Source of the DNA: Escherichia coli
Lineage (GTDB): Bacteria > Pseudomonadota > Gammaproteobacteria > Enterobacterales > Enterobacteriaceae
NCBI RefSeq assembly: GCF_003018255.1
Contig: NZ_CP027440.1
Direction: 5' to 3' (one strand)
Length of the DNA: 64,000 nucleotides
In this document: positions 1-64,000 of the stretch, in pieces
Position numbering within the stretch: the stretch's first letter is position 1
How the letters are laid out: every line of letters starts with the position of its first letter
Position numbers and translations under genes: made by a program
Notes under the pieces: model-generated
Seen by the model: the letters and a program-made list of their open reading frames with translations, nothing else
What the model was told of the DNA's origin: nothing
Databases searched by the model: none

Positions 1-257
1 AGCGGGGTGGCGTGATGCATTCCGTCTCCTTTTCCTGGTGGTTATTGTCCATTTTTGGCCGGGAAAACCAAAATTACAGGTAATAGTTTATGACAATTTC
101 ATTGATGATGTTTATGAATAATTGTTGAATTTTGCAGAAAAATGGAATTAGCTGCAAAAAAAGCACGGATCGGAAAACTGAAGGCGGTTTAACAGAGGAA
201 AGGCTTATAGCGACTGTAAAACGATGCAGCCAAAGTTTGCCTTTGGCTGCAATGAAA

Positions 258-1478
258 TCAGTCTTTATGCCGGTTATCAGGCAGGAATATGGTCAACATC
301 CCCAATAGTGGCAGGAAAGCACAGATTTTATAGACTAACTCTATGCTGGTGTGGTCGGCGATAAGCCCCAGAACTGCCGCCCCCAGACCTCCCATGCCAA
401 AAGCAAAACCGAAAAAGAGTCCAGAAACCATACCGATACGTCCCGGAAGTAGCTCCTGAGCGTAGACCAGAATGGCAGAGAATGCCGAAGCGAGGATAAA
501 TCCAATAATCACCGTTAAAACCCCCGTCCAGTGCAGGCTGGCGTAGGGTAAAATCAGCGTAAACGGCGCAACGCCGAGGATAGAGCCCCAAATCACATAT
601 TTTCGCCCAATTTTATCCCCTACAGGCCCGCCGATCACCGTACCTGCCGCAACGGCAAACAGGAAGGCAAACAGATGAAGCTGGGCATTCTGGATAGATA
701 ATCCGAATTTTTGCATCAGATAAAAGGTGTAATAGCTGCTGATGCTCGCCATATAGAAATATTTCGAGAAAATGAGGATTAACAGAATGCTGACCGCCAG
801 TACCACTTTGTTGCGCGGCAGTGGATTGATAATCGTCGCTTTGGGTTTTCCTTTATTCATTCGGTGCTGTGCCGAGTACCAACGGCTAATTTGCGCCAGC
901 ACCACGATCGCCAGCAGTGCCGCAAGCACAAACCAGGCAACGTTGCCTTTGCCATAAGGCGCGATAATCACCGCCGCCAGCAAGGGGCCCAGGGAACTGC
1001 CAAAGTTGCCGCCGACCTGAAAGATAGATTGTGCCAGGCCATGCCGCCCGCCGGACGCCATACGGGCCACGCGAGAAGATTCCGGATGAAAGACCGATGA
1101 ACCGGTACCGACCAGCGCCGCCGCCAGCAGAACTGCGCCAAAACTGCCCGCCAGCGCAAGCAGCACCAGACCACTTAAGGTAAAGCACATGCCAATTGGC
1201 AACGACCACGGCATCGGATATTTATCGGTCCAGTAACCGACCACCGGTTGCAGTAGCGAAGAGGCGAGCTGGAAGGTGAGGGTTATCATGCCAATCTGCA
1301 TAAATGTCAGAGAAAACTCTGACTGAAGCAGCGGATAAATCGCCAGAATCAGCGATTGGATCATGTCGTTCAGCAGATGTGAGAGGCTGATAGCACCTAA
1401 AATACCAAACGATGTTCGGGCCTTGGTCGTTGACGCAGCCGCGCCCGCCACAGGCTGGGTTTGTTCACTCATTGCCAT
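258..1478 (-). CDS. fsr: MFS transporter, fosmidomycin resistance protein
   Basis: 406 aa ORF, multi-TM MFS-like sequence, lies upstream of ushA as in E. coli. Confidence 0.85.
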   Translation of the reverse strand: MAMSEQTQPVAGAAASTTKARTSFGILGAISLSHLLNDMIQSLILAIYPLLQSEFSLTFMQIGMITLTFQLASSLLQPVVGYWTDKYPMPWSLPIGMCFTLSGLVLLALAGSFGAVLLAAALVGTGSSVFHPESSRVARMASGGRHGLAQSIFQVGGNFGSSLGPLLAAVIIAPYGKGNVAWFVLAALLAIVVLAQISRWYSAQHRMNKGKPKATIINPLPRNKVVLAVSILLILIFSKYFYMASISSYYTFYLMQKFGLSIQNAQLHLFAFLFAVAAGTVIGGPVGDKIGRKYVIWGSILGVAPFTLILPYASLHWTGVLTVIIGFILASAFSAILVYAQELLPGRIGMVSGLFFGFAFGMGGLGAAVLGLIADHTSIELVYKICAFLPLLGMLTIFLPDNRHKD

Positions 1479-1695
1479 AGGAAAGTCACTTTTTCAGGGT
1501 TGCGATGTAAAGAATGATCTTATTTGTGATTATTACCCGACTAACATACCTGTATGCGTCGCCTGAAGGAAGTCTCAACGCTGAATACAGAATTTCTAAT
1601 CTGGATGCAGATTTATCTTCACCGGACGCAGACTTGTCTATGATGTCGCGTCATACTATTTTTCAACACGTTGAAATCAGGTCAGGGAGAGAAGT

Positions 1696-3348
1696 ATGAA
1701 ATTATTGCAGCGGGGCGTGGCGTTAGCACTGTTAACCACATTTACACTGGCGAGTGAAGCTGCTCTGGCGTATGAGCAGGATAAAACCTACAAAATTACA
1801 GTTCTGCATACCAATGATCATCATGGGCATTTTTGGCGCAATGAATATGGCGAATATGGTCTGGCGGCGCAAAAAACGCTGGTGGATGGTATCCGCAAAG
1901 AGGTTGCGGCTGAAGGCGGTAGCGTGCTGCTACTTTCCGGTGGCGACATTAACACTGGCGTGCCCGAGTCTGACTTACAGGATGCCGAACCTGATTTTCG
2001 CGGCATGAATCTGGTGGGCTACGATGCGATGGCAATCGGTAATCATGAATTTGATAACCCGCTCACCGTATTACGCCAGCAGGAAAAGTGGGCAAAGTTC
2101 CCGTTACTTTCTGCCAATATCTACCAGAAAAGTACCGGCGAGCGCCTGTTTAAACCATGGGCGCTGTTTAAGCGTCAGGATCTGAAAATTGCCGTTATTG
2201 GCCTGACGACGGATGACACAGCGAAGTTAGGCAACCCAGAAAACTTCACCGATATTGAGTTCCGTAAGCCCGCCGATGAAGCGAAGCTGGTGATTCAGGA
2301 GCTGCAACAGACAGAAAAGCCAGACATTATTATCGCGGCGACCCATATGGGGCATTACGACAATGGTGAGCACGGCTCTAATGCACCGGGCGATGTGGAG
2401 ATGGCACGCGCGCTGCCTGCCGGATCGCTGGCGATGATCGTCGGTGGTCACTCGCAAGATCCGGTCTGCATGGCGGCAGAAAACAAAAAACAGGTCGATT
2501 ACGTGCCGGGTACGCCATGTAAACCGGATCAACAAAACGGCATCTGGATTGTGCAGGCGCATGAGTGGGGCAAATACGTGGGGCGGGCCGACTTTGAGTT
2601 TCGTAATGGCGAAATGAAAATGGTTAACTACCAGCTGATTCCGGTGAACCTGAAGAAGAAAGTGACCTGGGAAGACGGGAAAAGCGAGCGTGTGCTTTAT
2701 ACCCCTGAAATCGCTGAAAACCAGCAAATGATCTCGCTGTTATCGCCGTTCCAGAACAAAGGCAAAGCGCAGCTGGAAGTGAAAATAGGCGAAACCAATG
2801 GTCGTCTGGAAGGCGATCGTGACAAAGTACGTTTTGTACAGACCAATATGGGGCGGTTGATTCTGGCAGCACAAATGGATCGCACTGGTGCCGACTTTGC
2901 GGTGATGAGCGGAGGCGGAATTCGTGATTCTATCGAAGCAGGTGATATCAGCTATAAAAACGTACTGAAAGTGCAGCCATTCGGCAATGTGGTGGTGTAT
3001 GCCGACATGACCGGTAAAGAGGTGATTGATTACCTGACCGCCGTCGCACAAATGAAGCCAGATTCAGGTGCCTACCCGCAATTTGCCAACGTTAGCTTTG
3101 TGGCGAAAGACGGCAAACTCAACGACCTGAAAATCAAAGGCGAACCGGTCGATCCGGCGAAAACTTACCGCATGGCGACATTAAACTTCAATGCCACCGG
3201 CGGGGATGGCTATCCGCGCCTTGATAACAAACCGGGCTATGTGAATACCGGCTTTATTGATGCCGAAGTGCTGAAAGCGTATATCCAGAAAAGCTCGCCG
3301 CTGGATGTGAGTGTTTATGAACCGAAAGGTGAGGTGAGCTGGCAGTAA
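1696..3348 (+). CDS. ushA: UDP-sugar hydrolase / 5'-nucleotidase (periplasmic)
   Basis: 550 aa, signal peptide, metallophosphoesterase motifs (DHHG, GNHEFD). Confidence 0.95.
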   Translation: MKLLQRGVALALLTTFTLASEAALAYEQDKTYKITVLHTNDHHGHFWRNEYGEYGLAAQKTLVDGIRKEVAAEGGSVLLLSGGDINTGVPESDLQDAEPDFRGMNLVGYDAMAIGNHEFDNPLTVLRQQEKWAKFPLLSANIYQKSTGERLFKPWALFKRQDLKIAVIGLTTDDTAKLGNPENFTDIEFRKPADEAKLVIQELQQTEKPDIIIAATHMGHYDNGEHGSNAPGDVEMARALPAGSLAMIVGGHSQDPVCMAAENKKQVDYVPGTPCKPDQQNGIWIVQAHEWGKYVGRADFEFRNGEMKMVNYQLIPVNLKKKVTWEDGKSERVLYTPEIAENQQMISLLSPFQNKGKAQLEVKIGETNGRLEGDRDKVRFVQTNMGRLILAAQMDRTGADFAVMSGGGIRDSIEAGDISYKNVLKVQPFGNVVVYADMTGKEVIDYLTAVAQMKPDSGAYPQFANVSFVAKDGKLNDLKIKGEPVDPAKTYRMATLNFNATGGDGYPRLDNKPGYVNTGFIDAEVLKAYIQKSSPLDVSVYEPKGEVSWQ

Positions 3349-3355
3349 TCCGAAA

Positions 3356-3379
3356 GTGCCGGATGTTCGCATCCGGCAC
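3356..3379. terminator. GC-rich hairpin between convergent ushA and ybaK, likely bidirectional terminator
   Basis: inverted repeat gtgccggatg-ttcg-catccggcac read directly. Confidence 0.45.
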
Positions 3380-3384
3380 AATGC

Positions 3385-3879
<495 letters not shown>

Positions 3880-4067
3880 TTAAACAAAAAAACGAAGCAA
3901 GCATACGCCTGATGGCGGTCCAAAAAAAAGAGTCATCTTGCCTAAGAGTATTGGCAGGATGGTGAGATTGAGCGACAATCGAGTTACACCGTCGCTTAAA
4001 GTGACGGCATAATAATAAAAATATGAAATTCCTCTTTGACGGGCCAATAGCGATATTGGCCATTTTT

Positions 4068-4862
4068 TTAGCGCAACATCTGCGGCAAATTCCCTTCTCC
4101 ATACAGGTGTAGTGCACCGACCGCGACCACATATCGCCCCGGCGGCATGGCGCGTAATTTGTCCCGCCAGGCGAGATTTCGCTGATGCATCAGCACATCG
4201 TACAGCGACTGACTGAACGTATTAGGCAGCGTTATTTCATTATTTTGTGGCGGTGTATTCAGCCACCAGCTCATCATTTGTTGCAGCAACCGTGCGTTGG
4301 TGTGCCAGTGGGTCAGCGTATCGTCCAGCAGCGCCAGTCCGTTGTCAGGGAGCTGGAGCAACATGGCAATCTGGTTTTCTGCCCCTTCCAGTTCAATCAC
4401 GGGTTTATGTTGTTGCTTCGCCGCCTGCAATAGCTGGTAATCGATACCGTATTCTGCCCGCAGCCCCAGTTTTTGTGCCTGCGTCGCCTGAAGAACCATC
4501 GCGATTTGCCACAGCGGTTGAGTAGAAAAGAGCGACGGAGAAATGCCCATCTCCTGGCTAATATGCTGCAGATTTTGGAGTTGCTCCTCGCTAATGCGCT
4601 CTTCCAGCGTCTCGCAGGCAGGCAAATTAGCAAAAGGCGTATCGCTGGTGGAAACATCCGCCTCGACGATCAGCGCATCGGCGTTTTTGAGCTTTTTGAG
4701 CAAACGGGTGGGCAGGGGAGCCATATCGTGGCTACCCATATGAATACTGCCAATCAGATGAAAATGGCGATTGCCGGGAAGAGAGATATCGATAGCAGGC
4801 CAGGTGTAATGATTACCGCGCAGCGCGGCCCAAAGCGTTTTTACCCGGTACAACAGATCCAT
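4068..4862 (-). CDS. ybaP: TraB/GumN-family protein
   Basis: 264 aa ORF, conserved position. Confidence 0.8.
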   Translation of the reverse strand: MDLLYRVKTLWAALRGNHYTWPAIDISLPGNRHFHLIGSIHMGSHDMAPLPTRLLKKLKNADALIVEADVSTSDTPFANLPACETLEERISEEQLQNLQHISQEMGISPSLFSTQPLWQIAMVLQATQAQKLGLRAEYGIDYQLLQAAKQQHKPVIELEGAENQIAMLLQLPDNGLALLDDTLTHWHTNARLLQQMMSWWLNTPPQNNEITLPNTFSQSLYDVLMHQRNLAWRDKLRAMPPGRYVVAVGALHLYGEGNLPQMLR

Positions 4863-4994
4863 ACGACCTCCCTTTGTGAAATATCATGCTAGCGCGCGGG
4901 GAGGGATGGCGCAAATGGAGTTGATTGTTGCACTTGCGCACAGTGCTTGTGTGCATTACAATGATTAAATAATGGACAAGGAGATGAGAGAGGA

Positions 4995-5297
4995 ATGGCT
5001 CAAAAGAAAAATATAAGGAGTTTTCGTGATGCCTGGTTGGCTGATTTTTTTGTCCATTCAACGCCACATCGAAAGATCCCTGCTGAAATCCATACCACGT
5101 TATCACGAAAGTTGGACATCATTAATGCTGCCACTTCTCATCGGGATTTACGCTCCCCTCCGGGGAACCGATACGAAGAGTTATCCGGGAAATTACAGGA
5201 ATACTCCTCCATTAGAGTGAATAAACAGTACCGACTGATTTTTAAATGGGTTAATGGCAAGGCCGAAGAATTGTTTTTAGACCCACACAACTACTAA
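4995..5297 (+). CDS. HigB-like (RelE/ParE superfamily, plasmid-maintenance killer type) toxin
   Basis: 100 aa, C-terminal ...IFKWVNGKAEELFLDPHNY typical of HigB killer proteins, directly upstream of HigA-like gene, SD gagagg before ATG. Confidence 0.65.
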   Translation: MAQKKNIRSFRDAWLADFFVHSTPHRKIPAEIHTTLSRKLDIINAATSHRDLRSPPGNRYEELSGKLQEYSSIRVNKQYRLIFKWVNGKAEELFLDPHNY

Positions 5298-5332
5298 AAC
5301 ATAGCTGTCGTATTGACGAGAAAGGTAAAACT

Positions 5333-5674
5333 ATGAAACAGGCAACAAGAAAACCGACGACACCCGGAGATATTCTTCTCTATGAATATCTGGAACCGCT
5401 CGATTTGAAAATCAATGAGTTAGCAGAGTTGCTGCATGTTCATCGTAATAGCGTCAGTGCACTGATCAATAACAATCGTAAACTCACCACTGAGATGGCA
5501 TTCCGTCTGGCGAAAGTTTTTGATACCACAGTCGATTTTTGGCTAAACCTCCAGGCGGCAGTTGATCTTTGGGAAGTTGAAAACAACATGCGTACCCAGG
5601 AAGAATTGGGACGGATTGAAACAGTGGCTGAATATTTGGCACGCCGTGAAGAGCGTGCAAAAAAGGTCGCGTAG
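5333..5674 (+). CDS. ybaQ: HigA-like antitoxin, XRE-family HTH regulator
   Basis: 113 aa, HTH block ...ELAELLHVHRNSVSALINNNRKLTTEMAFRLAKVF..FWLNLQ. Confidence 0.8.
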   Translation: MKQATRKPTTPGDILLYEYLEPLDLKINELAELLHVHRNSVSALINNNRKLTTEMAFRLAKVFDTTVDFWLNLQAAVDLWEVENNMRTQEELGRIETVAEYLARREERAKKVA

Positions 5675-5731
5675 AATAATTTCCCTATAACGGATGCGCC
5701 ACCCTAAAGCAGTGCATCCGCAATGATGTAC

Positions 5732-8236
5732 TTATTCCTTCGGTTTAAACCGCAGCAACCGGTTGGCGTTACTCACTACGGTAATCGACGAGAGCGCCAT
5801 TGCCGCTCCGGCGACCACCGGGTTAAGCAGCGTACCGGTGAACGGCCACAAAATACCGGCGGCGACCGGAATACCAATGCTGTTGTAGATAAACGCACCG
5901 AGCAGGTTCTGCTTCATGTTGCGCAGCGTTGCGCGGGAAATTGCGAGCGCATCCGCAACACCCATCAGGCTATGGCGCATCAGGGTAATCGCCGCGGTTT
6001 CAATGGCAACATCACTGCCGCCACCCATCGCAATACCGACATCCGCCTGAGCCAGCGCTGGCGCATCGTTAATGCCGTCGCCCACCATTGCTACCTGACG
6101 TCCTTCACTTTGCAGACGTTTGATCGCTTCGGCTTTACCGTCTGGCAGCACGCCGGCTATCACCTCATCAATCCCTGCTTCTTTAGCGATCGCATTGGCG
6201 GTGGTCGGGTTATCCCCGGTTAGCATCACCAGGCGATATCCCGCTTTATGCAGGCGTTGCAGCGCCGCCACGCTATCACTACGCAACGGATCGCGTACAG
6301 CCAGCAGGGCTACCGCTTTCCCGTCAACCGCCAGCAGCACAGGCGTTGCCCCTTGCGATGCCTGAGCTGAAATATCTGCTTCAATTGCTTTGGTATCGAC
6401 CTGTTGGTCATTTAACAGCGCCTGATTACCCAGCAATACCGCATGACCTTCAGCTTCACCGCTCACACCCAGCCCGCGCAATGTGCGGAAACCGTTGACC
6501 TGCGGCAGCTGCATATCACCTGCTTTATCGAGGATCGCCCGTGCCAGCGGGTGGCTGGAACCTTGCTCCAGCGCCGCCGCCAGACGCAGCGCCTGCGCTT
6601 CATCAACATCAGCAAATGTTTTTACTGCGACAACCTGCGGCTTCCCTTCGGTCAGCGTCCCGGTTTTATCGAACACCACGGTGTCGAGCGTACTGGCGCG
6701 TTGCAGCGCGTCGGCGTCCCGCACCAGCACGCCAAACTCAGCCGCCCGCCCGACGCCCGAAATAATCGACATCGGCGTCGCCAGTCCCAGCGCACACGGA
6801 CAGGCGATAATCAGCACCGTGGTGGCAATCACCAGGGTATAAACAATTTGCGGTGCCGGGCCAAAGAAATACCAGATTGCCGCACTGACCAGCGCAATGA
6901 CTACCACCACCGGCACAAACACAGCGGAGATTTTATCCGCCAGTTGACCGATTTCTGGCTTGCTGCTCTGGGCCTGTCGCACCATGCGAATGATCCGTGA
7001 CAGCGTAGTATGGCTGCCGACCGCACTGGCGCGAAACAGCACACTGCCGTCCTGTACCACTGTCCCGGCATGGACGCTATCGCCTTCGCCTTTTTGCTGC
7101 GGGATTGGTTCGCCCGTCAGCATCGCTTCATCCAGCCACGCTTCGCCCTGGGTAATTTCACCATCTACCGGCACCCGATCACCCGTCGTCAGGCGCAGCA
7201 ACATACCTGGCTGAACATCTGCCAGCGGCACGTTTTTTTCACCTTCGTTGGTGACCAGGCGCGCCGTCGGTGGGGTTAAATCGAGTAATTTCTCCAGCGC
7301 CTTAGAAGAACGCTGACGTGCGCGCGCTTCCAGCATATGACCGAGATTAATCAGACCGATAATCATCGCACTGGCTTCATAGTAAAGATGTCGCGCTTCC
7401 ATCGGGAACCACTGCGGCCACAGGTTGACGCTCATTGAATAGAGCCACGCCACGCCCGTACCCAGCGCCACCAGCGTATCCATCGTCGCTGCACCGTTCA
7501 GCAGGCTTTTCCATGCGCTGCGGTAAAAATGGCCGCCGGCGAAAACCATTACCGCCAGGGTTATCAGGCCGATAACCAACCACAGGCTGCGGTTGTCGGC
7601 GGTGACCATCATGTTATCGCCGATCATCCCCCAGACCATCACCGGGATACCCACCGCCAGTGCGACAATCGCCTGCCAGCGGAAGCGCTTCATCGTAGCG
7701 ACGGCGGTTTCTTGCTGGCGCTCGCGGCGTTTAGCGTCATCTTCAATCGCTTCCGCGCCGTAGCCCGCTTTTTCCACCGCCTGCACTAAATCTTGTGGGG
7801 AGGCACTGCCCATCACCAGCGCAGTACGCTCCGCCAGGTTTACCCGTGCCTGAGTGACGCCCGGTACGCTTTGCAACGCATTTTGTACGCGGGTGACACA
7901 GCTGGCGCAGCTCATGCCGCTCAGCAGCAACTGCTGGCTGTCATCGTCATCGGCGGTCGCTGCCGGAAGCGCCTCAGAAACCGCTGTCAGTGCTTCCGAC
8001 GGGATTGATGACTCCGCCAGCGGTTTAGCCTTTGGGTGGCTTACAGATGCGTCATAACCCGCTTGTTTGATGGTTTCGATCAGCTGTTCTGCACTGGCAG
8101 TCCCGGTAACGTGCGCTTCAGTGACAGACACATCCGCCTGCTCAACATCCGGGCGCTGTTCGAGACTTTCTTTCACGCGTTTAACGCAGTGACCGCAGGA
8201 CAGGCCGTCCAGGGTCAGGTCGATAGTTTGTGACAT
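5732..8236 (-). CDS. copA: Cu(I)-exporting P-type ATPase
   Basis: 834 aa, two N-terminal GxxCxxC metal-binding domains, CPC motif, DKTGT phosphorylation motif. Confidence 0.97.
8030..8036 (-). other. slippery heptamer C_CCA_AAG at copA codons 67-69, site of programmed -1 frameshift giving the CopA(Z) chaperone
   Basis: heptamer located by frame arithmetic from the copA start; function from literature. Confidence 0.55.
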
Positions 8237-8284
8237 AAAACACTCCTTTTAAGACAGTTTTGACTGGCTGTGATAAAGGTTAAA

Positions 8285-8303
8285 CCTTCCAGCAAGGGGA
8301 AGG
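8285..8303 (-). promoter_or_regulatory. CueR operator inside MerR-type copA promoter (19-bp spacer)
   Basis: dyad ccttccagcaaggggaagg between ttgacc (-35) and taacct (-10) on the copA strand. Confidence 0.75.
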
Positions 8304-8498
8304 TCAAGAAATTAATAAACCAGGCGGGTAAAAGTCCGTAAAGATTAAAAAATCGGCTCGATTTGCATCAGGATTAGACATTTATCTCTTTGTTTTCCTG
8401 TAGTTAAGTTGCGGGTGCTAAGTTAAATCAGGATGCCTGAAAATTGGCACCGGGGTGAGGAATTACCTCCCGCATCTATAAAAAGGAGTTAACAAAAG

Positions 8499-9431
8499 AT
8501 GTTAGATGCAAACAAATTACAGCAGGCAGTGGATCAGGCTTACACCCAATTTCACTCACTTAACGGCGGACAAAATGCCGACTACATTCCCTTTCTGGCG
8601 AATGTACCTGGTCAACTGGCAGCAGTGGCTATTGTGACCTGCGATGGCAACATCTATCGCGCGGGTGATAGTGATTACCGCTTTGCGCTAGAATCCATCT
8701 CGAAAGTCTGTACGTTAGCCCTTGCGTTAGAAGATGTCGGCCCGCAGGCGGTACAGGACAAAGTTGGCGCTGACCCGACCGGATTGCCCTTTAACTCAGT
8801 TATCGCCTTAGAGTTGCATGGCGGCAAACCGCTGTCGCCACTGGTAAATGCTGGCGCTATTGCCACCACCAGCCTGATTAACGCTGAAAATGCCGAACAA
8901 CGCTGGCAGCGAATTTTACATATCCAACAACAACTGGCTGGTGAGCAGGTAGCGCTCTCTGATGAAGTCAACCAGTCGGAACAAACAACCAACTTCCATA
9001 ACCGGGCCATTGCCTGGCTGCTGTACTCCGCCGGATATCTCTATTGTGATGCAATGGAAGCCTGTGACGTGTACACCCGTCAGTGCTCCACGCTCATCAA
9101 TACTGTTGAACTGGCAACGCTTGGCGCGACGCTGGCGGCGGGTGGTGTGAATCCGCTGACGCATAAACGCGTTCTTCAGGCCGACAACGTGCCGTACATT
9201 CTGGCTGAAATGATGATGGAAGGGCTGTATGGTCGCTCCGGTGACTGGGCGTATCGCGTTGGTTTACCGGGCAAAAGCGGTGTAGGTGGCGGTATTCTGG
9301 CGGTCGTCCCTGGCGTGATGGGAATTGCCGCGTTCTCACCACCGCTGGACGAAGAAGGCAACAGTGTTCGCGGTCAAAAAATGGTGGCATCGGTCGCTAA
9401 GCAACTCGGCTATAACGTGTTTAAGGGCTGA
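8499..9431 (+). CDS. glsA: glutaminase 1
   Basis: 310 aa, serine-dependent glutaminase family, operon with ybaT. Confidence 0.9.
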   Translation: MLDANKLQQAVDQAYTQFHSLNGGQNADYIPFLANVPGQLAAVAIVTCDGNIYRAGDSDYRFALESISKVCTLALALEDVGPQAVQDKVGADPTGLPFNSVIALELHGGKPLSPLVNAGAIATTSLINAENAEQRWQRILHIQQQLAGEQVALSDEVNQSEQTTNFHNRAIAWLLYSAGYLYCDAMEACDVYTRQCSTLINTVELATLGATLAAGGVNPLTHKRVLQADNVPYILAEMMMEGLYGRSGDWAYRVGLPGKSGVGGGILAVVPGVMGIAAFSPPLDEEGNSVRGQKMVASVAKQLGYNVFKG

Positions 9432-9433
9432 TC

Positions 9434-10726
9434 ATGATGAACACGGAAGGTAATAACGATAACAAACCCCTCGGTCTATGGAACGTCGTTTCCATCGGTA
9501 TTGGGGCAATGGTGGGGGCGGGGATCTTCGCGCTGCTGGGGCAGGCTGCGTTGCTAATGGAAGCCTCGACCTGGGTCGCCTTTGCTTTTGGCGGTATTGT
9601 GGCGATGTTTTCCGGTTATGCCTATGCGCGCCTAGGGGCGAGCTATCCCAGCAATGGCGGTATTATCGACTTCTTTCGTCGCGGATTAGGCAACGGCGTC
9701 TTTTCGCTGGCACTCTCGTTATTGTACCTGTTGACGCTGGCGGTGAGCATCGCCATGGTCGCCCGTGCTTTTGGCGCTTATGCCGTGCAGTTTTTGCATG
9801 AAGGCAGTCAGGAGGAGCACCTTATATTGCTCTACGCGTTGGGGATCATTGCGGTGATGACGCTTTTCAACTCCTTAAGCAACCATGCGGTAGGGCGGCT
9901 GGAAGTGATCCTCGTCGGCATTAAAATGATGATCCTGTTATTGCTGATCATTGCCGGTGTCTGGTCGCTGCAACCGGCGCATATTTCCGTCTCTGCGCCC
10001 CCCAGCTCCGGTGCGTTCTTCTCCTGTATCGGGATAACCTTCCTTGCCTATGCGGGCTTTGGCATGATGGCGAACGCGGCGGATAAAGTGAAAGATCCGC
10101 AGGTCATTATGCCACGGGCGTTTCTGGTGGCGATTGGCGTTACCACGTTGCTTTATATCTCGCTGGCGCTGGTTTTGCTTAGCGATGTATCGGCATTAGA
10201 GTTAGAAAAATATGCCGATACCGCCGTAGCGCAGGCTGCTTCTCCGCTGCTCGGGCATGTGGGTTATGTGATCGTCGTCATCGGCGCTTTACTGGCGACG
10301 GCTTCAGCCATAAACGCGAACCTGTTCGCCGTGTTTAACATCATGGACAACATGGGCAGCGAACGCGAACTGCCGAAGCTAATGAATAAATCCCTGTGGC
10401 GGCAGAGTACCTGGGGCAACATCATTGTCGTGGTGCTGATTATGCTGATGACGGCGGCGCTGAATTTAGGCTCACTCGCCAGCGTTGCCAGCGCCACCTT
10501 TTTGATCTGCTATCTGGCGGTGTTTGTGGTGGCGATCCGCCTGCGTCATGATATTCACGCCTCGTTGCCGATTCTTATCGTTGGTACGTTGGTTATGTTG
10601 TTGGTGATCGTTGGCTTTATCTACAGTCTCTGGTCCCAGGGCAGCCGTGCGCTGATATGGATTATTGGCGCACTCTTACTCAGCCTTATTGTGGCAATGG
10701 TCATGAAGCGCAATAAAACTGTATAA
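9434..10726 (+). CDS. ybaT: APC-family amino acid permease
   Basis: 430 aa polytopic membrane protein. Confidence 0.85.
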   Translation: MMNTEGNNDNKPLGLWNVVSIGIGAMVGAGIFALLGQAALLMEASTWVAFAFGGIVAMFSGYAYARLGASYPSNGGIIDFFRRGLGNGVFSLALSLLYLLTLAVSIAMVARAFGAYAVQFLHEGSQEEHLILLYALGIIAVMTLFNSLSNHAVGRLEVILVGIKMMILLLLIIAGVWSLQPAHISVSAPPSSGAFFSCIGITFLAYAGFGMMANAADKVKDPQVIMPRAFLVAIGVTTLLYISLALVLLSDVSALELEKYADTAVAQAASPLLGHVGYVIVVIGALLATASAINANLFAVFNIMDNMGSERELPKLMNKSLWRQSTWGNIIVVVLIMLMTAALNLGSLASVASATFLICYLAVFVVAIRLRHDIHASLPILIVGTLVMLLVIVGFIYSLWSQGSRALIWIIGALLLSLIVAMVMKRNKTV

Positions 10727-10850
10727 CATCTCTCTGTGCGCAGTACCTCCTGTATTATTGTGGTGGCGGTCGATATTCGCACTGGCAAAAAAACGTGCTT
10801 GAATATCTGTTGAAACCCTTTAACAAAGCACAGGAGGCGTTGCGCGAACG

Positions 10851-11258
10851 ATGAACATTAGCGATGTAGCAAAAATTACCGGCCTGACCAGCAAAGCCAT
10901 TCGCTTCTATGAAGAGAAGGGGCTGGTGACGCCGCCGATGCGCAGCGAAAACGGTTATCGCACCTACACGCAGCAGCATCTCAACGAACTGACCTTACTG
11001 CGCCAGGCACGCCAGGTGGGCTTTAACCTGGAGGAGAGCGGCGAACTGGTGAATCTGTTTAACGATCCGCAGCGTCACAGCGCCGACGTCAAACGTCGTA
11101 CGCTGGAGAAAGTGGCGGAGATCGAACAGCATATCGAAGAACTGCAATCCATGCGTAACCAGCTGCTGGCGCTGGCGAATGCCTGCCCCGGTGATGACAG
11201 CGCCGACTGCCCGATTATCGAAAATCTCTCCGGCTGCTGTCATCATCGGGCGGGGTGA
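10851..11258 (+). CDS. cueR: MerR-family Cu-responsive regulator
   Basis: 135 aa, N-terminal MerR HTH, C-terminal Cys pair (CPGDDSADC). Confidence 0.95.
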
Positions 11259-11989
11259 TTAAGGCTTGCGAAAATAGTCGTCCATTATTTTCGTCAGCTC
11301 CGGACGTTCCCCGTCATCATTGATGGCAAAATCCAGAAAAAAAGCATCTGCTTGCGGCGTTCGGTTTTGCGCCATCAACCGGAAGGTGAGGGGGCCTGAC
11401 CAGGTTTCGGATGGGCTGATGTGCTTATCAGGGCCGAAACTCTCCCATGCGTTGGGCGGTAATGTTTTGCACGCGGTGAGTTTTGGTATGTGGTATTGCA
11501 GCTCTGTTTTGTGCAGACATTCCCCGCCAGGAAATACCAGGGTTTGTTGCTCATCATTAAAATGGGTTGCCGTGCTGAGCACCAGTGTTTTGAGCGGTCG
11601 CCCTTCCAGCGCGGCGGCAGTAGCCTTATGGTGTCCGTCGAGCAGAACGCAGAGATAGGAATCAGGGAGATACCAGGCCAGAGCGCGGGCGATTCCAGTT
11701 TTCGAGAGCAGACAAAAACCGGGCGGCTCCCTGTTCACCCTCCGCAAAACCGCTGTAGACAAATTCCGCACAGGTAGGGCAACCAGCCTCGGACCAGAAA
11801 CGTATTAACGGGACATCCTTGCCAGCAGAGCGAATGGATAAGACCGTGCGAGTGCGGATCGTAAATCACACATTGACGCAGAAATCCTTTCCCGGACTTC
11901 ACCGAAAAAATGACGCCCGCAGCGGTATTTTTCAGCAGACGTACTTCAGGTTTTCGAAAGGGGAAAAAGCATGGCCACTCCTTAGCCAA
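11259..11989 (-). pseudogene. degenerate, frame-split ORF pair with weak calcineurin-like phosphoesterase resemblance
   Basis: 84 aa and 170 aa ORFs overlap in different frames; motifs DPHSHG, LLDGHH, VFPGGE resemble PrpA/PrpB-type phosphatases but are degraded. Confidence 0.2.
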
Positions 11990-12060
11990 AATTTCAGTTC
12001 CCTGAACTGTGCCAGAAAATTACGCTGGTGACTATTGCTCTGGAAATGGAAACAGTGTCC

Positions 12061-12267
12061 TTACCCATTAATCCCCGTTTGTACCGAAAGAATATGTTGC
12101 AAACTTTCTACCATAATGCGCCCCGACTGAAATAAGCCTTCCTGGATTTCATTGTTAACATTCACAGCGTGAACCAGGGAGGCTAATAACACCACTTGCA
12201 AGAAGGCAAAAATAAACGCACCGATAATCATAATATGCGTCAGGGGGATTTTCCTTTGCTCCTTCAT
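12061..12267 (-). CDS. small single-TM membrane protein (hypothetical)
   Basis: 68 aa, hydrophobic helix IMIIGAFIFAFLQVVLLASLV, start overlaps stop of upstream lipoprotein gene. Confidence 0.4.
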   Translation of the reverse strand: MKEQRKIPLTHIMIIGAFIFAFLQVVLLASLVHAVNVNNEIQEGLFQSGRIMVESLQHILSVQTGING

Positions 12268-12686
12268 TTTAAATAACCCACAAACTGGCCTTCTTTCATT
12301 AAGGCGACTTTTCCTGTGTGATGATAAACAATGACATTATACAGACCCGACTGATAAACCGTGGCATCGGCATTATCTTCATCTATGGCACATAATGAAT
12401 CATTGAGATAAGCAAAATTCTTACTACTCATTCTAAAGGTCATGCCAAATCCTTTATAAATGGCTTTTTTTGCCGCCTGGGCATGTTGTGCGGCTTCTGC
12501 ATTTTTAAATGCCTGCGCTTCAGAAGCACTTAAAATAGCCGTCTGGCGCTGCTGTTCTGCGAGATAACAGGTGTCATGGCTGACGCCCTGCGCCTGACAA
12601 TCTGCGATGCGGGAAGCGGGTGAGCTACAGCCAGCCAGTAATATAACCGCCAGCAGGGAAAAGGATTTAATGGAGCTATTCATCAT
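12264..12686 (-). CDS. lipoprotein (hypothetical)
   Basis: 140 aa, signal peptide with lipobox LLAGC. Confidence 0.6.
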   Translation of the reverse strand: MMNSSIKSFSLLAVILLAGCSSPASRIADCQAQGVSHDTCYLAEQQRQTAILSASEAQAFKNAEAAQHAQAAKKAIYKGFGMTFRMSSKNFAYLNDSLCAIDEDNADATVYQSGLYNVIVYHHTGKVALMKEGQFVGYLK

Positions 12687-12771
12687 TGTTAACCTTAAAT
12701 AATGTGCGAATTAATGAAGAGGTGAAACCCGGCAAGCTTCCTTGCTCTTATTTATATTGAGGATTGAAATA

Positions 12772-13788
12772 TTAGAACGAATATCCTACGCCGACACCTG
12801 CGCCGAAATCAGATTGCGTATCCGCAGAAATACCGGCTTTAAGTACCGTATGCGTTCCGGCATTAAAAGATGTTCCGACAGACACCGCAGATTCACCGTT
12901 GAAGGTTCCCGCTCCCGCTGACACCATCATCACGTCACCGGTTTTAACCTGTGGTTGTGAGGCGATAGCGATGGCAGATGCAGTTCCCGCATTGGCTTCT
13001 TTACGGTTGTCCTCAACTTCGTTTTTCAGCGAACTGTAATGGTTATTGAGCGTGTTAATTTGTTGGCTGTTATCTGCGACCCGTTTTTGCGTGTTGCTTA
13101 ACTGTTGCTGCGTTTGTGCGGAATCTTGTCTCAGACTTTCAATTTGCTCATGTGCCTGGACAGACTTCTGCGCCAGACTTTGCATTTGTTTATCGTATTG
13201 AGCCCTTTCTTTTTGCTGTTGTGCTGCCACATCGGTTGTCAGTGCATTCATTTTCTGCCCTTGTTCCGTGGTAGTGCGCTGATTAGCCTCATTTTGAGCC
13301 GCCAGTCTGGCATTAATCATCTCCTGATAATGCGCAGTATTTTGCGTATCTCCAGTCGCGGCGAGCGTTTTTTGTGTGGCTACGATCTGCGCCTGTTGCT
13401 CTGTAATTTGCGTTTGCTGGGCATCAGTTACCGCAGACTGTCGGGCGTTGATCATGCTCTGATAACGGGCAGGTGTCTGTGTATCACCTGTAGCGGCAAC
13501 GGTTTTTTGTCCTGCGTCAGGATCTGTCTGGACAGTGGGAGTCTGAGTGGTATCAGGTGTTTCAGAAGGGATGTAGTGATGTTCAGTCAAATAGGTATAC
13601 GCAGCGGGGCTGTTGTCTGTGCGTTCTAAAAAGCGGGTAATCTTCTGCTCAATCTCCGATTGCGACATGCCAGAGTTAATGGCTGAAAGCTCTGTTGCCG
13701 CCGCTTCAATGGTATCACCAGCTAAAACAACAGGGCTGGATGTTGCTGAAATTATGAGTGCCAGTAAAGCTACGTTTACAGTTTTCAT
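12772..13788 (-). CDS. short trimeric-autotransporter-like protein (YadA-type C-terminal anchor, coiled-coil stalk)
   Basis: 338 aa; signal peptide; Q/A-rich internal repeats; C-terminus NAGTASAIAIASQPQ...GAGVGVGYSF fits YadA-anchor pattern. Confidence 0.65.
   Translation of the reverse strand: MKTVNVALLALIISATSSPVVLAGDTIEAAATELSAINSGMSQSEIEQKITRFLERTDNSPAAYTYLTEHHYIPSETPDTTQTPTVQTDPDAGQKTVAATGDTQTPARYQSMINARQSAVTDAQQTQITEQQAQIVATQKTLAATGDTQNTAHYQEMINARLAAQNEANQRTTTEQGQKMNALTTDVAAQQQKERAQYDKQMQSLAQKSVQAHEQIESLRQDSAQTQQQLSNTQKRVADNSQQINTLNNHYSSLKNEVEDNRKEANAGTASAIAIASQPQVKTGDVMMVSAGAGTFNGESAVSVGTSFNAGTHTVLKAGISADTQSDFGAGVGVGYSF
13310..13510 (-). repeat. imperfect tandem repeat (~100-120 bp units) inside adhesin-like gene (approximate bounds)
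   Basis: two near-identical DNA blocks encoding ...AATGDTQ(T/N)(P/T)A(R/H)YQ(S/E)MINAR... Confidence 0.4.
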
Positions 13789-14154
13789 TCATTTTCTCTT
13801 GTTCAAAATAAGTCGCATTAATGTTTCTATAAGAAACAAATAATATTATTTTAAGAAATAAACTGCGTTGCAATTTAATCGAAATCTACGCCGCCATTTG
13901 TGTGATGTAAAGCGCATTTTTGTCTGGTGTAAGCGTAAACACCACCAATAAGAAACAAAAAATGTTTCTTATATAAATAAAATCGAAAATCATTTTGTGC
14001 TCTTTCAATGTAAAAAAGAGTAAAGACTTGTTTTGATAAGCGAAATAAATTCTGTTTCTGGACTAAACGTGAAGCGGTTCCTGATGTGTGCTAAAATGCG
14101 TTTCTTTGATAAATCTCAATTTTTAAGAGGTTTACGCCAGGCAGGAAAATTTAA

Positions 14155-14517
14155 ATGAATGAATTTGAGAAGATTTTTAATGAAATGAATCTGGACCGGG
14201 CATTGTTACCGATCCTTTTTCGTTCGAACCGGTCGACAGTGTGGAAGTATTTAAGCGGCGATAGTACGGCTCCTGCCTCTGCCATGTCGCTGATCATGCT
14301 GTTGCAGTTGATCCAGAAACGAAACCCCGATCTGTTAGCCGAATGGTTAACGCTTTCTGATTTCACCATTCCGCCAGAAGTTTACCTGGACCAACCTGAT
14401 TACTGGAAAGGGTGGGTGTATACCCAACACAAGGTCAATAAAAACGTCCTGGAATATCTAAAAAAACACTATCCGGATGAAGACCAAAAAAGTATGGGTA
14501 AAGGCCGGGAAGAGTAA
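14155..14517 (+). CDS. hypothetical protein, divergent from adhesin-like operon
   Basis: 120 aa ORF after AT-rich intergenic region; possible HTH-like segment. Confidence 0.35.
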   Translation: MNEFEKIFNEMNLDRALLPILFRSNRSTVWKYLSGDSTAPASAMSLIMLLQLIQKRNPDLLAEWLTLSDFTIPPEVYLDQPDYWKGWVYTQHKVNKNVLEYLKKHYPDEDQKSMGKGREE

Positions 14518-14539
14518 TTTTGCCTCTACTCGGCTATAT

Positions 14540-14626
14540 GCCGGATGCGGCGCAAGCGCCTTATCTGGCCTACGATTCGGGCATATTTTGTAGGCATGAT
14601 AAGACGCGCCAGCGTCGCATCAGGCG
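14540..14626. repeat. REP/BIME palindromic unit pair
   Basis: gccggatgcggcgcaagcgccttatctggcctac and inverted copy gtaggcatgataagacgcgccagcgtcgcatcaggc. Confidence 0.6.
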
Positions 14627-15078
14627 ATGACCGCACGGATAATCAGCGTTATCCCTTCTATCGCAATCACCTCAACATGCGTACCTGCACTGAGATCCTC
14701 GCTGGCGCTGACAGGCCATGAACTGTCACCGACGCGCATATGACCACGCCCGTTGACCAGCGGAGATTCCAGAACAAAACGTCGGCCAATCAACTGCTGC
14801 CCGCGCTGGTTTAAATGACTGTCGCTGTGCTTTTGTTCGCGCACCCGCCGCGACAACCATTTCCACCACAGCCAGGCGGCGAGCAGCGTCAGGACGGCAA
14901 ACATTACCCCTTGCCACTCCCAACCCAGCGGCAGCAACCAGACCACCAGACCGGTAATCACCGCTGCCACGCCGCTCCACAACAGATAACCATTGCCGCC
15001 CAACATCTCGGCTGCCAGCAGCAAACCGCCGAGACTTAGCCAGAAAATATGTGGATGAACGACCATTAACTCCATCAT
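14620..15078 (-). CDS. ybbJ: NfeD-like membrane protein
   Basis: 152 aa, start overlaps qmcA stop. Confidence 0.85.
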
Positions 15079-15992
15079 GGCTGAGTCCGTTTGTTGGCGC
15101 TGTCTTTCACCAGCTCAGCAATCCCGGCAATCGACCCCATCAGGCTGCTGGCCTCTAATGGCATCATCACCACTTTGCTGTTACTGGACGAACCGATCTG
15201 CTGTAACGCTTCGGTGTATTTCTGTGCGACGAAGTAGTTCACCGCCTGAATATCACCGGAGGCAATGGCTTCAGACACCATTTTAGTGGCGCGGGCTTCT
15301 GCTTCAGCGGAACGTTCACGCGCTTCAGCCTGTAAAAACGCCGACTGACGTTCGCCTTCCGCTTTCAGGATTTGCGACTGTTTTTCACCTTCGGCTTTGA
15401 GGATTTCCGCCTGACGGATCCCTTCCGCTTCAAGGATGTAAGCGCGTTTGGTACGTTCCGCTTTCATCTGCGCGTTCATTGAAGAGATAAGCTCTGCCGG
15501 TGGGCGCACGTCGCGAATTTCAATACGGGTGACTTTAATCCCCCACGGGTTGGTGGCCTCATCGACAATACGCAGCAGGCGTGAGTTGATGCTGTCGCGC
15601 TGAGAGAGCATTTCGTCAAGTTCCATTGAACCCAGCACGGTACGGATGTTAGTCATGGTCAGGTTGATGATCGCCAGCTCCAGATTGCTGACTTCATAAG
15701 CCGCGCGCGGCGCGTCAATCACCTGAATAAAGCACACGGCGTCGATGGTAACGTTGGCGTTATCTTTCGAGATAACTTCCTGGGAAGGGATATCGAGCAC
15801 TTGCTCCATCATATTGATCTTGCGACCAATGCGATCCATAAACGGCACCACCAGACTGAGCCCCGGCTGTAACGTTTTGGTATAGCGACCAAAACGTTCT
15901 ACTGTCCACTGATAGCCCTGCGGCACGATTTTGACGCCCGCGCCGACAATGACCAGCGCGACAAAAATGAGAATCGGGATAAAGATAAGCAT
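15075..15992 (-). CDS. qmcA: SPFH/stomatin-family membrane protein
   Basis: 305 aa, N-terminal TM helix plus SPFH domain. Confidence 0.9.
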
Positions 15993-16137
15993 CGGAAAAA
16001 CCTCCTGTTGTACCGTCCATAATCAGCAAAATTGCTGCTTGATTAAACAAATTATACCTGATTACTGAAAGAGAGTTCCCCCTTATTCCTGCGAAGGATA
16101 AACTGTTTTTAGTAAAAATCAGAAAAAGGGAACAGTG

Positions 16138-16815
16138 ATGCAGGAAAATAGTCCTTTGCTTCAGCTACAAAACGTAGGATATCTGGCGGGTGATGCGAAG
16201 ATTCTTAATAACATCAATTTTTCGCTGCGTGCTGGCGAATTTAAGTTAATTACCGGTCCTTCTGGTTGTGGCAAAAGTACGCTGCTAAAAATAGTTGCTT
16301 CATTGATCAGCCCAACCAGCGGAACGTTACTGTTTGAAGGTGAGGATGTCAGCACACTAAAGCCAGAAATCTACCGCCAGCAAGTCTCTTATTGCGCCCA
16401 GACGCCGACGCTGTTTGGCGACACGGTATACGATAATCTGATCTTTCCCTGGCAGATCCGTAACCAGCAGCCTGACCCAGCCATTTTTCTCGATTTTCTC
16501 GAACGCTTCGCCTTACCGGACACCATTTTGACGAAGAATATCGCCGAGCTATCTGGTGGTGAAAAACAACGCATCTCATTGATTCGTAACCTGCAATTTA
16601 TGCCGAAGGTTTTATTGCTGGATGAAATAACCAGTGCGCTGGACGAAAGTAATAAACATAACGTTAATGAGATGATCCACCGTTATGTGCGCGAGCAAAA
16701 TATTGCCGTGCTGTGGGTGACACACGATAAAGACGAAATTAATCATGCGGATAAAGTGATTACACTGCAACCGCATGCCGGAGAAATGCAGGAAGCACGC
16801 TATGAACTCGCATAA
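16138..16815 (+). CDS. fetA: ABC transporter ATP-binding protein (iron export)
   Basis: Walker A GPSGCGKST, ABC signature LSGGEKQR; start moved to MQENS. Confidence 0.85.
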   Translation: MQENSPLLQLQNVGYLAGDAKILNNINFSLRAGEFKLITGPSGCGKSTLLKIVASLISPTSGTLLFEGEDVSTLKPEIYRQQVSYCAQTPTLFGDTVYDNLIFPWQIRNQQPDPAIFLDFLERFALPDTILTKNIAELSGGEKQRISLIRNLQFMPKVLLLDEITSALDESNKHNVNEMIHRYVREQNIAVLWVTHDKDEINHADKVITLQPHAGEMQEARYELA

Positions 16816-17581
16816 TATTACTAACGAATCATTAGCACTGGCATTGATGCTGGTGGTGGTGGCAATCTTAATTAGCCATAAAGAAAAACTGGCGCTGGAG
16901 AAAGATATTCTCTGGAGCGTCGGGCGCGCGATAATCCAGCTGATTATTGTCGGCTATGTGCTGAAGTATATTTTCAGCGTGGATGATGCCAGCCTGACAT
17001 TATTGATGGTGTTATTTATCTGCTTTAATGCGGCGTGGAACGCGCAAAAACGCAGTAAATATATTGCTAAAGCTTTTATCTCATCGTTTATTGCCATTAC
17101 GGTCGGGGCGGGAATTACCCTGGCGGTGCTGATTCTCTCAGGGTCGATTGAATTTATCCCGATGCAGGTGATCCCTATCGCCGGGATGATAGCCGGCAAC
17201 GCCATGGTAGCGGTGGGGTTGTGTTACAACAATTTAGGGCAACGGGTCATTAGCGAACAGCAACAGATTCAGGAGAAACTGAGTCTTGGCGCGACGCCGA
17301 AACAGGCTTCAGCGATATTGATTCGCGACAGTATTCGCGCGGCTTTAATTCCGACGGTCGATTCAGCAAAAACGGTAGGCTTAGTGAGTTTACCAGGAAT
17401 GATGTCCGGGCTGATATTTGCCGGGATTGATCCGGTGAAGGCGATTAAATATCAGATTATGGTGACCTTTATGCTGCTCTCAACCGCCAGCTTGTCGACC
17501 ATTATTGCCTGCTATTTAACCTATCGTAAGTTTTACAATTCGCGCCACCAATTGGTGGTGACGCAATTGAAGAAGAAATGA
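16802..17581 (+). CDS. fetB: ABC-type iron export permease
   Basis: polytopic membrane protein overlapping fetA; start moved to MNSHNIT. Confidence 0.8.
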   Translation: MNSHNITNESLALALMLVVVAILISHKEKLALEKDILWSVGRAIIQLIIVGYVLKYIFSVDDASLTLLMVLFICFNAAWNAQKRSKYIAKAFISSFIAITVGAGITLAVLILSGSIEFIPMQVIPIAGMIAGNAMVAVGLCYNNLGQRVISEQQQIQEKLSLGATPKQASAILIRDSIRAALIPTVDSAKTVGLVSLPGMMSGLIFAGIDPVKAIKYQIMVTFMLLSTASLSTIIACYLTYRKFYNSRHQLVVTQLKKK

Positions 17582-17643
17582 TGCGATGCCGGACGCGCAG
17601 CATCGCATCCGGCGTTGTGGTTCATGTGCCGATCAACGGAAAC

Positions 17644-18540
<897 letters not shown>

Positions 18541-18558
18541 TTAAGCGCGCGCTTCAAC

Positions 18559-19368
18559 TCACCCCTGCAATATTTTGTCCATCACGCGCCCCGGCAGCAG
18601 GCGCTTAAGCACCATTACCGCCCAGGTCACCAGCGTTACCGGATAGCGCATCTTCGGCTTCTCGCTAATAAAAGCATGGCGTACTTTGTCCACCACCGCT
18701 TCCGGTCCCAACGTAAAGCGGGCGGCGATGCCGGGATTTTCGACTGGTTTATCACTTTGCGTCTGGTTGACGTTGTCGGTGAAGCGAGTACGAATGGGAC
18801 CGGGTTCGATCAGGCTGACTTTAATTCCACAGTGGCGTAGCTCCATGCGCAGCGCGTCTGACCACGCCTCCAGCGCATATTTACTGGCCGCGTAAGCACC
18901 ACGACCCGGCGTGGAGATTAATCCCATCACCGATGAGGTCATCACAATACGCCCTTCACCGTGCGGTAACATCGCGGGTAACAGGCGCATGGTGAGCTGG
19001 TGTGCGCCGAAAAAGTTGGCGGAAAACTGCTGTTCCATCTGCGCACGGCTGATGGTGGAAAGGGGGCCATACATGCCGAATCCGGCATTGTTAAAGATCC
19101 CATACAGACAATTATCGGTCAGGGCGATCACCTCGTTGGCTGCGCGATCAACACTTTCTGGTGAATCCAGATCGATCAACACGCCGGTAAATCCCATGCT
19201 GTTCATGCGCTCAACATCATCCGGTTTCCGGCAACCTGCCAGCACATGAAAACCCTGGCGTTTTAATTCGAGCGCGCTTTCCAGGCCAATTCCACTGGAA
19301 CATCCGGTAATTAAGACCGATTTTTGCATAACTTTACCTGTCAGGATCTCCGTTGCTTTATGAGTCAT
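18559..19368 (-). CDS. ybbO: short-chain dehydrogenase/reductase
   Basis: 269 aa, Rossmann motif TGCSSGIG, YAASK catalytic motif. Confidence 0.85.
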   Translation of the reverse strand: MTHKATEILTGKVMQKSVLITGCSSGIGLESALELKRQGFHVLAGCRKPDDVERMNSMGFTGVLIDLDSPESVDRAANEVIALTDNCLYGIFNNAGFGMYGPLSTISRAQMEQQFSANFFGAHQLTMRLLPAMLPHGEGRIVMTSSVMGLISTPGRGAYAASKYALEAWSDALRMELRHCGIKVSLIEPGPIRTRFTDNVNQTQSDKPVENPGIAARFTLGPEAVVDKVRHAFISEKPKMRYPVTLVTWAVMVLKRLLPGRVMDKILQG

Positions 19369-19984
19369 GATTTACTAAAGGCTGCAACTGCTTCGCCATC
19401 CAGTCGGCAATAAACGGCTGGGCGTCGCGGTTGGGATGAATACCGTCATCCTGCATCCATTGTGGTTTGAGGTAGACCTCTTCCATAAAAAAGGGCAGCA
19501 GCGGAACATCAAACTCTTTGGCGAGTTTGGGGTAAATGGCGCTAAAGGCTTCATTATAACGGCGACCATAGTTTGCAGGCAGACGTATTTGCATTAACAA
19601 TGGTTCAGCGTTGGCGGCTTTGACATCCTGCAATATCTGGCGCAGCGTTTGCTCGGTTTGTTGTGGCTGAAAACCACGCAAACCGTCATTGCCGCCCAGT
19701 TCTACCAGCACCCAGCGCGGCTGATGCTGTTTCAGCAGAGCCGGAAGGCGCGCCAGCCCTTGTTGCGAGGTGTCGCCGCTGATGCTGGCATTGACTACCG
19801 ACGTTTTACTCTGCCACTTATCGTTCAACAAGGCAGGCCAGGCCGCGCTGGCAGACATTCGATACCCGGCGCTCAGGCTATCACCCAGAATCAATAACGT
19901 GTCCGCTGCGGCGGCACGGAAGGTTAACAGGACCAGGAACAGGAAGGGCAAATGCCAGCGGAAAACATTGTTGAAGTTCATCAT
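19358..19984 (-). CDS. tesA: acyl-CoA thioesterase I / lysophospholipase L1 (SGNH hydrolase)
   Basis: signal peptide, GDSLS motif; start moved to MMNFNN. Confidence 0.9.
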   Translation of the reverse strand: MMNFNNVFRWHLPFLFLVLLTFRAAAADTLLILGDSLSAGYRMSASAAWPALLNDKWQSKTSVVNASISGDTSQQGLARLPALLKQHQPRWVLVELGGNDGLRGFQPQQTEQTLRQILQDVKAANAEPLLMQIRLPANYGRRYNEAFSAIYPKLAKEFDVPLLPFFMEEVYLKPQWMQDDGIHPNRDAQPFIADWMAKQLQPLVNHDS

Positions 19985-20638
19985 CTTAAGAAGTCCGTCG
20001 GTCAGGGGGAGCATGAACTCTCCATCCTCACCGGAGTTGAGCTGGTTGTCAAACGTGGCGAGACCATCGCACTGGTGGGCGAGTCGGGATCGGGTAAGTC
20101 AACTTTGCTGGCGATCCTCGCCGGGCTGGATGACGGCAGCAGTGGCGAAGTGAGTCTGGTGGGACAACCGCTACATAATATGGACGAAGAAGCGCGGGCA
20201 AAGTTGCGCGCGAAGCACGTCGGCTTTGTTTTTCAGTCATTTATGTTAATTCCTACCCTTAACGCGCTGGAAAACGTCGAGCTTCCGGCGCTGCTGCGCG
20301 GTGAGAGTAGCGCGGAAAGTCGTAACGGGGCGAAAGCGTTGCTCGAACAGTTAGGGCTGGGTAAACGTCTGGATCATCTTCCGGCACAGCTTTCCGGCGG
20401 TGAACAGCAACGAGTGGCGCTGGCACGAGCCTTTAACGGTCGACCTGATGTGCTGTTTGCCGACGAACCCACCGGCAATCTTGACCGACAGACGGGCGAT
20501 AAAATTGCCGACCTGCTATTTTCCCTCAACCGTGAGCATGGCACCACGTTGATTATGGTGACCCACGACCTGCAACTGGCGGCACGCTGCGACCGCTGCT
20601 TACGGCTGGTGAACGGGCAATTGCAGGAGGAAGCATGA
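19952..20638 (+). CDS. ybbA: ABC transporter ATP-binding protein
   Basis: Walker A GESGSGKST, LSGGEQQR, divergent from tesA. Confidence 0.85.
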   Translation: MPAENIVEVHHLKKSVGQGEHELSILTGVELVVKRGETIALVGESGSGKSTLLAILAGLDDGSSGEVSLVGQPLHNMDEEARAKLRAKHVGFVFQSFMLIPTLNALENVELPALLRGESSAESRNGAKALLEQLGLGKRLDHLPAQLSGGEQQRVALARAFNGRPDVLFADEPTGNLDRQTGDKIADLLFSLNREHGTTLIMVTHDLQLAARCDRCLRLVNGQLQEEA

Positions 20639-23049
20639 TTGCACGTTGGTTCTGGCGCGAATGGCGCTCGCCGTCGCTATTAATTGTCTGGCTGGCGCTA
20701 AGCCTGGCGGTGGCCTGCGTGCTGGCGCTGGGCAATATCAGCGATCGCATGGAGAAGGGCTTAAGCCAGCAAAGCCGGGAGTTTATGGCGGGCGATCGGG
20801 CGTTGCGCAGTTCACGCGAAGTGCCACAAGCGTGGCTGGAGGAAGCGCAAAAGCGCGGCCTGAAAGTCGGCAAGCAGCTGACTTTCGCCACAATGACCTT
20901 TGCAGGCGACACACCGCAGCTGGCGAACGTCAAAGCGGTGGATGATATCTACCCGATGTATGGCGATCTGCAAACTAATCCCCCTGGCCTGAAACCGCAG
21001 GCGGGCAGCGTATTGCTGGCCCCACGCCTGATGGCACTGCTTAACCTGAAAACAGGCGACACCATCGACGTGGGTGATGCCACCTTGCGGATTGCCGGAG
21101 AAGTGATTCAGGAACCGGATTCCGGTTTTAACCCCTTCCAGATGGCTCCGCGTCTGATGATGAATCTGGCGGATGTCGATAAAACCGGAGCCGTGCAGCC
21201 GGGGAGTCGGGTCACCTGGCGCTATAAATTCGGCGGCAGCGAGAACCAGCTCGACGGCTATGAGAAATGGTTGTTACCCCAGCTTAAACCTGAACAACGC
21301 TGGTACGGTCTGGAACAGGACGAAGGCGCGCTGGGGCGATCGATAGAACGTTCGCAACAGTTCCTGCTGCTTTCGGCGCTTCTGACCTTGCTGCTGGCGG
21401 TGGCGGCGGTTGCGGTGGCGATGAATCATTACTGTCGCAGTCGCTACGACTTGGTGGCGATCCTCAAGACGCTGGGGGCAGGGCGAGCGCAACTGCGTAA
21501 GTTAATCGTCGGTCAGTGGTTGATGGTGCTGGCGCTTTCAGCCGTTACCGGTGGTGCGATAGGCCTGTTGTTCGAAAACGTGTTGATGGTGCTGCTCAAG
21601 CCCGTTTTGCCTGCTGCACTACCGCCAGCCAGCCTCTGGCCGTGGTTGTGGGCGCTGGGCACCATGACGGTCATCTCGCTGCTGGTGGGGCTACGACCGT
21701 ACCGCTTGTTGCTGGCAACGCAGCCTTTACGCGTATTACGTAATGATGTGGTCGCGAACGTCTGGCCGCTGAAGTTTTATCTGCCGATTGTCAGTGTGGT
21801 GGTTGTGCTGCTGCTCGCCGGATTAATGGGTGGCAGCATGCTGCTTTGGGCGGTGCTGGCGGGCGCGGTAGTACTGGCTTTGCTGTGCGGTGTGCTGGGC
21901 TGGATGCTGCTGAATGTACTTCGCCGCATGACGCTGAAATCGCTACCTCTGCGCCTGGCGGTTAGCCGCCTGTTACGTCAGCCGTGGTCAACGTTAAGCC
22001 AGCTTTCGGCATTTTCGCTCTCCTTTATGCTGCTGGCGCTGTTGCTGGTATTGCGTGGCGATCTGCTCGACCGCTGGCAGCAGCAGCTACCTCCAGAAAG
22101 CCCGAACTACTTTTTAATTAACATCGCCACAGAACAGGTAGCACCGCTAAAAGCGTTCCTCGCGGAACATCAGATAGTCCCGGAATCGTTTTATCCGGTG
22201 GTGCGGGCGCGGCTGACGGCGATTAACGATAAGCCGACAGAAGGCAATGAAGATGAGGCGCTCAATCGCGAACTCAATCTTACCTGGCAAAATACGCGGC
22301 CCGATCATAATCCGATTGTCGCCGGTAACTGGCCGCCAAAAGCCGATGAAGTGTCGATGGAAGAGGGGCTGGCGAAACGCTTAAACGTTGCCCTCGGTGA
22401 TACCGTGACTTTTATGGGCGATACCCAGGAGTTCCGCGCTAAAGTGACCAGCCTGCGCAAAGTGGACTGGGAAAGTCTGCGGCCTAATTTCTATTTTATT
22501 TTCCCTGAAGGGGCATTAGACGGGCAACCGCAGAGCTGGCTTACCAGTTTCCGCTGGGAGAATGGCAACGGCATGTTGACGCAACTCAACCGCCAGTTCC
22601 CTACTATTAGCCTGTTAGACATTGGCGCGATTTTAAAACAGGTCGGTCAGGTGCTGGAGCAGGTAAGTCGGGCGCTGGAGGTGATGGTGGTGCTGGTCAC
22701 CGCCTGCGGTATGTTGCTGTTGCTGGCACAGGTGCAGGTGGGAATGCGTCAGCGTCATCAGGAGCTGGTGGTGTGGCGCACACTCGGTGCGGGGAAAAAA
22801 CTGCTGCGTACCACGTTGTGGTGTGAGTTCGCCATGCTTGGGTTTGTTTCTGGCCTGGTAGCCGCAATTGGTGCGGAAACGGCGCTGGCAGTGTTGCAGG
22901 CGAAAGTGTTTGATTTTCCGTGGGAGCCAGACTGGCGATTGTGGATTGTGCTGCCGTGCAGCGGTGCACTGCTGCTGTCGCTTTTCGGCGGCTGGCTGGG
23001 TGCGCGACTGGTTAAGGGTAAGGCGCTGTTCAGGCAGTTTGCGGGATGA
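20635..23049 (+). CDS. ybbP: FtsX-like ABC transporter permease
   Basis: 804 aa, two FtsX-like membrane modules, start overlaps ybbA stop. Confidence 0.85.
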   Translation: MIARWFWREWRSPSLLIVWLALSLAVACVLALGNISDRMEKGLSQQSREFMAGDRALRSSREVPQAWLEEAQKRGLKVGKQLTFATMTFAGDTPQLANVKAVDDIYPMYGDLQTNPPGLKPQAGSVLLAPRLMALLNLKTGDTIDVGDATLRIAGEVIQEPDSGFNPFQMAPRLMMNLADVDKTGAVQPGSRVTWRYKFGGSENQLDGYEKWLLPQLKPEQRWYGLEQDEGALGRSIERSQQFLLLSALLTLLLAVAAVAVAMNHYCRSRYDLVAILKTLGAGRAQLRKLIVGQWLMVLALSAVTGGAIGLLFENVLMVLLKPVLPAALPPASLWPWLWALGTMTVISLLVGLRPYRLLLATQPLRVLRNDVVANVWPLKFYLPIVSVVVVLLLAGLMGGSMLLWAVLAGAVVLALLCGVLGWMLLNVLRRMTLKSLPLRLAVSRLLRQPWSTLSQLSAFSLSFMLLALLLVLRGDLLDRWQQQLPPESPNYFLINIATEQVAPLKAFLAEHQIVPESFYPVVRARLTAINDKPTEGNEDEALNRELNLTWQNTRPDHNPIVAGNWPPKADEVSMEEGLAKRLNVALGDTVTFMGDTQEFRAKVTSLRKVDWESLRPNFYFIFPEGALDGQPQSWLTSFRWENGNGMLTQLNRQFPTISLLDIGAILKQVGQVLEQVSRALEVMVVLVTACGMLLLLAQVQVGMRQRHQELVVWRTLGAGKKLLRTTLWCEFAMLGFVSGLVAAIGAETALAVLQAKVFDFPWEPDWRLWIVLPCSGALLLSLFGGWLGARLVKGKALFRQFAG

Positions 23050-23062
23050 TGAGAGTAAATAA

Positions 23063-23094
23063 GGGGCGTTCTGGTTGAATGGAACGCCTTGTTT
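23063..23094 (+). terminator. rho-independent terminator after ybbP
   Basis: hairpin ggcgttc...gaacgcc followed by ttgttt. Confidence 0.45.
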
Positions 23095-23477
23095 AAATTA
23101 ATTCTACAATATGTTTCATTGATGATGTTATTGAATTGGTGATTTCCTATCTTTCTATTGCTGATATTAATCTGAATCGGTGGAGTTTAATGATTTTAAA
23201 TATAGCCCTACAAAAATAACTCAGACTAATAAAATCATAAATCATATGCGTTGAATGGATATTATCCATATAGTGAATTTGTTGATAATGAATTCATCTG
23301 TGCTAAAAATGTTAGTTTAATAAAATATTGAAAGTGACCTGTAATAACAGTTGTTGTTGATTGAGAACAAATAAGTTTATGTGAAAAATATATAAATACA
23401 TTAGCTGGTCTTGTGTGTCATTTTATTTTTTTGTTGCTAACACAGGGATATGAACAATAACTAAAAGGGCACTTTAT

Positions 23478-24971
23478 ATGAGCGGAAAACCAGCGGCGCG
23501 TCAGGGAGATATGACTCAGTATGGCGGTCCCATTGTCCAGGGTTCGGCAGGTGTAAGAATTGGCGCGCCCACCGGCGTGGCGTGCTCGGTGTGTCCGGGC
23601 GGGATGACCTCGGGCAACCCGGTAAATCCGCTGCTGGGGGCGAAGGTGCTGCCCGGCGAGACGGACCTTGCGCTGCCCGGCCCGCTGCCGTTCATTCTCT
23701 CCCGCACCTACAGCAGCTACCGGACGAAGACGCCTGCGCCGGTGGGGATTTTTGGCCCCGGCTGGAAAGCGCCTTCTGATATCCGCTTACAGATACGCGA
23801 TGATGTACTGGTACTCAACGACAACGGCGGACGGAGCATTCACTTTGAGCCGCTGCTGCCGGGTGAGGCGGTGTACAGCCGCAGCGAGTCCCTGTGGCTG
23901 GTGCGTGGCGGTAAGGCAACGCAGCCGGACGGCCACACGCTGGCACGGCTGTGGGCGTCGCTGCCGCCGGATATCCGGTTAAGCCCGCATCTTTACCTGG
24001 CGACCAGCAGCGCACAGGGGCCGTGGTGGATACTGGGGTGGTCTGAGCGGGTGCCGGGTGCTGAGGACGTACTGCCAGCGCCGCTGCCGCCGTACCGGAT
24101 GCTTACCGGGCTGGCGGACCGCTTCGGGCAGACGCTGACGTACCGGCGTGAGGCCGCCGGTGACCTGGCCGGGGAAATCACCGGCGTGACGGACGGTGCC
24201 GGGCGGGAGTTCCGTCTGGTGCTGACCACGCAGGCGCAGCGGGCGGAAGAGGCCCGTAAACAGCACACCGCTTCCTTATTTTCCCCTGACACCCCCCGCC
24301 CTCTTTCAGACTCTGCGTTCCCCGACACACTGCCCGGTACGGAATACGGCCCCGACAGGGGCATCCGTCTTTCGGCGGTGTGGCTGATGCACGACCCGGC
24401 ATACCCGGAAAGCCTGCCCGGTGCGCCACTGGCGCGGTACACGTATACGGAAGCCGGTGAACTGCTGGCGGTATATGACCGCAGCAATACGCAGGTGCGC
24501 GCTTTCACGTATGACGCGCAGCACCCGGGCCGGATGGTGGGGCACCGTTATGCGGGAAGGCCGGAGATGCGCTACCGCTACGACGATGCGGGGCGGGTGG
24601 TGGAGCAGCTGAACCCGACAGGCCTGAGTTACCGCTACCAGTATGAGCAGGACCGCATCACCATCACGGACAGCCTGAACCGGCGAGAGGTGCTGCATAC
24701 AGAAGGCGGGGCCGGGCTGAAGCGGGTGGTGAAAAAAGAACTGGCGGACGGCAGCGTCACGCACAGCGGGTATGACGCGGCAGGAAGGCTCACGGCACAG
24801 ACGGACGCGGCGGGACGGCGGACAGAGTACGGCCTGAATGTGGTGTCCGGCGATATCACGGATATCACCACGCCGGACGGGCGGGAGACGAAATTTTACT
24901 ATAACGACGGGAACCAGTTAACGGCGGTGGTGTCCTTGACCCACGATATTCAGACAGTCGTTGTATCTTAA
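23478..24971 (+). pseudogene. rhsD: rhs (RhsD-like) N-terminal portion, interrupted by IS insertion
   Basis: MSGKPAARQGDMTQYGGPIVQGSAGV... Rhs N-terminus and YD-repeat core; frame runs into IS end and stops at 24971. Confidence 0.85.
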
Positions 24972-25849
24972 GTTGACGTTACCCGCTGACGTCGATATTC
25001 CCTTGGTGAGAGATAACCTAACGCACTATGCGGATGGGTTTCATTGTAATGCTCGATCGCCACTGCAAGGTTATGCAATGCCGTTCTTACATTCGGTTTC
25101 GGCATGAACGCGATGTAGTCTTCTTTCATCGTTTTCACGAACCTTTCTGCCATTCCATTGCTCTGAGGGCTACTGACTGCCGTTGTGCAGGGCTCCAGAT
25201 TCAACTCTCTGGCGAACTGCCGTGTTTCATGAGCTGTATAAGCCGAACCGTTATCAGTCAGCCACTGGATTGGCCGTTCCGCTCCTTTATCGCCAAAGCG
25301 TTTTTCTATTGCTCCTAACATGACATCCTGCACCGTTGCTTTGTCATAACCTCCCGTGCTTGCGGCCCAGTCTATGGCTTCACGATCGCAACAGTCCAGT
25401 GCGAACGTGACACGCAGTTTTGCGCCATCATCACAACCGAACTCAAAGCCATCGGAACACCAGCGCTGGTCGCTTTCCTTCACCGATATTCGGCCTTTAT
25501 GTTCCCGCTGCGGCCGTGAAGGTTTGTCATGTAACAACAACAGGTTATTTTCGCTCATTATCCGATAAACGCGCTTTGCATTCACGAACGGCACTCCTTT
25601 GTTACGGGACTGTCGTCTGAGAATGGCCCAGACACGACGATAGCCATATGTCGGCATATCGCTGATGATATCAAGGATACGTGCTAACACTTCCGCATCC
25701 GCAGCCTCATCACATCTGCGACGACGTTTATTCGGCTTATTACCAGATGTTTTCATCCGTTGTGCCAGTTGCGCACGCGACACGCCCAGAATACGGCTTA
25801 CCAGGGTTATTCCTTGTCCGTTGGCAACAAGGGCGCATGCGCTATCCAT
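24968..25849 (-). CDS. IS3-family transposase OrfB (DDE integrase core)
   Basis: 293 aa, recognised as IS2 InsD-like (recalled similarity). Confidence 0.85.
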
Positions 25850-26232
25850 TTTCGCGACTGACCATACTCCACCGCTTCTTTGAGGATCTCAACTTCCATG
25901 GTTTTCTTACCCAGCAAGCGCTGTAACTCTTTTATTTGTTTTATAGCGGCAGCCAGTTCTGAGGCAGGAACGACATCCTCTCCGGCAGCAACAGCAGTGA
26001 GACTTCCTTCCAGATATTGTTTTTTCCACTTAAACAACAGGCTGGGCTGAATACCATGCAAACGCGCCACATGGGACACCGTCATACCGGGTTCCATTGT
26101 CTGCTGAATAATGGCGATTTTTTCCTGAGGAGTTTTACGTTTACGAAGCTCCTGCCCCAGCAAAATTCCAGTCATCTCAAAATTAGCACTAGTAGACATA
26201 TATCCAAGCCTATCTCTTATTTTAAGATACAT
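25807..26232 (-). CDS. IS3-family transposase OrfA (HTH)
   Basis: recognised as IS2 InsC-like (...[10 protein letters not shown]...[13 protein letters not shown]...); overlaps orfB. Confidence 0.8.
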
Positions 26233-26263
26233 CCACTGTCTGGCGTTTCAAGGGGCCGGTTCA

Positions 26264-29038
26264 CAGTTAACGGCGGTGGTGTACCCGGACGGGCTGGAGA
26301 GCAGCCGGGCATATGATGAGCTGGACAGACTGGTATCGGAGACATCGCGCAGCGGGGAGACAGTACGCTACCGCTACGATGACGTGCACAGTGAGTTACC
26401 GGCGACGACAACGGATGCGACGGGCAGCACCCGGCAGATGACCTGGAGCCGCTACGGGCAGTTGCTGGCCTTCACCGACTGCTCGGGCTACCAGACCCGC
26501 TATGAATACGACCACTTTGGTCAGATGACGGCGGTCCATCGTGAGGAAGGCATCAGCACGTACAATACCTATAACCCGCGCGGCCAGCTGGTCAGCCGGA
26601 AAGACGCACAGGGCCGTGAAACGCGGTATGAATACAACGCCGCAGGCGACCTGACTGCCGTTATCACCCCGGACGGCAACCGGAGCGAGACACAGTACGA
26701 TGCGTGGGGAAAGGCGGTCAGCACCACGCAGGGCGGGCTGACGCGCAGTATGGAGTACGATGCTGCCGGACGTGTCATCAGCCTGACCAACGAGAACGGC
26801 AGTCACAGCGACTTCAGCTACGATACGCTTGACCGGCTGGTACAGCAGCGCGGCTTTGACGGGCGGACGCAACGTTATCATTATGACCTGACCGGAAAAC
26901 TCACGCAGAGTGAAGATGAGGGGCTTGTCATCCTCTGGTACTACGATGAATCGGACCGTATCACTCACCGCACGGTGAACGGCGAACCGGCAGAGCAGTG
27001 GCAGTATGATGGCCACGGCTGGCTGAGAGAAATCAGCCACCTGAGCGAAGGCCACCGTGTTGCCGTCCACTATGGCTACGACGATAAGGGCCGTCTGACC
27101 GGGGAGCGCCAGACGGTGGAGAACCCGGAGACGGGGGAACTGCTGTGGCAGCATGAGACGAAACAGGCATACAACGAACAGGGGCTGGCAAACCGCGTCA
27201 CGCCGGACAGCCTGCCGCCGGTGGAGTGGCTGGCCTATGGCAGCGGTTATCTGGCGGGCATGAAGCTGGGCGGGACGCCGCTGCTGGAGTACACGCGCGA
27301 CCGCCTGCACCGGGAGACGGTGCGCAGCTTCGGCAGCATGGCAGGCAATACAGCCGCATATGAACTGACCAGCACTTACACCCCCGCAGGCCAGTTACAG
27401 AGCCGGCACCTGAACAGCCTGGTGTTTGATTGTGACTATAACTGGAATGACAACGGCGACCTGATGCGCATCAGCGGCCCGCGACAGACGCGGGAATACG
27501 GCTACAGCGCCACGGGCAGGCTGGAGAGCGTGCGCACCCTCGCACCGGACCTGGACATCCGCATCCCGTATGCCACCGACCCGGCGGGCAACCGGCTGCC
27601 GGACCCGGAGCTGCACCCGGACAGTACACTCACAGTGTGGCCGGATAACCGAATCACCGAAGACGCGCACTACCTGTACCGTTACGATGAATACGGCAGG
27701 CTGGCGGAGAAGACGGACCGCATCCCGGCGGGTGTGATACGGACGGACGACGAGCGGACCCACCACTACCACTACGACAGCCAGCACCGCCTGGTGTTCT
27801 ATACGCGGATACAGCATGGCGAGCCACTGGTCGAGAGCCGCTACCTTTACGACCCGCTGGGCCGCCGGACGGGTAAACGGGTGTGGCGTCGCGGGCGTGA
27901 CCTGACAGGATGGATGTCGCTGTCGCGTAAACCGGAGGAGACGTGGTACGGGTGGGACGGCGACAGGCTGACGACGGTGCAGACTGACAGCACGCGTATC
28001 CAGACGGTGTACCAGCCGGGAAGCTTCACACCGCTCATCCGCATCGAAACAGACGTGACCGAACTGGAGAAAGCGCAGCGGCGGAGCCTGGCGGAGAAGC
28101 TCCAGCAGGAAGGGAGCGAGGACGGACACGGCGTGGTGTTCCCGGCTGAACTGGTGCGGCTGCTGGACAGGCTGGAGGAAGAAATCCGGACAGACCGCGT
28201 GAGCAGTGAAAGCCGGGCGTGGCTTGCGCAGTGCGGGCTGACGGTGGAGCAACTGGAAAAACAGGTGGAGCCGGAATATACACCGGCGCGAAAAGTTCAT
28301 CTTTACCACTGCGACCACCGGGGCCTGCCGCTGGCGCTTATCAGCGAAGACGGCAATACGGTGTGGAGCGCGGAGTATGATGAATGGGGAAACCTGCTTA
28401 ATGAGGAGAACCCGCATCATGTGTATCAGTCATACCGTCTGCCGGGGCAGCAGCATGATGAGGAGTCGGGGCTGTACTACAACCGGAACCGGTACTACAA
28501 TCCGTTGCTGGGACGATATATTACTCAGGACCCGATTGGGCTGGCGGGGGGATGGAGTCTGTATGCGTATCCGCTGAATCCGGTGAATGGTATTGATCCA
28601 TTAGGATTAAGTCCTGCAGATGTAGCGTTAATGCGAAAAAAAGAACAATTAAACCATCAAAGAGCATGGGATATATTATCTGATACTTATGATGATATGA
28701 AGAGATTAAATTTAGGTGGGACTGATCAATTTTTCCATTGTATGGCATTTTGTCGAGTGTCTAAATTAAATGACGCTGGTGTTAGCCGATCAGCGAAAGG
28801 GCTGGGTTATGAAAAAGAGATTAGAGATTACGGGTTAAATATGTTCGGTATGTACGGCAGAAAAGTAAAGTTATCCCATTCTGAGATGATTGAAGATAAT
28901 AAAAAAGACTTGGCTGTAAATGAACATGGGTTGACATGTCCATTAACACAAGATTGCTCAAATAGATGTATTGATTATATTAATCCAGAGCATAAAAAAA
29001 CGATAAAGGCTTTACAAGATGCTGGCTATCTCAAGTAA
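26264..29038 (+). pseudogene. rhsD: rhs C-terminal portion: YD-repeat core, DPxGL boundary, variable toxin tip
   Basis: reading frame resumes ...[14 protein letters not shown]... immediately after the IS; no native start codon. Confidence 0.85.
28610..29038 (+). other. Rhs C-terminal variable (toxin) domain, unrecognised family
   Basis: begins just after DPLGL (about 28595-28609); sequence turns abruptly AT-rich; His/Cys-containing ...[10 protein letters not shown]...[11 protein letters not shown]... Confidence 0.5.
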
Positions 29039-29048
29039 CATCTCAAAG

Positions 29049-29510
29049 ATGGTAATATTTATTTTTGCTATTATAATCGTTGTTTTTTTATGCGTGACTA
29101 CTTATCTTTATTTACACAAAGATGAATCTCTTGTAAGTAAGCATTACATAAACTATATGGCAATACCAGAAAGTGATGGGGTTTTTACATGGCTCCCAGA
29201 TTTTTTTCCGCACGTAGCGGTGGATATATCAATATCCACAAATGTAGAAGATGATTATTTTTTTTCTTATTTTTCCCTAACAATCGATGATGGGGGGAGG
29301 TTTAAGAAAACATTGACTGTGAGGGCCAGGGAACAAGTGGCGAAAATCGTATCAGAGAATGATCCAGATACAAAAAAAGTGTGGTGTAAATATGGTAAAA
29401 TACCAGGGCAAGGGGATAGCGTAAACCTTTTTTTTGTTGGTGAAATTAATGTTACGCATTATTTTATAACAAATATTGGAGCTGGGTTACCTGATGCTTG
29501 TGCAGAGTAA
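29049..29510 (+). CDS. putative Rhs immunity protein (hypothetical, N-terminal TM helix)
   Basis: AT-rich ORF directly after rhs stop; start taken at MVIFIF. Confidence 0.5.
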   Translation: MVIFIFAIIIVVFLCVTTYLYLHKDESLVSKHYINYMAIPESDGVFTWLPDFFPHVAVDISISTNVEDDYFFSYFSLTIDDGGRFKKTLTVRAREQVAKIVSENDPDTKKVWCKYGKIPGQGDSVNLFFVGEINVTHYFITNIGAGLPDACAE

Positions 29511-29877
29511 TTGCTTGAATTAAGAGTCTATCCCATATCGAAGTCGTCAACTTCGTAGTGAGGAAAAGTATAATCCCTGACTGAGAAAAGACATGTCGGC
29601 TATTGTGTAAAGCCATATAGCTCAGACGATGAATATCTACTCGTATTCAGTTGTTTATTGAGGGTGAGTTCCGACCCTGAAACAACAAATAAAATGAACA
29701 GCCAGAGAGTTTACATAGAATTGCACTGGTCTTTTACGATATCTGACATTGTGTAATACATATTCAGCCATGCATTAATTAAAATGTTACGTGTTTAATG
29801 TGAGTCCCTATCTGAAAATAAATAATCCTTCCGGATTAAAATAAATTCTCGCCGGGAAAGAAAGAGGAAATAAACCA

Positions 29878-29975
29878 TTAGCGGAAAACCAGCGGCACGC
29901 CAGGGTGACATGCCCCAGTACGGCGGCCCGATAGTCCAGGGTTCAGCGGGGGTACTGATAGTCGCGCCGACTGCA
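29878..29975 (+). pseudogene. orphan Rhs N-terminal fragment
   Basis: DNA near-identical to rhs 5' end (encodes ..PAARQGDMPQYGGPIVQGSAGV..) but ATG mutated to att. Confidence 0.5.
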
Positions 29976-30024
29976 TCGAGAACTCCATACAACTTTTTAC
30001 GGAACGTCACCTGATAAAATTTGT

Positions 30025-30432
30025 TCAGTATCGTCTTTTGAGATTCTCAAGGTTATGGAGTAACCAGACAGAACGGACACCACTGTCGGAGATAAAAACC
30101 CCCTGTTTACGCAGCTCGTTGCTGGCCCGGTGCTGACCATGTGTCGGGAAAGCGACGGCGTAATCAACAACAGCCTGTTCAATTGCCTCATCGGTACGGT
30201 TCTTAAGGTTAGGAGCGCGGCGACTACGATTAATCTGCGCATCCACACCGCCTTCAGCGGCCAGTTCGCGGTAACGATAAAACGTATCACGCGAAACGCC
30301 CATGATTTTACAGGCTTTTGATACGTTGCTGAGTTCTTCAGCCAGATTGAGCAAACCGGCTTTGTGTTTGATGACGGGATTGGCAGTATGAAGCATGAGA
30401 GTTACCTCTTGTTTTGGATAAGGATTCGACAC
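30025..30432 (-). pseudogene. transposase N-terminal (HTH) remnant
   Basis: 135 aa ORF with HTH transposase-like N-terminus (..ACKIMGVSRDTFYRYREL..) and no catalytic domain. Confidence 0.5.
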
Positions 30433-30511
30433 TCATATCAAAACCGGTAACTCTCAACCTTTCAAGGCCATGTGTCAGATCAAGTCGCGACTAATACAAA
30501 TACGTCCCTCA

Positions 30512-31621
<1,110 letters not shown>

Positions 31622-31674
31622 TCAAATCAGCTTGCGCGCTATTTTACGCGCCAACGCGCAAGGAAACTTGATTT

Positions 31675-32601
31675 TTAACTGCGTGGGTTGCCGAAAATTT
31701 CTAAAAATCCGCTGATTTCCGGCCTGCGCTGGGTAAACAAGGTCACAATATCTTCTATCGCTTTGCCGCTGCCAAATTTGCGCCATGCCAGACTCAATGG
31801 TGAAGGAGGGCGCATCGTTGGGATTACCCGGCTGACCAGTTGTTGATTATCGATCATTGACTGGCAAAGTGATTTTGGCAAAAAACCAATGCCAACGCCC
31901 GCCAGATGGGCGGCGATTTTCGTTTCCATATCGGGAACAATAATCTCTTTTTGCCCCGGCAATCGCCAGGCGACGCGTTTGGTTAGTGTGCGGGCGCTGT
32001 CTTCAATATTAACCGCCGGAAAGCGCCGCAACTGTGCTTCTGTTAGCGGCTCTTCAACGTTCGCCAGCGGATGATCCGCCGCCATGACAAAGCGCCATTG
32101 CACCGATCCTAAGGGATCAAGACTAAAGGTATTTGCCAGCGCCTCGGTTCCCGTGACGCCGATAGCCAGTGAAAAACCTTCGTATAATAGCGAATCCCAG
32201 ACGCCCATATAGATTTGTCGGGAGATGTGAAATTGGGTAAACGGGTAACGTTCATTTAGCCACGCCAGCAGCCTGGCAACGGCCTGAGGGTTATAGAGCA
32301 GGTTGTTGATGACGATATTCACCTGGCGTTCCACGCCATCATTCACCTGTTGTAACTCGCTGGGCATACTTTCCAGCCAGCTCAGCCAGTCTCTGGCCTG
32401 ACAAAGTAGATGCTCGCCAGCCGCCGTCAACGTCACGCTACGAGTCGTACGGAAAAACAGCGCTACTCCGGTATTCTCTTCCAGAAGTTTAATGCGATAA
32501 CTGATCGTCGCCGTGGTTTTACATAATCGTTCTGCCGCTTTTGAAAAACTTCCTGTTTCAGCAACCGCAATGAAAGTCCGCAAGGTTTCTGGATCGAACA
32601 T
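31675..32601 (-). CDS. allS: LysR-family activator of allantoin genes
   Basis: 308 aa, N-terminal LysR HTH, divergent from allA. Confidence 0.9.
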
Positions 32602-32708
32602 CTTCAGGTATCCCCTTTTAAATCCGCAAGTTGCGTGATTTTCTTATCCTCTGATTTATCAGTATTTTTACATGATAACCCTGTTCAATTTGTGGACTAA
32701 ATCTAGTT

Positions 32709-32725
32709 TTGGAAAAATATTCCAA
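32709..32725. promoter_or_regulatory. candidate AllR operator in allS-allA intergenic region
   Basis: dyad ttggaaaaatattccaa. Confidence 0.5.
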
Positions 32726-32830
32726 CTTTTGTATTGATGTTGTTCTCTTAAGGTTTTAGATTGCCTGTTATTGAAACCAAGCTGACCGGTCGGCGGTGGT
32801 TGAACGGAATTATGTTACAAGGACAAAGAG

Positions 32831-33313
32831 ATGAAACTTCAGGTATTACCGTTAAGTCAGGAAGCCTTTAGTGCTTATGGCGACGTAATCGAAACGCAGC
32901 AACGGGATTTTTTCCATATTAACAATGGTCTGGTGGAGCGTTACCACGATTTGGCGCTGGTTGAGATTCTTGAGCAAGACCGTACGCTTATCAGCATTAA
33001 CCGCGCGCAACCGGCGAATCTGCCGCTGACCCTTCACGAACTCGAACGTCATCCGCTGGGTACTCAGGCCTTTATCCCGATGAAAGGTGAAGTGTTTGTG
33101 GTGGTCGTGGCGTTAGGTGACGACAAACCAGACCTGTCAACCCTGCGGGCGTTTATTACCAACGGTGAACAGGGAGTGAATTACCATCGTAACGTCTGGC
33201 ATCACCCACTTTTCGCCTGGCAGCGCGTCACCGATTTTCTGACCATCGATCGCGGCGGCAGTGACAACTGTGATGTTGAAAGTATTCCTGAACAGGAACT
33301 CTGTTTTTCGTGA
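32831..33313 (+). CDS. allA: ureidoglycolate lyase
   Basis: 160 aa, conserved position. Confidence 0.9.
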
Positions 33314-33390
33314 CGCCTGCAACCGACTTGCATAAGATAAACGAATTGTTCATTGTTTATGCTCATTTGTAGGTCGGAGTTAACGTAGGT

Positions 33391-34206
33391 ATGACGGAAG
33401 TTAGACGGCGCGGCAGGCCAGGACAGGCGGAGCCTGTGGCACAGAAGGGTGCACAGGCGTTAGAGCGGGGAATTGCGATTCTGCAATATCTGGAAAAAAG
33501 TGGGGGAAGTTCGTCGGTTAGCGATATCTCTCTCAATCTGGATTTGCCGCTCTCCACGACCTTTCGCTTGCTGAAGGTTTTACAGGCAGCGGATTTTGTC
33601 TATCAGGACAGTCAGTTAGGCTGGTGGCATATAGGATTAGGTGTCTTTAACGTCGGTGCAGCGTACATCCATAACCGCGATGTACTCTCCGTCGCCGGGC
33701 CGTTTATGCGCCGCCTGATGTTACTTTCCGGCGAAACGGTCAATGTCGCGATCCGTAACGGCAATGAAGCGGTATTAATTGGTCAGTTAGAGTGTAAATC
33801 GATGGTCAGGATGTGTGCGCCGCTGGGCAGTCGTCTGCCGCTGCATGCTTCCGGTGCGGGCAAGGCGCTGCTTTATCCGCTGGCGGAAGAGGAGTTGATG
33901 AGCATCATTCTGCAAACCGGTTTGCAGCAGTTTACGCCAACTACGCTTGTGGATATGCCCACCTTGCTGAAGGACCTGGAACAAGCGCGTGAACTGGGCT
34001 ATACCGTAGATAAAGAAGAGCATGTTGTAGGCCTGAATTGCATAGCTTCAGCAATTTACGATGATGTAGGTAGTGTTGTTGCCGCTATCTCCATCTCCGG
34101 GCCTTCATCAAGACTGACAGAAGATCGTTTTGTCAGTCAGGGTGAGCTGGTCAGAGACACCGCCCGCGATATCAGCACGGCGTTGGGACTGAAAGCACAT
34201 CCATAG
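33391..34206 (+). CDS. allR: IclR-family repressor of allantoin/glyoxylate regulon
   Basis: 271 aa, IclR HTH plus effector domain. Confidence 0.9.
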
Positions 34207-34216
34207 TGTCTGTCGC

Positions 34217-34243
34217 ATCCCGCTCTGCGGAGCGGGTTTTTTT
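34217..34243 (+). terminator. rho-independent terminator after allR
   Basis: hairpin cccgctctgcggagcggg followed by T-run. Confidence 0.5.
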
Positions 34244-34258
34244 GACAAAATTTGAAAG

Positions 34259-34275
34259 TTGGAAAATTTTTCCAA
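34259..34275. promoter_or_regulatory. candidate AllR operator in gcl promoter
   Basis: perfect dyad ttggaaaatttttccaa just upstream of gcl. Confidence 0.55.
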
Positions 34276-34295
34276 TTAATAGAGGTAGGAATAAA

Positions 34296-36077
34296 ATGGC
34301 AAAAATGAGAGCCGTTGACGCGGCAATGTATGTGCTGGAGAAAGAAGGTATCACCACCGCCTTCGGCGTTCCGGGAGCTGCAATCAATCCGTTCTACTCA
34401 GCGATGCGTAAGCACGGCGGTATTCGTCACATTCTGGCGCGTCATGTGGAAGGTGCTTCGCACATGGCGGAAGGTTATACCCGCGCAACGGCAGGGAATA
34501 TCGGCGTATGTCTGGGGACTTCCGGTCCTGCGGGCACGGACATGATCACCGCGCTCTATTCCGCTTCTGCTGATTCCATTCCTATTCTGTGCATTACCGG
34601 CCAGGCACCGCGCGCCCGTCTGCATAAAGAAGATTTTCAGGCCGTAGATATTGAAGCAATTGCTAAACCGGTCAGCAAAATGGCGGTTACAGTTCGTGAA
34701 GCGGCGCTGGTGCCTCGCGTGCTGCAACAGGCGTTTCACCTGATGCGTTCTGGTCGTCCGGGTCCGGTACTGGTGGATTTACCGTTCGACGTTCAGGTTG
34801 CGGAAATCGAGTTTGATCCTGACATGTACGAACCGCTGCCGGTCTACAAACCTGCTGCCAGCCGTATGCAGATCGAAAAAGCGGTAGAAATGTTAATTCA
34901 GGCCGAACGTCCGGTGATTGTTGCCGGGGGCGGGGTAATCAATGCTGACGCTGCTGCACTGTTACAACAGTTTGCTGAACTGACCAGCGTTCCGGTGATC
35001 CCAACGCTGATGGGCTGGGGCTGTATCCCGGATGACCACGAACTGATGGCCGGGATGGTGGGTCTGCAAACCGCGCATCGTTACGGTAACGCAACGTTGC
35101 TGGCGTCCGACATGGTGTTTGGTATCGGTAACCGTTTTGCGAACCGTCATACCGGTTCGGTAGAGAAATACACCGAAGGGCGCAAAATCGTTCATATCGA
35201 TATTGAGCCGACGCAAATTGGCCGCGTGCTGTGTCCGGATCTCGGCATTGTCTCTGATGCTAAAGCGGCGCTGACACTGCTGGTTGAAGTGGCGCAGGAG
35301 ATGCAAAAAGCGGGTCGTCTGCCGTGTCGTAAAGAATGGGTCGCCGACTGCCAGCAGCGCAAACGCACTTTGCTGCGCAAAACCCACTTCGACAATGTGC
35401 CGGTGAAACCGCAGCGCGTGTATGAAGAGATGAACAAAGCCTTTGGTCGCGATGTTTGTTATGTCACCACCATTGGTCTGTCACAAATCGCTGCGGCACA
35501 AATGCTGCATGTCTTTAAAGACCGCCACTGGATCAACTGTGGGCAGGCAGGCCCGTTGGGCTGGACCATTCCGGCGGCGCTGGGCGTGTGTGCCGCTGAT
35601 CCAGAGCGCAATGTGGTGGCGATTTCCGGTGACTTCGACTTCCAGTTCCTGATTGAAGAATTAGCCGTTGGCGCACAGTTCAACATTCCGTACATCCATG
35701 TACTGGTCAATAACGCCTATCTGGGGCTGATTCGCCAGTCGCAGCGCGCGTTTGATATGGATTACTGCGTACAGCTCGCGTTCGAAAATATTAACTCCAG
35801 TGAAGTGAACGGTTACGGCGTCGACCACGTAAAAGTAGCGGAAGGTTTAGGTTGTAAAGCGATTCGCGTTTTCAAACCGGAAGATATTGCACCAGCCTTT
35901 GAACAGGCGAAAGCCTTAATGGCGCAATATCGGGTACCGGTAGTCGTGGAAGTTATTCTCGAGCGTGTGACCAATATTTCGATGGGCAGCGAACTGGATA
36001 ACGTCATGGAATTTGAAGATATCGCCGATAACGCAGTGGACGCACCGACTGAAACCTGCTTCATGCACTATGAATAA
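34296..36077 (+). CDS. gcl: glyoxylate carboligase (ThDP enzyme)
   Basis: start moved to [18 protein letters not shown] giving 593 aa. Confidence 0.95.
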
Positions 36078-36089
36078 GGGAGATAAATA

Positions 36090-36866
36090 ATGTTACGTTT
36101 CTCTGCTAATTTATCGATGTTATTTGGTGAATATGATTTTCTCGCCCGTTTTGAGAAAGCTGCGCAGTGTGGTTTTCGCGGCGTTGAATTTATGTTCCCT
36201 TATGACTATGACATTGAAGAATTAAAACAGGTGCTGGCGAGTAATAAACTCGAACATACGTTGCACAATTTACCGGCAGGTGACTGGGCGGCGGGCGAGC
36301 GGGGTATTGCTTGTATTCCTGGTCGTGAAGAAGAGTTTCGGGATGGCGTAGCAGCAGCGATTCGTTATGCTCGTGCGCTGGGTAATAAAAAAATTAACTG
36401 TCTGGTTGGTAAAACGCCGGCTGGTTTCAGCAGTGAACAGATTCACACAACGCTTGTAGAAAACCTGCGTTATGCCGCGAATATGCTGATGAAAGAAGAT
36501 ATTTTATTACTGATTGAACCTATCAACCATTTTGATATTCCTGGTTTCCATCTCACCGGAACTCGCCAGGCACTGAAACTGATTGACGATGTTGGTTGCT
36601 GCAATTTGAAAATTCAGTATGACATTTATCACATGCAGCGGATGGAAGGTGAATTAACTAATACCATGACTCAGTGGGCCGATAAAATTGGTCACCTGCA
36701 AATTGCTGATAATCCGCATCGCGGCGAACCGGGAACCGGAGAAATTAATTATGATTATCTCTTTACGGTAATCGAAAATTCTGACTACAACGGTTGGGTT
36801 GGGTGTGAATATAAACCCCAAACCACCACGGAAGCCGGTTTACGCTGGATGGATCCGTACCGTTAA
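36090..36866 (+). CDS. hyi: hydroxypyruvate isomerase
   Basis: 258 aa TIM-barrel isomerase-like ORF. Confidence 0.9.
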   Translation: MLRFSANLSMLFGEYDFLARFEKAAQCGFRGVEFMFPYDYDIEELKQVLASNKLEHTLHNLPAGDWAAGERGIACIPGREEEFRDGVAAAIRYARALGNKKINCLVGKTPAGFSSEQIHTTLVENLRYAANMLMKEDILLLIEPINHFDIPGFHLTGTRQALKLIDDVGCCNLKIQYDIYHMQRMEGELTNTMTQWADKIGHLQIADNPHRGEPGTGEINYDYLFTVIENSDYNGWVGCEYKPQTTTEAGLRWMDPYR

Positions 36867-36965
36867 AACGTAACGCTATTCAGACAATGCTTTTTTAGGC
36901 CGCTAAGTTGGCAGGGGATCGTGTTGTCTGAATTCAGGAAAAGCGAAATTTAAAAGAGGTTAATT

Positions 36966-37844
36966 ATGAAACTGGGATTTATTGGCTTAGGCATTATGGG
37001 TACACCGATGGCCATTAATCTGGCGCGAGCCGGTCATCAACTGCATGTCACAACCATTGGTCCGGTTGCTGATGAATTACTGTCACTGGGTGCCGTCAGT
37101 GTTGAAACTGCGCGCCAGGTAACGGAAGCAGCGGACATCATTTTTATTATGGTGCCGGACACACCACAGGTTGAAGAAGTTCTGTTTGGTGAAAATGGTT
37201 GTACCAAAGCCTCGCTGAAGGGCAAAACCATTGTTGATATGAGCTCCATTTCCCCGATTGAAACTAAGCGTTTCGCTCGTCAGGTGAATGAACTGGGCGG
37301 CGATTATCTCGATGCGCCAGTCTCCGGCGGTGAAATCGGCGCGCGTGAAGGGACGTTGTCGATTATGGTTGGCGGTGACGAAGCGGTATTTGAACGTGTT
37401 AAACCGCTGTTTGAACTGCTCGGTAAAAATATCACCCTCGTGGGCGGTAACGGCGACGGTCAAACCTGCAAAGTGGCAAATCAGATTATCGTGGCGCTCA
37501 ATATTGAAGCGGTTTCTGAAGCCCTGCTGTTTGCTTCAAAAGCCGGTGCAGATCCGGTACGTGTGCGCCAGGCGCTGATGGGCGGCTTTGCTTCCTCACG
37601 TATTCTGGAAGTTCACGGTGAGCGCATGATTAAACGCACCTTTAATCCAGGTTTTAAAATTGCGCTGCACCAGAAAGATCTCAACCTGGCACTGCAAAGT
37701 GCGAAAGCACTGGCGCTGAACCTGCCAAACACCGCGACCTGCCAGGAATTGTTTAATACCTGTGCGGCAAACGGTGGCAGCCAGTTGGATCACTCTGCGT
37801 TAGTGCAGGCGCTGGAATTAATGGCTAACCATAAACTGGCCTGA
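36966..37844 (+). CDS. glxR: tartronate semialdehyde reductase
   Basis: 292 aa, NAD-binding GFIGLGIMG. Confidence 0.9.
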   Translation: MKLGFIGLGIMGTPMAINLARAGHQLHVTTIGPVADELLSLGAVSVETARQVTEAADIIFIMVPDTPQVEEVLFGENGCTKASLKGKTIVDMSSISPIETKRFARQVNELGGDYLDAPVSGGEIGAREGTLSIMVGGDEAVFERVKPLFELLGKNITLVGGNGDGQTCKVANQIIVALNIEAVSEALLFASKAGADPVRVRQALMGGFASSRILEVHGERMIKRTFNPGFKIALHQKDLNLALQSAKALALNLPNTATCQELFNTCAANGGSQLDHSALVQALELMANHKLA

Positions 37845-38013
37845 TACCCGCAATAAAAATGGCCGATATCAGAAAATGAATCGGCCAGCAATATTAAAAA
37901 AAGAAAGCAGCCAAAGATGTTGCTTCAGTATTAAAAATAATATTTTTATTTTATTTGTTCCTCATAGCTAGATTAAAAAGACGTTATTCGATACGTGAAA
38001 TTAAGAGGGATTT

Positions 38014-39468
38014 ATGGAACATCAGAGAAAACTATTCCAGCAACGCGGCTATAGCGAAGATCTATTGCCAAAAACGCAAAGCCAGCGGACCTGGAAAACA
38101 TTTAACTATTTTACCTTATGGATGGGTTCGGTTCATAACGTTCCCAATTATGTGATGGTCGGCGGCTTTTTTATTCTCGGCTTGTCTACCTTTAGTATTA
38201 TGCTGGCAATTATCCTCAGCGCCTTTTTCATTGCCGCGGTAATGGTATTAAACGGTGCTGCGGGCAGTAAATACGGTGTGCCTTTTGCCATGATCCTGCG
38301 TGCTTCTTACGGCGTACGTGGTGCACTGTTTCCCGGATTATTAAGAGGCGGGATTGCTGCCATTATGTGGTTTGGCCTGCAATGTTACGCTGGATCGCTG
38401 GCCTGCTTGATCCTGATTGGCAAAATCTGGCCGGGATTTTTAACTCTCGGTGGTGATTTCACGCTGTTAGGCCTTTCTCTACCGGGCTTAATTACTTTCT
38501 TACTCTTCTGGCTGGTCAACGTTGGTATTGGTTTTGGCGGTGGCAAAGTTTTAAATAAATTCACTGCCATTCTTAACCCGTGCATCTATATCGTTTTCGG
38601 CGGTATGGCGATTTGGGCGATTTCGCTGGTCGGGCTCGGTCCAATCTTTGACTACATTCCGAGCGGTATTCAGAAAGCAGAAAACAGTGGCTTCCTGTTC
38701 CTGGTGGTGATTAACGCGGTAGTTGCGGTCTGGGCGGCACCGGCGGTGAGCGCATCCGACTTTACGCAAAACGCCCACTCGTTTCGTGAGCAAGCGCTGG
38801 GGCAAACGCTGGGTTTAGTTGTGGCCTATATTCTGTTTGCGGTCGCCGGGGTATGTATTATTGCCGGAGCCAGTATTCACTACGGCGCTGATACCTGGAA
38901 CGTGCTGGATATTGTTCAGCGTTGGGACAGCCTGTTCGCCTCGTTCTTTGCGGTACTGGTTATTCTGATGACAACTATCTCCACTAACGCCACCGGTAAT
39001 ATTATTCCGGCCGGTTATCAGATTGCCGCTATTGCACCGACGAAACTGACCTATAAAAACGGCGTACTGATTGCCAGTATTATCAGCCTGCTGATCTGCC
39101 CGTGGAAATTAATGGAAAATCAGGACAGTATTTATCTGTTCCTCGATATTATCGGCGGGATGCTGGGTCCGGTAATTGGTGTCATGATGGCGCATTATTT
39201 TGTGGTGATGCGTGGGCAAATTAATCTTGATGAACTGTACACCGCACCTGGCGATTATAAATATTACGATAACGGTTTTAACCTCACTGCGTTTTCAGTA
39301 ACTCTGGTGGCCGTTATTTTATCTCTTGGCGGTAAGTTTATTTCCTTTATGGAACCGTTATCTCGTGTTTCATGGTTTGTCGGCGTCATCGTCGCCTTTG
39401 CGGCCTACGCCTTATTAAAGAAACGTACTACAGCAGAAAAAACAGGAGAACAAAAAGTCACAGGTTAA
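38014..39468 (+). CDS. ybbW: NCS1-family allantoin permease
   Basis: 484 aa polytopic transporter. Confidence 0.9.
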   Translation: MEHQRKLFQQRGYSEDLLPKTQSQRTWKTFNYFTLWMGSVHNVPNYVMVGGFFILGLSTFSIMLAIILSAFFIAAVMVLNGAAGSKYGVPFAMILRASYGVRGALFPGLLRGGIAAIMWFGLQCYAGSLACLILIGKIWPGFLTLGGDFTLLGLSLPGLITFLLFWLVNVGIGFGGGKVLNKFTAILNPCIYIVFGGMAIWAISLVGLGPIFDYIPSGIQKAENSGFLFLVVINAVVAVWAAPAVSASDFTQNAHSFREQALGQTLGLVVAYILFAVAGVCIIAGASIHYGADTWNVLDIVQRWDSLFASFFAVLVILMTTISTNATGNIIPAGYQIAAIAPTKLTYKNGVLIASIISLLICPWKLMENQDSIYLFLDIIGGMLGPVIGVMMAHYFVVMRGQINLDELYTAPGDYKYYDNGFNLTAFSVTLVAVILSLGGKFISFMEPLSRVSWFVGVIVAFAAYALLKKRTTAEKTGEQKVTG

Positions 39469-39528
39469 TTAATCCCGATATTGAACATTGAGTTAAAAAA
39501 CCAATCTGTATTTTACAAGGAGTTTGTT

Positions 39529-40890
39529 ATGTCTTTTGATTTAATCATTAAAAACGGCACTGTTATTTTAGAAAACGAAGCTCGCGTTGTAGATATCGCC
39601 GTTAAAGGCGGAAAAATTGCTGCTATCGGTCAGGATCTGGGCGATGCAAAAGAAGTTATGGATGCGTCTGGTCTGGTGGTTTCGCCAGGCATGGTTGATG
39701 CGCACATCCATATTTCTGAACCGGGTCGTAGCCACTGGGAAGGTTATGAAACTGGTACTCGCGCAGCGGCAAAAGGTGGTATCACCACCATGATCGAAAT
39801 GCCGCTCAACCAGCTGCCTGCAACGGTTGACCGCGCATCGATTGAACTGAAGTTTGATGCCGCCAAAGGCAAGCTGACTATCGATGCGGCGCAACTCGGT
39901 GGCCTGGTGTCTTACAACATCGACCGTCTGCATGAGCTGGATGAAGTGGGCGTTGTCGGCTTCAAATGCTTCGTTGCGACCTGTGGCGATCGCGGTATCG
40001 ACAACGACTTCCGTGACGTCAATGACTGGCAGTTCTTCAAAGGTGCGCAGAAGCTGGGCGAACTGGGTCAGCCGGTGCTGGTGCACTGCGAAAACGCGCT
40101 GATCTGTGACGAACTGGGCGAAGAAGCGAAGCGTGAAGGTCGCGTAACCGCTCATGACTATGTGGCTTCGCGTCCGGTATTTACCGAAGTGGAAGCGATT
40201 CGCCGCGTGCTGTACCTGGCGAAAGTTGCCGGTTGCCGTCTGCACGTTTGCCATATCAGCAGCCCGGAAGGCGTTGAGGAAGTGACTCGTGCACGTCAGG
40301 AAGGTCAGGACGTTACTTGTGAATCCTGCCCGCATTACTTGGTACTGGATACCGATCAGTTCGAAGAAATCGGTACTCTGGCGAAGTGTTCACCGCCGAT
40401 CCGCGATCTGGAAAACCAGAAAGGCATGTGGGAAAAACTGTTTAACGGTGAAATAGACTGCCTGGTTTCCGACCACTCTCCATGCCCGCCGGAAATGAAA
40501 GCCGGTAACATCATGAAAGCGTGGGGCGGTATCGCTGGTCTGCAAAGCTGCATGGACGTGATGTTCGATGAAGCGGTACAGAAACGCGGAATGTCTCTGC
40601 CAATGTTCGGCAAATTAATGGCGACTAACGCAGCAGATATTTTCGGTCTGCAGCAAAAAGGCCGTATCGCCCCAGGAAAAGATGCCGACTTCGTCTTCAT
40701 TCAGCCGAATAGCAGCTATGTTCTTACCAATGACGATCTGGAATATCGCCACAAAGTCAGCCCGTATGTTGGCCGTACTATTGGCGCGCGTATCACGAAA
40801 ACCATCTTACGTGGTGATGTGATTTACGATATCGAACAGGGCTTCCCTGTTGCGCCGAAAGGTCAATTTATCCTTAAACATCAGCAGTAA
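39529..40890 (+). CDS. allB: allantoinase
   Basis: amidohydrolase motif DAHIH; start moved to [10 protein letters not shown] giving 453 aa. Confidence 0.9.
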
Positions 40891-40939
40891 TCTGGCCCTG
40901 CAATGCCCGTCCTTGTGGCGGGCATTCTCCGGTTAAGGT

Positions 40940-42247
40940 GTGTTTATGTTCAATTTTGCAGTGGGCCGCGAAAGCCTGTTATCAGGATTTCAGTGGTTTT
41001 TCTTTATTTTTTGCAACACGGTTGTGGTTCCTCCTACGCTACTTTCTGCTTTTCAGTTGCCGCAAAGTAGCCTGCTTACGCTCACGCAATATGCTTTTCT
41101 TGCTACCGTACTGGCCTGCTTCGCTCAGGCGTTCTGCGGTCATCGTCGCGCTATTATGGAGGGGCCGGGCGGCCTGTGGTGGGGAACCATCCTGACTATC
41201 ACCCTTGGCGAAGCATCGCGCGGGACACCGATCAACGATATCGCTACCAGTCTGGCGGTGGGGATTGCGCTCTCCGGCGTGCTGACGATGTTGATTGGTT
41301 TTAGCGGATTAGGCCATCGCCTGGCACGGTTATTTACGCCGTCGGTGATGGTCTTGTTTATGTTGATGCTGGGTGCGCAACTGACCACTATCTTTTTCAA
41401 AGGTATGCTCGGGCTGCCGTTTGGCATAGCCGACCCGAATTTTAAAATTCAATTACCGCCGTTCGCGCTCTCGGTGGCGGTGATGTGCCTGGTACTGGCG
41501 ATGATTATTTTCCTGCCACAACGTTTTGCCCGTTACGGCCTGCTGGTCGGTACGATAACCGGCTGGTTGTTGTGGTACTTTTGCTTTCCTTCTTCGCATT
41601 CGCTCTCCGGTGAGTTGCACTGGCAGTGGTTCCCGCTCGGCAGTGGCGGTGCTTTGTCGCCGGGGATTATTCTGACGGCGGTGATTACAGGTCTGGTAAA
41701 TATCAGCAATACCTACGGTGCGATTCGGGGCACGGATGTTTTTTATCCGCAGCAGGGCGCGGGGAATACGCGTTATCGTCGCAGCTTTGTGGCGACCGGA
41801 TTTATGACACTGATAACCGTGCCGCTGGCAGTAATTCCATTTTCACCGTTTGTTTCATCCATTGGTTTATTAACCCAGACAGGCGATTACACGCGGCGTT
41901 CGTTTATTTATGGCAGCGTTATTTGCCTGCTGGTGGCACTGGTTCCGGCACTCACGCGACTGTTTTGCAGTATCCCTTTACCCGTGAGTAGTGCAGTCAT
42001 GCTGGTTTCTTATCTGCCTTTACTCTTTTCCGCGCTGGTGTTTAGCCAGCAAATAACCTTTACCGCTCGCAATATTTATCGACTCGCATTGCCGTTATTT
42101 GTCGGCATATTTTTAATGGCATTACCGCCTGTGTATCTGCAAGACCTTCCATTAACGCTGCGTCCTCTGCTCAGTAACGGCTTACTGGTCGGGATTTTAC
42201 TGGCTGTTCTTATGGATAATCTTATTCCGTGGGAACGCATCGAATAA
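40940..42247 (+). CDS. ybbY: NCS2-family purine permease
   Basis: 435 aa polytopic membrane protein. Confidence 0.85.
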   Translation: MFMFNFAVGRESLLSGFQWFFFIFCNTVVVPPTLLSAFQLPQSSLLTLTQYAFLATVLACFAQAFCGHRRAIMEGPGGLWWGTILTITLGEASRGTPINDIATSLAVGIALSGVLTMLIGFSGLGHRLARLFTPSVMVLFMLMLGAQLTTIFFKGMLGLPFGIADPNFKIQLPPFALSVAVMCLVLAMIIFLPQRFARYGLLVGTITGWLLWYFCFPSSHSLSGELHWQWFPLGSGGALSPGIILTAVITGLVNISNTYGAIRGTDVFYPQQGAGNTRYRRSFVATGFMTLITVPLAVIPFSPFVSSIGLLTQTGDYTRRSFIYGSVICLLVALVPALTRLFCSIPLPVSSAVMLVSYLPLLFSALVFSQQITFTARNIYRLALPLFVGIFLMALPPVYLQDLPLTLRPLLSNGLLVGILLAVLMDNLIPWERIE

Positions 42248-42268
42248 TTTGTTGAAAAAGGATTGATA

Positions 42269-43414
42269 ATGAAAATTGTCATTGCGCCAGACTCGTTTAA
42301 AGAGAGTTTAAGTGCAGAAAAATGTTGTCAGGCAATTAAAGCCGGGTTTTCGACCATATTTCCCGATGCGCACTATATCTGTTTGCCGATAGCGGATGGC
42401 GGCGAAGGGACGGTGGATGCGATGGTCGCCGCGACGGGCGGCAACATCGTGACGCTTGAAGTCTGCGGGCCGATGGGCGAAACAGTGAATGCTTTTTATG
42501 GCCTTACCGGCGACGGGAAAACGGCGGTGATTGAGATGGCGGCGGCAAGCGGCCTGATGCTGGTCGCGCCTGAAAAGCGTAATCCGTTGCTGGCGTCAAG
42601 TTTTGGCACCGGAGAGCTGATTCGTCATGCGCTGGATAACGGCATTCGCCATATTATTCTCGGCATTGGCGGCAGTGCGACGGTCGACGGCGGTATGGGC
42701 ATGGCGCAGGCGCTCGGTGTGCGTTTCCTTGATGCTGACGGTCAGGTGCTGGCGGCTAACGGCGGCAATTTAGCGCGCGTGGCAAGCATTGAGATGGATG
42801 AATTCGATCCGCGTCTGGCGAACTGCCATATTGAAGTCGCATGTGATGTTGATAACCCGCTGGTAGGGGCACGCGGCGCGGCGGCGGTGTTTGGTCCGCA
42901 AAAAGGGGCAACGCCGGAAATGGTCGAAGAACTGGAACAGGGGCTGCAAAATTACGCCCGTGTTTTACAACAGCAAACTGAAATCAACGTCTGCCAGATG
43001 GCGGGCGGCGGCGCTGCGGGCGGTATGGGCATTGCGGCGGCGGTATTCCTCAATGCGGATATTAAACCGGGTATTGAGATTGTGTTGAATGCGGTCAATC
43101 TGGCGCAGGCGGTGCAGGGTGCAGCACTGGTGATCACCGGGGAAGGGCGCATCGACTCGCAAACGGCAGGCGGTAAAGCTCCGCTGGGCGTGGCGTCGGT
43201 GGCGAAGCAGTTTAATGTCCCGGTGATTGGGATTGCTGGCGTATTGGGTGATGGCGTGGAAGTGGTGCACCAGTACGGCATTGATGCGGTATTCAGCATT
43301 TTGCCACGTCTGGCACCTTTAGCCGAAGTGCTCGCCAGCGGTGAAACCAATCTCTTCAACAGTGCGCGAAATATTGCCTGCGCCATTAAAATAGGTCAGG
43401 GAATTAAAAACTGA
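42269..43414 (+). CDS. glxK: glycerate kinase II
   Basis: start moved to [11 protein letters not shown] giving 381 aa. Confidence 0.9.
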
Positions 43415-43429
43415 CTATTACCTTTAAAG

Positions 43430-43458
43430 CGGATGCGATTTATATCGCATCTTTTTTT
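43430..43458 (+). terminator. rho-independent terminator after glxK
   Basis: hairpin gatgcgat..atcgcatc then T7 run. Confidence 0.55.
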
Positions 43459-43473
43459 ACCTGAATTGACTAC

Positions 43474-43500
43474 AAAAAAAGCCACGGAATAAACCGTGGC
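43474..43500 (-). terminator. rho-independent terminator after allE
   Basis: hairpin gccacgg..ccgtggc with U-run on minus strand. Confidence 0.55.
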
Positions 43501-43542
43501 AAAATCCAACATAGCTAAAAATAATCAGGCGAGTGGTATGAC

Positions 43543-44326
43543 TTAAATCTCTACGTCGCGGTTGCAATCTTTCGAGTAAATATAGCTGAACGCTTCACCA
43601 CGCCCTACGCCATAACCAGCCTGTAAAGAATAAGCGCCCATAAAGATGTAATCGCCTTTTTTCACCGGGATCCAGTTATTGTCGAGGTTATAAACCCCCT
43701 GACCGGAAAGAATATAGGCACCGTGTTCCTGAACGTGGGTTTCGATATAACCGTGGCTGGCACCTGGTGCAAAAGAGAGGATATGCATGTTCATATCAAA
43801 ACCTAACTCTTTGGGCAGAAAATCCAGCAGAATAACATCGTCCATGCCTTCATAATGAATGCGTTCCAGTTCGCTGGCATTGCCAGAAACCAGCCACGGC
43901 GCATGACCTTCTACCGGAATATAGCGACGCTTATATAAAAAGATTTGGCTGTCTTCGGCCTGGGCGTTAACAAACGTCATTAAGGAGCCTGGCGGGCAAT
44001 AAAGATAGCCACCTTCACTTAAGGTAAATGTTTTCCCTTCGGCTTTGGCAGTGATATTTCCAGAGATCACATACAGGAACGTTTCAATGCCTTCGCCACC
44101 GAAGCCCTGTTGGTTGCCGCCGTTTTGATGCAGTGTGACCAGATAATCAACAAAAGAGGCACCCAGCTTTGGCGTGGAGAGGATTGTCGCGTCACAATTT
44201 TCAAAGCCCGGAATAATATTTTTTACCAGACCGTCTGGTGTTAACAGTGCGAAATTACCGTGTTTCACAATCGCACGGTTAGCCAGTAAATCTTCGCGGT
44301 AACCGGTGACGTTATTTAAATATCCC
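43543..44326 (-). pseudogene. allE: S-ureidoglycine aminohydrolase gene separated from its start codon/RBS by island insertion
   Basis: cupin ORF; in-frame upstream codons ..KGYLNNVTGYREDLLANRAIVKHG.. preceded by a stop and no ATG; matching GGAG-N8-ATGGGATAT found 14 kb away at 58513-58530. Confidence 0.75.
44320..44326. repeat. attL core (ATATCCC)
   Basis: identical 7-mer at 58513-58519; outer flanks reconstitute intact allC-allE junction. Confidence 0.6.
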
Positions 44327-44453
44327 TTTTATCAAATAGTGTTTTTTGCTGTTTCATAATGTTTCAGGTCGTTCATTATGTTTTTGATTATCAACGGATT
44401 TGCCATTTTTCTTGTTTCAGCTTGTTTCACGTTGTAGCGCTTTGTGCAACGAT

Positions 44454-44479
44454 CGGTGTAGTTAATGGTGTAGTCAATT
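44454..44479 (+). repeat. 26-bp direct repeat cggtgtagttaatggtgtagtcaatt, left copy (candidate Int arm-type site)
   Basis: perfect copy at 58414-58439; flanked by TGTTTCA-like motif clusters. Confidence 0.55.
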
Positions 44480-44500
44480 GTGATGACCGGAATCAAAATT

Positions 44501-45730
44501 ATGAGCAGAGCACTTAACAAACTGAGTGACACACAGCTAAGGAAAATCAACGGCACACCCGCCCAAAAAACAGCCTTTCTTAATGACGGTGGAAACCTGA
44601 GCGTCAGGCATTCAACCAGCGGCCTTTTAACCTGGTATTTCACATACAGGGCCGGAACGGGAAGAGGGACACAACCTGAACGCGTTAAGCTGGGAAATTA
44701 TCCCGATCTGAGCCTGAAAGCAGCCAGGGAAAAAGCCGCACAGTGTCGCGCATGGCTGGCTGAGGGGAAAAATCCACGCTATGAACTGAATTACACCATG
44801 CAGGAAGCGTTAAAGCCTGCAACGGTTGGCGATGCGCTCACCTACTGGCTTGAGTCGTACGCAAAGGAAAAGCGCACAGATTACGAATCACTGAAAAGCC
44901 GGATCAATAAAAACATAATCATCAAAATTGGTGCTATGCCGCTGGATAAATGCGAGCTACGGCACTGGCTGGCCTGTTTTGATCAGGTGGCAAAGCGAAC
45001 ACCTGTTACTGCCGGATTCTTGCTACAGACATGCAAACAGGCGCTTAAATTCTGCCGTAGGCGGCGCTATGCAATCAGCAACGTTCTGGACGATCTGAAC
45101 GTGGCGGACGTTGGGAAAAAACCGGATATAAGCGAACGTGTCTTAAGCACCAAAGAACTGGGCGAGTTATTGCAGGCGCTGGATAAAAAAATATTTTCTC
45201 CTTACTACGTCGCGTTAATCCGCCTCCTGATTGTCTTCGGAGCCAGGACGGTAGAACTGAGGTTATCGGAGATCAGCGAGTGGGATTTTACCGAAATGCT
45301 ATGGACCGTTCCGAAGGAGCACAGCAAAACGAAGGTTGCAATATTCCGGCCCATACCGGAAGCGATCCTGCCGTTCGTCACGCGGCTGGTGGAGCAGAAC
45401 AGGCACACGGGCTTATTACTGGGGGAAGTGAAACAGGAGGCTAGCGTATCGCAGTACGGCAGATTAGCGCACAGGAGGCTAAAACACCTTCAATGGTCAT
45501 TGCATGACATCCGGCGCACCTTTACAACGATGCTGAATGATTTGGGCGTGGATCCTCACGTCGTGGAGCAGCTTACAGGTCATCAGATGCCAGGGATGCA
45601 ACGAGTCTATAACCACTCCCGTTATCTCGATGCGAAACGTGATGCGCTGGATATGTGGACGGAGCGGTTAGGGATACTGGCGGGAGCACATGAAAACGTA
45701 ACCACGCTACCAGTAACCAGAATAAAATAA
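44501..45730 (+). CDS. int: tyrosine integrase (P4-like)
   Basis: P4-type N-terminal arm-binding region and C-terminal catalytic residues (..HDIRRTF.., ..RVYNHSRY..); adjacent to attL; start taken at MSRALNKL (ORF opens at 44480). Confidence 0.9.
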   Translation: MSRALNKLSDTQLRKINGTPAQKTAFLNDGGNLSVRHSTSGLLTWYFTYRAGTGRGTQPERVKLGNYPDLSLKAAREKAAQCRAWLAEGKNPRYELNYTMQEALKPATVGDALTYWLESYAKEKRTDYESLKSRINKNIIIKIGAMPLDKCELRHWLACFDQVAKRTPVTAGFLLQTCKQALKFCRRRRYAISNVLDDLNVADVGKKPDISERVLSTKELGELLQALDKKIFSPYYVALIRLLIVFGARTVELRLSEISEWDFTEMLWTVPKEHSKTKVAIFRPIPEAILPFVTRLVEQNRHTGLLLGEVKQEASVSQYGRLAHRRLKHLQWSLHDIRRTFTTMLNDLGVDPHVVEQLTGHQMPGMQRVYNHSRYLDAKRDALDMWTERLGILAGAHENVTTLPVTRIK

Positions 45731-46094
45731 TTTTTTTCGTGTTTTTTCAGTATGCGCATACTGGATAAGTGCACAGATACAACGTGAAACAATGTGCAAC
45801 AACGTGACACAATCATGAACAAGAGGCCAAAAAGAATACAGATTTATAAGTTACTGATTTTTATTGCTCAACTGGTTTTTTATACATTAGCGAATTACGC
45901 GTTAAAGCGTGCGAAAAAAGGCATAAAACAAGATTTTATGCCTTTGTATTAACATGAATTTAAATGATTTTATCCTGATTATTCCTCTTTCTGTAAACCA
46001 TACGACATCAACATTTGCCATTCACCACACTAGCGGGAACAATACGACACAATAAGACACCTGATGACTCTTTAAGAAACGAAAGGGGGCAATA

Positions 46095-46283
46095 GTGTTA
46101 AGCACTGATCGGTTTATACGTGAAAAAGAATGCGAAAAGCTAACAGGCCTTAGCCGCTCATGCCGCTACCGCCTGGAAAAGGCCGGACAATTCCCATCAC
46201 GTCGTAAACTTGGCGGGCGTTCTGTTGGCTGGTCTTTATCTGAGGTTTTGGCCTGGAAGGATAGCTGCAAGGCAGTTCACTAA
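46095..46283 (+). CDS. alpA: AlpA-family transcriptional regulator / excisionase-like
   Basis: 62 aa, GTG start after SD aaggggg; ..KLTGLSRSCRYRLEKAGQFP..LGGRSVGWSLSEVLAW.. fits AlpA/MerR-type HTH. Confidence 0.7.
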   Translation: MLSTDRFIREKECEKLTGLSRSCRYRLEKAGQFPSRRKLGGRSVGWSLSEVLAWKDSCKAVH

Positions 46284-46526
46284 AAAGACTGGCGGCACAC
46301 AGTCGCCACACATCCACTAATACAGAGATATAACTATGAAGATTGAATATGCGCCCGAACGTGGGCGGGGATTCGTTCGCCCTGGTGAAACTGAAAAACA
46401 ACAAAATTGGGGTTTTTCAGGCATAAAAAAAGCGGCCCCGATATGGAGCCGCCTTTCTGAACAATTAACCTGCTGCGCCTTATGTGTATGTGATCCCAAA
46501 CATAAGCACGGGGATGATAGCCGCTA

Positions 46527-46724
46527 TCAGGCTGGTGGGCAATTCCTGTTTTGTCCGTATTGCGCCGCCATTTTCGCTCGTTCAGAGCGCGAATATTTTT
46601 TTAGAAACTCATCAAGGACAAAAGCGCATGGTGCGAATCTTTCTGATTCATGCTCGAGCGCCATATTTTCGTGCTCTCTGTTCGTTTTTTGCGATGGTGT
46701 ATCGCTTGATTCTTTGTTGGTCAT
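46527..46724 (-). CDS. hypothetical small protein downstream of Arc-like gene
   Basis: 65 aa hydrophilic ORF, same strand as Arc-like gene. Confidence 0.2.
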   Translation of the reverse strand: MTNKESSDTPSQKTNREHENMALEHESERFAPCAFVLDEFLKKYSRSERAKMAAQYGQNRNCPPA

Positions 46725-46781
46725 TGTGTGTACCTGTAAAGCAATGCGCCGTAGTACCTCACACCACGGCGCTGATAGTTT

Positions 46782-46973
46782 TTATCCTTTGGGGTCTATG
46801 CCGCGCCGCTTTAGTTCAGTGCGCCCCAACTCTTTAAGCCAGTTGGCTAGGCTTATGCCGTCGCTCTGTGCTTCTTTGTCGAATTGCTCTTTTAGCTCTG
46901 GAGAAATTCGCATTCTGAATTGTGGGGATTGCCCGTCCCCTTTAGGGCTTTTATCGCGTTTGATTGTTGACAA
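46782..46973 (-). CDS. Arc/MetJ-type ribbon-helix-helix protein (candidate repressor), antisense to neighbouring island genes
   Basis: ..SPQFRMRISPELKEQFDKEAQSDGISLANWLKELGRTEL.. matches Arc N-terminal strand plus helices; start codon uncertain (TTG with SD aggtgg). Confidence 0.4.
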   Translation of the reverse strand: MSTIKRDKSPKGDGQSPQFRMRISPELKEQFDKEAQSDGISLANWLKELGRTELKRRGIDPKG

Positions 46974-47107
46974 GTGGCCACCTATTAAATTAGCCTTTCT
47001 ATTGTTAGGTGGCCACCTTAACACAAGAGCACTTAAAAAAGCAAAGCCCCGCAAGTGCCATTACCACTCGCAGGGCTTCTAACCAACAACGTAAACGAGG
47101 AGCCGTT

Positions 47108-47308
47108 ATGGTTGCCGTAAATCATATACCACACCTTGTACACACACAAACTGCCTTTGTGTGGCGTTTTCTGGCCCTGAGTGCCGGAGAATCTCAAATC
47201 ATCCACGTAACCGCCTGGACGGAACGCGAAGCGCGTAACCGTTGCCCGTCCGGTTGTGTTGCTGTATTTGCCGCCCGTATTCGTCAGGGGGAAACCTATG
47301 CACAATAA
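47108..47308 (+). CDS. small protein resembling Icd-like cell-division inhibitors of P4-type satellites
   Basis: 66 aa from ATG with SD aggag; ..FVWRFLALSAGESQIIHVTAWTEREARNRCP.. (recalled family resemblance). Confidence 0.4.
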   Translation: MVAVNHIPHLVHTQTAFVWRFLALSAGESQIIHVTAWTEREARNRCPSGCVAVFAARIRQGETYAQ

Positions 47309-47528
47309 AACCACACCGGACGCAGCAGAAGAAGCAATGCAAATACTGATACGTGCGCTCGTTGATGTTACCCACATGGTGGAGATTATGGAGAGAAAAT
47401 CACAGTCGGAGCACGACAAAAGAAAACTTAAAACAATAAAAATAATTGCCAAAAACTCGCTGATAAAAGTTACAGACATCCTTAATGAGGACATTAAAAG
47501 AATAAGGGAGAAAATTTGTGATGCATAA
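47298..47528 (+). CDS. hypothetical protein (island accessory)
   Basis: 76 aa, AT-rich, SD ggggga, overlaps neighbours. Confidence 0.4.
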   Translation: MHNKTTPDAAEEAMQILIRALVDVTHMVEIMERKSQSEHDKRKLKTIKIIAKNSLIKVTDILNEDIKRIREKICDA

Positions 47529-47748
47529 AATCCCTTTTGAAGTATTAATCCACTCTGAAAACGCATTAATTAAAGCACGCGAAATGAATGCGTTGTTAAT
47601 TAAATTAATTGAAGTGCCGGAAGGTGGTGAGGAATCAGGTGTATTAATGTTTGCAGCCATTCAGACATTACTATCGCCTGTTATTGATGAACTGGATAAG
47701 GCAATGGCAATTCACGAAAATAATAACGCGCCCCACACCGGAGAATAA
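47518..47748 (+). CDS. hypothetical protein (island accessory)
   Basis: 76 aa, AT-rich, start overlaps previous stop. Confidence 0.4.
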   Translation: MMHKIPFEVLIHSENALIKAREMNALLIKLIEVPEGGEESGVLMFAAIQTLLSPVIDELDKAMAIHENNNAPHTGE

Positions 47749-47753
47749 AAATA

Positions 47754-48053
47754 ATGAAACTTAAATATTCTGGCTTAACTGCCAGTGGCAAAACTCGCAC
47801 TAAATTCATGCGCGGTGATATTTACCGCGACCAGTACGGCGGCACGGTAATGATTAAGGGCGTGGAGGAACGGCGCGTAACTTACCGCCGTGAAGGTTAC
47901 GAATATGATTGCGTGATGCCCGTTTATCAGTTCGACCGTGATTTTTCTCTGGTGCAGGCAGCGCAACGCAGCAAGCCCACCAGCAGGGAGAAAGCACGCG
48001 CCAATATTCAGGAAATAAAAAAGATGCTTAACGTATTCAGGGGTAAAAAATGA
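47754..48053 (+). CDS. hypothetical protein (island accessory)
   Basis: 99 aa basic protein, stop overlaps primase start. Confidence 0.4.
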   Translation: MKLKYSGLTASGKTRTKFMRGDIYRDQYGGTVMIKGVEERRVTYRREGYEYDCVMPVYQFDRDFSLVQAAQRSKPTSREKARANIQEIKKMLNVFRGKK

Positions 48054-49804
48054 AACTGGCACCGAACGTAAAACAGCAGTCACGCGGCATAAAACACAAA
48101 GAAACAGAAGTCATTATTTTTGCGGGTAGTGATGCCTGGTCACACGCAAAACAATGGCAGGAACATGACGCGCGTATGGCCGGAGATAATGAGCCTCCTG
48201 TGTGGCTTGGGGAGCAGCAGTTATCAGAACTGGATAAGCTGCAAATTGTGCCGGAAGGCAGAAAATCCGTGCGCATATTCAGGGCCGGATATCTTGCACC
48301 AGTAATGATAAAGGCGATTGGTCAAAAGCTGGCGGCGGCTGGTGTACAGGATGCAAATTTTTATCCTGAGGGTATGCACGGCAAGGAGGTGCAGAACTGG
48401 CGCGAATACCTGGCCCGTGAACGCCAGAATCTTTCTGATGGTCTGGTCATTGAGCTTCCGGTAAAGCAAAAGGCGCAACTTTCGCAGATGGCGGACAGTG
48501 AGCGCGCGCAGCTGCTTGCCGATCGCTTTGATGGCGTTTGCGTACATCCTGAAAGTGAAATTGTTCACGTATGGCGCGGCGGGGTATGGTGTCCGGTCAG
48601 CACAATGGAACTTAGCCGCGAAATGGTGGCGATCTATTCAGAGCACAGGGCCACTTTCAGCAAGCGCGTAATCAATAACGCCGTGGAAGCGTTAAAAGTT
48701 ATTGCCGAACCAATGGGCGAGCCGTCCGGCGATTTGCTGCCGTTCGCCAATGGTGCGCTTGACCTGAAAACGGGGGAATTTTCCCCGCACACGCCGGAGA
48801 ACTGGATCACCACGCACAACGGCATTGAGTACACGCCACCAGCACCAGGGGAGAATATCCGCGACAACGCGCCAAACTTTCATAAATGGCTTGAGCACGC
48901 AGCCGGAAAAGACCCGCGCAAGATGATGCGTATATGTGCCGCGCTGTACATGATTATGGCGAACCGGTACGACTGGCAGATGTTTATTGAGGCCACCGGA
49001 GACGGCGGGAGCGGTAAAAGTACATTCACACACATAGCCAGCCTTCTGGCAGGGAAACAGAACACGGTAAGCGCTGAAATGACATCGCTTGATGATGCTG
49101 GTGGACGTGCGCAGGTTGTCGGGAGTCGTCTTATCGTCCTGGCTGACCAGCCGAAATATACAGGCGAAGGAACGGGCATCAAGAAAATCACGGGCGGCGA
49201 CCCCGTGGAAATTAACCCGAAATATGAGAAGCGTTTTACGGCGGTAATCAGGGCGGTGGTGCTGGCTACCAACAATAACCCGATGATATTCACCGAACGG
49301 GCCGGAGGTGTGTCACGTCGTCGCGTAATTTTCCGTTTCGACAATATCGTCAGTGAGGCCGAAAAAGACAGGGAGCTACCGGAAAAGATTGCGGCTGAAA
49401 TCCCTGTCATTATCCGCCGATTGCTGGCGAACTTTACCGACCCTGAGAAGGCACGGGCTTTACTACTGGAACAGCGTGACGGTGATGAAGCTCTGGCAAT
49501 AAAGCAACAGACGGATCCGGTTATTGAGTTTTGCCAGTTCCTGAATTTTCTGGAGGAAGCACGCGGCCTGATGATGGGCGGCGGTGGCGATTCAGTGAAG
49601 TACACGACCAGGAACAGCCTTTACCGCGTCTATCTGGCGTTTATGGCATACGCAGGCAGGAGCAAACCGCTAAACGTGGCTGAGTTCAGCAAGGCCATGA
49701 AGCCAGCGGCGAAAGTTTACGGGCATGAATATATTACGCGAAAAGTTAAGGGAGTAACGCAGACCAACGCAATTACAACAGACGATTGCGACGCGTTTTT
49801 ATAA
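48050..49804 (+). CDS. primase-helicase replication protein (P4 alpha-like C-terminal NTPase)
   Basis: 584 aa, Walker A GDGGSGKST, Walker B-like LIVLAD. Confidence 0.85.
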   Translation: MKLAPNVKQQSRGIKHKETEVIIFAGSDAWSHAKQWQEHDARMAGDNEPPVWLGEQQLSELDKLQIVPEGRKSVRIFRAGYLAPVMIKAIGQKLAAAGVQDANFYPEGMHGKEVQNWREYLARERQNLSDGLVIELPVKQKAQLSQMADSERAQLLADRFDGVCVHPESEIVHVWRGGVWCPVSTMELSREMVAIYSEHRATFSKRVINNAVEALKVIAEPMGEPSGDLLPFANGALDLKTGEFSPHTPENWITTHNGIEYTPPAPGENIRDNAPNFHKWLEHAAGKDPRKMMRICAALYMIMANRYDWQMFIEATGDGGSGKSTFTHIASLLAGKQNTVSAEMTSLDDAGGRAQVVGSRLIVLADQPKYTGEGTGIKKITGGDPVEINPKYEKRFTAVIRAVVLATNNNPMIFTERAGGVSRRRVIFRFDNIVSEAEKDRELPEKIAAEIPVIIRRLLANFTDPEKARALLLEQRDGDEALAIKQQTDPVIEFCQFLNFLEEARGLMMGGGGDSVKYTTRNSLYRVYLAFMAYAGRSKPLNVAEFSKAMKPAAKVYGHEYITRKVKGVTQTNAITTDDCDAFL

Positions 49805-49809
49805 TTTTT

Positions 49810-50050
49810 TGTAAAAGCCCTCTACCCCATCTACCTGAATGAAGTAAACGCATATTATTCAACATGATAAGTGGGTAGAGGGCTAGGTAGAAGGCTAATA
49901 AAAGCTCTCTACCCCTTCTACCTGATTTTATCAGTTTCAGGTAGCAGGGTAGACGGCAGGTAGAGGAGCCCAAAAAGCTATCTACCCGCTGAAAGCCGCG
50001 CCATTACTGACATGATGAGCATTCGGGTAGATGGGTAGAGGGGGGGGAGG
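49810..50050. repeat. iteron cluster, putative island origin of replication
   Basis: at least 10 copies of GGTAGA/TCTACC-containing units in both orientations, e.g. cctctaccccatctacctga, ctctctaccccttctacctga, gggtagatgggtagaggg. Confidence 0.6.
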
Positions 50051-50082
50051 CACAACTAAAAACTTTTTAAACGAGGGGGGGG
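50040..50082 (+). repeat. two G8 homopolymer tracts just upstream of ORF 50090
   Basis: G8 at 50040-50047 and 50075-50082, the second 7 nt before the ATG. Confidence 0.4.
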
Positions 50083-50089
50083 AAAATAA

Positions 50090-50404
50090 ATGCGCATACA
50101 TCAAAATCACTTAACAAATATGCCAGCCGAAAACATGAATCAGGGGCGACAAATGACCAAAATTCGCAGAGACAGAACACAGGCAAAATATAAAGCGTTA
50201 GACATGACAGAGCTTTCCTTAAAGGTGGCAATCAAAGCGATAGACCACCACACACGGGCAGGATACGCGAAGGAACATCCCGACCTGATAAGCGCATTCA
50301 TGACCACGGCGGCGGCAAACTTTGCCACGTTGACAGAACGTGAGATTGCCGAAGCGGAACAGGTAACAACCATCAACGTTAAAACCGGAGAGGTGGAATC
50401 ATGA
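50090..50404 (+). CDS. hypothetical protein (island accessory)
   Basis: 104 aa ORF, stop overlaps SSB-like start. Confidence 0.35.
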   Translation: MRIHQNHLTNMPAENMNQGRQMTKIRRDRTQAKYKALDMTELSLKVAIKAIDHHTRAGYAKEHPDLISAFMTTAAANFATLTEREIAEAEQVTTINVKTGEVES

Positions 50405-50811
50405 CAGCACAGATAGCCGCTTACGGGCGGCTGGTGGACGACCCGCAGGTAAAACAGACCAGCAAGGGCACACCGATGACGCTGGTTCGTATGGCGGTAT
50501 CGCTGCCATGCAGCCAGGCACATGACGGACAGGCGACGTTATGGTTATCGGTTATCGCATTTGGCAAACAGGCCGATTTCCTGGCTAAACATCAAAAAGG
50601 CGATGTTGCCAGCGTATCCGGCACGATGCAGGTAAGCCAGTGGACCGGACAGAACGGGGAAACGCGGCGGGGGTATCAGGTTATTGCAGACAGCGTAATC
50701 AGTGCCCGCGCGGCACGTCCAGGCGGGAACAGACGCAAAACCACAGGCACACAGGGTAATCAGCCACCAGCGGGAGGCGATGACCCTTACGGTGACGGTA
50801 TTCCGTTCTGA
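50401..50811 (+). CDS. SSB-like single-stranded DNA-binding protein
   Basis: 136 aa, OB-fold-like N-terminus, Gly-rich linker, acidic tail ..DDPYGDGIPF like SSB DDDIPF. Confidence 0.55.
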   Translation: MTAQIAAYGRLVDDPQVKQTSKGTPMTLVRMAVSLPCSQAHDGQATLWLSVIAFGKQADFLAKHQKGDVASVSGTMQVSQWTGQNGETRRGYQVIADSVISARAARPGGNRRKTTGTQGNQPPAGGDDPYGDGIPF

Positions 50812-50821
50812 GGGGGTGACG

Positions 50822-51070
50822 ATGGTACATGACCGCATAGCGGAGGAACTCGAGGCAAAAGGCTTTTACCGGAGGGCGTCGGCGCGATGGGGTGAAGTCA
50901 TGCAACTGGTGGAGACAGACAAGGAACGGCATCAGGTTACGATGCGACGGCTGGAATGTTCCAGGAAGGCACAGAGGCCACCGGAGCCGCCAACGGAGAA
51001 CTACGCAGACCTGAGAAATGCAGTAAATCGCACTTACGCAGACATGGGGCTGAGCAAATTAGCAGAGTAG
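50822..51070 (+). CDS. PerC-family-like transcriptional regulator
   Basis: 82 aa from internal ATG with SD gaggggg; ..LEAKGFYRRASARWGEVM..TDKERHQVTMRRLEC.. (recalled PerC-like pattern). Confidence 0.4.
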   Translation: MVHDRIAEELEAKGFYRRASARWGEVMQLVETDKERHQVTMRRLECSRKAQRPPEPPTENYADLRNAVNRTYADMGLSKLAE

Positions 51071-51141
51071 GAATATCAGAACCACACCACGCAGCCGGAG
51101 CAATCCGGCTTTTTGTTATTTTTTGTAAATTATTTGTTCGT

Positions 51142-51158
51142 GGTTGTTCCACGTTGTT
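51142..51158 (+). promoter_or_regulatory. copy of TTGTT(C/T)CACGTTGT motif upstream of capsid operon
   Basis: gttgttccacgttgttcac; similar motifs near 44423, 45782 (inverted) and 58385. Confidence 0.35.
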
Positions 51159-51374
51159 CACTGAGCGGATCGGCATATTTTACCCGAACTGAATCATGAT
51201 TATTCTCGCCCGTGGTGCCAGGACGCTGGGGCCACTTTCCCGCCTGTTAATGTGCTCGCCAATATTCATTACCAGGCGGGAAAACGATCGGTGCGATTGC
51301 TGATTTCCTTATGAAAAACGGTTGAGTGTTTGCCGCGTCCTGGAGTTCCTTACTTAACCCCAGGACTTTTTTTT

Positions 51375-52532
51375 ATGCCGAGAATAATCGAATTACGCCA
51401 GCAGAAAACCGCCATTAAAAATCAGATGCGCGACATGCTGGAGAACGCTGAAAAAGAAAACCGCAGTCTTAACGATGCTGAGGGCGCAAAATTTGACGAA
51501 TTACGCGCTAAAGCTGAATCCCTCGATAAAGACATTTCCCGCCTTGAAGCCATTGCAGACGAAGAGCGCAGCAAGCCAGGTAAAAGCAGCCAGACCACTG
51601 ACCCCGCAGAACTACGCAGCTACATTCTGACAGGTGAAACCCGCGCATTAAGTACAGGCGTTCCCGCTGATGGTGGTTATACCGTTATCCCCGAACTGAA
51701 CACCGAAATCATGCGAATGCTGGCGGATGAATCCACCATGCGCCGCATCTGTACCGTGAAAAAAATCAGCAGCAACGAGTTTAAGCAGCTTGTTTCCGCT
51801 GGCGGTGCGACCGTTAACCACGGTGAAGAGGGTAAGGCACGCGAACAGACCAGCACCCCGCAGATTAACGAGGTGAGCATTAAGCTGTATCCGGTCTATG
51901 CGTACCCGCGCACCACACAGGAAATCGTGGATTTTTCCGATGTGGACATCCTTTCATGGCTGACGGGTGAGATTGGCGACACCTTCACGGAAACCGAAGA
52001 AAGCGATCTGGTTGTGGGCGACGGTGACAAAAAAGCAAAAGGTTTTTTATCCGTACCCCGTGCAGAGAAGAACGACAAAGAGCGTGATTTTGGTACGTTG
52101 CAGGTAATTAAACCTTCCGAATCTCTGGCGTGGACATCTGCGGACCCGCTGATCGACCTGAAATTTGCATTACGTAAAAAATACCGCAAAAACGCGGTCT
52201 GGGTGGTTAACTCCACGACGGCGGCAAAACTCCAGAAGGTGAAGAACGCGAACGGTGATTACATCTGGCGTGACCGTTTACAGGCGGGTGATCCTGATAC
52301 GTTGCTGGGCCTTCCGGTCGAATATCTGGAGTTTATGCCTGATAACGTTATTGCCCTGGGTGACTTCAAACGCGGTTACTACATTGTTGATCACGAAACA
52401 GGTGTTCGCACCAGACCGGACAACCTCACAGAGCCGGGCTTCATCAAAATTTTCACGCAGAAATATTTAGGCGGTGGCGTGGTGGATTCGAACGCGATCA
52501 AGATTCTGGAACTGCCACAGGACGACGATTAA
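51375..52532 (+). CDS. major capsid protein, HK97 fold, coiled-coil N-terminal delta domain
   Basis: coiled-coil N-terminus then HK97-like capsid core; start taken at MPRIIELRQQK. Confidence 0.85.
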   Translation: MPRIIELRQQKTAIKNQMRDMLENAEKENRSLNDAEGAKFDELRAKAESLDKDISRLEAIADEERSKPGKSSQTTDPAELRSYILTGETRALSTGVPADGGYTVIPELNTEIMRMLADESTMRRICTVKKISSNEFKQLVSAGGATVNHGEEGKAREQTSTPQINEVSIKLYPVYAYPRTTQEIVDFSDVDILSWLTGEIGDTFTETEESDLVVGDGDKKAKGFLSVPRAEKNDKERDFGTLQVIKPSESLAWTSADPLIDLKFALRKKYRKNAVWVVNSTTAAKLQKVKNANGDYIWRDRLQAGDPDTLLGLPVEYLEFMPDNVIALGDFKRGYYIVDHETGVRTRPDNLTEPGFIKIFTQKYLGGGVVDSNAIKILELPQDDD

Positions 52533-52571
52533 CAGCATACAGAAGGGGCTTAAAAGCCCCTTTAGTGTTTT

Positions 52572-53144
52572 ATGGGTGAAAAAATTATGAAGAGTATGGA
52601 AATCCGGTCATCGGAAATCACCACCAGCGGAGCCGGTACGCTGACGGGCTACGTTGTTCGCTGGGATAAGCTTTCAGAACTGTTATGGGGTGAGTTTTAC
52701 GAAAAATTCCAGCGGGGGGCGTTTACTGAATGGCTTGCGGCGGGTAATGACGTTCGCGGCCTGTATGAGCATGACCACAGCATGTTACTGGGGCGCACCC
52801 GTTCCGGCACGCTGAAACTGGAAGAGGACGAAACAGGGTTACGCTTTGAACTGACCCCACCGGATACCAGTACAGGGCGCGACGTTATCGAACTGGTTAA
52901 GCGTGGGGACATCTCGGGGATGAGCTTTGGCTTTCGCTCCCGTAAGGATGTATGGGATACCACAACAGATCCATGCGTGCGCACCGTGCTGGTGGCGGAA
53001 CTGTACGAAATTACCGTTACATCGGTACCGGCTTACCCCGATTCCGGCGTGGAGCTGGCCCGCCGTTCCCTGTATGAGCAGCACCCCGAAAAAATGCCGC
53101 GTGCGGATAATCGCCGCTGGTGGGTGGATTTAGCGGGGGTGTGA
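52572..53144 (+). CDS. prohead protease (HK97 gp4 family)
   Basis: 190 aa, ..LYEHDHSMLLGRT.. and ..ISGMSFGF.. Confidence 0.8.
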   Translation: MGEKIMKSMEIRSSEITTSGAGTLTGYVVRWDKLSELLWGEFYEKFQRGAFTEWLAAGNDVRGLYEHDHSMLLGRTRSGTLKLEEDETGLRFELTPPDTSTGRDVIELVKRGDISGMSFGFRSRKDVWDTTTDPCVRTVLVAELYEITVTSVPAYPDSGVELARRSLYEQHPEKMPRADNRRWWVDLAGV

Positions 53145-53145
53145 T

Positions 53146-54357
53146 ATGTGGCCTTTCAGAAGAAAAAAAGAGCAGCGCAGCATGACGCTTGATAAGTTTA
53201 TGGCGCTGGCTGGCACATCGAACACGGGGGCGGGTGAGTACGTATCATCGGGGACAGCGGAATCACTGCCCGCCGTCATGAACGCCGTGACGGTCATCTC
53301 TGAGGCGGTGGCTACCATGCCGTGTTACCTGTACCTGGTACGCAATGAGAAGGGGAAGGAGGCCCGCGAGTGGCTTGATTCTCATCCGGTCGATCACATC
53401 CTCAACGAGCGCCCGAACGCGTGGCAGACTCCCTACCAGTTTAAGCGAATGATGATCCGCCACTGCCTGTTAAACGGTAATGCTTATGCGGTGATTCAGT
53501 GGGGGCGTGATGGTTTTCCGGTGGCTTTACATCCTTACCCGCCGCAGTCGGTGAACGTGGAGCAGACAGGTGATCATAACTGGCGCTACTGCATCACTGA
53601 CGCCTACACCGGAAACACCCGCAACTATTTACCGTGGGAGGTTCTCCACCTTCGTTACTCCACGGATGACGGTTTTATGGGGCGCTCACCTGTAACCATC
53701 TGCCGCGAATCGCTGGGGCTTGGGCTGGCCCAACAACGCCACGGCGCGAGCGTGATGCGTGATGGCATGATGGCGGCAGGGGTTATCACGTCAGGCGAAT
53801 GGCTGGACGGCGTGAAGGGCAAACAGGCATTAGCCGCACTGGAACGCTACAAAGGGGCCAGAAACGCCGGAAAAACGCCCATCCTTGAAGGGGGGATGAG
53901 CTATCAGCAGCTGGGCATGAGTAATCAGGATGCCGAATGGCTGGCCTCCCGTCGCTTCACCATTGAAGACATCGCCCGAATGTTCAACGTCTCGCCGATT
54001 TTTTTGCAGGAATACAGCAACAGCACCTACAGCAACTTCAGCGAGGCAAGCCGCGCATTTCTCACCATGACGATGCGCCCGTGGCTGGCGAACTTTGAGC
54101 AGCAGATAAAAAACGCCCTGCTGGTGGCCTCGCCTGTACCTGGTATCCGGTATCAGGTGGAGTTTGACAGCGCGGACCTGTTACGGGCCACACCTGGCGA
54201 ACGCTTTGCCACCTATGAACGCGGCATCAAATCCGGCGTTATGTGCCCGAACGAAGCCCGCGAACGTGAAGGGCTGTCCCCGCGTGATGGTGGTGATGAG
54301 TTCAGCCAGGCATGGAAACAGGAAGTAAAAATCAGCGAGGGAGAAAAACCGGAATGA
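53146..54357 (+). CDS. portal protein (HK97 family)
   Basis: 403 aa, follows protease, precedes head-completion genes. Confidence 0.8.
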   Translation: MWPFRRKKEQRSMTLDKFMALAGTSNTGAGEYVSSGTAESLPAVMNAVTVISEAVATMPCYLYLVRNEKGKEAREWLDSHPVDHILNERPNAWQTPYQFKRMMIRHCLLNGNAYAVIQWGRDGFPVALHPYPPQSVNVEQTGDHNWRYCITDAYTGNTRNYLPWEVLHLRYSTDDGFMGRSPVTICRESLGLGLAQQRHGASVMRDGMMAAGVITSGEWLDGVKGKQALAALERYKGARNAGKTPILEGGMSYQQLGMSNQDAEWLASRRFTIEDIARMFNVSPIFLQEYSNSTYSNFSEASRAFLTMTMRPWLANFEQQIKNALLVASPVPGIRYQVEFDSADLLRATPGERFATYERGIKSGVMCPNEAREREGLSPRDGGDEFSQAWKQEVKISEGEKPE

Positions 54358-54692
54358 ACATAGGGCGACTGCGTGACAGGATAACGATTCAGACCCTGAA
54401 ACAGACCAGGGATATAACCGGCGAAATACTCGAAACGTGGGAGGACGGTCACACACTCTGGGCAAGCGTGAACATGGTCAGCAGCAAGGAGGCCATTTCA
54501 TCGGGCGCAGAGCTGGCGATTGGTACCGTAAGGATCTGGATACGGTACCGGAAGGACATCAACGCCACCTGCCGGATAAAGGTCAGTACGGGGCCGCTGG
54601 CGGGGCGTGTACTGAATATCATCGGGCAGCCGCTGCCGGATGCCGCCAGGACACGCCTTGAAATTCTTTGTCGTGAGGGCGCGGAAAAATGA
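54354..54692 (+). CDS. head-tail adaptor / head closure protein
   Basis: start MNIGRLRDRITIQ overlaps portal stop; ..IWIRYR.DI.. pattern. Confidence 0.65.
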   Translation: MNIGRLRDRITIQTLKQTRDITGEILETWEDGHTLWASVNMVSSKEAISSGAELAIGTVRIWIRYRKDINATCRIKVSTGPLAGRVLNIIGQPLPDAARTRLEILCREGAEK

Positions 54693-54985
54693 CAGAAGAA
54701 CTTATCACCCTGGAAGAAGTGAAACTCCATTGCCGCATCGATGGCGACGATGAAGACCAGTTAATCAGCGGATACATTGCCGCATCGCTTGAGGCGTGCC
54801 AGATACACATAGGCAGGCGCTTTGATGACGGGCTGGAGTTCACGCCAGCCATAAAGATTGGCTGCATGATGTTTATCGCTCACCTGTATGAAAATCGCCA
54901 GATTGTCGCGGATAACGCAAAAACACGCGTACCCATGACGATAGGCGCACTCTGGACGGCTTACCGTGATGTGGGGGTGTACTGA
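54689..54985 (+). CDS. gp6-like head-tail connector protein
   Basis: 98 aa; ..ITLEEVKLHCRIDGDDEDQLISGYIAAS.. Confidence 0.65.
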   Translation: MTEELITLEEVKLHCRIDGDDEDQLISGYIAASLEACQIHIGRRFDDGLEFTPAIKIGCMMFIAHLYENRQIVADNAKTRVPMTIGALWTAYRDVGVY

Positions 54986-55425
54986 TGCCGTGGCAACCAT
55001 TAAGACGATGCACAGAACCAGGCTGTAACAGGCGCGTTAAATCCGGCAAGTGTGAGGAGCACAGGCGGGCGGCATGGCGTGCAGAGGATGCCAGACGAGG
55101 ACACCGCCGCGCGCGTGGATATTCCAGACAGTGGGACAAATACCGCGCCATGTATCTGAGTAAAAACCCGTTATGCGTGCGATGCCTTGAGAAGGGGATA
55201 TATACGCCCGCCGTGGTGGTGGATCACATTATCCCGATTAATGGCGGTGATGATGTTCTCTTCTGGCCCGAATGGAACCATCAACCATTGTGCCAGGCGT
55301 GTCATAACCAGAAAACGAAATGGCTTGATCCGGCAACAAAAAGCAAGCGTGCCGCAGGTGGATTTCGTGAAGAGGAAGAACGGGCTGCTAACCGCAATAA
55401 CTGGATGTATGACGCTGATGAATGA
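54985..55425 (+). CDS. HNH endonuclease (packaging-associated)
   Basis: Cys-rich zinc motifs and ..VVDHIIPINGG..NHQPLCQACHNQKT.. HNH core, next to terminase. Confidence 0.85.
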   Translation: MPWQPLRRCTEPGCNRRVKSGKCEEHRRAAWRAEDARRGHRRARGYSRQWDKYRAMYLSKNPLCVRCLEKGIYTPAVVVDHIIPINGGDDVLFWPEWNHQPLCQACHNQKTKWLDPATKSKRAAGGFREEEERAANRNNWMYDADE

Positions 55426-55591
55426 GCGGGAACAAAACCGCCTTATCCGTGGACTTATAAGGCAGCGTGACGCATGGAAGACACAGGAAACAGGGCATAA
55501 AGATAAAGCGTCAGGACGCGCAGAACGCATCACAGCGAAGCGATTAACCGACCGTGACCGCGAGGTTATGGAATGTTTCCGCAATCGCTGA
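55409..55591 (+). CDS. possible small ORF overlapping HNH 3' end
   Basis: 60 aa basic peptide (MTLMNEREQNRLIRGL...), no recognisable domain. Confidence 0.2.
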   Translation: MTLMNEREQNRLIRGLIRQRDAWKTQETGHKDKASGRAERITAKRLTDRDREVMECFRNR

Positions 55592-55713
55592 TGAGGCTGT
55601 ATGACGGGGTGGGGGGCGTTTTCAGGACAAACCCGACCCCGCCGGGCACCGAACGCCTCCTCAAATTTTTATGCACGGGAATTTTTTGAAAAATAATCTG
55701 GCGAAAAATAAGC

Positions 55714-56070
55714 ATGGCAAGACCACCGAAAGCCCCCGCCTACCTGGATGATATCGCCGTGAAGCAGTGGCGGGAAAAATCTAGGCAGCTTGCGGAACGG
55801 GGAGACCTGACCCCCGCCGACTGGAGCAATCTGGAACTGTATTGTGTCAACTACTCCATTTACCGGAAAGCCGTTGCAGACCTTGCGGCGCGCGGGTTCA
55901 GCATTGTTAACAGTCAGGGCGGCGAGAGCAGAAACCCCGCATTAAGCGCAAAATCCGACGCTGAAAGAGTGATGATAAAAATGGCCTCTTTGCTCGGTTT
56001 TGACCCGATAAGCCGCCGTAAAAATCCACCGGAAACAGAAGAAGAGGACGAGCTTGACCGCCTGGAATAA
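55714..56070 (+). CDS. terminase small subunit (P27-like)
   Basis: 118 aa; ..DLTPADWSNLELYCVNYSIY..LLGFDPISRRK.. fits P27-family TerS. Confidence 0.7.
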   Translation: MARPPKAPAYLDDIAVKQWREKSRQLAERGDLTPADWSNLELYCVNYSIYRKAVADLAARGFSIVNSQGGESRNPALSAKSDAERVMIKMASLLGFDPISRRKNPPETEEEDELDRLE

Positions 56071-57715
56071 GTACGCAGAAGACGTAAAAACGGGCAAAAT
56101 TCCGGCCTGTAAACGGCTGAAACAGGCCGTTAAACGGTACTTTTCGGACCTTGAAAGCCCCCTTTACACGTTCGATCGTGAGGTTGTGGAGCGGTTTATT
56201 GCCTTTTCCAGGGTGTGCCCGCACGTAAAAGGGCCGATGCGTGGCAGACCCATTGAGCTGGAGCCGTGGCAGCAGTTCGCCTTTGCGTGCATCCTCGGCT
56301 TTAAGGTTAAGGCCACCGGACGGCGCAAATACACGAGCGCCTTTATCGAAGTGCCGCGCAAAAATGCGAAATCCACGACCGCCGCGATTCTGGCTAACTG
56401 GTTTCTGATTATGGAGAACGGGCAGCAGGATATTTACACCGCAGCGGTGAGCCGTGACCAGGCGCGGATCGTTTTTGATGATGCGCGTCAGATGTGCCTT
56501 TTATCCCGACCGTTACGCAGGCGGGTGAATATTCAGGCCCACAAGGTGATGCACCCGAAAAGCAACAGCCTGTTAAAGCCGCTGGCAGCAAAAGCGGCAA
56601 CCATCGAGGGAACAAACCCCAGCCTTTCCATCGTGGACGAATACCACCTACACCCCGATAACGGCGTTTATTCCGCGCTTGAGCTGGGGATGGGCGCACG
56701 TCCCGAAGGGCTGTTATTTGCCATTACCACATCGGGCAGTAACGTCGTTTCAACCTGTAAACAGCACTATGATTATTGCTGCCAGATCCTGGACGGCGAA
56801 GAGGTCAACGATTCAATTTTTGTGCTGATTTACGAGCTGGACGACGAAAACGAGGTTGATGATCCGGCGATGTGGATAAAGGCTAACCCTAACATCGATG
56901 TTTCCGTGGATCGTGAAAAACTGGCCTCAACCATCCAGAAAGCGCGGGGTATTCCGTCGCAATGGGTGGAGATGATGACAAAGCGATTTAATATCTGGTG
57001 CCAGGGGGCTACCCCGTGGATGGGTAACGGCGCATGGGCTGAGTGTGCCGGAACGTTCACGGAGGAAGATTTACACGGGCAGGAGTGTTACGCGGGGCTG
57101 GACTTATCATCAACCAGCGATATTTCCAGCGTGTGCTATGCCTTTCCGGTCGGTAAAAATATCATGCTGGTTTCCCGTCATTATCTGCCGGAGTTCCAGC
57201 TACAGAACCCCGCCAATAAAAACCGCGCTGTCTATCGCCAGTGGGCTAAAGCGGGCTGGATACGCACAACGCCAGGTGACTGCATTGATTACGACCGGAT
57301 CAGAGATGACATCATGCAGGATGCGGAGAAATTTAATATCAGGCTGGTGGGCTTTGATACGTGGAACGCCACGCATCTCAGGACGCAATTACAGGGGGCT
57401 GGTTTTGAGGTGGAGCCGTTCCCGCAAACCTACCTCAGATTCAGTCCGGCGGCGAAATCGTTCGAAGTTTTTGTTAACCGCAGGGTGATTGTGCATCGTG
57501 GCGATCCGGTGTTGTCCTGGTCGATGAGTAACGTCGTGATGCAGAGTGACGCGAACGCCAATATCAAGCCGAACAAGAAAAAATCACCGAACAAGATAGA
57601 CCCGAGCGTAGCGGCGCTGATGGCGTTTGGTACATTCCAGGCAGAGCATGAGGATTTTGCTTTTGATATAAGCGACAGCCACCGCCAGAAACTGGAAGAA
57701 TTTAGCGGGGTGTAA
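56054..57715 (+). CDS. terminase large subunit
   Basis: 553 aa, ATPase N-terminus and nuclease C-terminus, overlaps terS. Confidence 0.9.
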   Translation: MTAWNKYAEDVKTGKIPACKRLKQAVKRYFSDLESPLYTFDREVVERFIAFSRVCPHVKGPMRGRPIELEPWQQFAFACILGFKVKATGRRKYTSAFIEVPRKNAKSTTAAILANWFLIMENGQQDIYTAAVSRDQARIVFDDARQMCLLSRPLRRRVNIQAHKVMHPKSNSLLKPLAAKAATIEGTNPSLSIVDEYHLHPDNGVYSALELGMGARPEGLLFAITTSGSNVVSTCKQHYDYCCQILDGEEVNDSIFVLIYELDDENEVDDPAMWIKANPNIDVSVDREKLASTIQKARGIPSQWVEMMTKRFNIWCQGATPWMGNGAWAECAGTFTEEDLHGQECYAGLDLSSTSDISSVCYAFPVGKNIMLVSRHYLPEFQLQNPANKNRAVYRQWAKAGWIRTTPGDCIDYDRIRDDIMQDAEKFNIRLVGFDTWNATHLRTQLQGAGFEVEPFPQTYLRFSPAAKSFEVFVNRRVIVHRGDPVLSWSMSNVVMQSDANANIKPNKKKSPNKIDPSVAALMAFGTFQAEHEDFAFDISDSHRQKLEEFSGV

Positions 57716-57728
57716 TGAGGTCAGCAGC

Positions 57729-58010
57729 ATGACAGAAGCCGAAATACTGCGATTAATCCGCCGCGTCTCTGGAATCAGCCAGCAGGCTGACGAACAGACC
57801 ACGCAGCCGGACAGCGTGACAGCCGAAAATTATGCGCGTGTTGTTGCTGAGGTGATGCGCCGTGATGGTATCCAGCTTAATGATGCGGATATGCGCGACA
57901 TACGGATCCGCGTTCTTGAAATGCTGGCCTACAATCGCCGTGTAGAGATGTACAGGGAGAAAGAGAAAATTACGTACAACTGGAAGAAGCCGGAGCGGTT
58001 ACGGCGGTAA
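57729..58010 (+). CDS. hypothetical protein, last gene of island
   Basis: 93 aa ORF right after terL. Confidence 0.35.
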   Translation: MTEAEILRLIRRVSGISQQADEQTTQPDSVTAENYARVVAEVMRRDGIQLNDADMRDIRIRVLEMLAYNRRVEMYREKEKITYNWKKPERLRR

Positions 58011-58413
58011 CGTGTTGATTTAAAGGCGGCTCAATTTTGAGCCTCGTAACTGGTTGATATTTCCGGCAACCTCAATTTGAGGAGAGCGGAAACATCATCC
58101 CTCACATTCTGAATGGTCATAATGACCACGCAGGCCATCGAGGCAACCATAGCGATCATCGTTACGGTTGGAGCTTTCCGCCATTGGTGGAAAAGGTGCA
58201 CATCTGGATCATCATTACGGTGATCAAGGGTATGTAAAACCCACCAGCCTGATTAAAGGTTAACCGGAAAAAAAATCCGGTAGCCCCGTTATGGGGATCC
58301 CCATATCGACATTAACGCCCCTCATGAATTGGTGCGCTTCCCCCTGGAAAGATTACCCGCCTGTATATTTCTTGTGTCTATTTGTTCCACGTTGTTTCAT
58401 ACAGTGCACCGAA

Positions 58414-58439
58414 CGGTGTAGTTAATGGTGTAGTCAATT
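58414..58439 (+). repeat. 26-bp direct repeat, right copy (candidate Int arm-type site)
   Basis: identical to 44454-44479. Confidence 0.55.
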
Positions 58440-58512
58440 TGCGATTTTTGGCACTTTTTGTAGTGCGGGTTATTTAATTAAATCAATGTGTTATTGAAAA
58501 TAAGTTATAGAT

Positions 58513-58519
58513 ATATCCC
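58513..58519. repeat. attR core (ATATCCC) carrying native allE RBS and ATG
   Basis: minus strand reads TAA(allC stop)-GGAG-N8-ATG GGA TAT then island sequence. Confidence 0.6.
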
Positions 58520-58531
58520 ATTTATAACTCC

Positions 58532-59767
58532 TTATTTCTGCCAGGCAAGTTGATAAAGCATGAGTGCCAACGTTTTGACCCCTTCGGCAAGGTCGGTAAT
58601 ATTGGTGCGTTCCGCCGGGTTATGGCTGATCCCGTTGATGCTGGGAATGAAAATCATGCAGGTCGGCACGCGAGGCGCGAAAATTTGCGCGTCGTGCCCG
58701 GCACCACTGTGCATTACCCGGTAGTTCTGTTTTTCACTTTCACACAATTCTGTCAGGGTGGCGACCAGCTCCTTATTCATCGGCACGGGTTCTTCGTCCA
58801 TCCATAAATCGATATCAATACCAATGTCCATTTCATCGCAAATCGCCCGCATGTCGTTTTCTAACTGCTGGGTGAAATCGCGCAGCACGGCAGCGTCGGT
58901 ATGACGACAATCAATGGTGAACGTGGTTTTACCCGGTACCACATTCACCGTATTCGGACGCGGCTCCACCTTGCCAAAGGTAAGCACCAGCGGGTCGCCC
59001 ATCTTTTTCGCTTTTTCGATCGACTGATGGCAAATGCGACTGAAAGCGTAAACCGTATCACGACGATAACCCATCGGCGTGGTGCCTGCATGGTTTGATT
59101 CGCCGTTCAGCGTCACCGTATAACGACGCTGCCCGACAATTGCATTCACCACGCCAATTGACTGCCCATTACTTTCCAGCACACAGCCCTGTTCGATATG
59201 CAGTTCGACAAAGGCTTTAATATCCTGACGCGGAGTTAGTGGGGCGTTCGGCAGAGTAAATCCGCAAGCCTTCATCGCATCGACAAAACTATTTCCTTTG
59301 GCATCACAGATATTCCGCACGTCGTCAGGATTCGCCAGCCCAAAGATATTTTTACTGCCCCAGAAGACATACGGGAAGCGGCTGCCTTCTTCTTCTGCCA
59401 TCGCCACCACTTCGACCGTACGTAACGGCGCGCCGTATTGCGTTTTCAGCCAGTCAATTGCCAGCCACGCCGCCAGCGCACCGAATTGCCCGTCGAGGTT
59501 ACCGCCGTTAACCACGGTATCGATATGCGAACCGCTCAGAACCACTTCCTGTGGATATTCGGTGCCACTCAGGCGACCGTATAAATTCCCCACTTCATCG
59601 AAACGTGTTTCCAGCCCGCTTGCTGCCATTCTTTTTTTAAACTGCTGCTGAGTTTCCAGCCATTCCGGCGAATAAAGTAAACGGGTCATCCCACCCGCTG
59701 GGTCAGCGCCAAAAGAGGAAAGCCAGGGCAGCGTTTCTTCTATGGCTTGACGGAAATGTGTAATCAT
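58532..59767 (-). CDS. allC: allantoate amidohydrolase
   Basis: M20-family peptidase-like; start moved to MITHFRQ giving 411 aa. Confidence 0.9.
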   Translation of the reverse strand: MITHFRQAIEETLPWLSSFGADPAGGMTRLLYSPEWLETQQQFKKRMAASGLETRFDEVGNLYGRLSGTEYPQEVVLSGSHIDTVVNGGNLDGQFGALAAWLAIDWLKTQYGAPLRTVEVVAMAEEEGSRFPYVFWGSKNIFGLANPDDVRNICDAKGNSFVDAMKACGFTLPNAPLTPRQDIKAFVELHIEQGCVLESNGQSIGVVNAIVGQRRYTVTLNGESNHAGTTPMGYRRDTVYAFSRICHQSIEKAKKMGDPLVLTFGKVEPRPNTVNVVPGKTTFTIDCRHTDAAVLRDFTQQLENDMRAICDEMDIGIDIDLWMDEEPVPMNKELVATLTELCESEKQNYRVMHSGAGHDAQIFAPRVPTCMIFIPSINGISHNPAERTNITDLAEGVKTLALMLYQLAWQK

Positions 59768-59788
59768 AAGAAAGTCCTGTCTCAATAA

Positions 59789-60838
59789 TTATTGCGCAAA
59801 GGGATTTTTCGTTTCGTATGACGTGTTATAAAGCGCGTCGGAAATTAAATACTGGTAAATATCATCAACAATTTCGATGCCTTCGACGGCGGCTTTGCGT
59901 TGTTTAATATCCTGATCCTGTCCGGGATAATAAACCTGATTAAAACCGGGCGCGGGGGTAATGGCATTTAATTCGCGCATGGTCTGGCTAAGATGTTGAC
60001 GGAATAATTCGCTGGAGGAGAAAAAGTTCGGATTAATAACGATATGTAATTGCCCCAAATTACGCCCGGCGTGTAAATCGTCATACATCGAACTAACCTG
60101 TCGCCCGAACGGTAAGCCGAGTAAGACGCCTGAGAGGACGTCAATCATCATCATCAGGCCATACCCTTTCGGTCCGGCGGCAGGGAGCAGGGCGTTAACT
60201 GCAAATGGATCGGTTGTTGGTGCTCCGTTTTTATCGACCGCCCAGGTATCCGGGATAGACATATTACGCGAGCGGGCGTCGAGCACTTTTCCCCATGCCT
60301 GTACGGTAGTCGCCATATCAAAGGTAAGGATCTCGTCGCCTTCTCCCGGCGCGGCAAAGGTCAGTGGGTTAGTACCGTAGTAAATTTCCGCGCCGCCAAA
60401 CGGCACCACCATTGGATCGGACTGGCACATCGAAATGCCAATTAACCCGGCGCGAGCTGCCTGCTGCACAAAATAAGAGATTGCGCCGCTGTGACCCATC
60501 CGGCTGATACCGACCACCGCAACGCCATTTTGCTGGGCGGTTTTGATGGCATGTTCCATACCCATTTTCGCCGCGACCTGTCCGGCGGCATTGTCGGCAT
60601 GTAAAATTGCCGAGCACGGCCCGGTTTCCTCAAGACGAAACTCCGGTTCGCGGTTGGTGCCGCCTTTTGAAATGCGTTCCGCGTAGTATTCCACGCGCAC
60701 CGCGCCATGAGAGTGGATCCCTCTGGCATCGGCGTAAACCAATACTTCAGCCACGGTTGCAGCGTGCTCACGTTTTAACCCAGCCTGGCAGAGTTTATTC
60801 TCAATTAGCTGGTGGAGTGTTTCCCGACTGATTTTCAT
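59789..60838 (-). CDS. allD: ureidoglycolate dehydrogenase
   Basis: 349 aa, upstream of allC in same operon. Confidence 0.9.
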   Translation of the reverse strand: MKISRETLHQLIENKLCQAGLKREHAATVAEVLVYADARGIHSHGAVRVEYYAERISKGGTNREPEFRLEETGPCSAILHADNAAGQVAAKMGMEHAIKTAQQNGVAVVGISRMGHSGAISYFVQQAARAGLIGISMCQSDPMVVPFGGAEIYYGTNPLTFAAPGEGDEILTFDMATTVQAWGKVLDARSRNMSIPDTWAVDKNGAPTTDPFAVNALLPAAGPKGYGLMMMIDVLSGVLLGLPFGRQVSSMYDDLHAGRNLGQLHIVINPNFFSSSELFRQHLSQTMRELNAITPAPGFNQVYYPGQDQDIKQRKAAVEGIEIVDDIYQYLISDALYNTSYETKNPFAQ

Positions 60839-61154
60839 CTGTCTTCCTTTTTAACGACGGTGTGAAGCATGACTGCAATTAACATACAGGGAAAATATCT
60901 GGATTATGTGATCCAGACAGGCAAAAAAATATAGTTAGAATTTATTTGATAATCCGCTCGCTTTTAACCTAGTTTTTAAAACAACCACGCTTATTAAAAA
61001 ATAACACGTAATAGCATGGCGGTTATTTGAATTCTTTTGTTAATAATCCCTGTGTGATATTCATCACCTTATTTACTCGTTGTCATCGATACCGTAATCG
61101 CCACATTAACACTGCTCGTGCAATTGCCATGGGTGCAATTTTTAAGGAGTTGTT

Positions 61155-62822
61155 ATGATCCACGCCTTTATTAAAAAAGGGTGTTTTCAGGATTCGGTCA
61201 GTTTAATGATTATTTCACGAAAACTCAGCGAATCAGAAAATGTTGATGATGTTTCCGTAATGATGGGTACGCCCGCCAATAAAGCGTTATTAGATACCAC
61301 AGGTTTCTGGCATGACGATTTTAATAACGCCACGCCGAACGATATTTGCGTGGCAATTCGTAGCGAAGCGGCGGATGCGGGGATCGCGCAGGCGATTATG
61401 CAGCAGCTTGAAGAGGCGCTAAAACAACTGGCGCAGGGGTCAGCCAGCAGCCAGGCGTTGACGCAGGTGCGCCGCTGGGACAGTGCCTGTCAGAAATTAC
61501 CCGATGCCAATCTGGCGCTGATTTCAGTGGCTGGTGAGTATGCGGCGGAGCTGGCGAACCAGGCGCTGGATCGCAACCTCAACGTGATGATGTTCTCCGA
61601 TAACGTCACGCTGGAAGATGAAATCCAACTTAAAACCCGCGCGCGGGAAAAAGGCTTGCTGGTGATGGGGCCGGACTGCGGTACGTCGATGATTGCCGGC
61701 ACGCCGCTGGCTTTTGCTAACGTGATACCGGAAGGCAACATTGGCGTCATTGGCGCTTCCGGTACCGGGATTCAGGAGCTGTGCTCACAGATTGCGCTGG
61801 CAGGGGAGGGAATTACTCACGCGATTGGCCTTGGCGGGCGCGACCTCAGCCGTGAAGTGGGCGGCATCAGTGCGCTGACGGCGCTGGAAATGCTCAGTGC
61901 AGACGAGAAAAGCGAAGTGCTGGCATTTGTTTCAAAACCACCTGCCGAAGCGGTGCGTCTGAAAATTGTTAATGCCATGAAAGCAACTGGCAAACCGACG
62001 GTGGCGCTGTTTTTAGGTTATACCCCGGCGGTGGCCCGCGACGAGAATGTCTGGTTTGCCTCCTCGCTGGATGAGGCCGCTCGTCTGGCTTGTCTGCTTT
62101 CACGCGTCACTGCGCGACGTAACGCGATAGCGCCTGTCAGCAGCGGATTTATTTGCGGTTTGTATACCGGCGGTACGCTGGCTGCTGAAGCTGCGGGATT
62201 ACTTGCCGGACACCTTGGCGTGGAAGCCGACGATACCCATCAACATGGCATGATGCTGGACGCCGACGGACATCAGATCCTCGACCTGGGCGATGATTTT
62301 TACACCGTCGGGCGTCCCCATCCGATGATCGACCCGACCTTACGCAACCTGTTAATTGCCGATCTCGGCGCTAAACCGCAAGTGCGCGTGTTGCTGCTTG
62401 ATGTCGTGATTGGCTTCGGTGCGACCGCCGATCCTGCCGCCTCGCTGGTGAGCGCCTGGCAAAAAGCCTGTGCCGCGCGTTCAGACAATCAACCACTGTA
62501 TGCCATTGCCACGGTGACAGGCACTGAACGTGACCCGCAATGCCGCGCGCAGCAAATCGCCACGCTGGAAGATGCGGGGATCGCGGTAGTGAGTTCGCTA
62601 CCGGAAGCCACCTTGCTGGCTGCGGCGTTAATTCATCCGCTCTCGTCAGCCACACAGCAACACACACCGTCATTACTGGAAAACGTCGCCGTGATTAACA
62701 TCGGATTATGCAGCTTTGCGCTGGAGCTACAAAGCGCCAGCAAACCGGTTGTGCATTACCAATGGTCGCCAGTCGCCGGCGGCAATAAAAAACTGGCTCG
62801 TTTATTAGAACGTTTGCAATAA
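61155..62822 (+). CDS. fdrA: FdrA protein (acyl-CoA synthetase-like fold)
   Basis: 555 aa, conserved position after allD. Confidence 0.85.
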   Translation: MIHAFIKKGCFQDSVSLMIISRKLSESENVDDVSVMMGTPANKALLDTTGFWHDDFNNATPNDICVAIRSEAADAGIAQAIMQQLEEALKQLAQGSASSQALTQVRRWDSACQKLPDANLALISVAGEYAAELANQALDRNLNVMMFSDNVTLEDEIQLKTRAREKGLLVMGPDCGTSMIAGTPLAFANVIPEGNIGVIGASGTGIQELCSQIALAGEGITHAIGLGGRDLSREVGGISALTALEMLSADEKSEVLAFVSKPPAEAVRLKIVNAMKATGKPTVALFLGYTPAVARDENVWFASSLDEAARLACLLSRVTARRNAIAPVSSGFICGLYTGGTLAAEAAGLLAGHLGVEADDTHQHGMMLDADGHQILDLGDDFYTVGRPHPMIDPTLRNLLIADLGAKPQVRVLLLDVVIGFGATADPAASLVSAWQKACAARSDNQPLYAIATVTGTERDPQCRAQQIATLEDAGIAVVSSLPEATLLAAALIHPLSSATQQHTPSLLENVAVINIGLCSFALELQSASKPVVHYQWSPVAGGNKKLARLLERLQ

Positions 62823-62831
62823 GGGGTTCCC

Positions 62832-64000
62832 ATGTTTACATCAGTGGCGCAAGCCAATGCTGCGGTTATCGAACAAATTCGTCGCGCTCGTCCACACTGG
62901 CTGGATGTGCAACCGGCTTCTTCACTTATCAGCGAACTAAACGAGGGCAAAACACTGCTTCACGCCGGGCCGCCAATGCGCTGGCAGGAGATGACCGGAC
63001 CCATGAAAGGGGCATGTGTGGGCGCATGTCTGTTTGAAGGCTGGGCGAAAGATGAAGCGCAGGCGCTGGCAATGCTGGATCAGGGGGAAGTGAACTTCAT
63101 TCCTTGTCACCATGTGAATGCCGTCGGGCCAATGGGCGGCATTACTTCTGCCAGTATGCCGATGCTGGTGGTCGAGAACGTGACCGACGGCAACCGGGCG
63201 TACTGCAACCTCAACGAAGGTATCGGCAAAGTGATGCGTTTTGGCGCTTACGGCGAAGATGTTCTGACTCGCCATCGCTGGATGCGCGATGTGTTAATGC
63301 CAGTATTAAGCGCGGCGCTGGGGCGCATGGAGCGCGGTATCGATCTCACCGCGATGATGGCGCAGGGCATTACCATGGGCGATGAGTTCCATCAACGCAA
63401 TATTGCTTCCTCAGCACTGTTAATGCGTGCGCTGGCCCCACACATTGCTCGCCTCGATCATGATAAACAGCACATCGCGGAAGTGATGGATTTCCTCAGC
63501 GTGACCGATCAGTTCTTCCTTAACCTCGCGATGGCTTACTGCAAGGCGGCGATGGATGCTGGTGCGATGATCCGCGCAGGCAGCATCGTCACGGCTATGA
63601 CCCGCAACGGCAATATGTTCGGGATTCGGGTAAGCGGGCTGGGCGAACGCTGGTTTACTGCGCCTGTAAACACTCCCCAAGGGCTGTTTTTCACCGGCTT
63701 CTCGCAGGAGCAGGCGAACCCGGATATGGGCGATAGCGCAATTACCGAAACCTTTGGTATTGGCGGTGCGGCGATGATCGCAGCGCCTGGCGTAACGCGC
63801 TTTGTCGGTGCGGGTGGCATGGAAGCGGCCAGAGCGGTATCTGAAGAGATGGCGGAAATCTTCCTTGAACGCAATATGCAGTTGCAGATCCCCGGCTGGG
63901 ATTTCCAGGGCGCGTGCCTGGGGCTGGATATTCGTCGCGTGGTAGAAACCGGCATTACGCCGCTCATCAATACCGGAATCGCCCATAAAGAGGCGGGGAT
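62832..64000 (+). CDS. ylbE: DUF1116-family protein, 3'-truncated by window edge
   Basis: open frame from ATG at about 62832 runs without stop to window end. Confidence 0.75.
   Translation, partial: MFTSVAQANAAVIEQIRRARPHWLDVQPASSLISELNEGKTLLHAGPPMRWQEMTGPMKGACVGACLFEGWAKDEAQALAMLDQGEVNFIPCHHVNAVGPMGGITSASMPMLVVENVTDGNRAYCNLNEGIGKVMRFGAYGEDVLTRHRWMRDVLMPVLSAALGRMERGIDLTAMMAQGITMGDEFHQRNIASSALLMRALAPHIARLDHDKQHIAEVMDFLSVTDQFFLNLAMAYCKAAMDAGAMIRAGSIVTAMTRNGNMFGIRVSGLGERWFTAPVNTPQGLFFTGFSQEQANPDMGDSAITETFGIGGAAMIAAPGVTRFVGAGGMEAARAVSEEMAEIFLERNMQLQIPGWDFQGACLGLDIRRVVETGITPLINTGIAHKEAG

Follow-up and report, generated by a model that had tools for sequence, protein, structure and literature searches.

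What is the 14-kb segment with genes for a phage head that is integrated in the allantoin operon of this Escherichia coli chromosome? The window analysed, a stretch of 64,000 nucleotides (GCF_003018255.1, NZ_CP027440.1), was originally predicted to include, at 44320-58519, a tail-less satellite island of ~14.2 kb resembling the capsid-forming PICIs (cf-PICIs). By alignment with the empty site of K-12 (attB, ATATCCCATTTAT), the junctions were identified as attL ATATCCCTTTTAT (44320-44332) and attR ATATCCCATTTAT (58513-58525), and the element proper as the 14,193 bp from 44327 to 58519, with a 7 bp duplication, ATATCCC, at both ends. The alignment of empty-site E. coli genomes to the window ends at 44332, and that of related islands starts at 44327. 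The limits first proposed take in both copies of the core, that of attL as well as that of attR, and both location and size of the island were borne out.

The insertion site lies between allC and allE of the allDCE operon, with glxK and allE on the left flank and allC (stop codon, 58532-58534), allD and fdrA on the right. Base 44327 is T in attL and A in attB, and because of this replacement the start codon of allE (44326-44328, minus strand) is changed from ATG to AAG. No tRNA or tmRNA was detected in the window by ARAGORN, and therefore the element is not a tRNA-targeting island. The allE attB is rarely occupied (12 of 5,426 complete genomes). Six cf-PICI attB sites have been published, and a full-text search retrieved no paper linking PICIs to allE, ylbA or allC, the published site tables not being text-searchable. 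The first 25 kb of the window belong to the core chromosome of E. coli, the genomes that match best being 99.3% identical; an RHS element is among the annotated features there.

The features of the island are listed in Table 1. The integrase matched phrog_1 (E 5e-76) and Pfam Arm-DNA-bind_3 and Phage_integrase, AlpA matched PF05930 (E 5.6e-18), and Pri-rep matched TIGR01613 (109.1 bits against a cutoff of 108.7), D5_N, DUF5906 and Pox_D5, the DUF5906 domain being taken to be the SF3-type helicase core. Directly 3' of pri-rep, 11 of the 26 GGTAGA sites in the window are clustered within 49821-50039. The major capsid protein (MCP), protease, portal, head closure protein, adaptor, HNH endonuclease, TerS and TerL gave PHROG E-values from 1e-35 to 1e-179. 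Thus the P4-type integrase, the AlpA-like regulator, the primase-helicase, the iteron origin and the complete HK97-type head and packaging set of the original prediction were all recovered by profile search (Pfam, PHROGs) or motif count. All core genes are full length, with lengths equal to those of the functional prototype EcCIEDL933, and the head genes are not frameshifted remnants.

Table 1. Features of the island, in window coordinates
Feature	Position	Strand	Evidence or remark
attL copy of 7 bp crossover core ATATCCC	44320..44326	.	empty-site alignment
P' arm of attP	44405..44479	+	phased TTGTNNCA repeats 44412-44435, tandem GGTGTAGTYAAT x2 44455-44478
Tyrosine integrase, 409 aa, P4-type (arm DNA-binding and catalytic domains)	44501..45730	+	PHROGs, Pfam
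Three phased TTGTNNCA repeats, int-alpA intergenic region; candidate AlpA operator	45779..45812	-	
alpA, master activator/excisionase-type regulator, 62 aa	46095..46283	+	PF05930
Small leftward ORF, 65 aa	46527..46724	-	phrog_21027
YlcI/YnfO-like (Arc-like ribbon-helix-helix) ORF	46782..47054	-	95.6% identical to EcCIEDL933 region
Icd-like small protein, 66 aa	47108..47308	+	phrog_29966, phrog_1743
Two small hypothetical ORFs (47298-47528, 47521-47748)	47298..47748	+	97% identical to OkiPb01677 island copies
DUF4222 protein	47754..48053	+	
pri-rep, 584 aa	48050..49804	+	P4-family primase C-terminal region, D5_N, DUF5906
Replication origin, 11 GGTAGA iterons in both orientations around AT-rich stretch	49812..50045	.	
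Hypothetical protein, 83 aa	50153..50404	+	phrog_1231
Single-stranded DNA-binding protein (SSB)	50401..50811	+	
PerC-family regulator	50822..51070	+	
TTGTTCCACGTTGT repeat 5' of capsid operon; candidate AlpA operator	51131..51168	+	
HK97-fold MCP, 385 aa	51375..52532	+	TIGR01554 290 bits, phrog_10
HK97-family prohead protease	52572..53144	+	phrog_80; 97.4% identical to EcCIEDL933
Portal protein, 403 aa	53146..54357	+	phrog_12; 399/403 identical to EcCIEDL933
Head closure protein (Hc1, gp16 of SPP1 type)	54354..54692	+	phrog_25; 96% to EcCIEDL933
Head-tail adaptor (Ad1, gp6-like)	54689..54985	+	phrog_40; 99% to EcCIEDL933
HNH endonuclease of packaging machine	54985..55425	+	phrog_144; 99.3% to EcCIEDL933
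60 aa ORF, putative homologue of EcCIEDL933 gene 1792	55409..55591	+	gene count forward from 1786 (MCP)
Small terminase TerS, P27 family	55714..56070	+	phrog_83; 100% to EcCIEDL933
Large terminase TerL, 553 aa	56054..57715	+	phrog_9; 543/553 identical to EcCIEDL933
Conserved hypothetical protein, 93 aa	57729..58010	+	phrog_1561
P arm of attP	58365..58439	+	TTGTTCCACGTTGT repeat and GGTGTAGTYAAT x2
attR copy of core ATATCCC	58513..58519	.	empty-site alignment

The cf-PICI model (Alqurainy et al. 2022, SatelliteFinder) consists of 11 core components and forbids tail and holin (PMC10085698). All 11 core components were identified in the element together with none of the forbidden ones, tail and lysis functions being judged by PHROGs and not by the forbidden-component profiles of SatelliteFinder itself. 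The integrase is situated at one end between the duplicated cores at 44320-44326 and 58513-58519, AlpA is located downstream of int, the primase-replicase adjoins an origin, and the island has its own MCP, protease, portal, head closure, adaptor, HNH, TerS and TerL. Its size of 14,193 bp, as compared with 15.4-15.5 kb for EcCIEDL933, fits a small T=4 capsid and is far below that of a phage.

A PHROGs search with 30 ORFs from both strands gave no match to any family of tail, baseplate, holin or endolysin proteins, in agreement with the reported lack of such genes. Neither tail nor lysis genes adjoin the called boundaries, the host genes allE/glxK and allC/allD being located directly outside, and genes for CI/Cro-type immunity were found neither inside nor beside the element. 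The head and packaging proteins do belong to HK97-type families (an HK97-fold capsid protein, a prohead protease, a portal, a gp6-like adaptor and an HNH-assisted TerS/TerL machine predicted to use cos sites), as would be expected for a degraded HK97-like prophage from which the genes for tail, lysis and immunity had been deleted. Such an origin is, however, highly improbable, given the clean att boundaries, the PICI-type regulation and replication (AlpA, P4-type pri-rep) in place of CI/Cro-type immunity, and the presence of the same tail-less gene set in the same order in 233 complete genomes at no fewer than three attB sites. Moreover, no phage record carries the packaging module above ~70% nucleotide identity, and the best phage-record matches among those listed are themselves satellite-sized (16.5, 15.3 and 10.7 kb). 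The HK97 genome follows the order portal-protease-capsid, the reverse of capsid-protease-portal in the element. The unusual placement of these three genes ahead of the terminases, pointed out in the original prediction, stands as a difference from HK97 but not as a peculiarity of this element, since EcCIEDL933 and all the relatives fetched have the same order. In HK97 the arrangement is HNH-cos-terS, and by analogy cos would probably lie in the 123 bp that separate the 60 aa ORF from terS. The capsid of HK97 is T=7, whereas that of the element is predicted, by homology to EcCIEDL933, to be T=4 with 47.5 nm in size (10.1101/2025.02.11.637232).

The left half of the island (int, alpA, pri-rep and ori), together with PerC-family cargo, is common to the classical E. 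coli PICIs of EcCICFT073 type, for which AlpA-dependent, helper-triggered induction is established (PMC6092414); P4 is more distant, with nothing in common beyond the architecture of the integrase, a regulator of AlpA/Vis type and the family of the primase C-terminal region. That the element might be a classical PICI or P4-like satellite, remodelling capsids encoded by a helper, has nevertheless a practically negligible probability. Classical PICIs fill helper-encoded capsids by means of Rpp and the helper terminase, whereas capsid protein, portal, connectors, HNH, TerS and TerL are all encoded by the element itself. Portal, connector and adaptor are forbidden components in the classical PICI model, by which a set of this kind is excluded (PMC10085698), and all three are present here along with TerL. 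Among the 30 ORFs, no PHROG family named for capsid-size redirection or for P4 Sid, Psu, Delta or Epsilon functions was matched, PHROGs and not P4-specific profiles being used.

The whole-element comparison with published cf-PICIs led to EcCIEDL933, the prototype from E. coli O157:H7 EDL933 (NZ_CP008957.1, about 1,680,100-1,695,600, between roxA and phoQ). The alignment covers 84% of the element with a nucleotide identity of 94.5%, and the 6.9 kb packaging module with one of 97.3%. The gene order matches, the packaging proteins are 96-100% identical (MCP, 382 of 385 residues, likewise to PDB 9GYI), AlpA is 98.4% and the integrase 92% identical, the attP arms are nearly the same, and the TTGTNNCA repeats occupy the same four positions. 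Only the core specificity of the integrase, the C-terminal two-thirds of pri-rep with the iterons, and a few small ORFs differ. At the attP core ~25 bp are swapped, and the attB is roxA/phoQ for EcCIEDL933 as against the allE start for the element; pri-rep is shared only in the N-terminal 163 aa (81% identical), followed by a DUF927 C-terminal domain in EcCIEDL933 and by D5_N/DUF5906 in the element; the iterons are TAACCCGCA and GGTAGA, respectively; and the element, 14.2 kb against 15.4 kb, lacks a 225 bp ORF 5' of the capsid gene, together with some sequence at the right end. The parts unlike EcCIEDL933 occur in other E. coli cf-PICIs.

The best whole-element matches are the cf-PICIs at tqsA in E. 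coli OkiPb01677 (NZ_AP042483.1; 98% coverage at 95.8% identity) and O55:H7 USDA5905 (NZ_CP039837.1; 95% at 93.9%). They share the GGTAGA iterons and the pri-rep allele (90.6% and 98.3% identical, respectively), but their integrases are 88-89% identical to that of the element, their arm repeats are GGTGTAGTCACT, and their attP core differs (…ATAACAGCA), for which reason they split tqsA and not allE. The island of E. coli E200086 (NZ_CM128605.1) resembles the element in the allE/allC site, attB, core, arm sites, overall architecture and integrase (95%), whereas its cargo is far more divergent (MCP 74%, portal 80%, pri-rep 56%), with GGTGAACAG iterons, an extra ProQ/FinO gene and no separately annotated head closure gene. 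Among these relatives the iteron sequence switches with the Rep allele. At least 80% of the element is held by 233 complete E. coli genomes, at several attB sites, those encountered here being allE, tqsA and roxA/phoQ.

These observations altogether indicate, with a probability of roughly 0.9, that the element is an integrated and apparently intact cf-PICI of the EcCIEDL933 lineage, as originally predicted. It is a mosaic, composed of the packaging module and AlpA of EcCIEDL933 type, a pri-rep/ori allele found also in the tqsA islands, and an integrase with an attP core directed at the allE start. It is already known in kind, as a close sibling of the characterised EcCIEDL933.

The two arms of attP (44405-44479 and 58365-58439) form a direct repeat of 80% identity, and the phased TTGTNNCA and tandem GGTGTAGTYAAT repeats of the P' arm are probably integrase arm-type sites. 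The phased repeat, which is restricted to the island, recurs in the int-alpA intergenic region and 5' of the capsid operon, where it is preceded by a terminator-like hairpin (51093-51110). As a candidate AlpA operator, it may link excision (at both att arms), AlpA autoactivation and expression of the capsid operon, and this is directly testable in the EcCIEDL933 system. Scans for sigma-70 promoters and terminators gave no enrichment over shuffled sequences, and so were not used for operon definition; Rfam gave no match within the island at gathering thresholds.

A cf-PICI by descent could have become fixed in the chromosome as an immobile, decaying copy, for instance because Rep does not fit the origin, or because att or cos is defective. 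In favour of this, the modules of this copy come from different islands, and attL and attR differ by one base adjoining the core. Recombination of attP (T) with attB (A) would, however, produce just such a difference, and neither attP arm is damaged, each being almost the same as its EcCIEDL933 counterpart. Likewise, the Rep allele adjoins the same iteron set as in two other islands, and the core ORFs show no truncation relative to the prototype. An identical integrase is present in many draft assemblies and at two different attB sites, implying recent mobility. Immobility is thus quite unlikely, and the apparently intact cf-PICI remains the preferred reading.

For the prototype, helper- and AlpA-dependent induction was shown with HK106 and HK446 (10.1101/2022.09.08.507074), and EcCIEDL933 builds small capsids of its own, packages itself exclusively and requires no more than the tails of a phage (10.1101/2022.09.08.507074; 10.1101/2025.02.11.637232). 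EcCIEDL933 gene 1786 is the MCP gene (10.1101/2025.02.11.637232), and loss of gene 1792 severely reduces island transfer (10.1101/2022.09.08.507074). Presence and intactness of the parts were observed in the present copy, and its life cycle is modelled on near-identity to EcCIEDL933. A lytic helper siphophage (of HK106/HK446 type for the prototype) would switch on alpA, and AlpA would activate itself and the island and, with Int, direct excision at ATATCCC, restoring the ATG of allE; the 98% AlpA identity and the conserved int-alpA region point to such AlpA-dependent induction by a helper. Pri-rep would then fire the GGTAGA origin with the SSB of the island, although, as the prototype has another origin and another C-terminal domain in pri-rep, replication competence is predicted by analogy with other islands. 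The capsid operon would provide capsid protein, protease and portal for T=4 procapsids of ~47 nm, and the TerS/TerL/HNH machine would package island DNA only, in a cos-type reaction. Small capsids of its own, self-only packaging and a need for tails only are suggested by the identity of the packaging proteins. Head closure protein and adaptor would complete tail-less heads, infectious only once joined to phage-made tails, and cell lysis would likewise depend on the phage, since genes for lysis are absent from the island. Within the 64 kb of the window no helper phage is seen.

A possibly novel mechanism of helper sensing or interference, also raised in the original prediction, found no support: besides the near-identity of AlpA, copies of all the accessory ORFs occur in other E. 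coli cf-PICIs at 84-100% identity, and a search for defence cargo with PADLOC models against ten ORFs (eight small accessory ORFs, a 248 aa ORF and pri-rep) gave only two chance-level matches (E ~0.003). The 248 aa ORF (plus strand, 46336-47082), annotated as a protein in EDL933, is probably spurious, with no PHROG or PADLOC match and overlapping two PHROG-matched minus-strand ORFs. For the YlcI/YnfO-like ORF, a homologue of which (locus L009) contains PF13132, the true start is probably internal.

The insertion places 14.2 kb between allE and allD-allC, and normal expression of allE would predictably be lost, its start codon having become AAG. Bacterial genes toggled by phages in 'active lysogeny' are a described precedent, and the island might switch allantoin catabolism off and on in a reversible manner, a tentative and rather unlikely proposal; if true, excision by AlpA and Int would recreate the allDCE operon, and carriage or loss of the island would toggle anaerobic use of allantoin. 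The significance goes little further than a correct annotation: the description of cf-PICIs dates from 2022, hundreds have been catalogued, the capsid structure is already solved, and the packaging and regulatory genes of this copy are near-identical to known ones. The element documents a rarely occupied attB overlapping the allE start codon, and with its relatives it forms a natural series of three integrases (88-95% identical to that of the element), with the same attP arms and swapped cores matching different attB sites, and of three Rep alleles, each paired with its own iterons.

Every gene named in the original prediction for the island was identified concordantly by PHROGs, NCBIfam and Pfam. 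The integrase (Int) has the P4-type architecture proposed for it, pairing Arm-DNA-bind_3 with a catalytic domain of the Phage_integrase family; the AlpA-like regulator matches PF05930; and the predicted primase-helicase corresponds to a primase-replicase gene (pri-rep, product Rep) with the P4-family primase C-terminal region, D5_N, DUF5906 and Pox_D5, no separate primase catalytic domain being detected by Pfam in its N-terminal 150 aa. The proposed head and packaging set was recovered as an HK97-type capsid protein (MCP), prohead protease, portal, head closure protein, head-tail adaptor, HNH, P27-family TerS and TerL. Among a total of 30 ORFs tested on either strand, none matched tail, baseplate, holin or endolysin families, as had been claimed from the sequence. 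Of the small ORFs, two run leftward, one of 65 aa and one for a YlcI/YnfO, Arc-like protein. Others code for an Icd-like protein, two hypothetical proteins, a DUF4222 protein, an 83 aa protein, SSB and a PerC-family regulator; a 60 aa ORF separates HNH from terS, and one of 93 aa lies at the terminus. PADLOC gave no match at a credible E-value, and no Rfam family was found inside the island. The strand is ambiguous at 46336-47308, where a 248 aa plus-strand ORF, for which EDL933 has an annotated protein, overlaps a pair of minus-strand ORFs with PHROG matches; at 47099-47308 such matches occur on both strands (phrog_29966/1743 on plus, phrog_4106 on minus), and one strand's families were probably built from miscalled ORFs.

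The SatelliteFinder model of cfPICI, the capsid-forming phage-inducible chromosomal island, comprises 11 core components and forbids tails and holins; a survey with it listed 969 cfPICIs, present in 13% of Enterobacteriaceae genomes among others (PMC10085698). Since all 11 core components are present, the island is a 'Type A' cfPICI, and with no tail or holin family match the cf-PICI interpretation of the original prediction was upheld.

The island is located within the allantoin gene cluster, and the allC-allE spacing is 14.2 kb in the window versus 10 bp in K-12. The junctions were defined by aligning both island ends to the empty K-12 site, attB, GACGTTATTTAAATATCCCATTTATGACTCC. With the junction marked by a slash, attL reads ...TTTAAATATCCC/TTTTATCAAATAG and attR ...ATAGATATATCCC/ATTTATAACTCC; a core, ATATCCC, is common to both ends. 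Based on the findings that matches of empty-site genomes to the window end at 44332 and those of related islands begin at 44327, the element was assigned to 44327-58519 (14,193 bp); the span 44320-58519 predicted at the outset is exactly core to core. Window 1-25000 belongs to the core chromosome of E. coli (fsr, ushA, copA ... ybbP) with 99.3% identity to the best-matching genomes, and an RHS element core protein is encoded within it. Rfam matched the sRNAs STnc480 and sroB, both of them ordinary enterobacterial features. No potential helper prophage was visible in the 64 kb window.

Positions in the window of the island's features and of its chromosomal surroundings.
Feature	Position	Strand	Location
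sroB	3986-4069		
glxK	42263-43414		left flank
STnc480	43470-43536		glxK-allE gap
allE	gene end at 43543	minus	left flank
allE start codon	44326-44328	minus	within attB
ATATCCC core	44320-44326; 58513-58519		island ends
75 nt direct repeat	44405-44479; 58365-58439		inside island ends
TTGTNNCANNTTGT loci	44412-44435; 58382-58395		att arms
TTGTNNCANNTTGT locus	45779-45812		int-alpA gap
TTGTNNCANNTTGT locus	51144-51157		upstream of capsid gene
Iteron region compared	49812-50045		
Terminator-like hairpin	51093-51110		after perC
17 nt inverted repeat	51236-51283		upstream of capsid gene
Hairpin with T-run	52542-52563		immediately 3' of capsid gene
allC	58532-59785	minus	right flank
allD	59789-60838	minus	right flank
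fdrA	begins 61155		right flank

The architecture is the same as that described for cf-PICIs (10.1101/2022.09.08.507074), and the prototype, EcCIEDL933, found between roxA and phoQ in the EDL933 chromosome, was compared directly with the island. It aligns with 84% of the island at 94.5% nucleotide identity, and with the entire 6.9 kb packaging module (51092-58019) at 97.3%. Protein identities are 382/385 for MCP, 399/403 for portal, 543/553 for TerL, 100% for TerS, 99.3% for HNH, 99% for adaptor, 96% for head closure, 97.4% for protease, 98.4% for AlpA, 97.8% for SSB, 95% for DUF4222 and 92% for Int. MCP likewise shares 382 of 385 residues with PDB 9GYI, the three substitutions being those seen relative to EDL933, and this match agrees with the T=4, 47.5 nm capsid published for EcCIEDL933 (10.1101/2025.02.11.637232). 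The main difference is in pri-rep, of which the N-terminal 163 aa alone are in common; the rest of the gene and the origin match the allele of an O55:H7 tqsA island at 98.3% identity. When 5,426 complete E. coli genomes were compared with the whole element, another tqsA island matched best, with 96.1% identity and 97% query coverage; within this set some part of the island occurs in 1,713 genomes and at least 80% of it in 233.

A degraded prophage was considered as the alternative, for which tail or lysis genes just outside the boundaries, or head genes reduced to frameshifted remnants, had been named as the signs. Neither was found: host genes flank the island, with clean att sites, and no core gene is frameshifted, since all core gene lengths equal those of EcCIEDL933. 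A prophage remnant was further excluded in that the same tail-less gene set recurs at several attB sites, that the half with the regulatory and replication genes is of PICI type, and that a search of 50,697 phage records with the packaging module gave six matches only, at 65-71% nucleotide identity. Among the best of these matches, LR881103.1 (16.5 kb), OR544139.1 (15.3 kb) and OR544138.1 (10.7 kb) are satellite-sized and are probably cf-PICIs deposited as phages. The cf-PICI family is already described and structurally characterised, and, judged from sequence, the island is nearly identical to the prototype where relevant.

All the steps of its life cycle are taken here from EcCIEDL933. A helper phage would switch on alpA by an SOS-independent route, with autoactivation by AlpA (PMC6092414, PMC11773190); AlpA and Int would excise the island, and pri-rep would drive its replication from the iteron origin. 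Small capsids would be built from the capsid operon, TerS, TerL and HNH would package solely island DNA, and phage tails, possibly from different species, would complete the tail-less heads. Because AlpA, adaptor and head closure are 96-99% identical to those of EcCIEDL933, similar inducers and compatible tails (HK106 type) are expected. The suggestion that the helper-sensing or interference mechanism could be new gained no support: nothing here points to a new interference function, and EcCIEDL933 did not lower helper titres (10.1101/2022.09.08.507074). Mildly new are the rare attB, the altered allE start codon, the use of one integrase at two sites, the swapped attP cores and an island-specific phased repeat.

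The predicted iteron origin was confirmed by comparison with relatives, which was regarded as decisive. The 285 bp after pri-rep contain 11 of the 26 GGTAGA hexamers of the window, which occur in either orientation and surround an AT-rich stretch, and islands with the same Rep allele (L001 and L004, both tqsA-integrated) carry 10-11 of these repeats at the same place. They are replaced by GGTGAACAG repeats in the island of E. coli E200086 (L003 24870-25158), of which Rep is 56% identical, and by TAACCCGCA repeats in EcCIEDL933 with a DUF927-type Rep (L007 9170-9541). The iterons thus change with the initiator, as fits a cognate origin.

The attL junction of the allE site was found in 12 of the 5,426 complete genomes, and this attB is rare; an identical integrase is present in many draft assemblies, mostly adjoining glxK-allE. 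The allE start codon overlaps the attB core (window 44320-44332 and 58513-58534); on integration the P' arm brings T in place of A, and therefore the codon is changed from ATG to AAG. In E200086, with the same site occupied, allE is annotated shorter by NCBI PGAP (744 nt versus 786 nt in K-12). The island also puts 14.2 kb between allE and allD-allC of the allDCE operon; its excision would bring back the ATG. Both this integrase and its attP recur elsewhere in E. coli, adjacent to TRAP transporter genes close to rplI (L008, a draft locus, ABLAAK010000005.1 of GCA_029205885.1, 2750-3000), and the chromosomal side of this second site, ...ATAGATATATCCC, gives a longer attP match than the allE site. 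Since Int and the P' arm are identical at both, one integrase uses at least two attB sites.

The attP arms were compared between the window (44290-44480 and 58340-58540), EcCIEDL933 (L007 3090-3331 and 18436-18640) and a tqsA island (L001 3960-4178 and 19064-19260). The three integrase lineages, of the allE, roxA/phoQ and tqsA sites, are 88-95% identical to the window Int, and their attP arms hardly differ; in each, a stretch of about 25 bp adjoining the crossover is replaced, every version mimicking its own attB (the allE start, the roxA/phoQ gap and the inside of tqsA). This pattern resembles retargeting through replacement of the core. Some 90-130 bp in from either island end is a direct repeat of 75 nt, 80% identical, carrying tandem GGTGTAGTYAAT x2 and TTGTNNCA repeats; in the excised circle the two copies would flank the core like P and P' arm sites.

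Seven copies of the 10 bp phased repeat TTGTNNCANNTTGT were counted in the 64 kb window, all of them inside the island, against a chance expectation of 0.19. Its core, CACGTTGT, recurs in EcCIEDL933 and the tqsA islands with all four relative positions conserved, and the repeat is a plausible candidate for an AlpA/Vis-type operator coupling excision, autoactivation and capsid expression. Around the capsid gene, a terminator-like hairpin, an inverted repeat (94% complementary, 14 nt spacing) and a strong hairpin with a T-run were also observed, which may serve in regulation or attenuation of the packaging operon.

Follow-up and report, generated by a model that had tools for sequence, protein, structure and literature searches.

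Phage satellites of the PICI type are well known from the chromosome of Escherichia coli, where tqsA and ycfD/roxA-phoQ are among the established insertion sites (PMC6092414). For E. coli capsid-forming PICIs (cf-PICIs), six attB sites have been reported, in a table that lies outside the comparison made here (10.1101/2022.09.08.507074; PMC10085698). A related arrangement in Streptococcus pyogenes, the SpyCIM1 and SpyCI islands at mutL, has been studied for its effect on the occupied gene (PMC4689407, PMC3430984), and such cases have been sought more widely as "regulated gene integrity" or active lysogeny by a domain-disruption assay which, according to its authors, misses crossovers that fall after a start codon and ahead of the first Pfam match (Mageeney et al. 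2020, PMC7192596).

Here we describe an island at allE, the final gene of the AllS-activated allD-allC-allE operon (PMC12535856), in a 64,000-nucleotide stretch of E. coli DNA (RefSeq assembly GCF_003018255.1, contig NZ_CP027440.1), hereafter the window. We regard it as highly probable that a 14,193-bp cf-PICI with its own tyrosine integrase has inserted at the start of allE, and that allE goes unexpressed for as long as the island is resident. The insertion is delimited by the following features.

43543 to 44325, minus strand: allE body, codons 2-261 plus stop, otherwise intact, without start codon, Shine-Dalgarno (SD) sequence or operon promoter
44320 to 44326: att core ATATCCC at the integrase-proximal junction; the minus strand reads AAG GGA TAT, AAG replacing ATG
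44405 to 44479, plus strand: attP arm block on the int side, with tandem GGTGTAGTYAAT twice (44455, 44467) and TTGTTTCACGTTGT (44422)
58365 to 58439, plus strand: attP arm block on the far side, the second copy of a 75-nt repeat, with the same two motifs
58513 to 58519: att core ATATCCC at the allC-proximal junction
58519 to 58531, minus strand: orphaned allE translation start, GGAG (58531-58528), 6 nt and ATG (58521-58519), with island DNA directly after
58532 to 59767, minus strand: allC, intact, 411 aa (NCBIfam NF006768 allantoate deiminase, 832 bits)

An earlier sequence-only reading had proposed that the island splits allE from its ATG and SD with GGGATAT as the crossover, and both junctions bear this out. 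The right junction, read along the minus strand, runs from the allC stop TAA (58534-58532) through GGAG, TTATAA and ATG to GGA TAT and then island DNA, while the left junction, on the same strand, reads ...ACT ATT TGA TAA AAG GGA TAT TTA AAT AAC GTC..., that is, two in-frame stops followed by AAG in place of ATG. The single error in that description of the junctions was the spacing from GGAG to ATG, given as 8 nt and measured as 6 nt. The in-frame stop that it noted at the left junction is there twice over (TGA TAA); the ATG that it took to be absent does occur in frame farther upstream, shut off by these stops. The two copies of ATATCCC (plus strand) form an exact 7-bp direct repeat bracketing 14,193 bp, with a mismatch on either side, and two random window positions share a 7-mer at a frequency of about 1.5e-4. 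The 7-bp overlap includes the G of the allE ATG. Joining the outer flanks had been said to give an uninterrupted allC-allE junction, and it yields a 261-codon ORF beginning MGYLNN; across 600 nt, the junction so rebuilt matches that of the island-free strain DETEC-S792 at 100% identity. An island-free reference with a differing allE start had been named as what would overturn the proposal. RefSeq places the DETEC-S792 allE start at the same ATG as the reconstruction, 10 nt past the allC stop, and the proposal therefore passes its own test. A survey of 5426 complete E. coli genomes found this junction without interruption in 5312, and the published operon structure supports the placement of the island within allD-allC-allE.

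The chromosomal attB is a 25-bp dyad-symmetric site, GTTAT-TTAA-ATATCCC-ATTT-ATAAC, which overlies allE codons 1-7 plus the SD-ATG spacer. A 7-bp identity bounded by mismatches, the GTTAT-4-core-4-ATAAC dyad and repeated arm motifs are together what is expected of a lambda/P4-type tyrosine integrase, whose attP and attB share an overlap of 6-8 bp between inverted core-type sites. The arm blocks are 80% identical as direct repeats, and their GGTGTAGTYAAT and TTGTTTCACGTTGT motifs, which occur far above chance and are confined to the arms within the window, are candidate binding sites for Int (arm-type) and AlpA/Xis. In the proposed course of events, the integrase of the island would have acted on the 25-bp site, with strand exchange across ATATCCC. 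The attP of the island has A where the chromosome carries the T of ATG, and consequently the start codon is not restored, the junction now being TGA TAA AAG GGA TAT. The ATG and its GGAG remain beside allC, 14.2 kb from the allE body. The last gene of the operon and its promoter now lie on opposite sides of the island, most genes of which are oppositely oriented. Precise excision by Int and AlpA would rebuild allE, and the near-identical island ends seen in several host backgrounds suggest that the element may still be mobile.

The genes recognised within the island are listed below.

44501 to 45730, plus strand: tyrosine integrase, 409 aa (PHROG 1 integrase, E=7e-73), with Pfam domains Arm-DNA-bind_3 (PF13356) at 8-95 and Phage_integrase (PF00589) at 214-375
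46095 to 46283, plus strand: alpA, regulator/excisionase, 62 aa (Pfam Phage_AlpA, E=5.6e-18; PHROG 2790)
47754 to 48053, plus strand: DUF4222-like gene (PHROG 285)
48050 to 49804, plus strand: primase/replicase (PHROG 864 DNA primase, E=7e-175)
From 50090, plus strand: small hypothetical gene upstream of ssb
50401 to 50811, plus strand: ssb (PHROG 44)
About 50822 to 51070, plus strand: transcriptional-activator-like gene (PHROG 1231, 994, 10396), at the position where RefSeq annotates a PerC-family regulator in the closest relative
51375 to 52532, plus strand: major capsid (PHROG 10)
52572 to 53144, plus strand: prohead protease (PHROG 80)
53146 to 54357, plus strand: portal (PHROG 12)
54354 to 54692, plus strand: head closure (PHROG 25)
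54689 to 54985, plus strand: head-tail adaptor (PHROG 40)
54985 to 55425, plus strand: HNH endonuclease (PHROG 144)
55714 to 56070, plus strand: terS (PHROG 83)
56054 to 57715, plus strand: terL (PHROG 9)
57729 to 58010, plus strand: conserved hypothetical gene (PHROG 1561)

Judged by this gene content, the island is a complete cf-PICI phage satellite. Its 14,193 bp, with int adjoining the left junction, agree with the 10-15 kb and terminal integrase of the class; an AlpA-type regulator accompanies a primase/replicase module; and the island has its own capsid, protease, portal and head-tail connectors together with HNH, TerS and TerL, the PHROG matches of this set having E-values of 1e-35 to 1e-179. 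Tail and lysis genes, whose absence is a further mark of the class, were found neither among the island ORFs scanned against PHROGs nor in the RefSeq annotation of a 96%-identical relative. Members of the class are induced by a helper phage and packaged in small capsids of their own, to which helper tails are joined, and their att sites are not those of prophages. The satellite nature of the island had gone unrecognised in the sequence-only reading. Deposited phages bear no meaningful likeness to it, the best record covering 14% at 78% identity, and an Rfam search of the region for non-coding RNA gave a single match, STnc480, outside the island.

The consequences for allE follow from what each side of the island retains. 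The allE body is open for 260 codons, scores 342 bits against NCBIfam TIGR03214 ureidoglycine aminohydrolase (cutoff 200), and, when reconstructed to 261 aa, is identical at 258 of 261 positions to the solved E. coli YlbA/AllE structure (PDB 1RC6). So clean an ORF fits a recent insertion and, equally, continued use. With the island in place, residual allE is probably silent because it has neither start codon nor ribosome-binding site. Upstream, no terminator-like site was found on the minus strand between 58532 and 57600, and the allC transcript would now extend into island DNA, where it runs antisense to the packaging genes. Island read-through had been suggested as one source of residual AllE, and this does not look viable, the in-frame TGA TAA standing in the way. 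The other suggested source, an internal GTG, fares little better: codon 21 is essentially without an SD, and in most other carriers it is GTT, which means that no GTG start exists there. More generally, it is improbable that allE remains functional as a truncated AllE begun at CTG15 or GTG21 on a transcript arising in the left end of the island. The intact ORF speaks for such a product, as does the annotation pipeline PGAP, which calls an ordinary 247-aa CDS from CTG15 in 11 of 12 carrier genomes. A minus-strand frame is moreover open through the left end of the island in all relatives, which could mark outward transcription, and in some streptococci a promoter carried by SpyCI reportedly rescues expression (PMC3430984). 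Against it, neither candidate start has an SD, with SD-antiSD energies of -1.5 kcal/mol for GTG21 and -2.4 for CTG15 compared with -8.8 at the native allE site, and the next ATG is codon 117. A scan of the left end of the island gave no promoter-like site facing allE above chance, nor any terminator above chance. The TIGR03214 profile begins at residue 13, and the first 20 residues of the E. coli protein are conserved in the Enterococcus homologue 1SEF. The distant homologue 1SFN has just 9 residues before the position equivalent to E. coli residue 21, and an N-terminally shortened AllE might therefore keep activity. In the carrier AST85, the allE remnant has acquired a frameshift. We thus retain an unexpressed allE as the preferred reading, and its loss would be expected to impair the anaerobic use of allantoin nitrogen.

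The insertion is not peculiar to the window. Both junctions are present in 12 of 5426 complete genomes, and all 12 of the other occupants of the site are PICIs or cf-PICIs, in a set that leaves out 21 further genomes with a partial site match. The occupants comprise cf-PICIs with a primase, cf-PICIs with a RepA helicase and classical PICIs, and the carriers fall into at least nine host-lineage groups. The chromosomal flanks of the carriers are 1.3-3% diverged from the window, and the flanks of the window match an island-free strain at 99.9-100%. Several host lineages bearing differing island types argue that the allE insertions were independent events. The identical integrase protein was found in 98 blocks of public assemblies, where most of the contigs inspected have the order ybbY-glxK-allE-int, with at least two additional alleles of allE represented. 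A search beyond E. coli found attL in none of 100,044 GTDB species representatives and in one metagenome contig. Among 13 carriers, five show a further, independent lesion of the ALL cluster: AST19 has allW W139*, LH50-c a stop at codon 336 of allW, E300010 a stop at codon 234 of allC, AST85 the frameshift in allE, and AR_0085 a deletion of fdrA-ylbE. The idea that selection on the allantoin pathway is relaxed in carriers was considered and dropped, with no demonstrable enrichment of lesions, because island-free genomes have them too: two of five evenly sampled (hyi::IS1; an allB stop), and another, separately examined, in which allC-allK is lost.

The integrase belongs to a family with other targets. 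Sister integrases, 87-93% identical in amino-acid sequence, are found much more often, at tqsA and roxA-phoQ, and tqsA is occupied in 247 genomes, making allE (12 genomes) about 20-fold rarer. This disparity is what favours an off-target accident, in which the real site of the integrase lies elsewhere, for example at tqsA or roxA-phoQ. We consider such an accident very improbable, given that the attP overlap of allE-site islands, ATATCCC, matches allE exactly, whereas tqsA-site islands have ATAACAGCA and roxA-phoQ islands GGACATATTT. The allE-site integrases also group apart, with 12 diagnostic residues in common. A cluster of shared residues at positions 94-142, which takes in the end of the arm-binding domain together with the central/core-binding region, sets them apart from the tqsA- and roxA-site sisters. 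Finally, the 13 complete-genome-level cases and some 18 draft contigs all have the insertion at the identical position.

Whether such an insertion could serve the host deserves separate consideration. That the island is a reversible switch in the sense of regulated gene integrity, its conditional excision turning allE and efficient recovery of allantoin nitrogen back on, seems to us unlikely. The idea draws on a geometry shared with SpyCIM1, where a PICI occupies the 5' end of an operon gene (PMC4689407, PMC3430984), on the exact rebuilding of allE upon excision, on a dedicated integrase subclade found repeatedly at this site, and on the listing of tqsA, the site of the sister clade, as a regulated-gene-integrity candidate (PMC7192596). 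Two hallmarks of such candidates are found at allE: the junction sequence leaves the gene unrestored and so presumably inactive, and several independent events, all at one position, trace to a tight clade of integrases. Yet the site is occupied in only 12 of 5426 complete genomes, and the same integrase is also found in a second site, within a TRAP small-permease gene that is likewise not restored, which looks like sequence-driven collateral damage. Some carrier islands, such as those of E300010 and AST85, have decayed and are therefore fixed rather than switching; the ALL cluster is often broken anyway; and the exact attP junction of an excised form was absent from IMG/VR. No evidence of a regulatory role for the island was found. 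It is similarly unlikely that the allE-targeting PICI/cf-PICI lineage as a whole is a reversible switch of allantoin nitrogen catabolism, an E. coli counterpart of SpyCIM1 at mutL with excision either spontaneous or induced by helper phage, and one instance of a more general tendency of these integrases to occupy positions at or near 5' gene ends (allE, tqsA, roxA).

Simple occupation of allE by a satellite is thus the reading that we prefer, and it has several implications. The gene is absent from the eight E. coli PICI sites listed in Table S1 of Fillol-Salom 2018 (PMC6092414), and full-text literature searches for ylbA or allE with integrase or PICI, which did not extend to the att table of the cf-PICI paper, returned nothing relevant. 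Outside that six-site table, then, allE is a real, new and rare attachment site for a well-known kind of element, and the E. coli PICI/cf-PICI repertoire gains a chromosomal site inside this gene. The cost to the host would be one enzyme of the anaerobic allantoin pathway. The allE, tqsA and roxA-phoQ islands, with integrases 87-95% identical and differing at integrase positions 94-142 and in the attP overlap, offer a natural comparison for integrase retargeting. There is also an annotation artefact: the decapitated gene is entered in RefSeq as a normal 247-aa AllE with a CTG start, and pathway reconstructions would consequently score carriers, wrongly, as allantoin-competent.

Set beside the described systems, the island resembles cf-PICIs such as the prototype EcCIEDL933 in its size of about 14 kb, in its order (int-alpA-primase at the left, then capsid-protease-portal-connectors, and lastly hnh-terS-terL) and in its want of tail and lysis genes; with 11 of 11 core components it is of "Type A". 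It differs in its position at allE from the cf-PICI insertion sites checked, which are part of those published (10.1101/2022.09.08.507074; PMC10085698). With SpyCIM1 and SpyCI (PMC4689407, PMC3430984) it shares the placement of a PICI-type satellite at the 5' end of an operon gene, which is severed from upstream transcription and a ribosome-binding site and restored by excision. SpyCIM1 has been shown to excise according to growth phase, with a phenotype; at allE, the start codon itself is destroyed, and both host and integrase are different. The candidates of Mageeney et al. (PMC7192596), which include tqsA, likewise involve a host gene that is inactivated and left unrestored, entered independently more than once by integrases of one tight clade. 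Unlike them, allE has its crossover between the start codon and the first Pfam match, and for this reason a case of its type would be missed by the published screens. Closest by integrase family are EcCI042 and EcCIK1516 at tqsA and EcCICFT073 at ycfD/roxA-phoQ (PMC6092414). These differ from the island in overlap sequence and at integrase positions 94-142, and they share with it the island-side attP flank TTTTATCAAnTAGTG... and the arm repeats, the tqsA site likewise splitting a coding sequence.

The insertion that splits allE from its start codon is real, and the sequence-only reading that proposed it was essentially right. On the minus strand, the allC-proximal junction runs from the allC stop through GGAG, TTATAA and ATG GGA TAT into island DNA, while the allE-body junction reads ...ACT ATT TGA TAA AAG GGA TAT TTA AAT AAC GTC..., and the frame then runs uninterrupted through 260 codons until it meets the allE stop. 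The features concerned are these:

58534-58532, minus strand: TAA, allC stop codon
58531-58528, minus strand: GGAG
58521-58519, minus strand: ATG, the native allE start codon
58513-58519, plus strand: ATATCCC, allC-proximal core copy
44320-44326, plus strand: ATATCCC, allE-body core copy
43543, minus strand: end of the allE frame at its stop

This layout is as previously described, except that the spacer between GGAG and ATG, given as 8 nt, measures 6 nt on the minus strand. The direct repeat common to both junctions is exactly 7 bp long with a mismatch on either side, which bears out the shared core as the crossover, and the inserted segment measures 14,193 bp (one core copy counted). Joining the outer flanks restores the allC-allE junction, as had been claimed, and yields a 261-codon ORF that begins MGYLNN and is identical at 258/261 positions to crystallised E. 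coli YlbA/AllE (PDB 1RC6). Over 600 nt, the reconstructed empty site matches island-free strain DETEC-S792 at 100% identity, and RefSeq starts the allE of that strain on the same ATG, 10 nt past the allC stop. A differing allE start in an island-free reference, the outcome that was to refute the reading, is therefore not what this strain shows. Of 5426 complete E. coli genomes, 5312 have the allC-allE junction without interruption. Both gene assignments are firm matches in NCBIfam (allE, TIGR03214 ureidoglycine aminohydrolase, 342 bits; allC, NF006768 allantoate deiminase, 832 bits). Separately, the glxK-allE intergenic region matches the Rfam family of the enterobacterial sRNA STnc480 at 43470-43536 on the plus strand (84 bits; gathering score 72), and a bidirectional terminator-like hairpin adjoins the match.

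The final gene of the AllS-activated, anaerobically expressed allD-allC-allE operon (PMC12535856), allE now lies 14.2 kb from the operon promoter, across island genes that run mostly in the opposite direction. Residual expression had been attributed to an internal GTG or to island read-through, and neither looks workable. In-frame TGA TAA stops stand directly upstream of the remnant, so that no island ORF is able to read into allE. Reading in frame, no canonical start comes before the GTG at codon 21, where anti-Shine-Dalgarno pairing amounts to only -1.5 kcal/mol (CTG at codon 15, -2.4; native TAAGGAG, -8.8); the codon is GTT in most other carriers of the same junctions, which therefore have no GTG start there. 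The next ATG is codon 117, and a start there would drop the first cupin domain. A promoter scan of the island left end found no minus-strand site, with totals at chance level. Residues 1-20 of E. coli AllE show conservation with the Enterococcus homologue 1SEF, and the family profile starts at residue 13. We infer that allE is very probably silent in island carriers. A minus-strand frame at 44332-44643, antisense to the 5' end of int, is open for about 100 codons through the island left end, in frame with allE, and closes with TGA TAA 3 nt before the junction; most related islands keep it open too, and in genomes occupied at tqsA its annotation is that of a 60-aa hypothetical protein. It lacks a consistent start codon and matches no family.

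Public annotation conceals the lesion. RefSeq/PGAP lists the headless remnant as a normal AllE of 247 aa (744-nt CDS, CTG start at codon 15) in 11 of 12 complete carrier genomes (L002, L003, L006, L007, L010, L012-L014 and L016-L018), none marked as a pseudogene; only that of AST85, which has an extra allE frameshift, is flagged. These CTG-start calls are an artefact worth knowing.

The island's integrase is of the tyrosine type and has an arm-DNA-binding domain. Its other products are AlpA, a DUF4222-like protein, a primase of the D5 type, SSB, and a protein matching transcriptional-activator families where the closest relative has an annotated PerC-family regulator, together with major capsid protein, HK97-type prohead protease, portal, head-closure protein, head-tail adaptor, HNH endonuclease, TerS and TerL. 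All 11 core components of phage-inducible chromosomal islands of the capsid-forming type (cf-PICIs) are present, and no tail or lysis genes were found in the island or in the RefSeq annotation of that 96%-identical relative. cf-PICIs are phage satellites that build small capsids themselves and borrow nothing but tails from a helper phage (bioRxiv 10.1101/2022.09.08.507074; PMC10085698). Because its gene set and order are the defining ones, the island is, by gene content, a cf-PICI; among deposited phages nothing resembles it, the top match reaching 14% coverage at 78% identity. A 248-aa ORF at 46336-47082 (plus strand), without a PHROG or NCBIfam match and antisense to small minus-strand genes annotated in the closest relative (47033-47566), is probably spurious. 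The alpA-primase interval is some 740 bp shorter than in that relative.

The reconstructed attB reads GTTAT-TTAA-ATATCCC-ATTT-ATAAC, with 5-bp inverted repeats flanking the 7-bp overlap and centred on the core, and the reconstructed attP reads ...AAGTTATAGAT-ATATCCC-TTTTATCAAATAG...; the two agree over 7 bp only, plus scattered flanking positions. The overlap takes in the G of the allE ATG. At the position 5' of it, attB has T where attP has A, so that integration necessarily gives AAG beside the allE body and keeps the ATG with the Shine-Dalgarno sequence on the allC side. A 75-nt block, set some 80 bp in from either end of the island, forms a direct repeat (80% identical). Each block holds two tandem GGTGTAGTYAAT units, and the 4 copies in the window are all in the arms (0.34 expected by chance). 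Such arm-type sites around a core follow the standard lambda/P4-type attP architecture and are candidate binding sites. The 14-nt motif TTGTTYCACGTTGT occurs 5 times in the window, always inside the island (0.04 expected by chance):

44422: att arm
45779 and 45799, minus strand: inverted pair between int and alpA
51144: upstream of the capsid operon
58382: att arm

AlpA or a different regulator of the island may use this motif as a shared operator, which would link excision to late-gene control. The arm repeat CGGTGTAGTTAATGGTGTAGTCAATT (44454-44479 and 58414-58439) is identical at 25/26 positions to the "att site core" listed for EcCIDI14, whose att gene is entered as "IS110 transposase" (Fillol-Salom 2018, Table S1; PMC6092414); what is listed there may be the arm repeat, not a crossover site.

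Both junctions are present in 12 of 5426 complete genomes (0.2%), in carriers that form about nine host-lineage groups by flanking protein identities. The occupants are diverse: cf-PICIs with a primase in AST19, AST240 and E203449, among others; in TUM1886 a cf-PICI whose helicase is RepA; and in LH50-c and AR_0085 classical PICIs that lack terminase. The chromosomal flanks of the window share 97-98.7% identity with the flanks of other carriers, as against 99.9-100% with island-free DETEC-S792. Its exact integrase protein occurs in 98 blocks of public assemblies, and most of the contigs inspected there have the order ybbY-glxK-allE-int, in at least 2 further allE alleles; their island ends match those of the window at 99.9-100% identity. 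One metagenome contig has the same junction. These integrations arose independently, apparently not long ago, from an active element. Some of the islands at allE are themselves decayed, among them those of E300010 (ssb internal stop, protease-to-terL block lost) and AST85 (capsid gene truncated); these copies are probably immobile.

At a coverage of at least 80%, 1150 of 5426 genomes contain a match to the int-attP module. Sister integrases with 87-93% protein identity occupy tqsA (core ATAACAGCA) in 247 genomes, and others lie upstream of roxA (ycfD-phoQ; core GGACATATTT); both are published PICI sites, and allE is absent from the same eight-site E. coli table (PMC6092414, Table S1). An off-target accident at allE is disfavoured by the distinct integrase residues and by an attP overlap that matches allE. 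Twelve residues between positions 94 and 142, a region that covers the arm-binding domain's end and the central/core-binding domain, are common to the two allE-site integrases compared and differ from all three sisters examined alongside them; this cluster and the matching overlap argue for a dedicated specificity. In four of the draft-assembly contigs read, the identical integrase lies within the gene for the small permease of an accessory TRAP transporter; the insertion cuts this gene short near codon 128 of 158. The core is again ATATCCC (2820-2826 in occupied locus L025; 1294-1300 in empty locus L033), the empty site being CTCATATAGATATATCCCATTTGCCAG, which has ATATCCCATTT in common with the allE attB and ATAGATATATCCC with attP (13 bp on one side); the junction occurs in none of the 5426 complete genomes. 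The integrase follows sequence, with no sign of sparing host genes, and this second gene-breaking target weakens an adaptive reading of the allE insertion.

A second, independent lesion of the allantoin (ALL) gene cluster is present in 5 of 13 carriers. Among five island-free genomes sampled evenly down the ranking, two have ALL-cluster lesions (hyi::IS1, and an allB stop, a nonsense mutation in O157:H7 DEC4E), giving no demonstrable enrichment in carriers such as relaxed selection on the pathway would predict; a further island-free genome, WP5-S17-ESBL-11, has lost allC-allK in an allE-to-purK deletion. The cluster is often broken in natural E. coli, island or not, and the loss of allE is therefore probably cheap for the host.

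Passive, tolerated disruption is more likely than a regulatory role, given that the insertion is rare, that some carriers have decayed islands, that the integrase breaks a gene at a second target too, and that no excised form was found in IMG/VR. The insertion is an ordinary outcome of a known element class at a rare att site, for which we found no earlier listing as far as could be checked. Its closest functional analogue is SpyCIM1, a PICI at the 5' end of mutL, within an operon, whose excision restores expression (PMC4689407; PMC3430984). Mageeney et al. (2020; PMC7192596) count tqsA among "regulated gene integrity" candidates and note that mutL islands work by parting the gene from its ribosome-binding site. 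Their assay misses sites between the start codon and the first domain, and the allE crossover belongs to exactly that class.

Follow-up and report, generated by a model that had tools for sequence, protein, structure and literature searches.

Tandem 12-bp repeats in the arms of an attachment site have been described in two systems close to the locus studied here. The record of P4 (NC_001609; Pierson and Kahn 1987; Cali et al. 2004) annotates doublets of an 'attP arm sequence repeat' on both sides of the core, and a 'doubled motif' tgTGTATTGCantgTGTATTGCa was found in HE-PICIs at -81 +/- 2 and +132 +/- 2 from the attP centre and was reported absent from other PICIs (Tommasini, Mageeney and Williams 2023, PMC10111431). 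Recombination directionality factors (RDFs) recognise direct repeats whose spacing is one helical turn, and some of them, Apl for example, have a second role at promoters (PMC7498355); with Apl, Cox and Vis, a single protein binds both the attachment site and the promoters (PMC7498355, PMC11963761). An int promoter overlapping attL can be repressed by Int and the RDF (PMC2951348). In EcCICFT073, AlpA is an activator of its own promoter, and over-expressing it leads to int-dependent excision and replication (PMC6092414). A published AlpA operator for PICIs was not found in the literature. The EcCIEDL933 family of cf-PICIs was reported at six E. coli attB sites in passages of a preprint (Alqurainy et al., bioRxiv 10.1101/2022.09.08.507074), and those passages on the family describe neither arm repeats nor AlpA operators.

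The window analysed here is a 64,000-nucleotide stretch of E. coli contig NZ_CP027440.1. Positions 44327-58519 (14.2 kb) are a capsid-forming satellite of the cf-PICI type, inserted at the allE start codon by a heterobivalent tyrosine integrase of the P4 type. The gene layout is that of the EcCIEDL933 family: int, alpA, primase, ssb, PerC-like gene, HK97 capsid, protease, portal, connectors, HNH, terS, and terL, with no tail genes. In both P4 and the island, Int has an Arm-DNA-bind_3 N-terminal domain, int adjoins att and is read in the direction away from it, the core has a co-oriented tandem 12-bp doublet on either side, and an array phased at 10 bp (TCCG in P4) separates the core from the P' doublet, which ends 16 nt before the int ATG in P4 and 22 nt before it in the island. 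The island AlpA shares 47% identity with P4 Vis, a fellow member of the AlpA/Vis family. The two Int proteins, however, are only 25% identical (E = 9e-14), and the P4 units TTGGGGGCATnn, with their TCCG phasing, are unrelated to the island sequences. The doublets are 209 bp apart in P4 and 233 bp apart in the island. The P4 core is 20 bp long and lies in a tRNA-Leu gene, whereas the identity block of the island measures 7-11 bp and its relatives are inserted at several targets, protein-coding or intergenic; the island also has extra arrays on the P arm, downstream of int, and ahead of the capsid operon.

HE-PICIs and the island share two co-oriented doublets of 12-bp period, those of the island falling within the HE-PICI ranges at -79 (motif end) and +132 (motif start), as well as a doublet just upstream of int and an integrase clade that repeatedly changes target site. 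The doublet core is TGTATTGC in HE-PICIs and GGTGTAGT in the island, the integrases are only 40-46% identical, and the HE-PICI arms lack the exactly phased TTGT arrays of the island. The binder of the doublet was left open for HE-PICIs (PMC10111431), whereas covariation in the island family points to the Int arm domain. AlpA may be likened to the RDFs 186 Apl, P2 Cox, lambda Xis, and KplE1 TorI, which are small (w)HTH proteins acting on 3-7 direct repeats of helical-turn spacing in an att arm. The island differs from dual-purpose RDF systems in having putative binding arrays on both arms, and PICI AlpA has been described as an activator and master inducer, not as a repressor (PMC6092414).

Extent of the island and layout of its repeats

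For the empty-site query, window positions 44127-44326 were joined to 58520-58719 and searched in 5426 E. coli genomes. The uninterrupted allE-allC junction was contiguous in 5313 of them and 100% identical to the query in one. A 7-bp duplication, ATATCCC, marks both junctions. Comparison of occupied and empty sites places strand exchange in or next to this block, which is probably the overlap (crossover) region. Insertion at allE/allC destroys the allE start codon, the final C of the left ATATCCC and positions 44327-44328 standing in place of the complement of the allE ATG. The features of the locus are as follows.

44320-44326, plus strand: attL copy of the 7-bp junction duplication ATATCCC (empty-site comparison, block position)
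44340-44385, plus strand: TGTTT(C)A / GTTCA units on the core side of the P' arm, one roughly every 10 bp, +17 to +62 relative to the crossover centre; probable AlpA sites
44388-44400, plus strand: near-consensus IHF-like site TATCAACGGATTT, one mismatch from WATCAANNNNTTR, read from the sequence, between the two P'-arm arrays
44412-44451, plus strand: P'-arm array of four TTGT units at exact 10-bp spacing, TTGTTTCAGC TTGTTTCACG TTGTAGCGCT TTGTGCAACG; probable AlpA (RDF) sites
44455-44478, plus strand: P'-arm doublet GGTGTAGTTAAT GGTGTAGTCAAT (left 26-bp copy), +132 to +155 from the crossover centre; probable Int arm-type sites
44501-45730, plus strand: int, tyrosine integrase with N-terminal Arm-DNA-bind_3 (PF13356, residues 8-95) and catalytic domain (PF00589)
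45748-45763, no strand: perfect 16-bp palindrome CAGTATGCGCATACTG flanking int on its 3' side; not a conserved feature of the family
45779-45822, minus strand: array 2, an inverted run of five TTGT units, one per 10 bp, in the gap from the int stop to alpA
46095-46283, plus strand: alpA, 62 aa, Phage_AlpA (PF05930) family; candidate binder of the TTGT arrays
51093-51118, plus strand: terminator-like hairpin after the PerC-like ORF, directly upstream of array 3
51134-51165, plus strand: array 3, TTGTTCGTGG TTGTTCCACG TTGTTCACTG, upstream of the HK97-type capsid operon
58372-58401, plus strand: P-arm array TTGTGTCTAT TTGTTCCACG TTGTTTCATA, -144 to -115 from the crossover centre (phased-array and 14-mer scans)
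58415-58438, plus strand: P-arm doublet GGTGTAGTTAAT GGTGTAGTCAAT (right 26-bp copy), -101 to -78 from the crossover centre; probable Int arm-type sites
58481-58493, plus strand: AATCAATGTGTTA, which matches the IHF consensus perfectly, between core and P-arm doublet
58513-58519, plus strand: attR copy of ATATCCC (empty-site comparison; the junctions of relative L001 are identical)

The original prediction, that TGTTTCA-like direct repeats lie on both flanks, was borne out: TGTTTCA gave 22 matches versus 9.4 expected, with 7 in or adjoining the island arms. Comparison with shuffled sequence placed the longer motifs far above chance. The 14-mer TTGTTYCACGTTGT, allowing at most 2 mismatches, matched 7 times in the 64 kb (shuffle mean 1.14; none of 100 shuffles reached 7), and at least three TTGT at exact 10-bp spacing were found as 4 arrays (shuffle mean 0.01) that coincide with the 14-mer clusters. 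All 14-mer matches fell in four clusters, at 44412-44435 (+), 45779-45812 (-), 51144-51157 (+), and 58382-58395 (+), of which the second and third are the longer copies anticipated after int (inverted) and upstream of the capsid operon. The expected palindrome just past the int stop was also present; it occurs in four of six aligned elements, counting the window, and the other two have extra ACAAC units instead. So was the perfect direct repeat near the two ends: CGGTGTAGTTAATGGTGTAGTCAATT is identical at 44454-44479 and 58414-58439, about 127-128 bp inside the left end and about 73-75 bp inside the right. It consists of two tandem 12-bp units, GGTGTAGTnAAT, within a 75-nt direct repeat (44405-44479 versus 58365-58439, 80% identical), and the doublet was never found away from att arms.

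The repeats are situated in non-coding control regions of the integrated satellite. Array 2 lies about 190-270 bp upstream of alpA promoter-like sites, and in six aligned elements its AACAA pentamers are invariant while the intervening bases vary. Array 3 lies about 210-260 bp before the capsid ATG and accompanies this capsid module, on its upstream side, in 19 of 28 elements examined (window included); it travels with the HK97 capsid module even beside HE-PICI-type integrases and distant AlpA proteins (L065, L094), and L001 has a 'type B-like' version. The P-arm array is strongly conserved among the right arms of relatives, where AATCAATGTGTTA is kept even beside a differing core. A sigma-70-like promoter was sought in the P' arm and beside array 3, and none was found there; this, and the inverted and distant placing of array 2, count against the preferred reading given below.

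Relatives and pairing of repeat types with Int and AlpA

The same subterminal sequences occur in relatives within different short junction duplications at five other target sites, including caiT, roxA/phoQ, an IS110 transposase gene, and rcnR/thiM. In reconstructed attP sites the doublets are 233 bp apart, start to start, in five elements at three sites and 232 bp apart in L246. The circular metagenomic contig L216, which reads right arm, core, left arm with the junction flanked by both doublets, also gives 233 bp.

The Int segment LSVRHST(S/N)GLL pairs with GGTGTAGT(T/C)AAT in 17 loci and LSVKYLTSGKL with GGTGTAGTCACT / (C/T)ATT in 9 loci, with zero exceptions in either arm and with the alleles of the two arms changing in concert. 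Int segment LEIKHSKGGKL pairs with TGTGTGGTCAGT, and the HE-PICI Int type LS(V/I/A)R(V/I)S with TGTATTGC. The right-arm flanks barely differ from one doublet allele to the other, AlpA keeps 98-100% identity across both, and L245 has the same doublet despite an AlpA only 55% identical. Because the doublet follows the allele of the Int N-terminal arm-binding domain and not AlpA, it is probably an Int arm-type site. Array unit type follows the allele of the AlpA recognition helix, irrespective of the doublet allele. Unit position 7 is C in 84-85% of units (TTGTTYCA) with the helix SR(S/T)CRYRLEK and G in 62-100% (TTGTTCG) with (C/S)RTTRYE(L/M)EK, a difference that is not clean, since TTGTTCG units also occur in arrays of elements with AlpA type A (L001, L004). 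Arrays at every position within an element switch together between the AlpA classes, and the core-proximal units become TGTTCG in elements with AlpA type B. Phasing of TTGT(T) units at 10 bp is a signature of RDFs, and the arrays are probably AlpA (RDF) sites. Few independent events lie behind these covariations (two Int alleles within the family and two outside, two AlpA classes), and linkage may account for part of the signal, since the excised circle carries P arm, core, P' arm, int, and alpA as one continuous stretch.

Alternative readings of the repeats

The original prediction treated the 26-bp repeat as the crossover core, 44454 and 58439 as the island ends, and the TGTTTCA-like repeats as Int arm-type sites. 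The repeat is indeed perfect, direct, and close to both ends, with int starting 22 nt past the left copy. The empty allE-allC junction of the 5313 genomes (of 5426), however, contains neither the 26-mer nor the 127 bp and 73 bp outside its copies; a 'solo' outer element was sought and none exists; relatives at other loci have the same outer sequences with them; the L216 circle retains two doublets around a different junction; and in several relatives the copies differ from each other. The 26-mer is thereby refuted as att core, the ends are those given by the empty-site comparison, and the scheme as a whole has next to no chance of being correct. Its broader idea of a mixture of Int arm sites and operators of an island regulator stands with the roles exchanged, the 26-mer being the probable Int site and TGTTTCA/TTGTTYCAC the probable regulator sites. 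It is scarcely more credible that the repeats are a neutral, functionless by-product of duplication of a 75-bp piece of one arm into the other. The 80% identical block common to both arms would fit, but the 233-bp geometry is constant across lineages with different cores and cargo, unit cores are invariant beside variable spacers, doublet alleles of both arms change in concert, and P4 has the same architecture despite unrelated sequences.

Binding of the TTGT arrays by a second site class of Int or by a host protein (an OmpR/PhoP-type regulator, or DnaA at weak boxes) is unlikely but keeps some plausibility, in that the case for AlpA is an indirect one and array 3 follows the capsid module and not the AlpA allele. 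The TGTTTCA and TTGTTCCAC units also bear a loose likeness to the half-sites of OmpR/PhoP and, with 2 mismatches, to a DnaA box. Against this, all arrays in an element change together between AlpA classes, the TTGTTCG type is without the CAC required by a DnaA box, and the array between core and int occupies the place where P4 Vis reportedly binds. That AlpA or another accessory protein, not Int, binds the doublet, an option Tommasini et al. left open for HE-PICIs, is quite improbable: tandem direct repeats would also suit wHTH proteins, but between the window and L002, L151, and others the doublet allele shifts with AlpA still 98-100% identical, the same doublet accompanies the divergent AlpA of L245, the doublet is confined to att arms, and the equivalent P4 repeats are annotated as attP arm repeats. 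We consider it about as improbable that the TTGTTYCAC arrays are iterons for the island primase or replication initiator, comparable to the TGTTCACC type-1 repeats of P4 ori/crr bound by alpha. The sequences are superficially alike, crr lies beside attP in P4, and the islands' replication proteins share an N-terminal domain of about 125 aa (43-99% identity). A search of the island for TGTTCACC nevertheless gave no match, and the array type does not follow the replication protein, so that the suggested resemblance to P4 alpha iterons is unsupported. Window-type arrays are kept by L002 (Rep N-domain 43% identical) and L003/L244 (62-63%), whereas L245-L247 (69-70%) carry the other array type; L245 has true TGTTCACC pairs after its primase, apart from its TTGTTCG arrays. 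A better ori candidate is the 27-nt direct repeat at 49812-49838 and 49899-49925, just after the primase.

Proposed function of the att arms

The preferred reading, which we hold with moderate confidence, is that of an ordinary P4-style attP in which the doublets would be bound by Int arm domains and the TTGT arrays by AlpA, driving excision and regulation. The two island ends would together form an attP about 300 bp long, with one co-oriented tandem doublet of GGTGTAGTnAAT units per arm at fixed positions. An Int tetramer may bind these doublets through its four N-terminal Arm-DNA-bind_3 domains, with bends provided by the IHF-like sites between doublets and core. Ahead of each doublet, an array in which TTGT(T)YCA-type units recur every helical turn (10 bp) would offer cooperative head-to-tail sites for the island AlpA, the P4 Vis homologue. 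Since int starts 22 nt past the P' doublet, int is probably also under autoregulation by the Int and AlpA bound at that arm; Pint activity in EcCICFT073 was unchanged by AlpA (PMC6092414), which counts against such control. When a helper phage switches AlpA on, AlpA would bend the arms and thereby lead to Int-mediated excision, and it may act in addition at its own promoter region and at the promoter region of the late operon.

Island limits, target and gene content

The limits of the island were set by comparison with empty sites. Window positions 44127-44326 joined to 58520-58719 matched 5313 of 5426 complete E. coli genomes in a single unbroken stretch, and because the joined flanks are contiguous in these empty-site genomes, the inserted DNA is 44327-58519. 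The query spans allE and allC and was 100% identical in one genome among the 5426. The original prediction had put a perfect 26-bp repeat at the att core and island ends; the ends lie outside it, since the island also takes in 127 bp beyond the left 26-mer and 73 bp beyond the right one. A 7-bp duplication, ATATCCC, flanks the island (44320-44326 and 58513-58519), and this identity block is found at both junctions and a single time in the empty target. The insertion site does not involve a tRNA gene. Read from the sequence, the allE start codon was changed by the insertion from ATG to AAG (complement CTT, not CAT; 44320-44330 and 58513-58522), and allC and allE now stand 14.2 kb apart, the satellite having split the allD-allC-allE gene run. 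The longest allE ORF left in the window is 241 aa; the PGAP allE CDS in the equivalent strain L001 is 744 nt (247 aa). A 'solo' outer element (left 153 bp plus right 80 bp) was considered as a pre-existing target and rejected, as a single odd match, H34, in two pieces, spanned most of that sequence. The arm sequences are present in approximately 780 of the 5426 genomes.

Gene content was read through NCBIfam and PHROG matches together with the annotation of the near-identical loci L001 and L004. The int gene (44501-45730) encodes PF13356 at residues 8-95 (E = 2.7e-17) and PF00589 at 214-375 (E = 5.2e-16), and alpA (46095-46283) encodes PF05930 (E = 5.6e-18) and belongs to the PHROG family 'excisionase and transcriptional regulator'. 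A P4-family primase, ssb and a PerC-like protein are also encoded, as is a late module of HK97 capsid, protease, portal, connectors, HNH, terS and terL (NCBIfam, PHROG and the L001/L004 annotation). The island is thus a cf-PICI by content, with int, alpA, primase and a complete HK97-type capsid and packaging module and with neither tail nor lysis genes; its layout is that of the cf-PICI EcCIEDL933 (bioRxiv 10.1101/2022.09.08.507074). An Rfam scan across the island gave no match. A 27-nt direct repeat, TAAAAGC(C/T)CTCTACCCC(A/T)TCTACCTGA, 93% identical between its copies at 49812-49838 and 49899-49925, begins 8 nt past the primase stop and is plausible as a candidate replication origin, a better one than the TTGT arrays described below and distinct from them.

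Repeats and the rebuilt attP

Both copies of the 26-mer CGGTGTAGTTAATGGTGTAGTCAATT (44454-44479 and 58414-58439) agree in every base, as the original prediction had it, and sit in a 75-nt direct repeat of 80% identity. The 26-mer consists of two tandem 12-bp units, GGTGTAGTnAAT, which occur in exact form at these two places only in the 64 kb; the pair of units is called the doublet here. The predicted enrichment over shuffled sequence was also found. With up to 2 mismatches, the 14-mer TTGTTYCACGTTGT has 7 matches in the window against a shuffle mean of 1.14, and no shuffle reached 7. Beneath it lies the true regularity, a TTGT(T) core that recurs every 10 bp exactly. Counting arrays with 3 or more TTGT, the window has 4, of 3-5 units each, against 0.01 expected from shuffles, and they are the same four clusters, among them the inverted copies after int and the copies before the capsid operon that had been predicted.

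Clusters holding all 7 matches to the 14-mer TTGTTYCACGTTGT
44412-44435 (+)
45779-45812 (-)
51144 (+)
58382 (+)

The 16-bp palindrome described past the int stop, CAGTATGCGCATACTG, is present at 45748-45763. A role as int terminator or conserved operator was rejected, as the palindrome lacks a T-run, is missing from the relatives L004 and L244, and drew no terminator call in the scan.

The attP was rebuilt by joining the right end to the left end, with positions counted from the centre of ATATCCC.

Features of the rebuilt attP (window coordinates, then attP positions)
58372-58401, -144 to -115: P arm TTGT array
58415-58438, -101 to -78: P arm doublet
58481-58493, -35 to -23: P arm perfect IHF consensus AATCAATGTGTTA
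44340-44385, +17 to +62: P' arm TGTTTCA-type units
44388-44400, +65 to +77: P' arm near-consensus IHF site, one mismatch
44412-44451, +89 to +128: P' arm TTGT array
44455-44478, +132 to +155: P' arm doublet
44501, +178: P' arm int ATG

The junction of the excised circle would read ...AAGTTATAGAT-ATATCCC-TTTTATCAAATAG..., with both doublets kept and 233 bp from start to start. The P-arm IHF consensus is conserved in relatives, and the count of IHF-consensus matches across the whole window is not above chance. Two more perfect matches (58008-58020 and 58047-58059, minus strand) lie approximately 500 bp inside the right end, and the last 520 bp of the island hold three of the four that the 64 kb contain. 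A terminator-like hairpin, GCACTTTTTGTAGTGC (58451-58466), stands in the P arm between doublet and IHF site. It shows partial conservation among relatives and could keep late-operon transcription from running across att.

Relatives were gathered by DNA patterns in the E. coli collection and IMG/VR; integrase peptide patterns over genome contigs were too strict and yielded no confirmed relative. The outer island sequences were found to travel with integrases of 84-95% amino-acid identity at other loci.

Related elements at other targets
L002, 16001-27128: inside caiT, duplication ATAAAAACA
L003 and L004: between roxA and phoQ, duplication GGACATAT
L244, about 13465-24300: inside the IS110-family ISEc45 transposase gene
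L245, more distant relative: between cspD and clpS
L246, more distant relative: between rcnR and thiM

Two of these insertions, L002 and L244, split their host genes (caiT and the ISEc45 transposase gene) and do not preserve them. The lineage-variable part of attP is approximately 25 bp on the P side, from the IHF site to the core, and the more distant relatives also diverge somewhat at the far left end; the integrase clade switches target by altering approximately 25 bp around the overlap. Across 7 attPs, natural or reconstructed, the doublets start a constant 232-233 bp apart: five elements from three target sites and the natural circle L216 have 233 bp, and L246 has 232 bp. The arm sequence is distinct from the core. 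L216, an IMG/VR sequence of 11,098 nt from a related PICI, carries a 119-bp direct terminal repeat and is therefore a circular assembly of approximately 10,979 bp. Its junction runs right arm, ATAACAGCA, TTTTATCA, left arm, with the two doublets 233 bp apart, and is a natural attP of the predicted form.

HE-PICIs offer a described parallel, with co-oriented copies of a 'doubled motif', tgTGTATTGCantgTGTATTGCa, at 81 +/- 2 bp before and 132 +/- 2 bp after the attP centre; this motif was reported absent from other PICIs, and its binder was left among Int arm domains, AlpA and an unknown protein (Tommasini et al., PMC10111431). The window shares the geometry, with two co-oriented copies at -79 (motif end) and +132 (motif start), but its doublet, GGTGTAGTTAATGGTGTAGTCAAT, differs in sequence. 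In IMG/VR loci with the HE-PICI motif, this motif stands 13-65 nt upstream of int, and the integrase is 40-46% identical to that of the window.

A P4 comparison was made with record NC_001609, which has 12-bp 'attP arm sequence repeat' features as tandem doublets on either side of a 20-bp core. Read in the direction of int, the doublets are GTGGGGGCACAA AAGGGGGCATAT and TTGGGGGCATAA TTGGGGGCATCT, and the latter ends 16 nt short of the int ATG. Between core and second doublet lies a 10-bp-phased TCCG array, and since it precedes the doublet, the order array, doublet, int is the same in P4 and the window. Identity is 25% between the window Int and P4 Int and 47% between AlpA and P4 Vis. Two boxes in the stretch from int to the attP core are reportedly bound by P4 Vis, which also controls late promoters. 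The region in the window is a P4-style attP whose arm doublet is a new sequence variant and whose arrays are clearly of RDF type.

Candidate binders of the doublets and arrays

Doublet sequence was tabulated against the corresponding integrase segment.

Integrase alleles and the doublets found with them
Int LSVRHST(S/N)GLL: doublet GGTGTAGT(T/C)AAT; 17 loci, both arms, no exception
Int LSVKYLTSGKL: doublet GGTGTAGTCACT / (C/T)ATT; 9 loci, both arms, no exception
Int LEIKHSKGGKL (L246): doublet TGTGTGGTCAGT; 1 locus
HE-PICI-type Int LS(V/I/A)R(V/I)S: doublet TGTATTGC

Allele and doublet were concordant at 26/26 loci for two alleles, a covariation that rests on few independent switches, and two further alleles were also concordant. 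In the right arm, the two in-family alleles have almost the same flanks and differ mainly in the final four bases of each unit; AlpA identity between carriers of these two alleles is 98-100%; and L245 keeps the GGTGTAGT doublet with an AlpA only 55% identical. With flanks and AlpA near-constant across alleles, and the L245 doublet kept despite a divergent AlpA, the doublet tracks Int and not AlpA. Linkage can mimic such covariation, because all parts are contiguous in the excised circle. The pattern favours the doublets as putative arm-type sites of the Int N-domain. The heptamer AGTCACT, which forms the core of (C/A)AGTCACTAT, the lambda arm-type consensus, occurs in the KYL-type unit GTAGTCACTGG.

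The arrays follow another protein. With the AlpA helix SR(S/T)CRYRLEK, units are TTGT-T/G-Y-C-A, with C at position 7 in 84-85%; with (C/S)RTTRYE(L/M)EK they are TTGTTCG, with G at position 7 in 62-100%, and TTGTTCG units are found in AlpA-type-A arrays too. The match between unit and helix holds in both arms and near the core, under either doublet allele. At least 3 direct repeats one helical turn apart lie in an att arm of an element encoding an AlpA-family RDF, and the TTGT arrays are accordingly described here as putative AlpA sites that follow its recognition helix. The rival reading, in which they are iterons of the replication protein, had been suggested by a likeness to the iterons of P4 alpha; this likeness was lost on inspection, the P4 alpha type-1 octamer TGTTCACC being absent between 44327 and 58519 and no covariation with the replication protein being found. 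These islands use a primase, a RepA-type helicase or a DUF927 protein, and the N-terminal ~125 aa are common to all three (window 48050-48424, residues 1-125; L003 18773-19140; L002 19880-20370; 62% and 40-43% identity), which may be a common docking or origin-recognition module. An argument against iterons from 'unrelated replication proteins' was weakened by this shared domain, and a similarity matrix was used instead: identity of the domain to that of the window is 43-63% in elements with window-type arrays and 69-70% in those with TTGTTCG arrays, and array type showed no dependence on N-domain similarity or Rep class. DnaA, OmpR and PhoP were considered as possible array binders for a likeness to their consensus sequences, which type-B arrays lose. 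The original prediction of arm-type sites plus regulator operators is partly right, in spirit, as to the kinds of site but wrong on which repeat is which.

Two side observations concern similar motifs. In L245, the PICI between cspD and clpS, an inverted TGTTCACCACTGTTC pair (18357-18371, plus strand, and 18487-18501, minus strand) that contains the P4 type-1 octamer lies just past the primase gene, apart from the TTGTTCG arm arrays. Two to three tandem 12-bp copies of GGTGTAGTAA(A/T/C)T occur in non-coding DNA of unrelated AT-rich IMG/VR viral contigs (L127, L129, L133-L135, L146, L147, L149, L155, L156 and L196) and therefore may be arm sites for integrases far outside enterobacterial PICIs.

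The array upstream of the capsid operon (array 3, 51134-51165) follows a terminator-like hairpin (51093-51118) and lies approximately 210-260 bp before the capsid ATG. Of 28 elements checked, window included, 19 carry it ahead of the HK97 capsid module; at the 2-mismatch threshold it was missing in L002, L003 and L244, relatives with a lambda-like capsid/decoration module. Carriers include two elements with HE-PICI-type integrases and distant AlpA, and its sequence follows capsid lineage, which weakens the view that it is adapted to the AlpA allele. One locus, L065, has an HE-PICI-type integrase with two consecutive AlpA-like proteins after int (about 3530-4100, reverse-complement coordinates) and shares the capsid-upstream TTGT array of L001. 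The inverted array between int and alpA (array 2) has invariant AACAA cores and variable spacers in 6 aligned elements and lies approximately 190-270 bp upstream of alpA promoter-like sites. Between it and those sites stands a hairpin, GGCATAAAA-CAAGA-TTTTATGCC followed by TTTGTATT (45920-45950), in which most columns of the 6-element alignment do not vary; it looks like a terminator but drew no call in the scan. A de novo search of HE-PICI arms found no phased 5-mers, so that HE-PICIs add no further AlpA covariation point. The P. aeruginosa AlpA antiterminator (PMC9371919) was set aside as a model, its DNA contacts at residues 126-142 lying past the length of the 62-aa AlpA.

Proposed mechanism and meaning

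The junctions, geometry, domain content, motif enrichment and covariation are observed. In the proposed mechanism, the four 12-bp units would bind the arm domains of an Int tetramer, with IHF bending both arms. AlpA, switched on by a helper phage, would polymerise head-to-tail on the helical-turn arrays, as do Xis, Apl, Cox and Vis (PMC7498355; PMC11963761), and the polymer would favour excision and modulate the int, alpA and capsid-operon promoters. The relative EcCICFT073 is the only one for which AlpA-dependent excision is shown: there, AlpA switches on its own promoter, and its over-expression leads to int-dependent excision and replication (PMC6092414). In KplE1, Int and the RDF repress the intS promoter, which overlaps attL (PMC2951348). 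Promoter scans found no sigma-70-like promoter in the P' arm or the array-3 region, so that the promoter logic is one that we infer.

The feature is of modest interest and nothing in it is conceptually new, the logic being that of the classical lambda/P4 intasome. The island limits and crossover site, needed for excision PCR, attP plasmids and deletion mutants, are now fixed. In the searchable literature the HE-PICI doubled motif is described without a binder assignment and AlpA operators of PICIs are not described; Int N-domain to 12-bp doublets and AlpA to 10-bp arrays are testable assignments. Target-switching PICIs (allE, caiT, roxA/phoQ, IS110 transposase, cspD/clpS, rcnR/thiM) keep one rigid P4-like arm architecture. 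An 'arm code', to which we give slightly less than an even chance, would have the Int N-segment (alleles RHSTSGLL, KYLTSGKL, IKHSKGGKL and HE-PICI type R(V/I)S) match doublet positions 5-12, and one AlpA couple excision, self-induction and capsid-operon expression. If true, the binder of the HE-PICI doubled motif would be settled too; if both hold, site-switching PICI integrases would be retargetable, and their induction circuit rewirable, from sequence alone.

Follow-up and report, generated by a model that had tools for sequence, protein, structure and literature searches.

A candidate Arc-type repressor and a predicted antisense RNA beside the replication operon of a capsid-forming PICI in Escherichia coli

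The DNA analysed here (the window) is a stretch of 64,000 nucleotides from an Escherichia coli contig (NZ_CP027440.1). Judged by gene content and sequence identity, positions 44480–57715 are a capsid-forming PICI (cf-PICI) satellite and a relative of EcCIEDL933, which is 87.7% identical to the window island region. The island carries int, alpA, an icd-like gene, a DUF4222 gene and a primase gene, and further genes for SSB, major head, protease, portal, head-closure, HNH and large terminase proteins. This includes the set by which cf-PICIs are recognized (int, alpA and primase, together with the element's own capsid, portal, protease and terminase); a cf-PICI should also lack tail and lysis genes, for which the check was non-exhaustive. 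The icd-like gene heads an operon of overlapping ORFs that continues to the primase gene (48050–49804) and ends there, with SSB encoded beyond it. Between alpA and this replication operon sits a minus-strand unit of two small genes, a ribbon-helix-helix (RHH) gene followed by ORF2. The RHH gene and the replication operon point away from each other across about 135 bp, and a divergent layout with a gap of about 120–140 bp is found in most of the 59 loci compared (55 species-representative Enterobacterales genomes, three E. coli relatives and the window). The features of the locus are:

46336..47082, plus strand: 248-aa ORF spanning both minus-strand genes, read here as their shadow and not as a gene
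46424..46452, minus strand: intrinsic terminator of the RHH-ORF2 unit, a 9-bp GC stem followed by U7
46527..46724, minus strand: ORF2, 65 aa, small and probably helical (phrog_21027 match, E=2.3e-12)
46746..46772, minus strand: GC-rich hairpin in the gap from the RHH stop to the ORF2 start, its U tail weak, a possible attenuator or stabiliser
46782..46973, minus strand: Arc-type RHH gene, 63 aa, TTG start at 46973-46971, TAA stop at 46784-46782
46967..46996, plus strand: P_rep, predicted promoter of the icd-like-to-primase operon, start site near 47003
46972..46983: candidate operator O2, 12 bp, AGGTGGCCACTT on the minus strand, in the spacer of the predicted P_rep
47007..47018: candidate operator O1, 12 bp, perfect palindrome AGGTGGCCACCT, overlapping the -10 and start site of the predicted RHH promoter
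47015..47023, minus strand: predicted promoter of the RHH operon, extended -10 TG-n-TAAGGT, start site near 47008
47035..47114 (about), minus strand: predicted cis-antisense RNA of about 80 nt with two stem-loops
47108..47308, plus strand: icd-like gene, 66 aa (NF033153 match, E=5.5e-18)
47121..47149, minus strand: predicted promoter of the antisense RNA, inside the first icd-like codons, -35 TTGTGT at 47149-47144 and -10 TATGAT at 47126-47121

The sequence-only reading had placed two genes on the minus strand, opposite a long plus-strand ORF that it took to be non-coding, and both ORFs are present as it described them (46782–47054 and 46527–46724). Comparison confirms this choice of strand. 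Of the 59 loci, 58 have an intact RHH ORF, while the antisense frame over it is broken by stops in 36, and pN/pS is lower in the RHH frame than in the opposite frame in 97% of 350 pairs. A codon model gives the minus strand +6.8 over RHH and +8.4 over ORF2, against -10.7 and -5.6 for the plus strand. Family searches with the 248-aa product gave no match, and minus-strand start sites and terminators bracket the two small genes. Given these results it is extremely improbable that the plus-strand ORF is the true gene and that the minus-strand ORFs arose by chance, although its frame is open over ORF2 in all seven E. coli-type loci, its 5′ third (46336–46526) scores +9.9 in the codon model, and RefSeq/PGAP annotates its homologue, as a hypothetical protein in the case of EDL933 and Sakai and otherwise as a pseudo 'Icd-like' gene. 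The calling of this shadow ORF as a protein or pseudogene is thus a recurrent RefSeq error that can be corrected. Third codon positions are shared by the plus-strand ORF and both minus-strand ORFs, and for this reason the synonymous and non-synonymous counts for ORF2 reveal codon periodicity without separating the strands; minus-strand coding of ORF2 is favoured, short of proof.

Homologues of the RHH protein in many genera are 63–64 aa long and have a common N-terminus, MSTIKRDKSPKGDGQSPQF, so that the true product in the window is, by this comparison, the 63-aa protein starting at TTG 46973 and not the 90-aa version (46782–47054) obtained by reading from the first TTG. Position 46973, given earlier as the upper limit of the gene pair, is the actual RHH start coordinate. 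The Arc-like fold that had been proposed from a residue pattern is supported from several sides. PHROG 228 ('Arc-like repressor') matches the protein with E=1.9e-6, and a profile of 27 homologues searched against the PDB matches P22 Arc over nearly its full length (E=0.0086); in Pfam, the RHH segment of HicB matches the ORF at i-E=0.0016 and Arc is non-significant (0.45). Structure prediction, which had been named as a possible means of refutation, gives an AlphaFold (AF2) model (pLDDT 80.8) with an extended segment followed by helices at 25–37 and 42–56. Foldseek against the PDB places the Arc structures 1myl and 1par at the top (probability 1.00, target TM-score 0.87, rmsd 1.1 Å over 42 columns, with all E-values above 0.001). 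The top matches are all RHH proteins, the weaker ones including RHH antitoxins, and CopG was also matched. By predicted fold and sequence profile, the 63-aa protein belongs to the Arc/MetJ ribbon-helix-helix superfamily, and P22 Arc is its closest solved relative by both measures, at about 25–28% identity. Its N-terminal arm and PQF-x-x-R beta-strand align with Arc Gln9, Asn11 and Arg13, the invariant Arg with Arg13 and variable residues with Gln9 and Asn11. The RHH protein of EcCIEDL933 is 96% identical to that of the window, which makes this tractable prototype a route to learning how satellite silence is kept and broken.

Close homologues are named 'toxin-antitoxin system HicB family antitoxin' or YlcI/YnfO family by PGAP/RefSeq. 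These are naming families, and other E. coli PICIs have a protein of the YlcI/YnfO type in the corresponding slot. The name HicB derives from nothing more than a common RHH segment, the Pfam match pairing residues 44–74 of the 90-aa ORF with profile positions 18–48 of 51, which is the RHH part. A HicB antitoxin identity was rejected, since the 63-aa protein has no N-terminal HicA-neutralising domain and no HicA toxin gene is adjacent; most loci have no conserved neighbour on the ORF2 side.

The gene order, a small RHH gene followed by a small ORF, is nevertheless typical of type II toxin-antitoxin modules, and the sequence-only reading had offered an antitoxin as one of two roles for the RHH protein. 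The PGAP name and the RHH antitoxins among the weaker fold matches point the same way. A module in which the RHH protein would neutralise a 65-aa toxin and repress the operon is very improbable, however, in view of what ORF2 is and where it occurs. No toxin family in Pfam, NCBIfam or PADLOC matches it, there is no match in the phage collection, and in searches of 5.8 billion proteins and 1.84 billion representatives the only family recovered was a small one centred on E. coli, whose invariant core is HESERFAPCAF.L..FLK.Y. One other match in these large searches was spurious and repetitive. AlphaFold gives low-confidence helices only (pLDDT 66). Type II antitoxins and toxins are inherited together as pairs, and this was not the case here: ORF2 is limited to a handful of E. 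coli clusters and E. coli-type elements, is missing downstream of RHH in most genera, and in other E. coli PICIs is paired with a different RHH type (YlcI/YnfO). The RHH chain, for its part, ends 6–7 residues past helix 2, and therefore has no toxin-binding tail. The toxin-antitoxin proposal is thus not supported for this pair, and ORF2 appears to be a passenger of limited lineage range, lodged in the variable cargo slot that follows the RHH gene. It is probably co-transcribed with that gene. The hairpin at 46746–46772 is kept upstream of ORF2 in all seven E. coli-type loci, whatever the RHH type, and the terminator at 46424–46452 is invariant in six aligned E. coli-type sequences.

Two short repeats near the RHH start may be its operators. 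O2 takes in the Shine-Dalgarno sequence of the RHH gene and reaches two bases into its start codon; O1 lies 35 bp away, centre to centre, in the window. Both window sites contain GTGGCCAC, the counterpart of GTACGTAC. The positions of O1 and O2 are constant across loci (33–35 bp apart) while their cores vary, both sites changing together and each core going with a particular form of the RHH beta-strand:

core GTGRCCAC: SPQF[RK]MRI
core GTACGTAC: [SA]PTFQIRI
core GTGTGTAC: APAFQIRM
core GGGGCCCC: SPHFKMRI
core GTATAGAC: SP[MLI]F[NS]VRL
core GTGTACAC: [AS]PPFHMRI

The RHH residues that co-vary with the cores are those equivalent to Arc Gln9 and Asn11. The sites track the RHH protein rather than its neighbour, since the pairing of GTACGTAC with PTFQIRI is the same beside an icd-like gene, a SymE-like gene or a gene for a 176-aa protein. 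In loci with an RHH protein of the YlcI/YnfO type, the repeats at the same position become TGTAAG/CTTACA or three copies of GTGTTnAACAC. Because gene and operators are physically linked, the covariation amounts to only about six independent changes and not 59. As a comparative signal the pattern is strong; it suggests that O1 and O2 are bound by the RHH protein, probably as a dimer whose paired beta-strands would read the operator bases, and it provides about six natural repressor-operator specificity pairs for studies of RHH-DNA recognition. The arrangement differs from that of Arc, which has one 21-bp operator bound by a tetramer, whereas the window has two 12-bp near-palindromes.

Promoter elements are conserved around these sites. 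The TGnTAA of the predicted RHH promoter, upstream of O1, is nearly invariant in 33 unique sequences, as is a TA...T on the opposite strand. The latter belongs to the predicted P_rep, which would be composed of a -35 TTGACA (46967–46972), an 18-nt spacer that holds O2, and a -10 TAGCCT (46991–46996). All 49 genes compared have TCA at Ser2 of the RHH protein, whereas codon use varies at Thr3, at the invariant Arg and at another invariant Ser, with several codons for each. TCA at this position keeps TTGACA on the opposite strand, and such synonymous constraint, together with the conserved TA...T 18 nt away, speaks for a promoter on the other strand whose spacer holds O2. On this basis we infer the promoter positions and, with the operator positions, a repression of the replication operon. 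The -10 of the window P_rep matches only three of six consensus positions, and a consensus scan did not flag P_rep. Read-through from alpA, or a promoter dependent on AlpA, could drive the replication operon instead. AlpA is needed for PICI induction, and its over-expression alone induces EcCICFT073, with no repressor invoked (PMC6092414).

These last points bear on an alternative in which the RHH protein is a local autoregulator, the leader of a cargo or defence slot, and the replication operon is under AlpA, perhaps with the antisense RNA alone. Such an arrangement would fit the sufficiency of AlpA in EcCICFT073, the weak -10 of the window P_rep, and the overlap of O1 and O2 with the RHH gene's own promoter and start codon. 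It would also fit the finding that in other genera the same-strand gene just downstream of RHH is often a defence candidate; these include PDC-S25 SIR2-like, PDC-M01A/B PtuA-like pair, Mrr-like nuclease, PDC-S33 RelA/SpoT-like, sce7726/cll, HalA-like and SLATT genes. We regard it as unlikely. The RHH gene is retained without cargo, convergent genes coming next in Dickeya and alpA directly next in Yersinia, and its constant partner is not the cargo but the divergent gene with its antisense RNA. The TTGACA maintained by the Ser2 constraint and the TA...T that accompanies it likewise suggest a promoter on the opposite strand, with O2 in its spacer.

The predicted antisense RNA runs complementary to the stretch that holds the icd-like ribosome-binding site and start codon. 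Its first stem-loop (SL1, about 47113–47081) carries UCCUC, an anti-Shine-Dalgarno sequence, in the loop, and the second (SL2, 47079–47043) forms a predicted terminator with the U-run that follows, which is weak in the Citrobacter/Enterobacter group. Measured from the start-codon complement, a -10-like hexamer ends exactly 10 nt ahead in 41 of 50 unique loci and 4 nt ahead in eight others. In all 51 loci folded, the minus-sense RNA folds better than its complement (mean -26.6 vs -17.8 kcal/mol), and it contains 2–7 G-U pairs against 0–3, mostly 0–1, in the complement. The window RNA reaches -35.2 kcal/mol (z=-5.3) compared with -21.6 kcal/mol (z=-2.0) for the complement. In an alignment of 18 sequences, 234 of 234 cells pair, six pairs have compensatory changes, and none of 500 shuffles reaches the observed values. 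This homogeneous alignment, with per-sequence folding, was used in place of one of 38 sequences, on which RNAalifold predicted no pairs because indels shift the hairpins out of register. Comparison of the loci thus establishes, for predicted folds, a conserved strand-specific RNA structure with a conserved -10, and its position suggests an antisense action on the icd-like gene.

No Rfam family corresponds to this RNA at gathering or permissive thresholds in the window and six loci, nor at E up to 10 (301-nt region) or E up to 1 (6 kb) at the RNA locus. The covariance models for C4, IsrK and CI were unmatched there, and that for SymR was unmatched both in the window and in the locus with a SymE-like target. 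A match to the rnk-leader family was due to chance and was caused by the terminator. A literature search for icd-like antisense RNAs and the Sakai locus tags returned nothing relevant.

Several known systems combine comparable elements. P22 immI consists of Arc, Mnt and the sar antisense RNA in an immunity-type region. Like it, the module has a small autoregulated RHH repressor and an antisense RNA, here proposed from sequence; the window element is a satellite where P22 is a phage, and the RNA target is an icd-like gene instead of ant. The immI region of P1/P7 (C4 RNA-icd-ant) and the CI RNA of P4 are comparable in that the operon controlled here likewise begins with an Icd-like gene (NF033153), whose ribosome-binding site an RNA is predicted to block, so keeping the genes behind it off. 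C4 and CI are same-strand, processed, trans-acting RNAs, whereas the window RNA is a cis-encoded countertranscript with its own promoter. The SymR sRNA lies antisense to the 5′ portion of its target and has its promoter just inside the target coding region. It is likewise about 80 nt long, and one branch of the RHH loci has a SymE-like divergent gene (NF010128, E=4e-15). The SymR-SymE pair differs in that the window target is an Icd-like gene heading a replication operon, and in that the module adds an RHH repressor and operators. Immunity RNAs have been reported in the corresponding zone of Gram-negative PICIs (PMC10111431).

A plasmid offers the other close parallel. In pMV158, CopG (an RHH protein) and the RNAII countertranscript control the replication operon. 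A small RHH protein together with a countertranscript on the translation start of a replication operon, which here ends in primase with SSB beyond, follows the same logic, so that the two regulators might set the copy number of the excised, replicating island instead of acting as a quiescence switch. We hold this to be quite improbable. The molecular mechanism would be identical and only the biological role would differ; the same module also flanks non-replication genes in chromosomal islets. CopG is co-transcribed with repB, while the window RHH gene is divergent and on an integrated satellite, and the two proteins have no detectable sequence relationship beyond the fold.

The reading we prefer, and consider moderately probable, is that an Arc-type RHH repressor, probably together with the antisense RNA, keeps the satellite replication genes off, with ORF2 as a passenger. 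The minus-strand unit would be transcribed from the promoter near 47015–47023 through the RHH gene, the hairpin and ORF2 to the terminator at 46452–46424. The RHH protein would occupy both O1, over the -10 and start site of its own promoter, and O2, over its own ribosome-binding site and start codon and also between the -35 and -10 of the divergent P_rep. From these positions, occupancy would limit RHH synthesis (autoregulation) and silence the replication operon in the integrated island. As a second lock, the antisense RNA would start a few bases inside the icd-like gene, stop at the conserved terminator hairpin, and pair with the icd-like ribosome-binding site and start codon; given the overlap of the genes that follow, expression through to primase would probably drop. 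The earlier suggestion that the RHH protein is the island's master repressor is supported as far as comparison reaches, by its divergent position and by two co-varying candidate operators over predicted promoters.

The layout resembles that of SaPI Stl and the Rpr of Gram-positive PICIs, where the repressor is also divergent from the replication module and beside the integration genes (PMC6092414). Stl proteins belong to the helix-turn-helix class, are larger, and lose their activity through helper-phage proteins. The 63-aa RHH protein shows no evident helper-sensing domain, and therefore derepression would have to work differently. One possible route is transcription from alpA converging on the RHH operon, which would be a putative link to AlpA-driven induction.

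Whether Gram-negative PICIs have a repressor at all has been termed "unclear" (PMC6092414), and a literature search found no paper linking PICIs with an RHH protein. A broader proposal is that the RHH protein, its specificity-swapping operators and the antisense RNA over the icd-like start supply the quiescence (immunity) system so far missing from many Gram-negative PICIs, effective on the replication operon until helper-induced AlpA overrides it, and that this cassette, being portable, is also the regulatory anchor of small defence islets outside satellites; this we put forward tentatively, as somewhat doubtful. Gram-negative PICIs spread virulence and anti-phage genes, and the question of their repressor becomes testable, with a conserved, largely mis-annotated Arc-type repressor candidate and an unrecorded antisense RNA as concrete targets. 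The same RHH protein, operators and RNA also occur outside PICIs beside non-replication genes, in a metF-ppc islet with a SLATT gene and in a selC-adjacent island with a SymE-like gene, and for this reason the RHH protein may be a generic local regulator. The slot downstream of its gene is a place where defence genes accumulate.

The island that holds the two minus-strand ORFs is a capsid-forming phage-inducible chromosomal island (cf-PICI), as judged by its gene content (int, alpA, primase, capsid and terminase genes) and by its 87.7% identity to the EDL933 element, which is named EcCIEDL933 in the literature and is the prototype capsid-forming PICI. The minus strand carries a 65-aa ORF at 46527-46724 and another at 46782-47054, 90 aa long when counted from its first TTG; a 248-aa plus-strand ORF spans both. 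As the sequence-only reading had said, the pair lies opposite the other island genes, those around it being all on the plus strand.

Features around the RHH gene
44480-45730, +, integrase
46095-46283, +, alpA
46336-47082, +, 248-aa ORF (shadow ORF)
46724-46527, -, 65-aa ORF (ORF2)
46973-46782, -, 63-aa ribbon-helix-helix (RHH) gene
47108-47308, +, icd-like gene (NF033153, E=5.5e-18)
between the icd-like and DUF4222 genes, +, chain of small overlapping ORFs
47754-48053, +, DUF4222 gene
48050-49804, +, primase
rightward of the primase, genes for SSB, major head, protease, portal, head-closure, HNH and large terminase

Between int and alpA there is a terminator-like hairpin (45881-45962, +) with a weak, sub-threshold Rfam match to BSnc120 (23.8 bits, where the gathering score is 114); the int terminator is its probable identity.

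Homologues of the RHH protein (63-64 aa) occur in Providencia, Erwinia, Xenorhabdus, Morganella, Proteus, Dickeya, Pantoea, Enterobacter and others, with the common N-terminus MSTIKRDKSPKGDGQSPQF. Their length and shared N-terminus indicate that the true start is the TTG at 46973, just after AGGTGG. By sequence and modelled fold the protein is a relative of Arc, in keeping with the RHH fold proposed earlier: the AlphaFold model has an extended segment followed by helices 25-37 and 42-56, P22 Arc structures are its closest matches in the PDB, and the family profile finds Arc (E=0.0086). In the profile alignment, Q18, R20 and R22 correspond to Arc Gln9, Asn11 and Arg13, the base-contacting residues in the Arc-operator structure 1par. 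In RefSeq, homologues carry the name 'HicB family antitoxin' or 'YlcI/YnfO family'. Identity as a HicB antitoxin was rejected, as the HicB name derives from the RHH segment only, no HicA-neutralising domain precedes that segment and ORF2 matches no toxin family.

A scan with one genome per species gave 55 RHH loci in Enterobacterales. Of 59 loci compared, 58 have an intact RHH ORF (55-72 aa), while a stop interrupts the antisense frame within that span in 36. The pN/pS ratio is 0.32 for the RHH frame vs 0.43 for the antisense frame (lower for RHH in 97% of 350 pairs), and a codon model trained on the long ORFs of the window scores them at +6.8 and -10.7. The minus-strand reading therefore holds, and the long plus-strand ORF, suspected of being non-coding, is so over the RHH gene. 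ORF2 is probably a real gene, less certain than RHH. The codon model gives +8.4 for its frame vs -5.6 for the plus frame, its protein matches PHROG 21027 (E=2.3e-12), and its homologues keep the start and an invariant core and differ in their C-termini. Substitution counts did not separate the ORF2 strand from the plus frame, which is open there in all seven E. coli-type loci.

All three ORFs (RHH, ORF2 and the plus-strand ORF) have their third codon positions in register, an arrangement that gives rise to long shadow ORFs. In RefSeq, the plus-strand ORF is listed as a hypothetical protein in EDL933 and Sakai and as a truncated 'Icd-like' pseudogene in other strains; in PICIs where the plus frame is broken, the two minus-strand genes are called instead. 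Among the comparison loci (L handles, coordinates counted within each locus), the shadow ORF is annotated in one of these two ways in L001 (4053-4796), L002 (1553-2296), L061 (2337-2930) and L062 (2415-2894), and the 63-aa RHH gene and small ORF are missing from the annotation of these strains. In the codon model, the 5' third of the shadow ORF (46336-46526, +) reaches +9.9 for plus-strand coding; a conserved inverted repeat (GAACG...CGTTC) lies within this part, which is shared only with elements of the same alpA type.

The conserved partner of the RHH gene is the region it shares with a divergent operon. The divergently oriented gene starts ~120-140 bp upstream in most loci, and one architecture is seen across ~50 loci.

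Upstream elements, in RHH-sense order
1, complement of the divergent gene's start codon
2, small stem-loop with CUCC in the loop
3, GGTTAG
4, long GC-rich hairpin, in most cases with a U-run after it
5, TGnTAAGGT
6, O1, 12-bp site (window 47007-47018), AGGTGGCCACCT
7, AT-rich spacer of 22 nt
8, O2, second 12-bp site (window 46972-46983), AGGTGGCCACTT

O2 contains the AGGT Shine-Dalgarno and the start codon of the RHH gene. The outer AGGT...ACCT is widely conserved and the cores vary between loci, O1 and O2 always changing jointly, as direct or inverted copies.

RHH beta-strand and operator core
SPQF[RK]MRI: GTGRCCAC
[SA]PTFQIRI: GTACGTAC
APAFQIRM: GTGTGTAC
SPHFKMRI: GGGGCCCC
SP[MLI]F[NS]VRL: GTATAGAC or GTATGGAC
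[AS]PPFHMRI: GTGTACAC

Within the beta-strand, variation falls at the positions that align with Arc Gln9 and Asn11. Three unrelated kinds of divergent gene accompany the GTACGTAC class (icd-like operons, a SymE-like gene and a gene for a 176-aa protein), so the sites follow the RHH gene and not the neighbour. We infer that this co-variation marks a repressor with its operators; gene and sites being linked, it comprises only about six independent changes. Where a YlcI/YnfO-type gene replaces the Arc-type, other repeats occupy the operator position: four TGTAAG/CTTACA half-sites in L004 (3085-3300) and L062 (3077-3292), both of which keep the antisense RNA described below and a stub of the old start, ATGTCAA, and three GTGTTnAACAC palindromes in L063 (2850-2990), which is without the stub.

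The TGnTAA immediately upstream of O1 is nearly invariant and is the predicted extended -10 promoter of the RHH operon, with a start near 47008; O1 would then cover both the -10 and the start site. The opposite strand has TTGACA (46967-46972, +), complementary to the start codon and codon 2 of RHH. All 49 genes use TCA for Ser2, while four codons are used for Thr3, six for an invariant Arg and two for another invariant Ser, a synonymous constraint that argues for a function at the nucleotide level. A TA...T pattern is conserved 18 bases downstream of TTGACA (TAGCCT in the window, 46991-46996). These elements are provisionally taken as P_rep, a rightward promoter of the icd-like-to-primase operon, with O2 in its spacer and O1 just past a start near 47003; its -10 in the window has 3 of 6 matches and was not listed by a consensus scan. 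Both promoters, if real, overlap face to face, and RHH binding would shut both.

The stretch from the divergent start codon to O1 is predicted to specify a cis-antisense RNA of about 80 nt (window ~47114-47035, -), a prediction based on fold bias, compensatory pairs and a fixed -10-like hexamer taken together. The minus-sense RNA folds better than its complement in 51 of 51 loci (mean -26.6 vs -17.8 kcal/mol, Wilcoxon p=5e-10), with 2-7 G-U pairs vs 0-3, mostly 0-1; the window values are -35.2 (z=-5.3) vs -21.6 kcal/mol (z=-2.0). In an 18-sequence alignment, 100% of 234 cells of the long hairpin are paired and six pairs have compensatory changes; none of 500 shuffles reached the observed values, and slid controls collapsed. 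Of 50 unique loci, 41 have the hexamer (TATGAT, TAGAAT, TACTAT, TAGACT or similar) with its end exactly 10 nt ahead of the start-codon complement, and a further 8 have it 4 nt ahead, a spacing that holds despite unrelated N-terminal coding sequences. The predicted RNA has its promoter within the first icd-like codons and its own terminator, is fully complementary to the icd-like ribosome-binding site and start codon, and presents an anti-Shine-Dalgarno in a loop. Neighbouring genes in the target operon share a few bases, so a block at the first start site may also lower downstream expression. No Rfam family matched the RNA, even at permissive thresholds. Among 5426 complete E. coli genomes, 853 contain the RNA segment and 112 the whole switch with window-type RHH operators.

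The family to which ORF2 belongs is small and almost wholly restricted to E. coli (10 clusters in one search; 9 representatives among 1.84 billion proteins). Between EDL933 and the window the RHH protein is 96% identical and ORF2 far more diverged (45% in the tblastn match), and in other E. coli PICIs the gene ahead of ORF2 is of the YlcI/YnfO type instead. In other genera RHH has no such partner: convergent genes come next in Dickeya, and alpA directly in Yersinia. Elsewhere the same-strand genes after RHH differ widely, and many are defence candidates: SIR2-like PDC-S25, a PtuA-like PDC-M01A/B pair, an Mrr-like nuclease, RelA/SpoT-like PDC-S33, sce7726/cll, HalA-like, HNH and SLATT proteins (L038, L053, L050, L055, L057, L047, L022 and L015, at about 6200-8800 in each). 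Given the confinement of ORF2 to E. coli and the different genes elsewhere, this position reads as a variable cargo slot with ORF2 as one occupant, the RHH gene marking a cargo hotspot.

The earlier proposal left a choice between island repressor and antitoxin. Strong comparative evidence supports the repressor as the probable role. The toxin-antitoxin pair is not supported, as ORF2 has no toxin-family match in Pfam, NCBIfam or PADLOC, RHH lacks a C-terminal extension for toxin binding, and the partner is not constant. The best-supported reading of ORF2 is cargo on the repressor transcript, which would end at a terminator at 46452-46424. The ~100 nt after its stop (46424-46526, -) are conserved better than its C-terminus among E. 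coli-type elements, and a promoter-like site (TTGCCC, 17 nt, TATCAT) lies at the ORF2 end (46542-46514, -); a second small RNA could thus arise from the 3' UTR and end at the operon terminator. In the E. coli element L003 (2501-3745), a YlcI-type gene and ORF2 are followed by an inserted segment and then the 3' part of an Arc-type RHH gene, 96% identical to that of the window, which suggests cassette exchange at the site.

The best-supported reading of the module, from sequence comparison, is a two-layer lock on the icd-like-to-primase operon, in which an autoregulated Arc-type repressor would act at O1 and O2 and a countertranscript would act on the first translation start. Its layout resembles P22 immI, which combines RHH repressors with sar RNA, and P1 immI, where an RNA blocks icd and downstream genes stay off. 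Similar too are SymR-SymE, with an sRNA promoter just inside the target gene, CopG and RNAII of pMV158, and SaPI Stl, a repressor divergent from the replication module. Compared by Rfam models, the window RNA belongs to none of these RNA families. Helper phages switch on alpA, and AlpA is needed for PICI induction and sufficient in EcCICFT073 (PMC6092414). alpA and the RHH operon are convergent; speculatively, read-through from alpA could disturb RHH expression and loosen the lock.

Whether Gram-negative PICIs have a global repressor has been stated to be unclear (PMC6092414). A 'dynamic zone' between alpA and the replication zone is described with Bro-N proteins and C4/IsrK-type immunity RNAs, RHH proteins not being mentioned (PMC10111431), and a literature search found no paper linking PICIs with RHH. 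A conserved, mis-annotated switch of RHH, operators and antisense RNA appears to head the replication operon in many Gram-negative satellites, as a new form of a known immunity logic that is directly testable in EcCIEDL933.

The cassette also occurs outside PICIs, and is thus a portable regulatory unit whose PICI role may not be its only one. In Pantoea allii (L015, 5331-6793) it forms a three-gene islet between metF and ppc, with a SLATT gene. In Citrobacter (L039, 4064-6973) it adjoins tRNA-Sec; its first gene is SymE-like, and after that come Hcp/TssD and STM2901-family genes and one for a MisL-type autotransporter. The 15.3-kb record of Pasteurella 'phage' Pmp8 (L064, OR544139; 4313-5183 and 7939-8004) is PICI-like in appearance; a 58-aa RHH homologue lies divergent to, and 130 bp from, an Icd-like-domain gene heading a primase operon, and there is an Rfam int-alpA RNA match.
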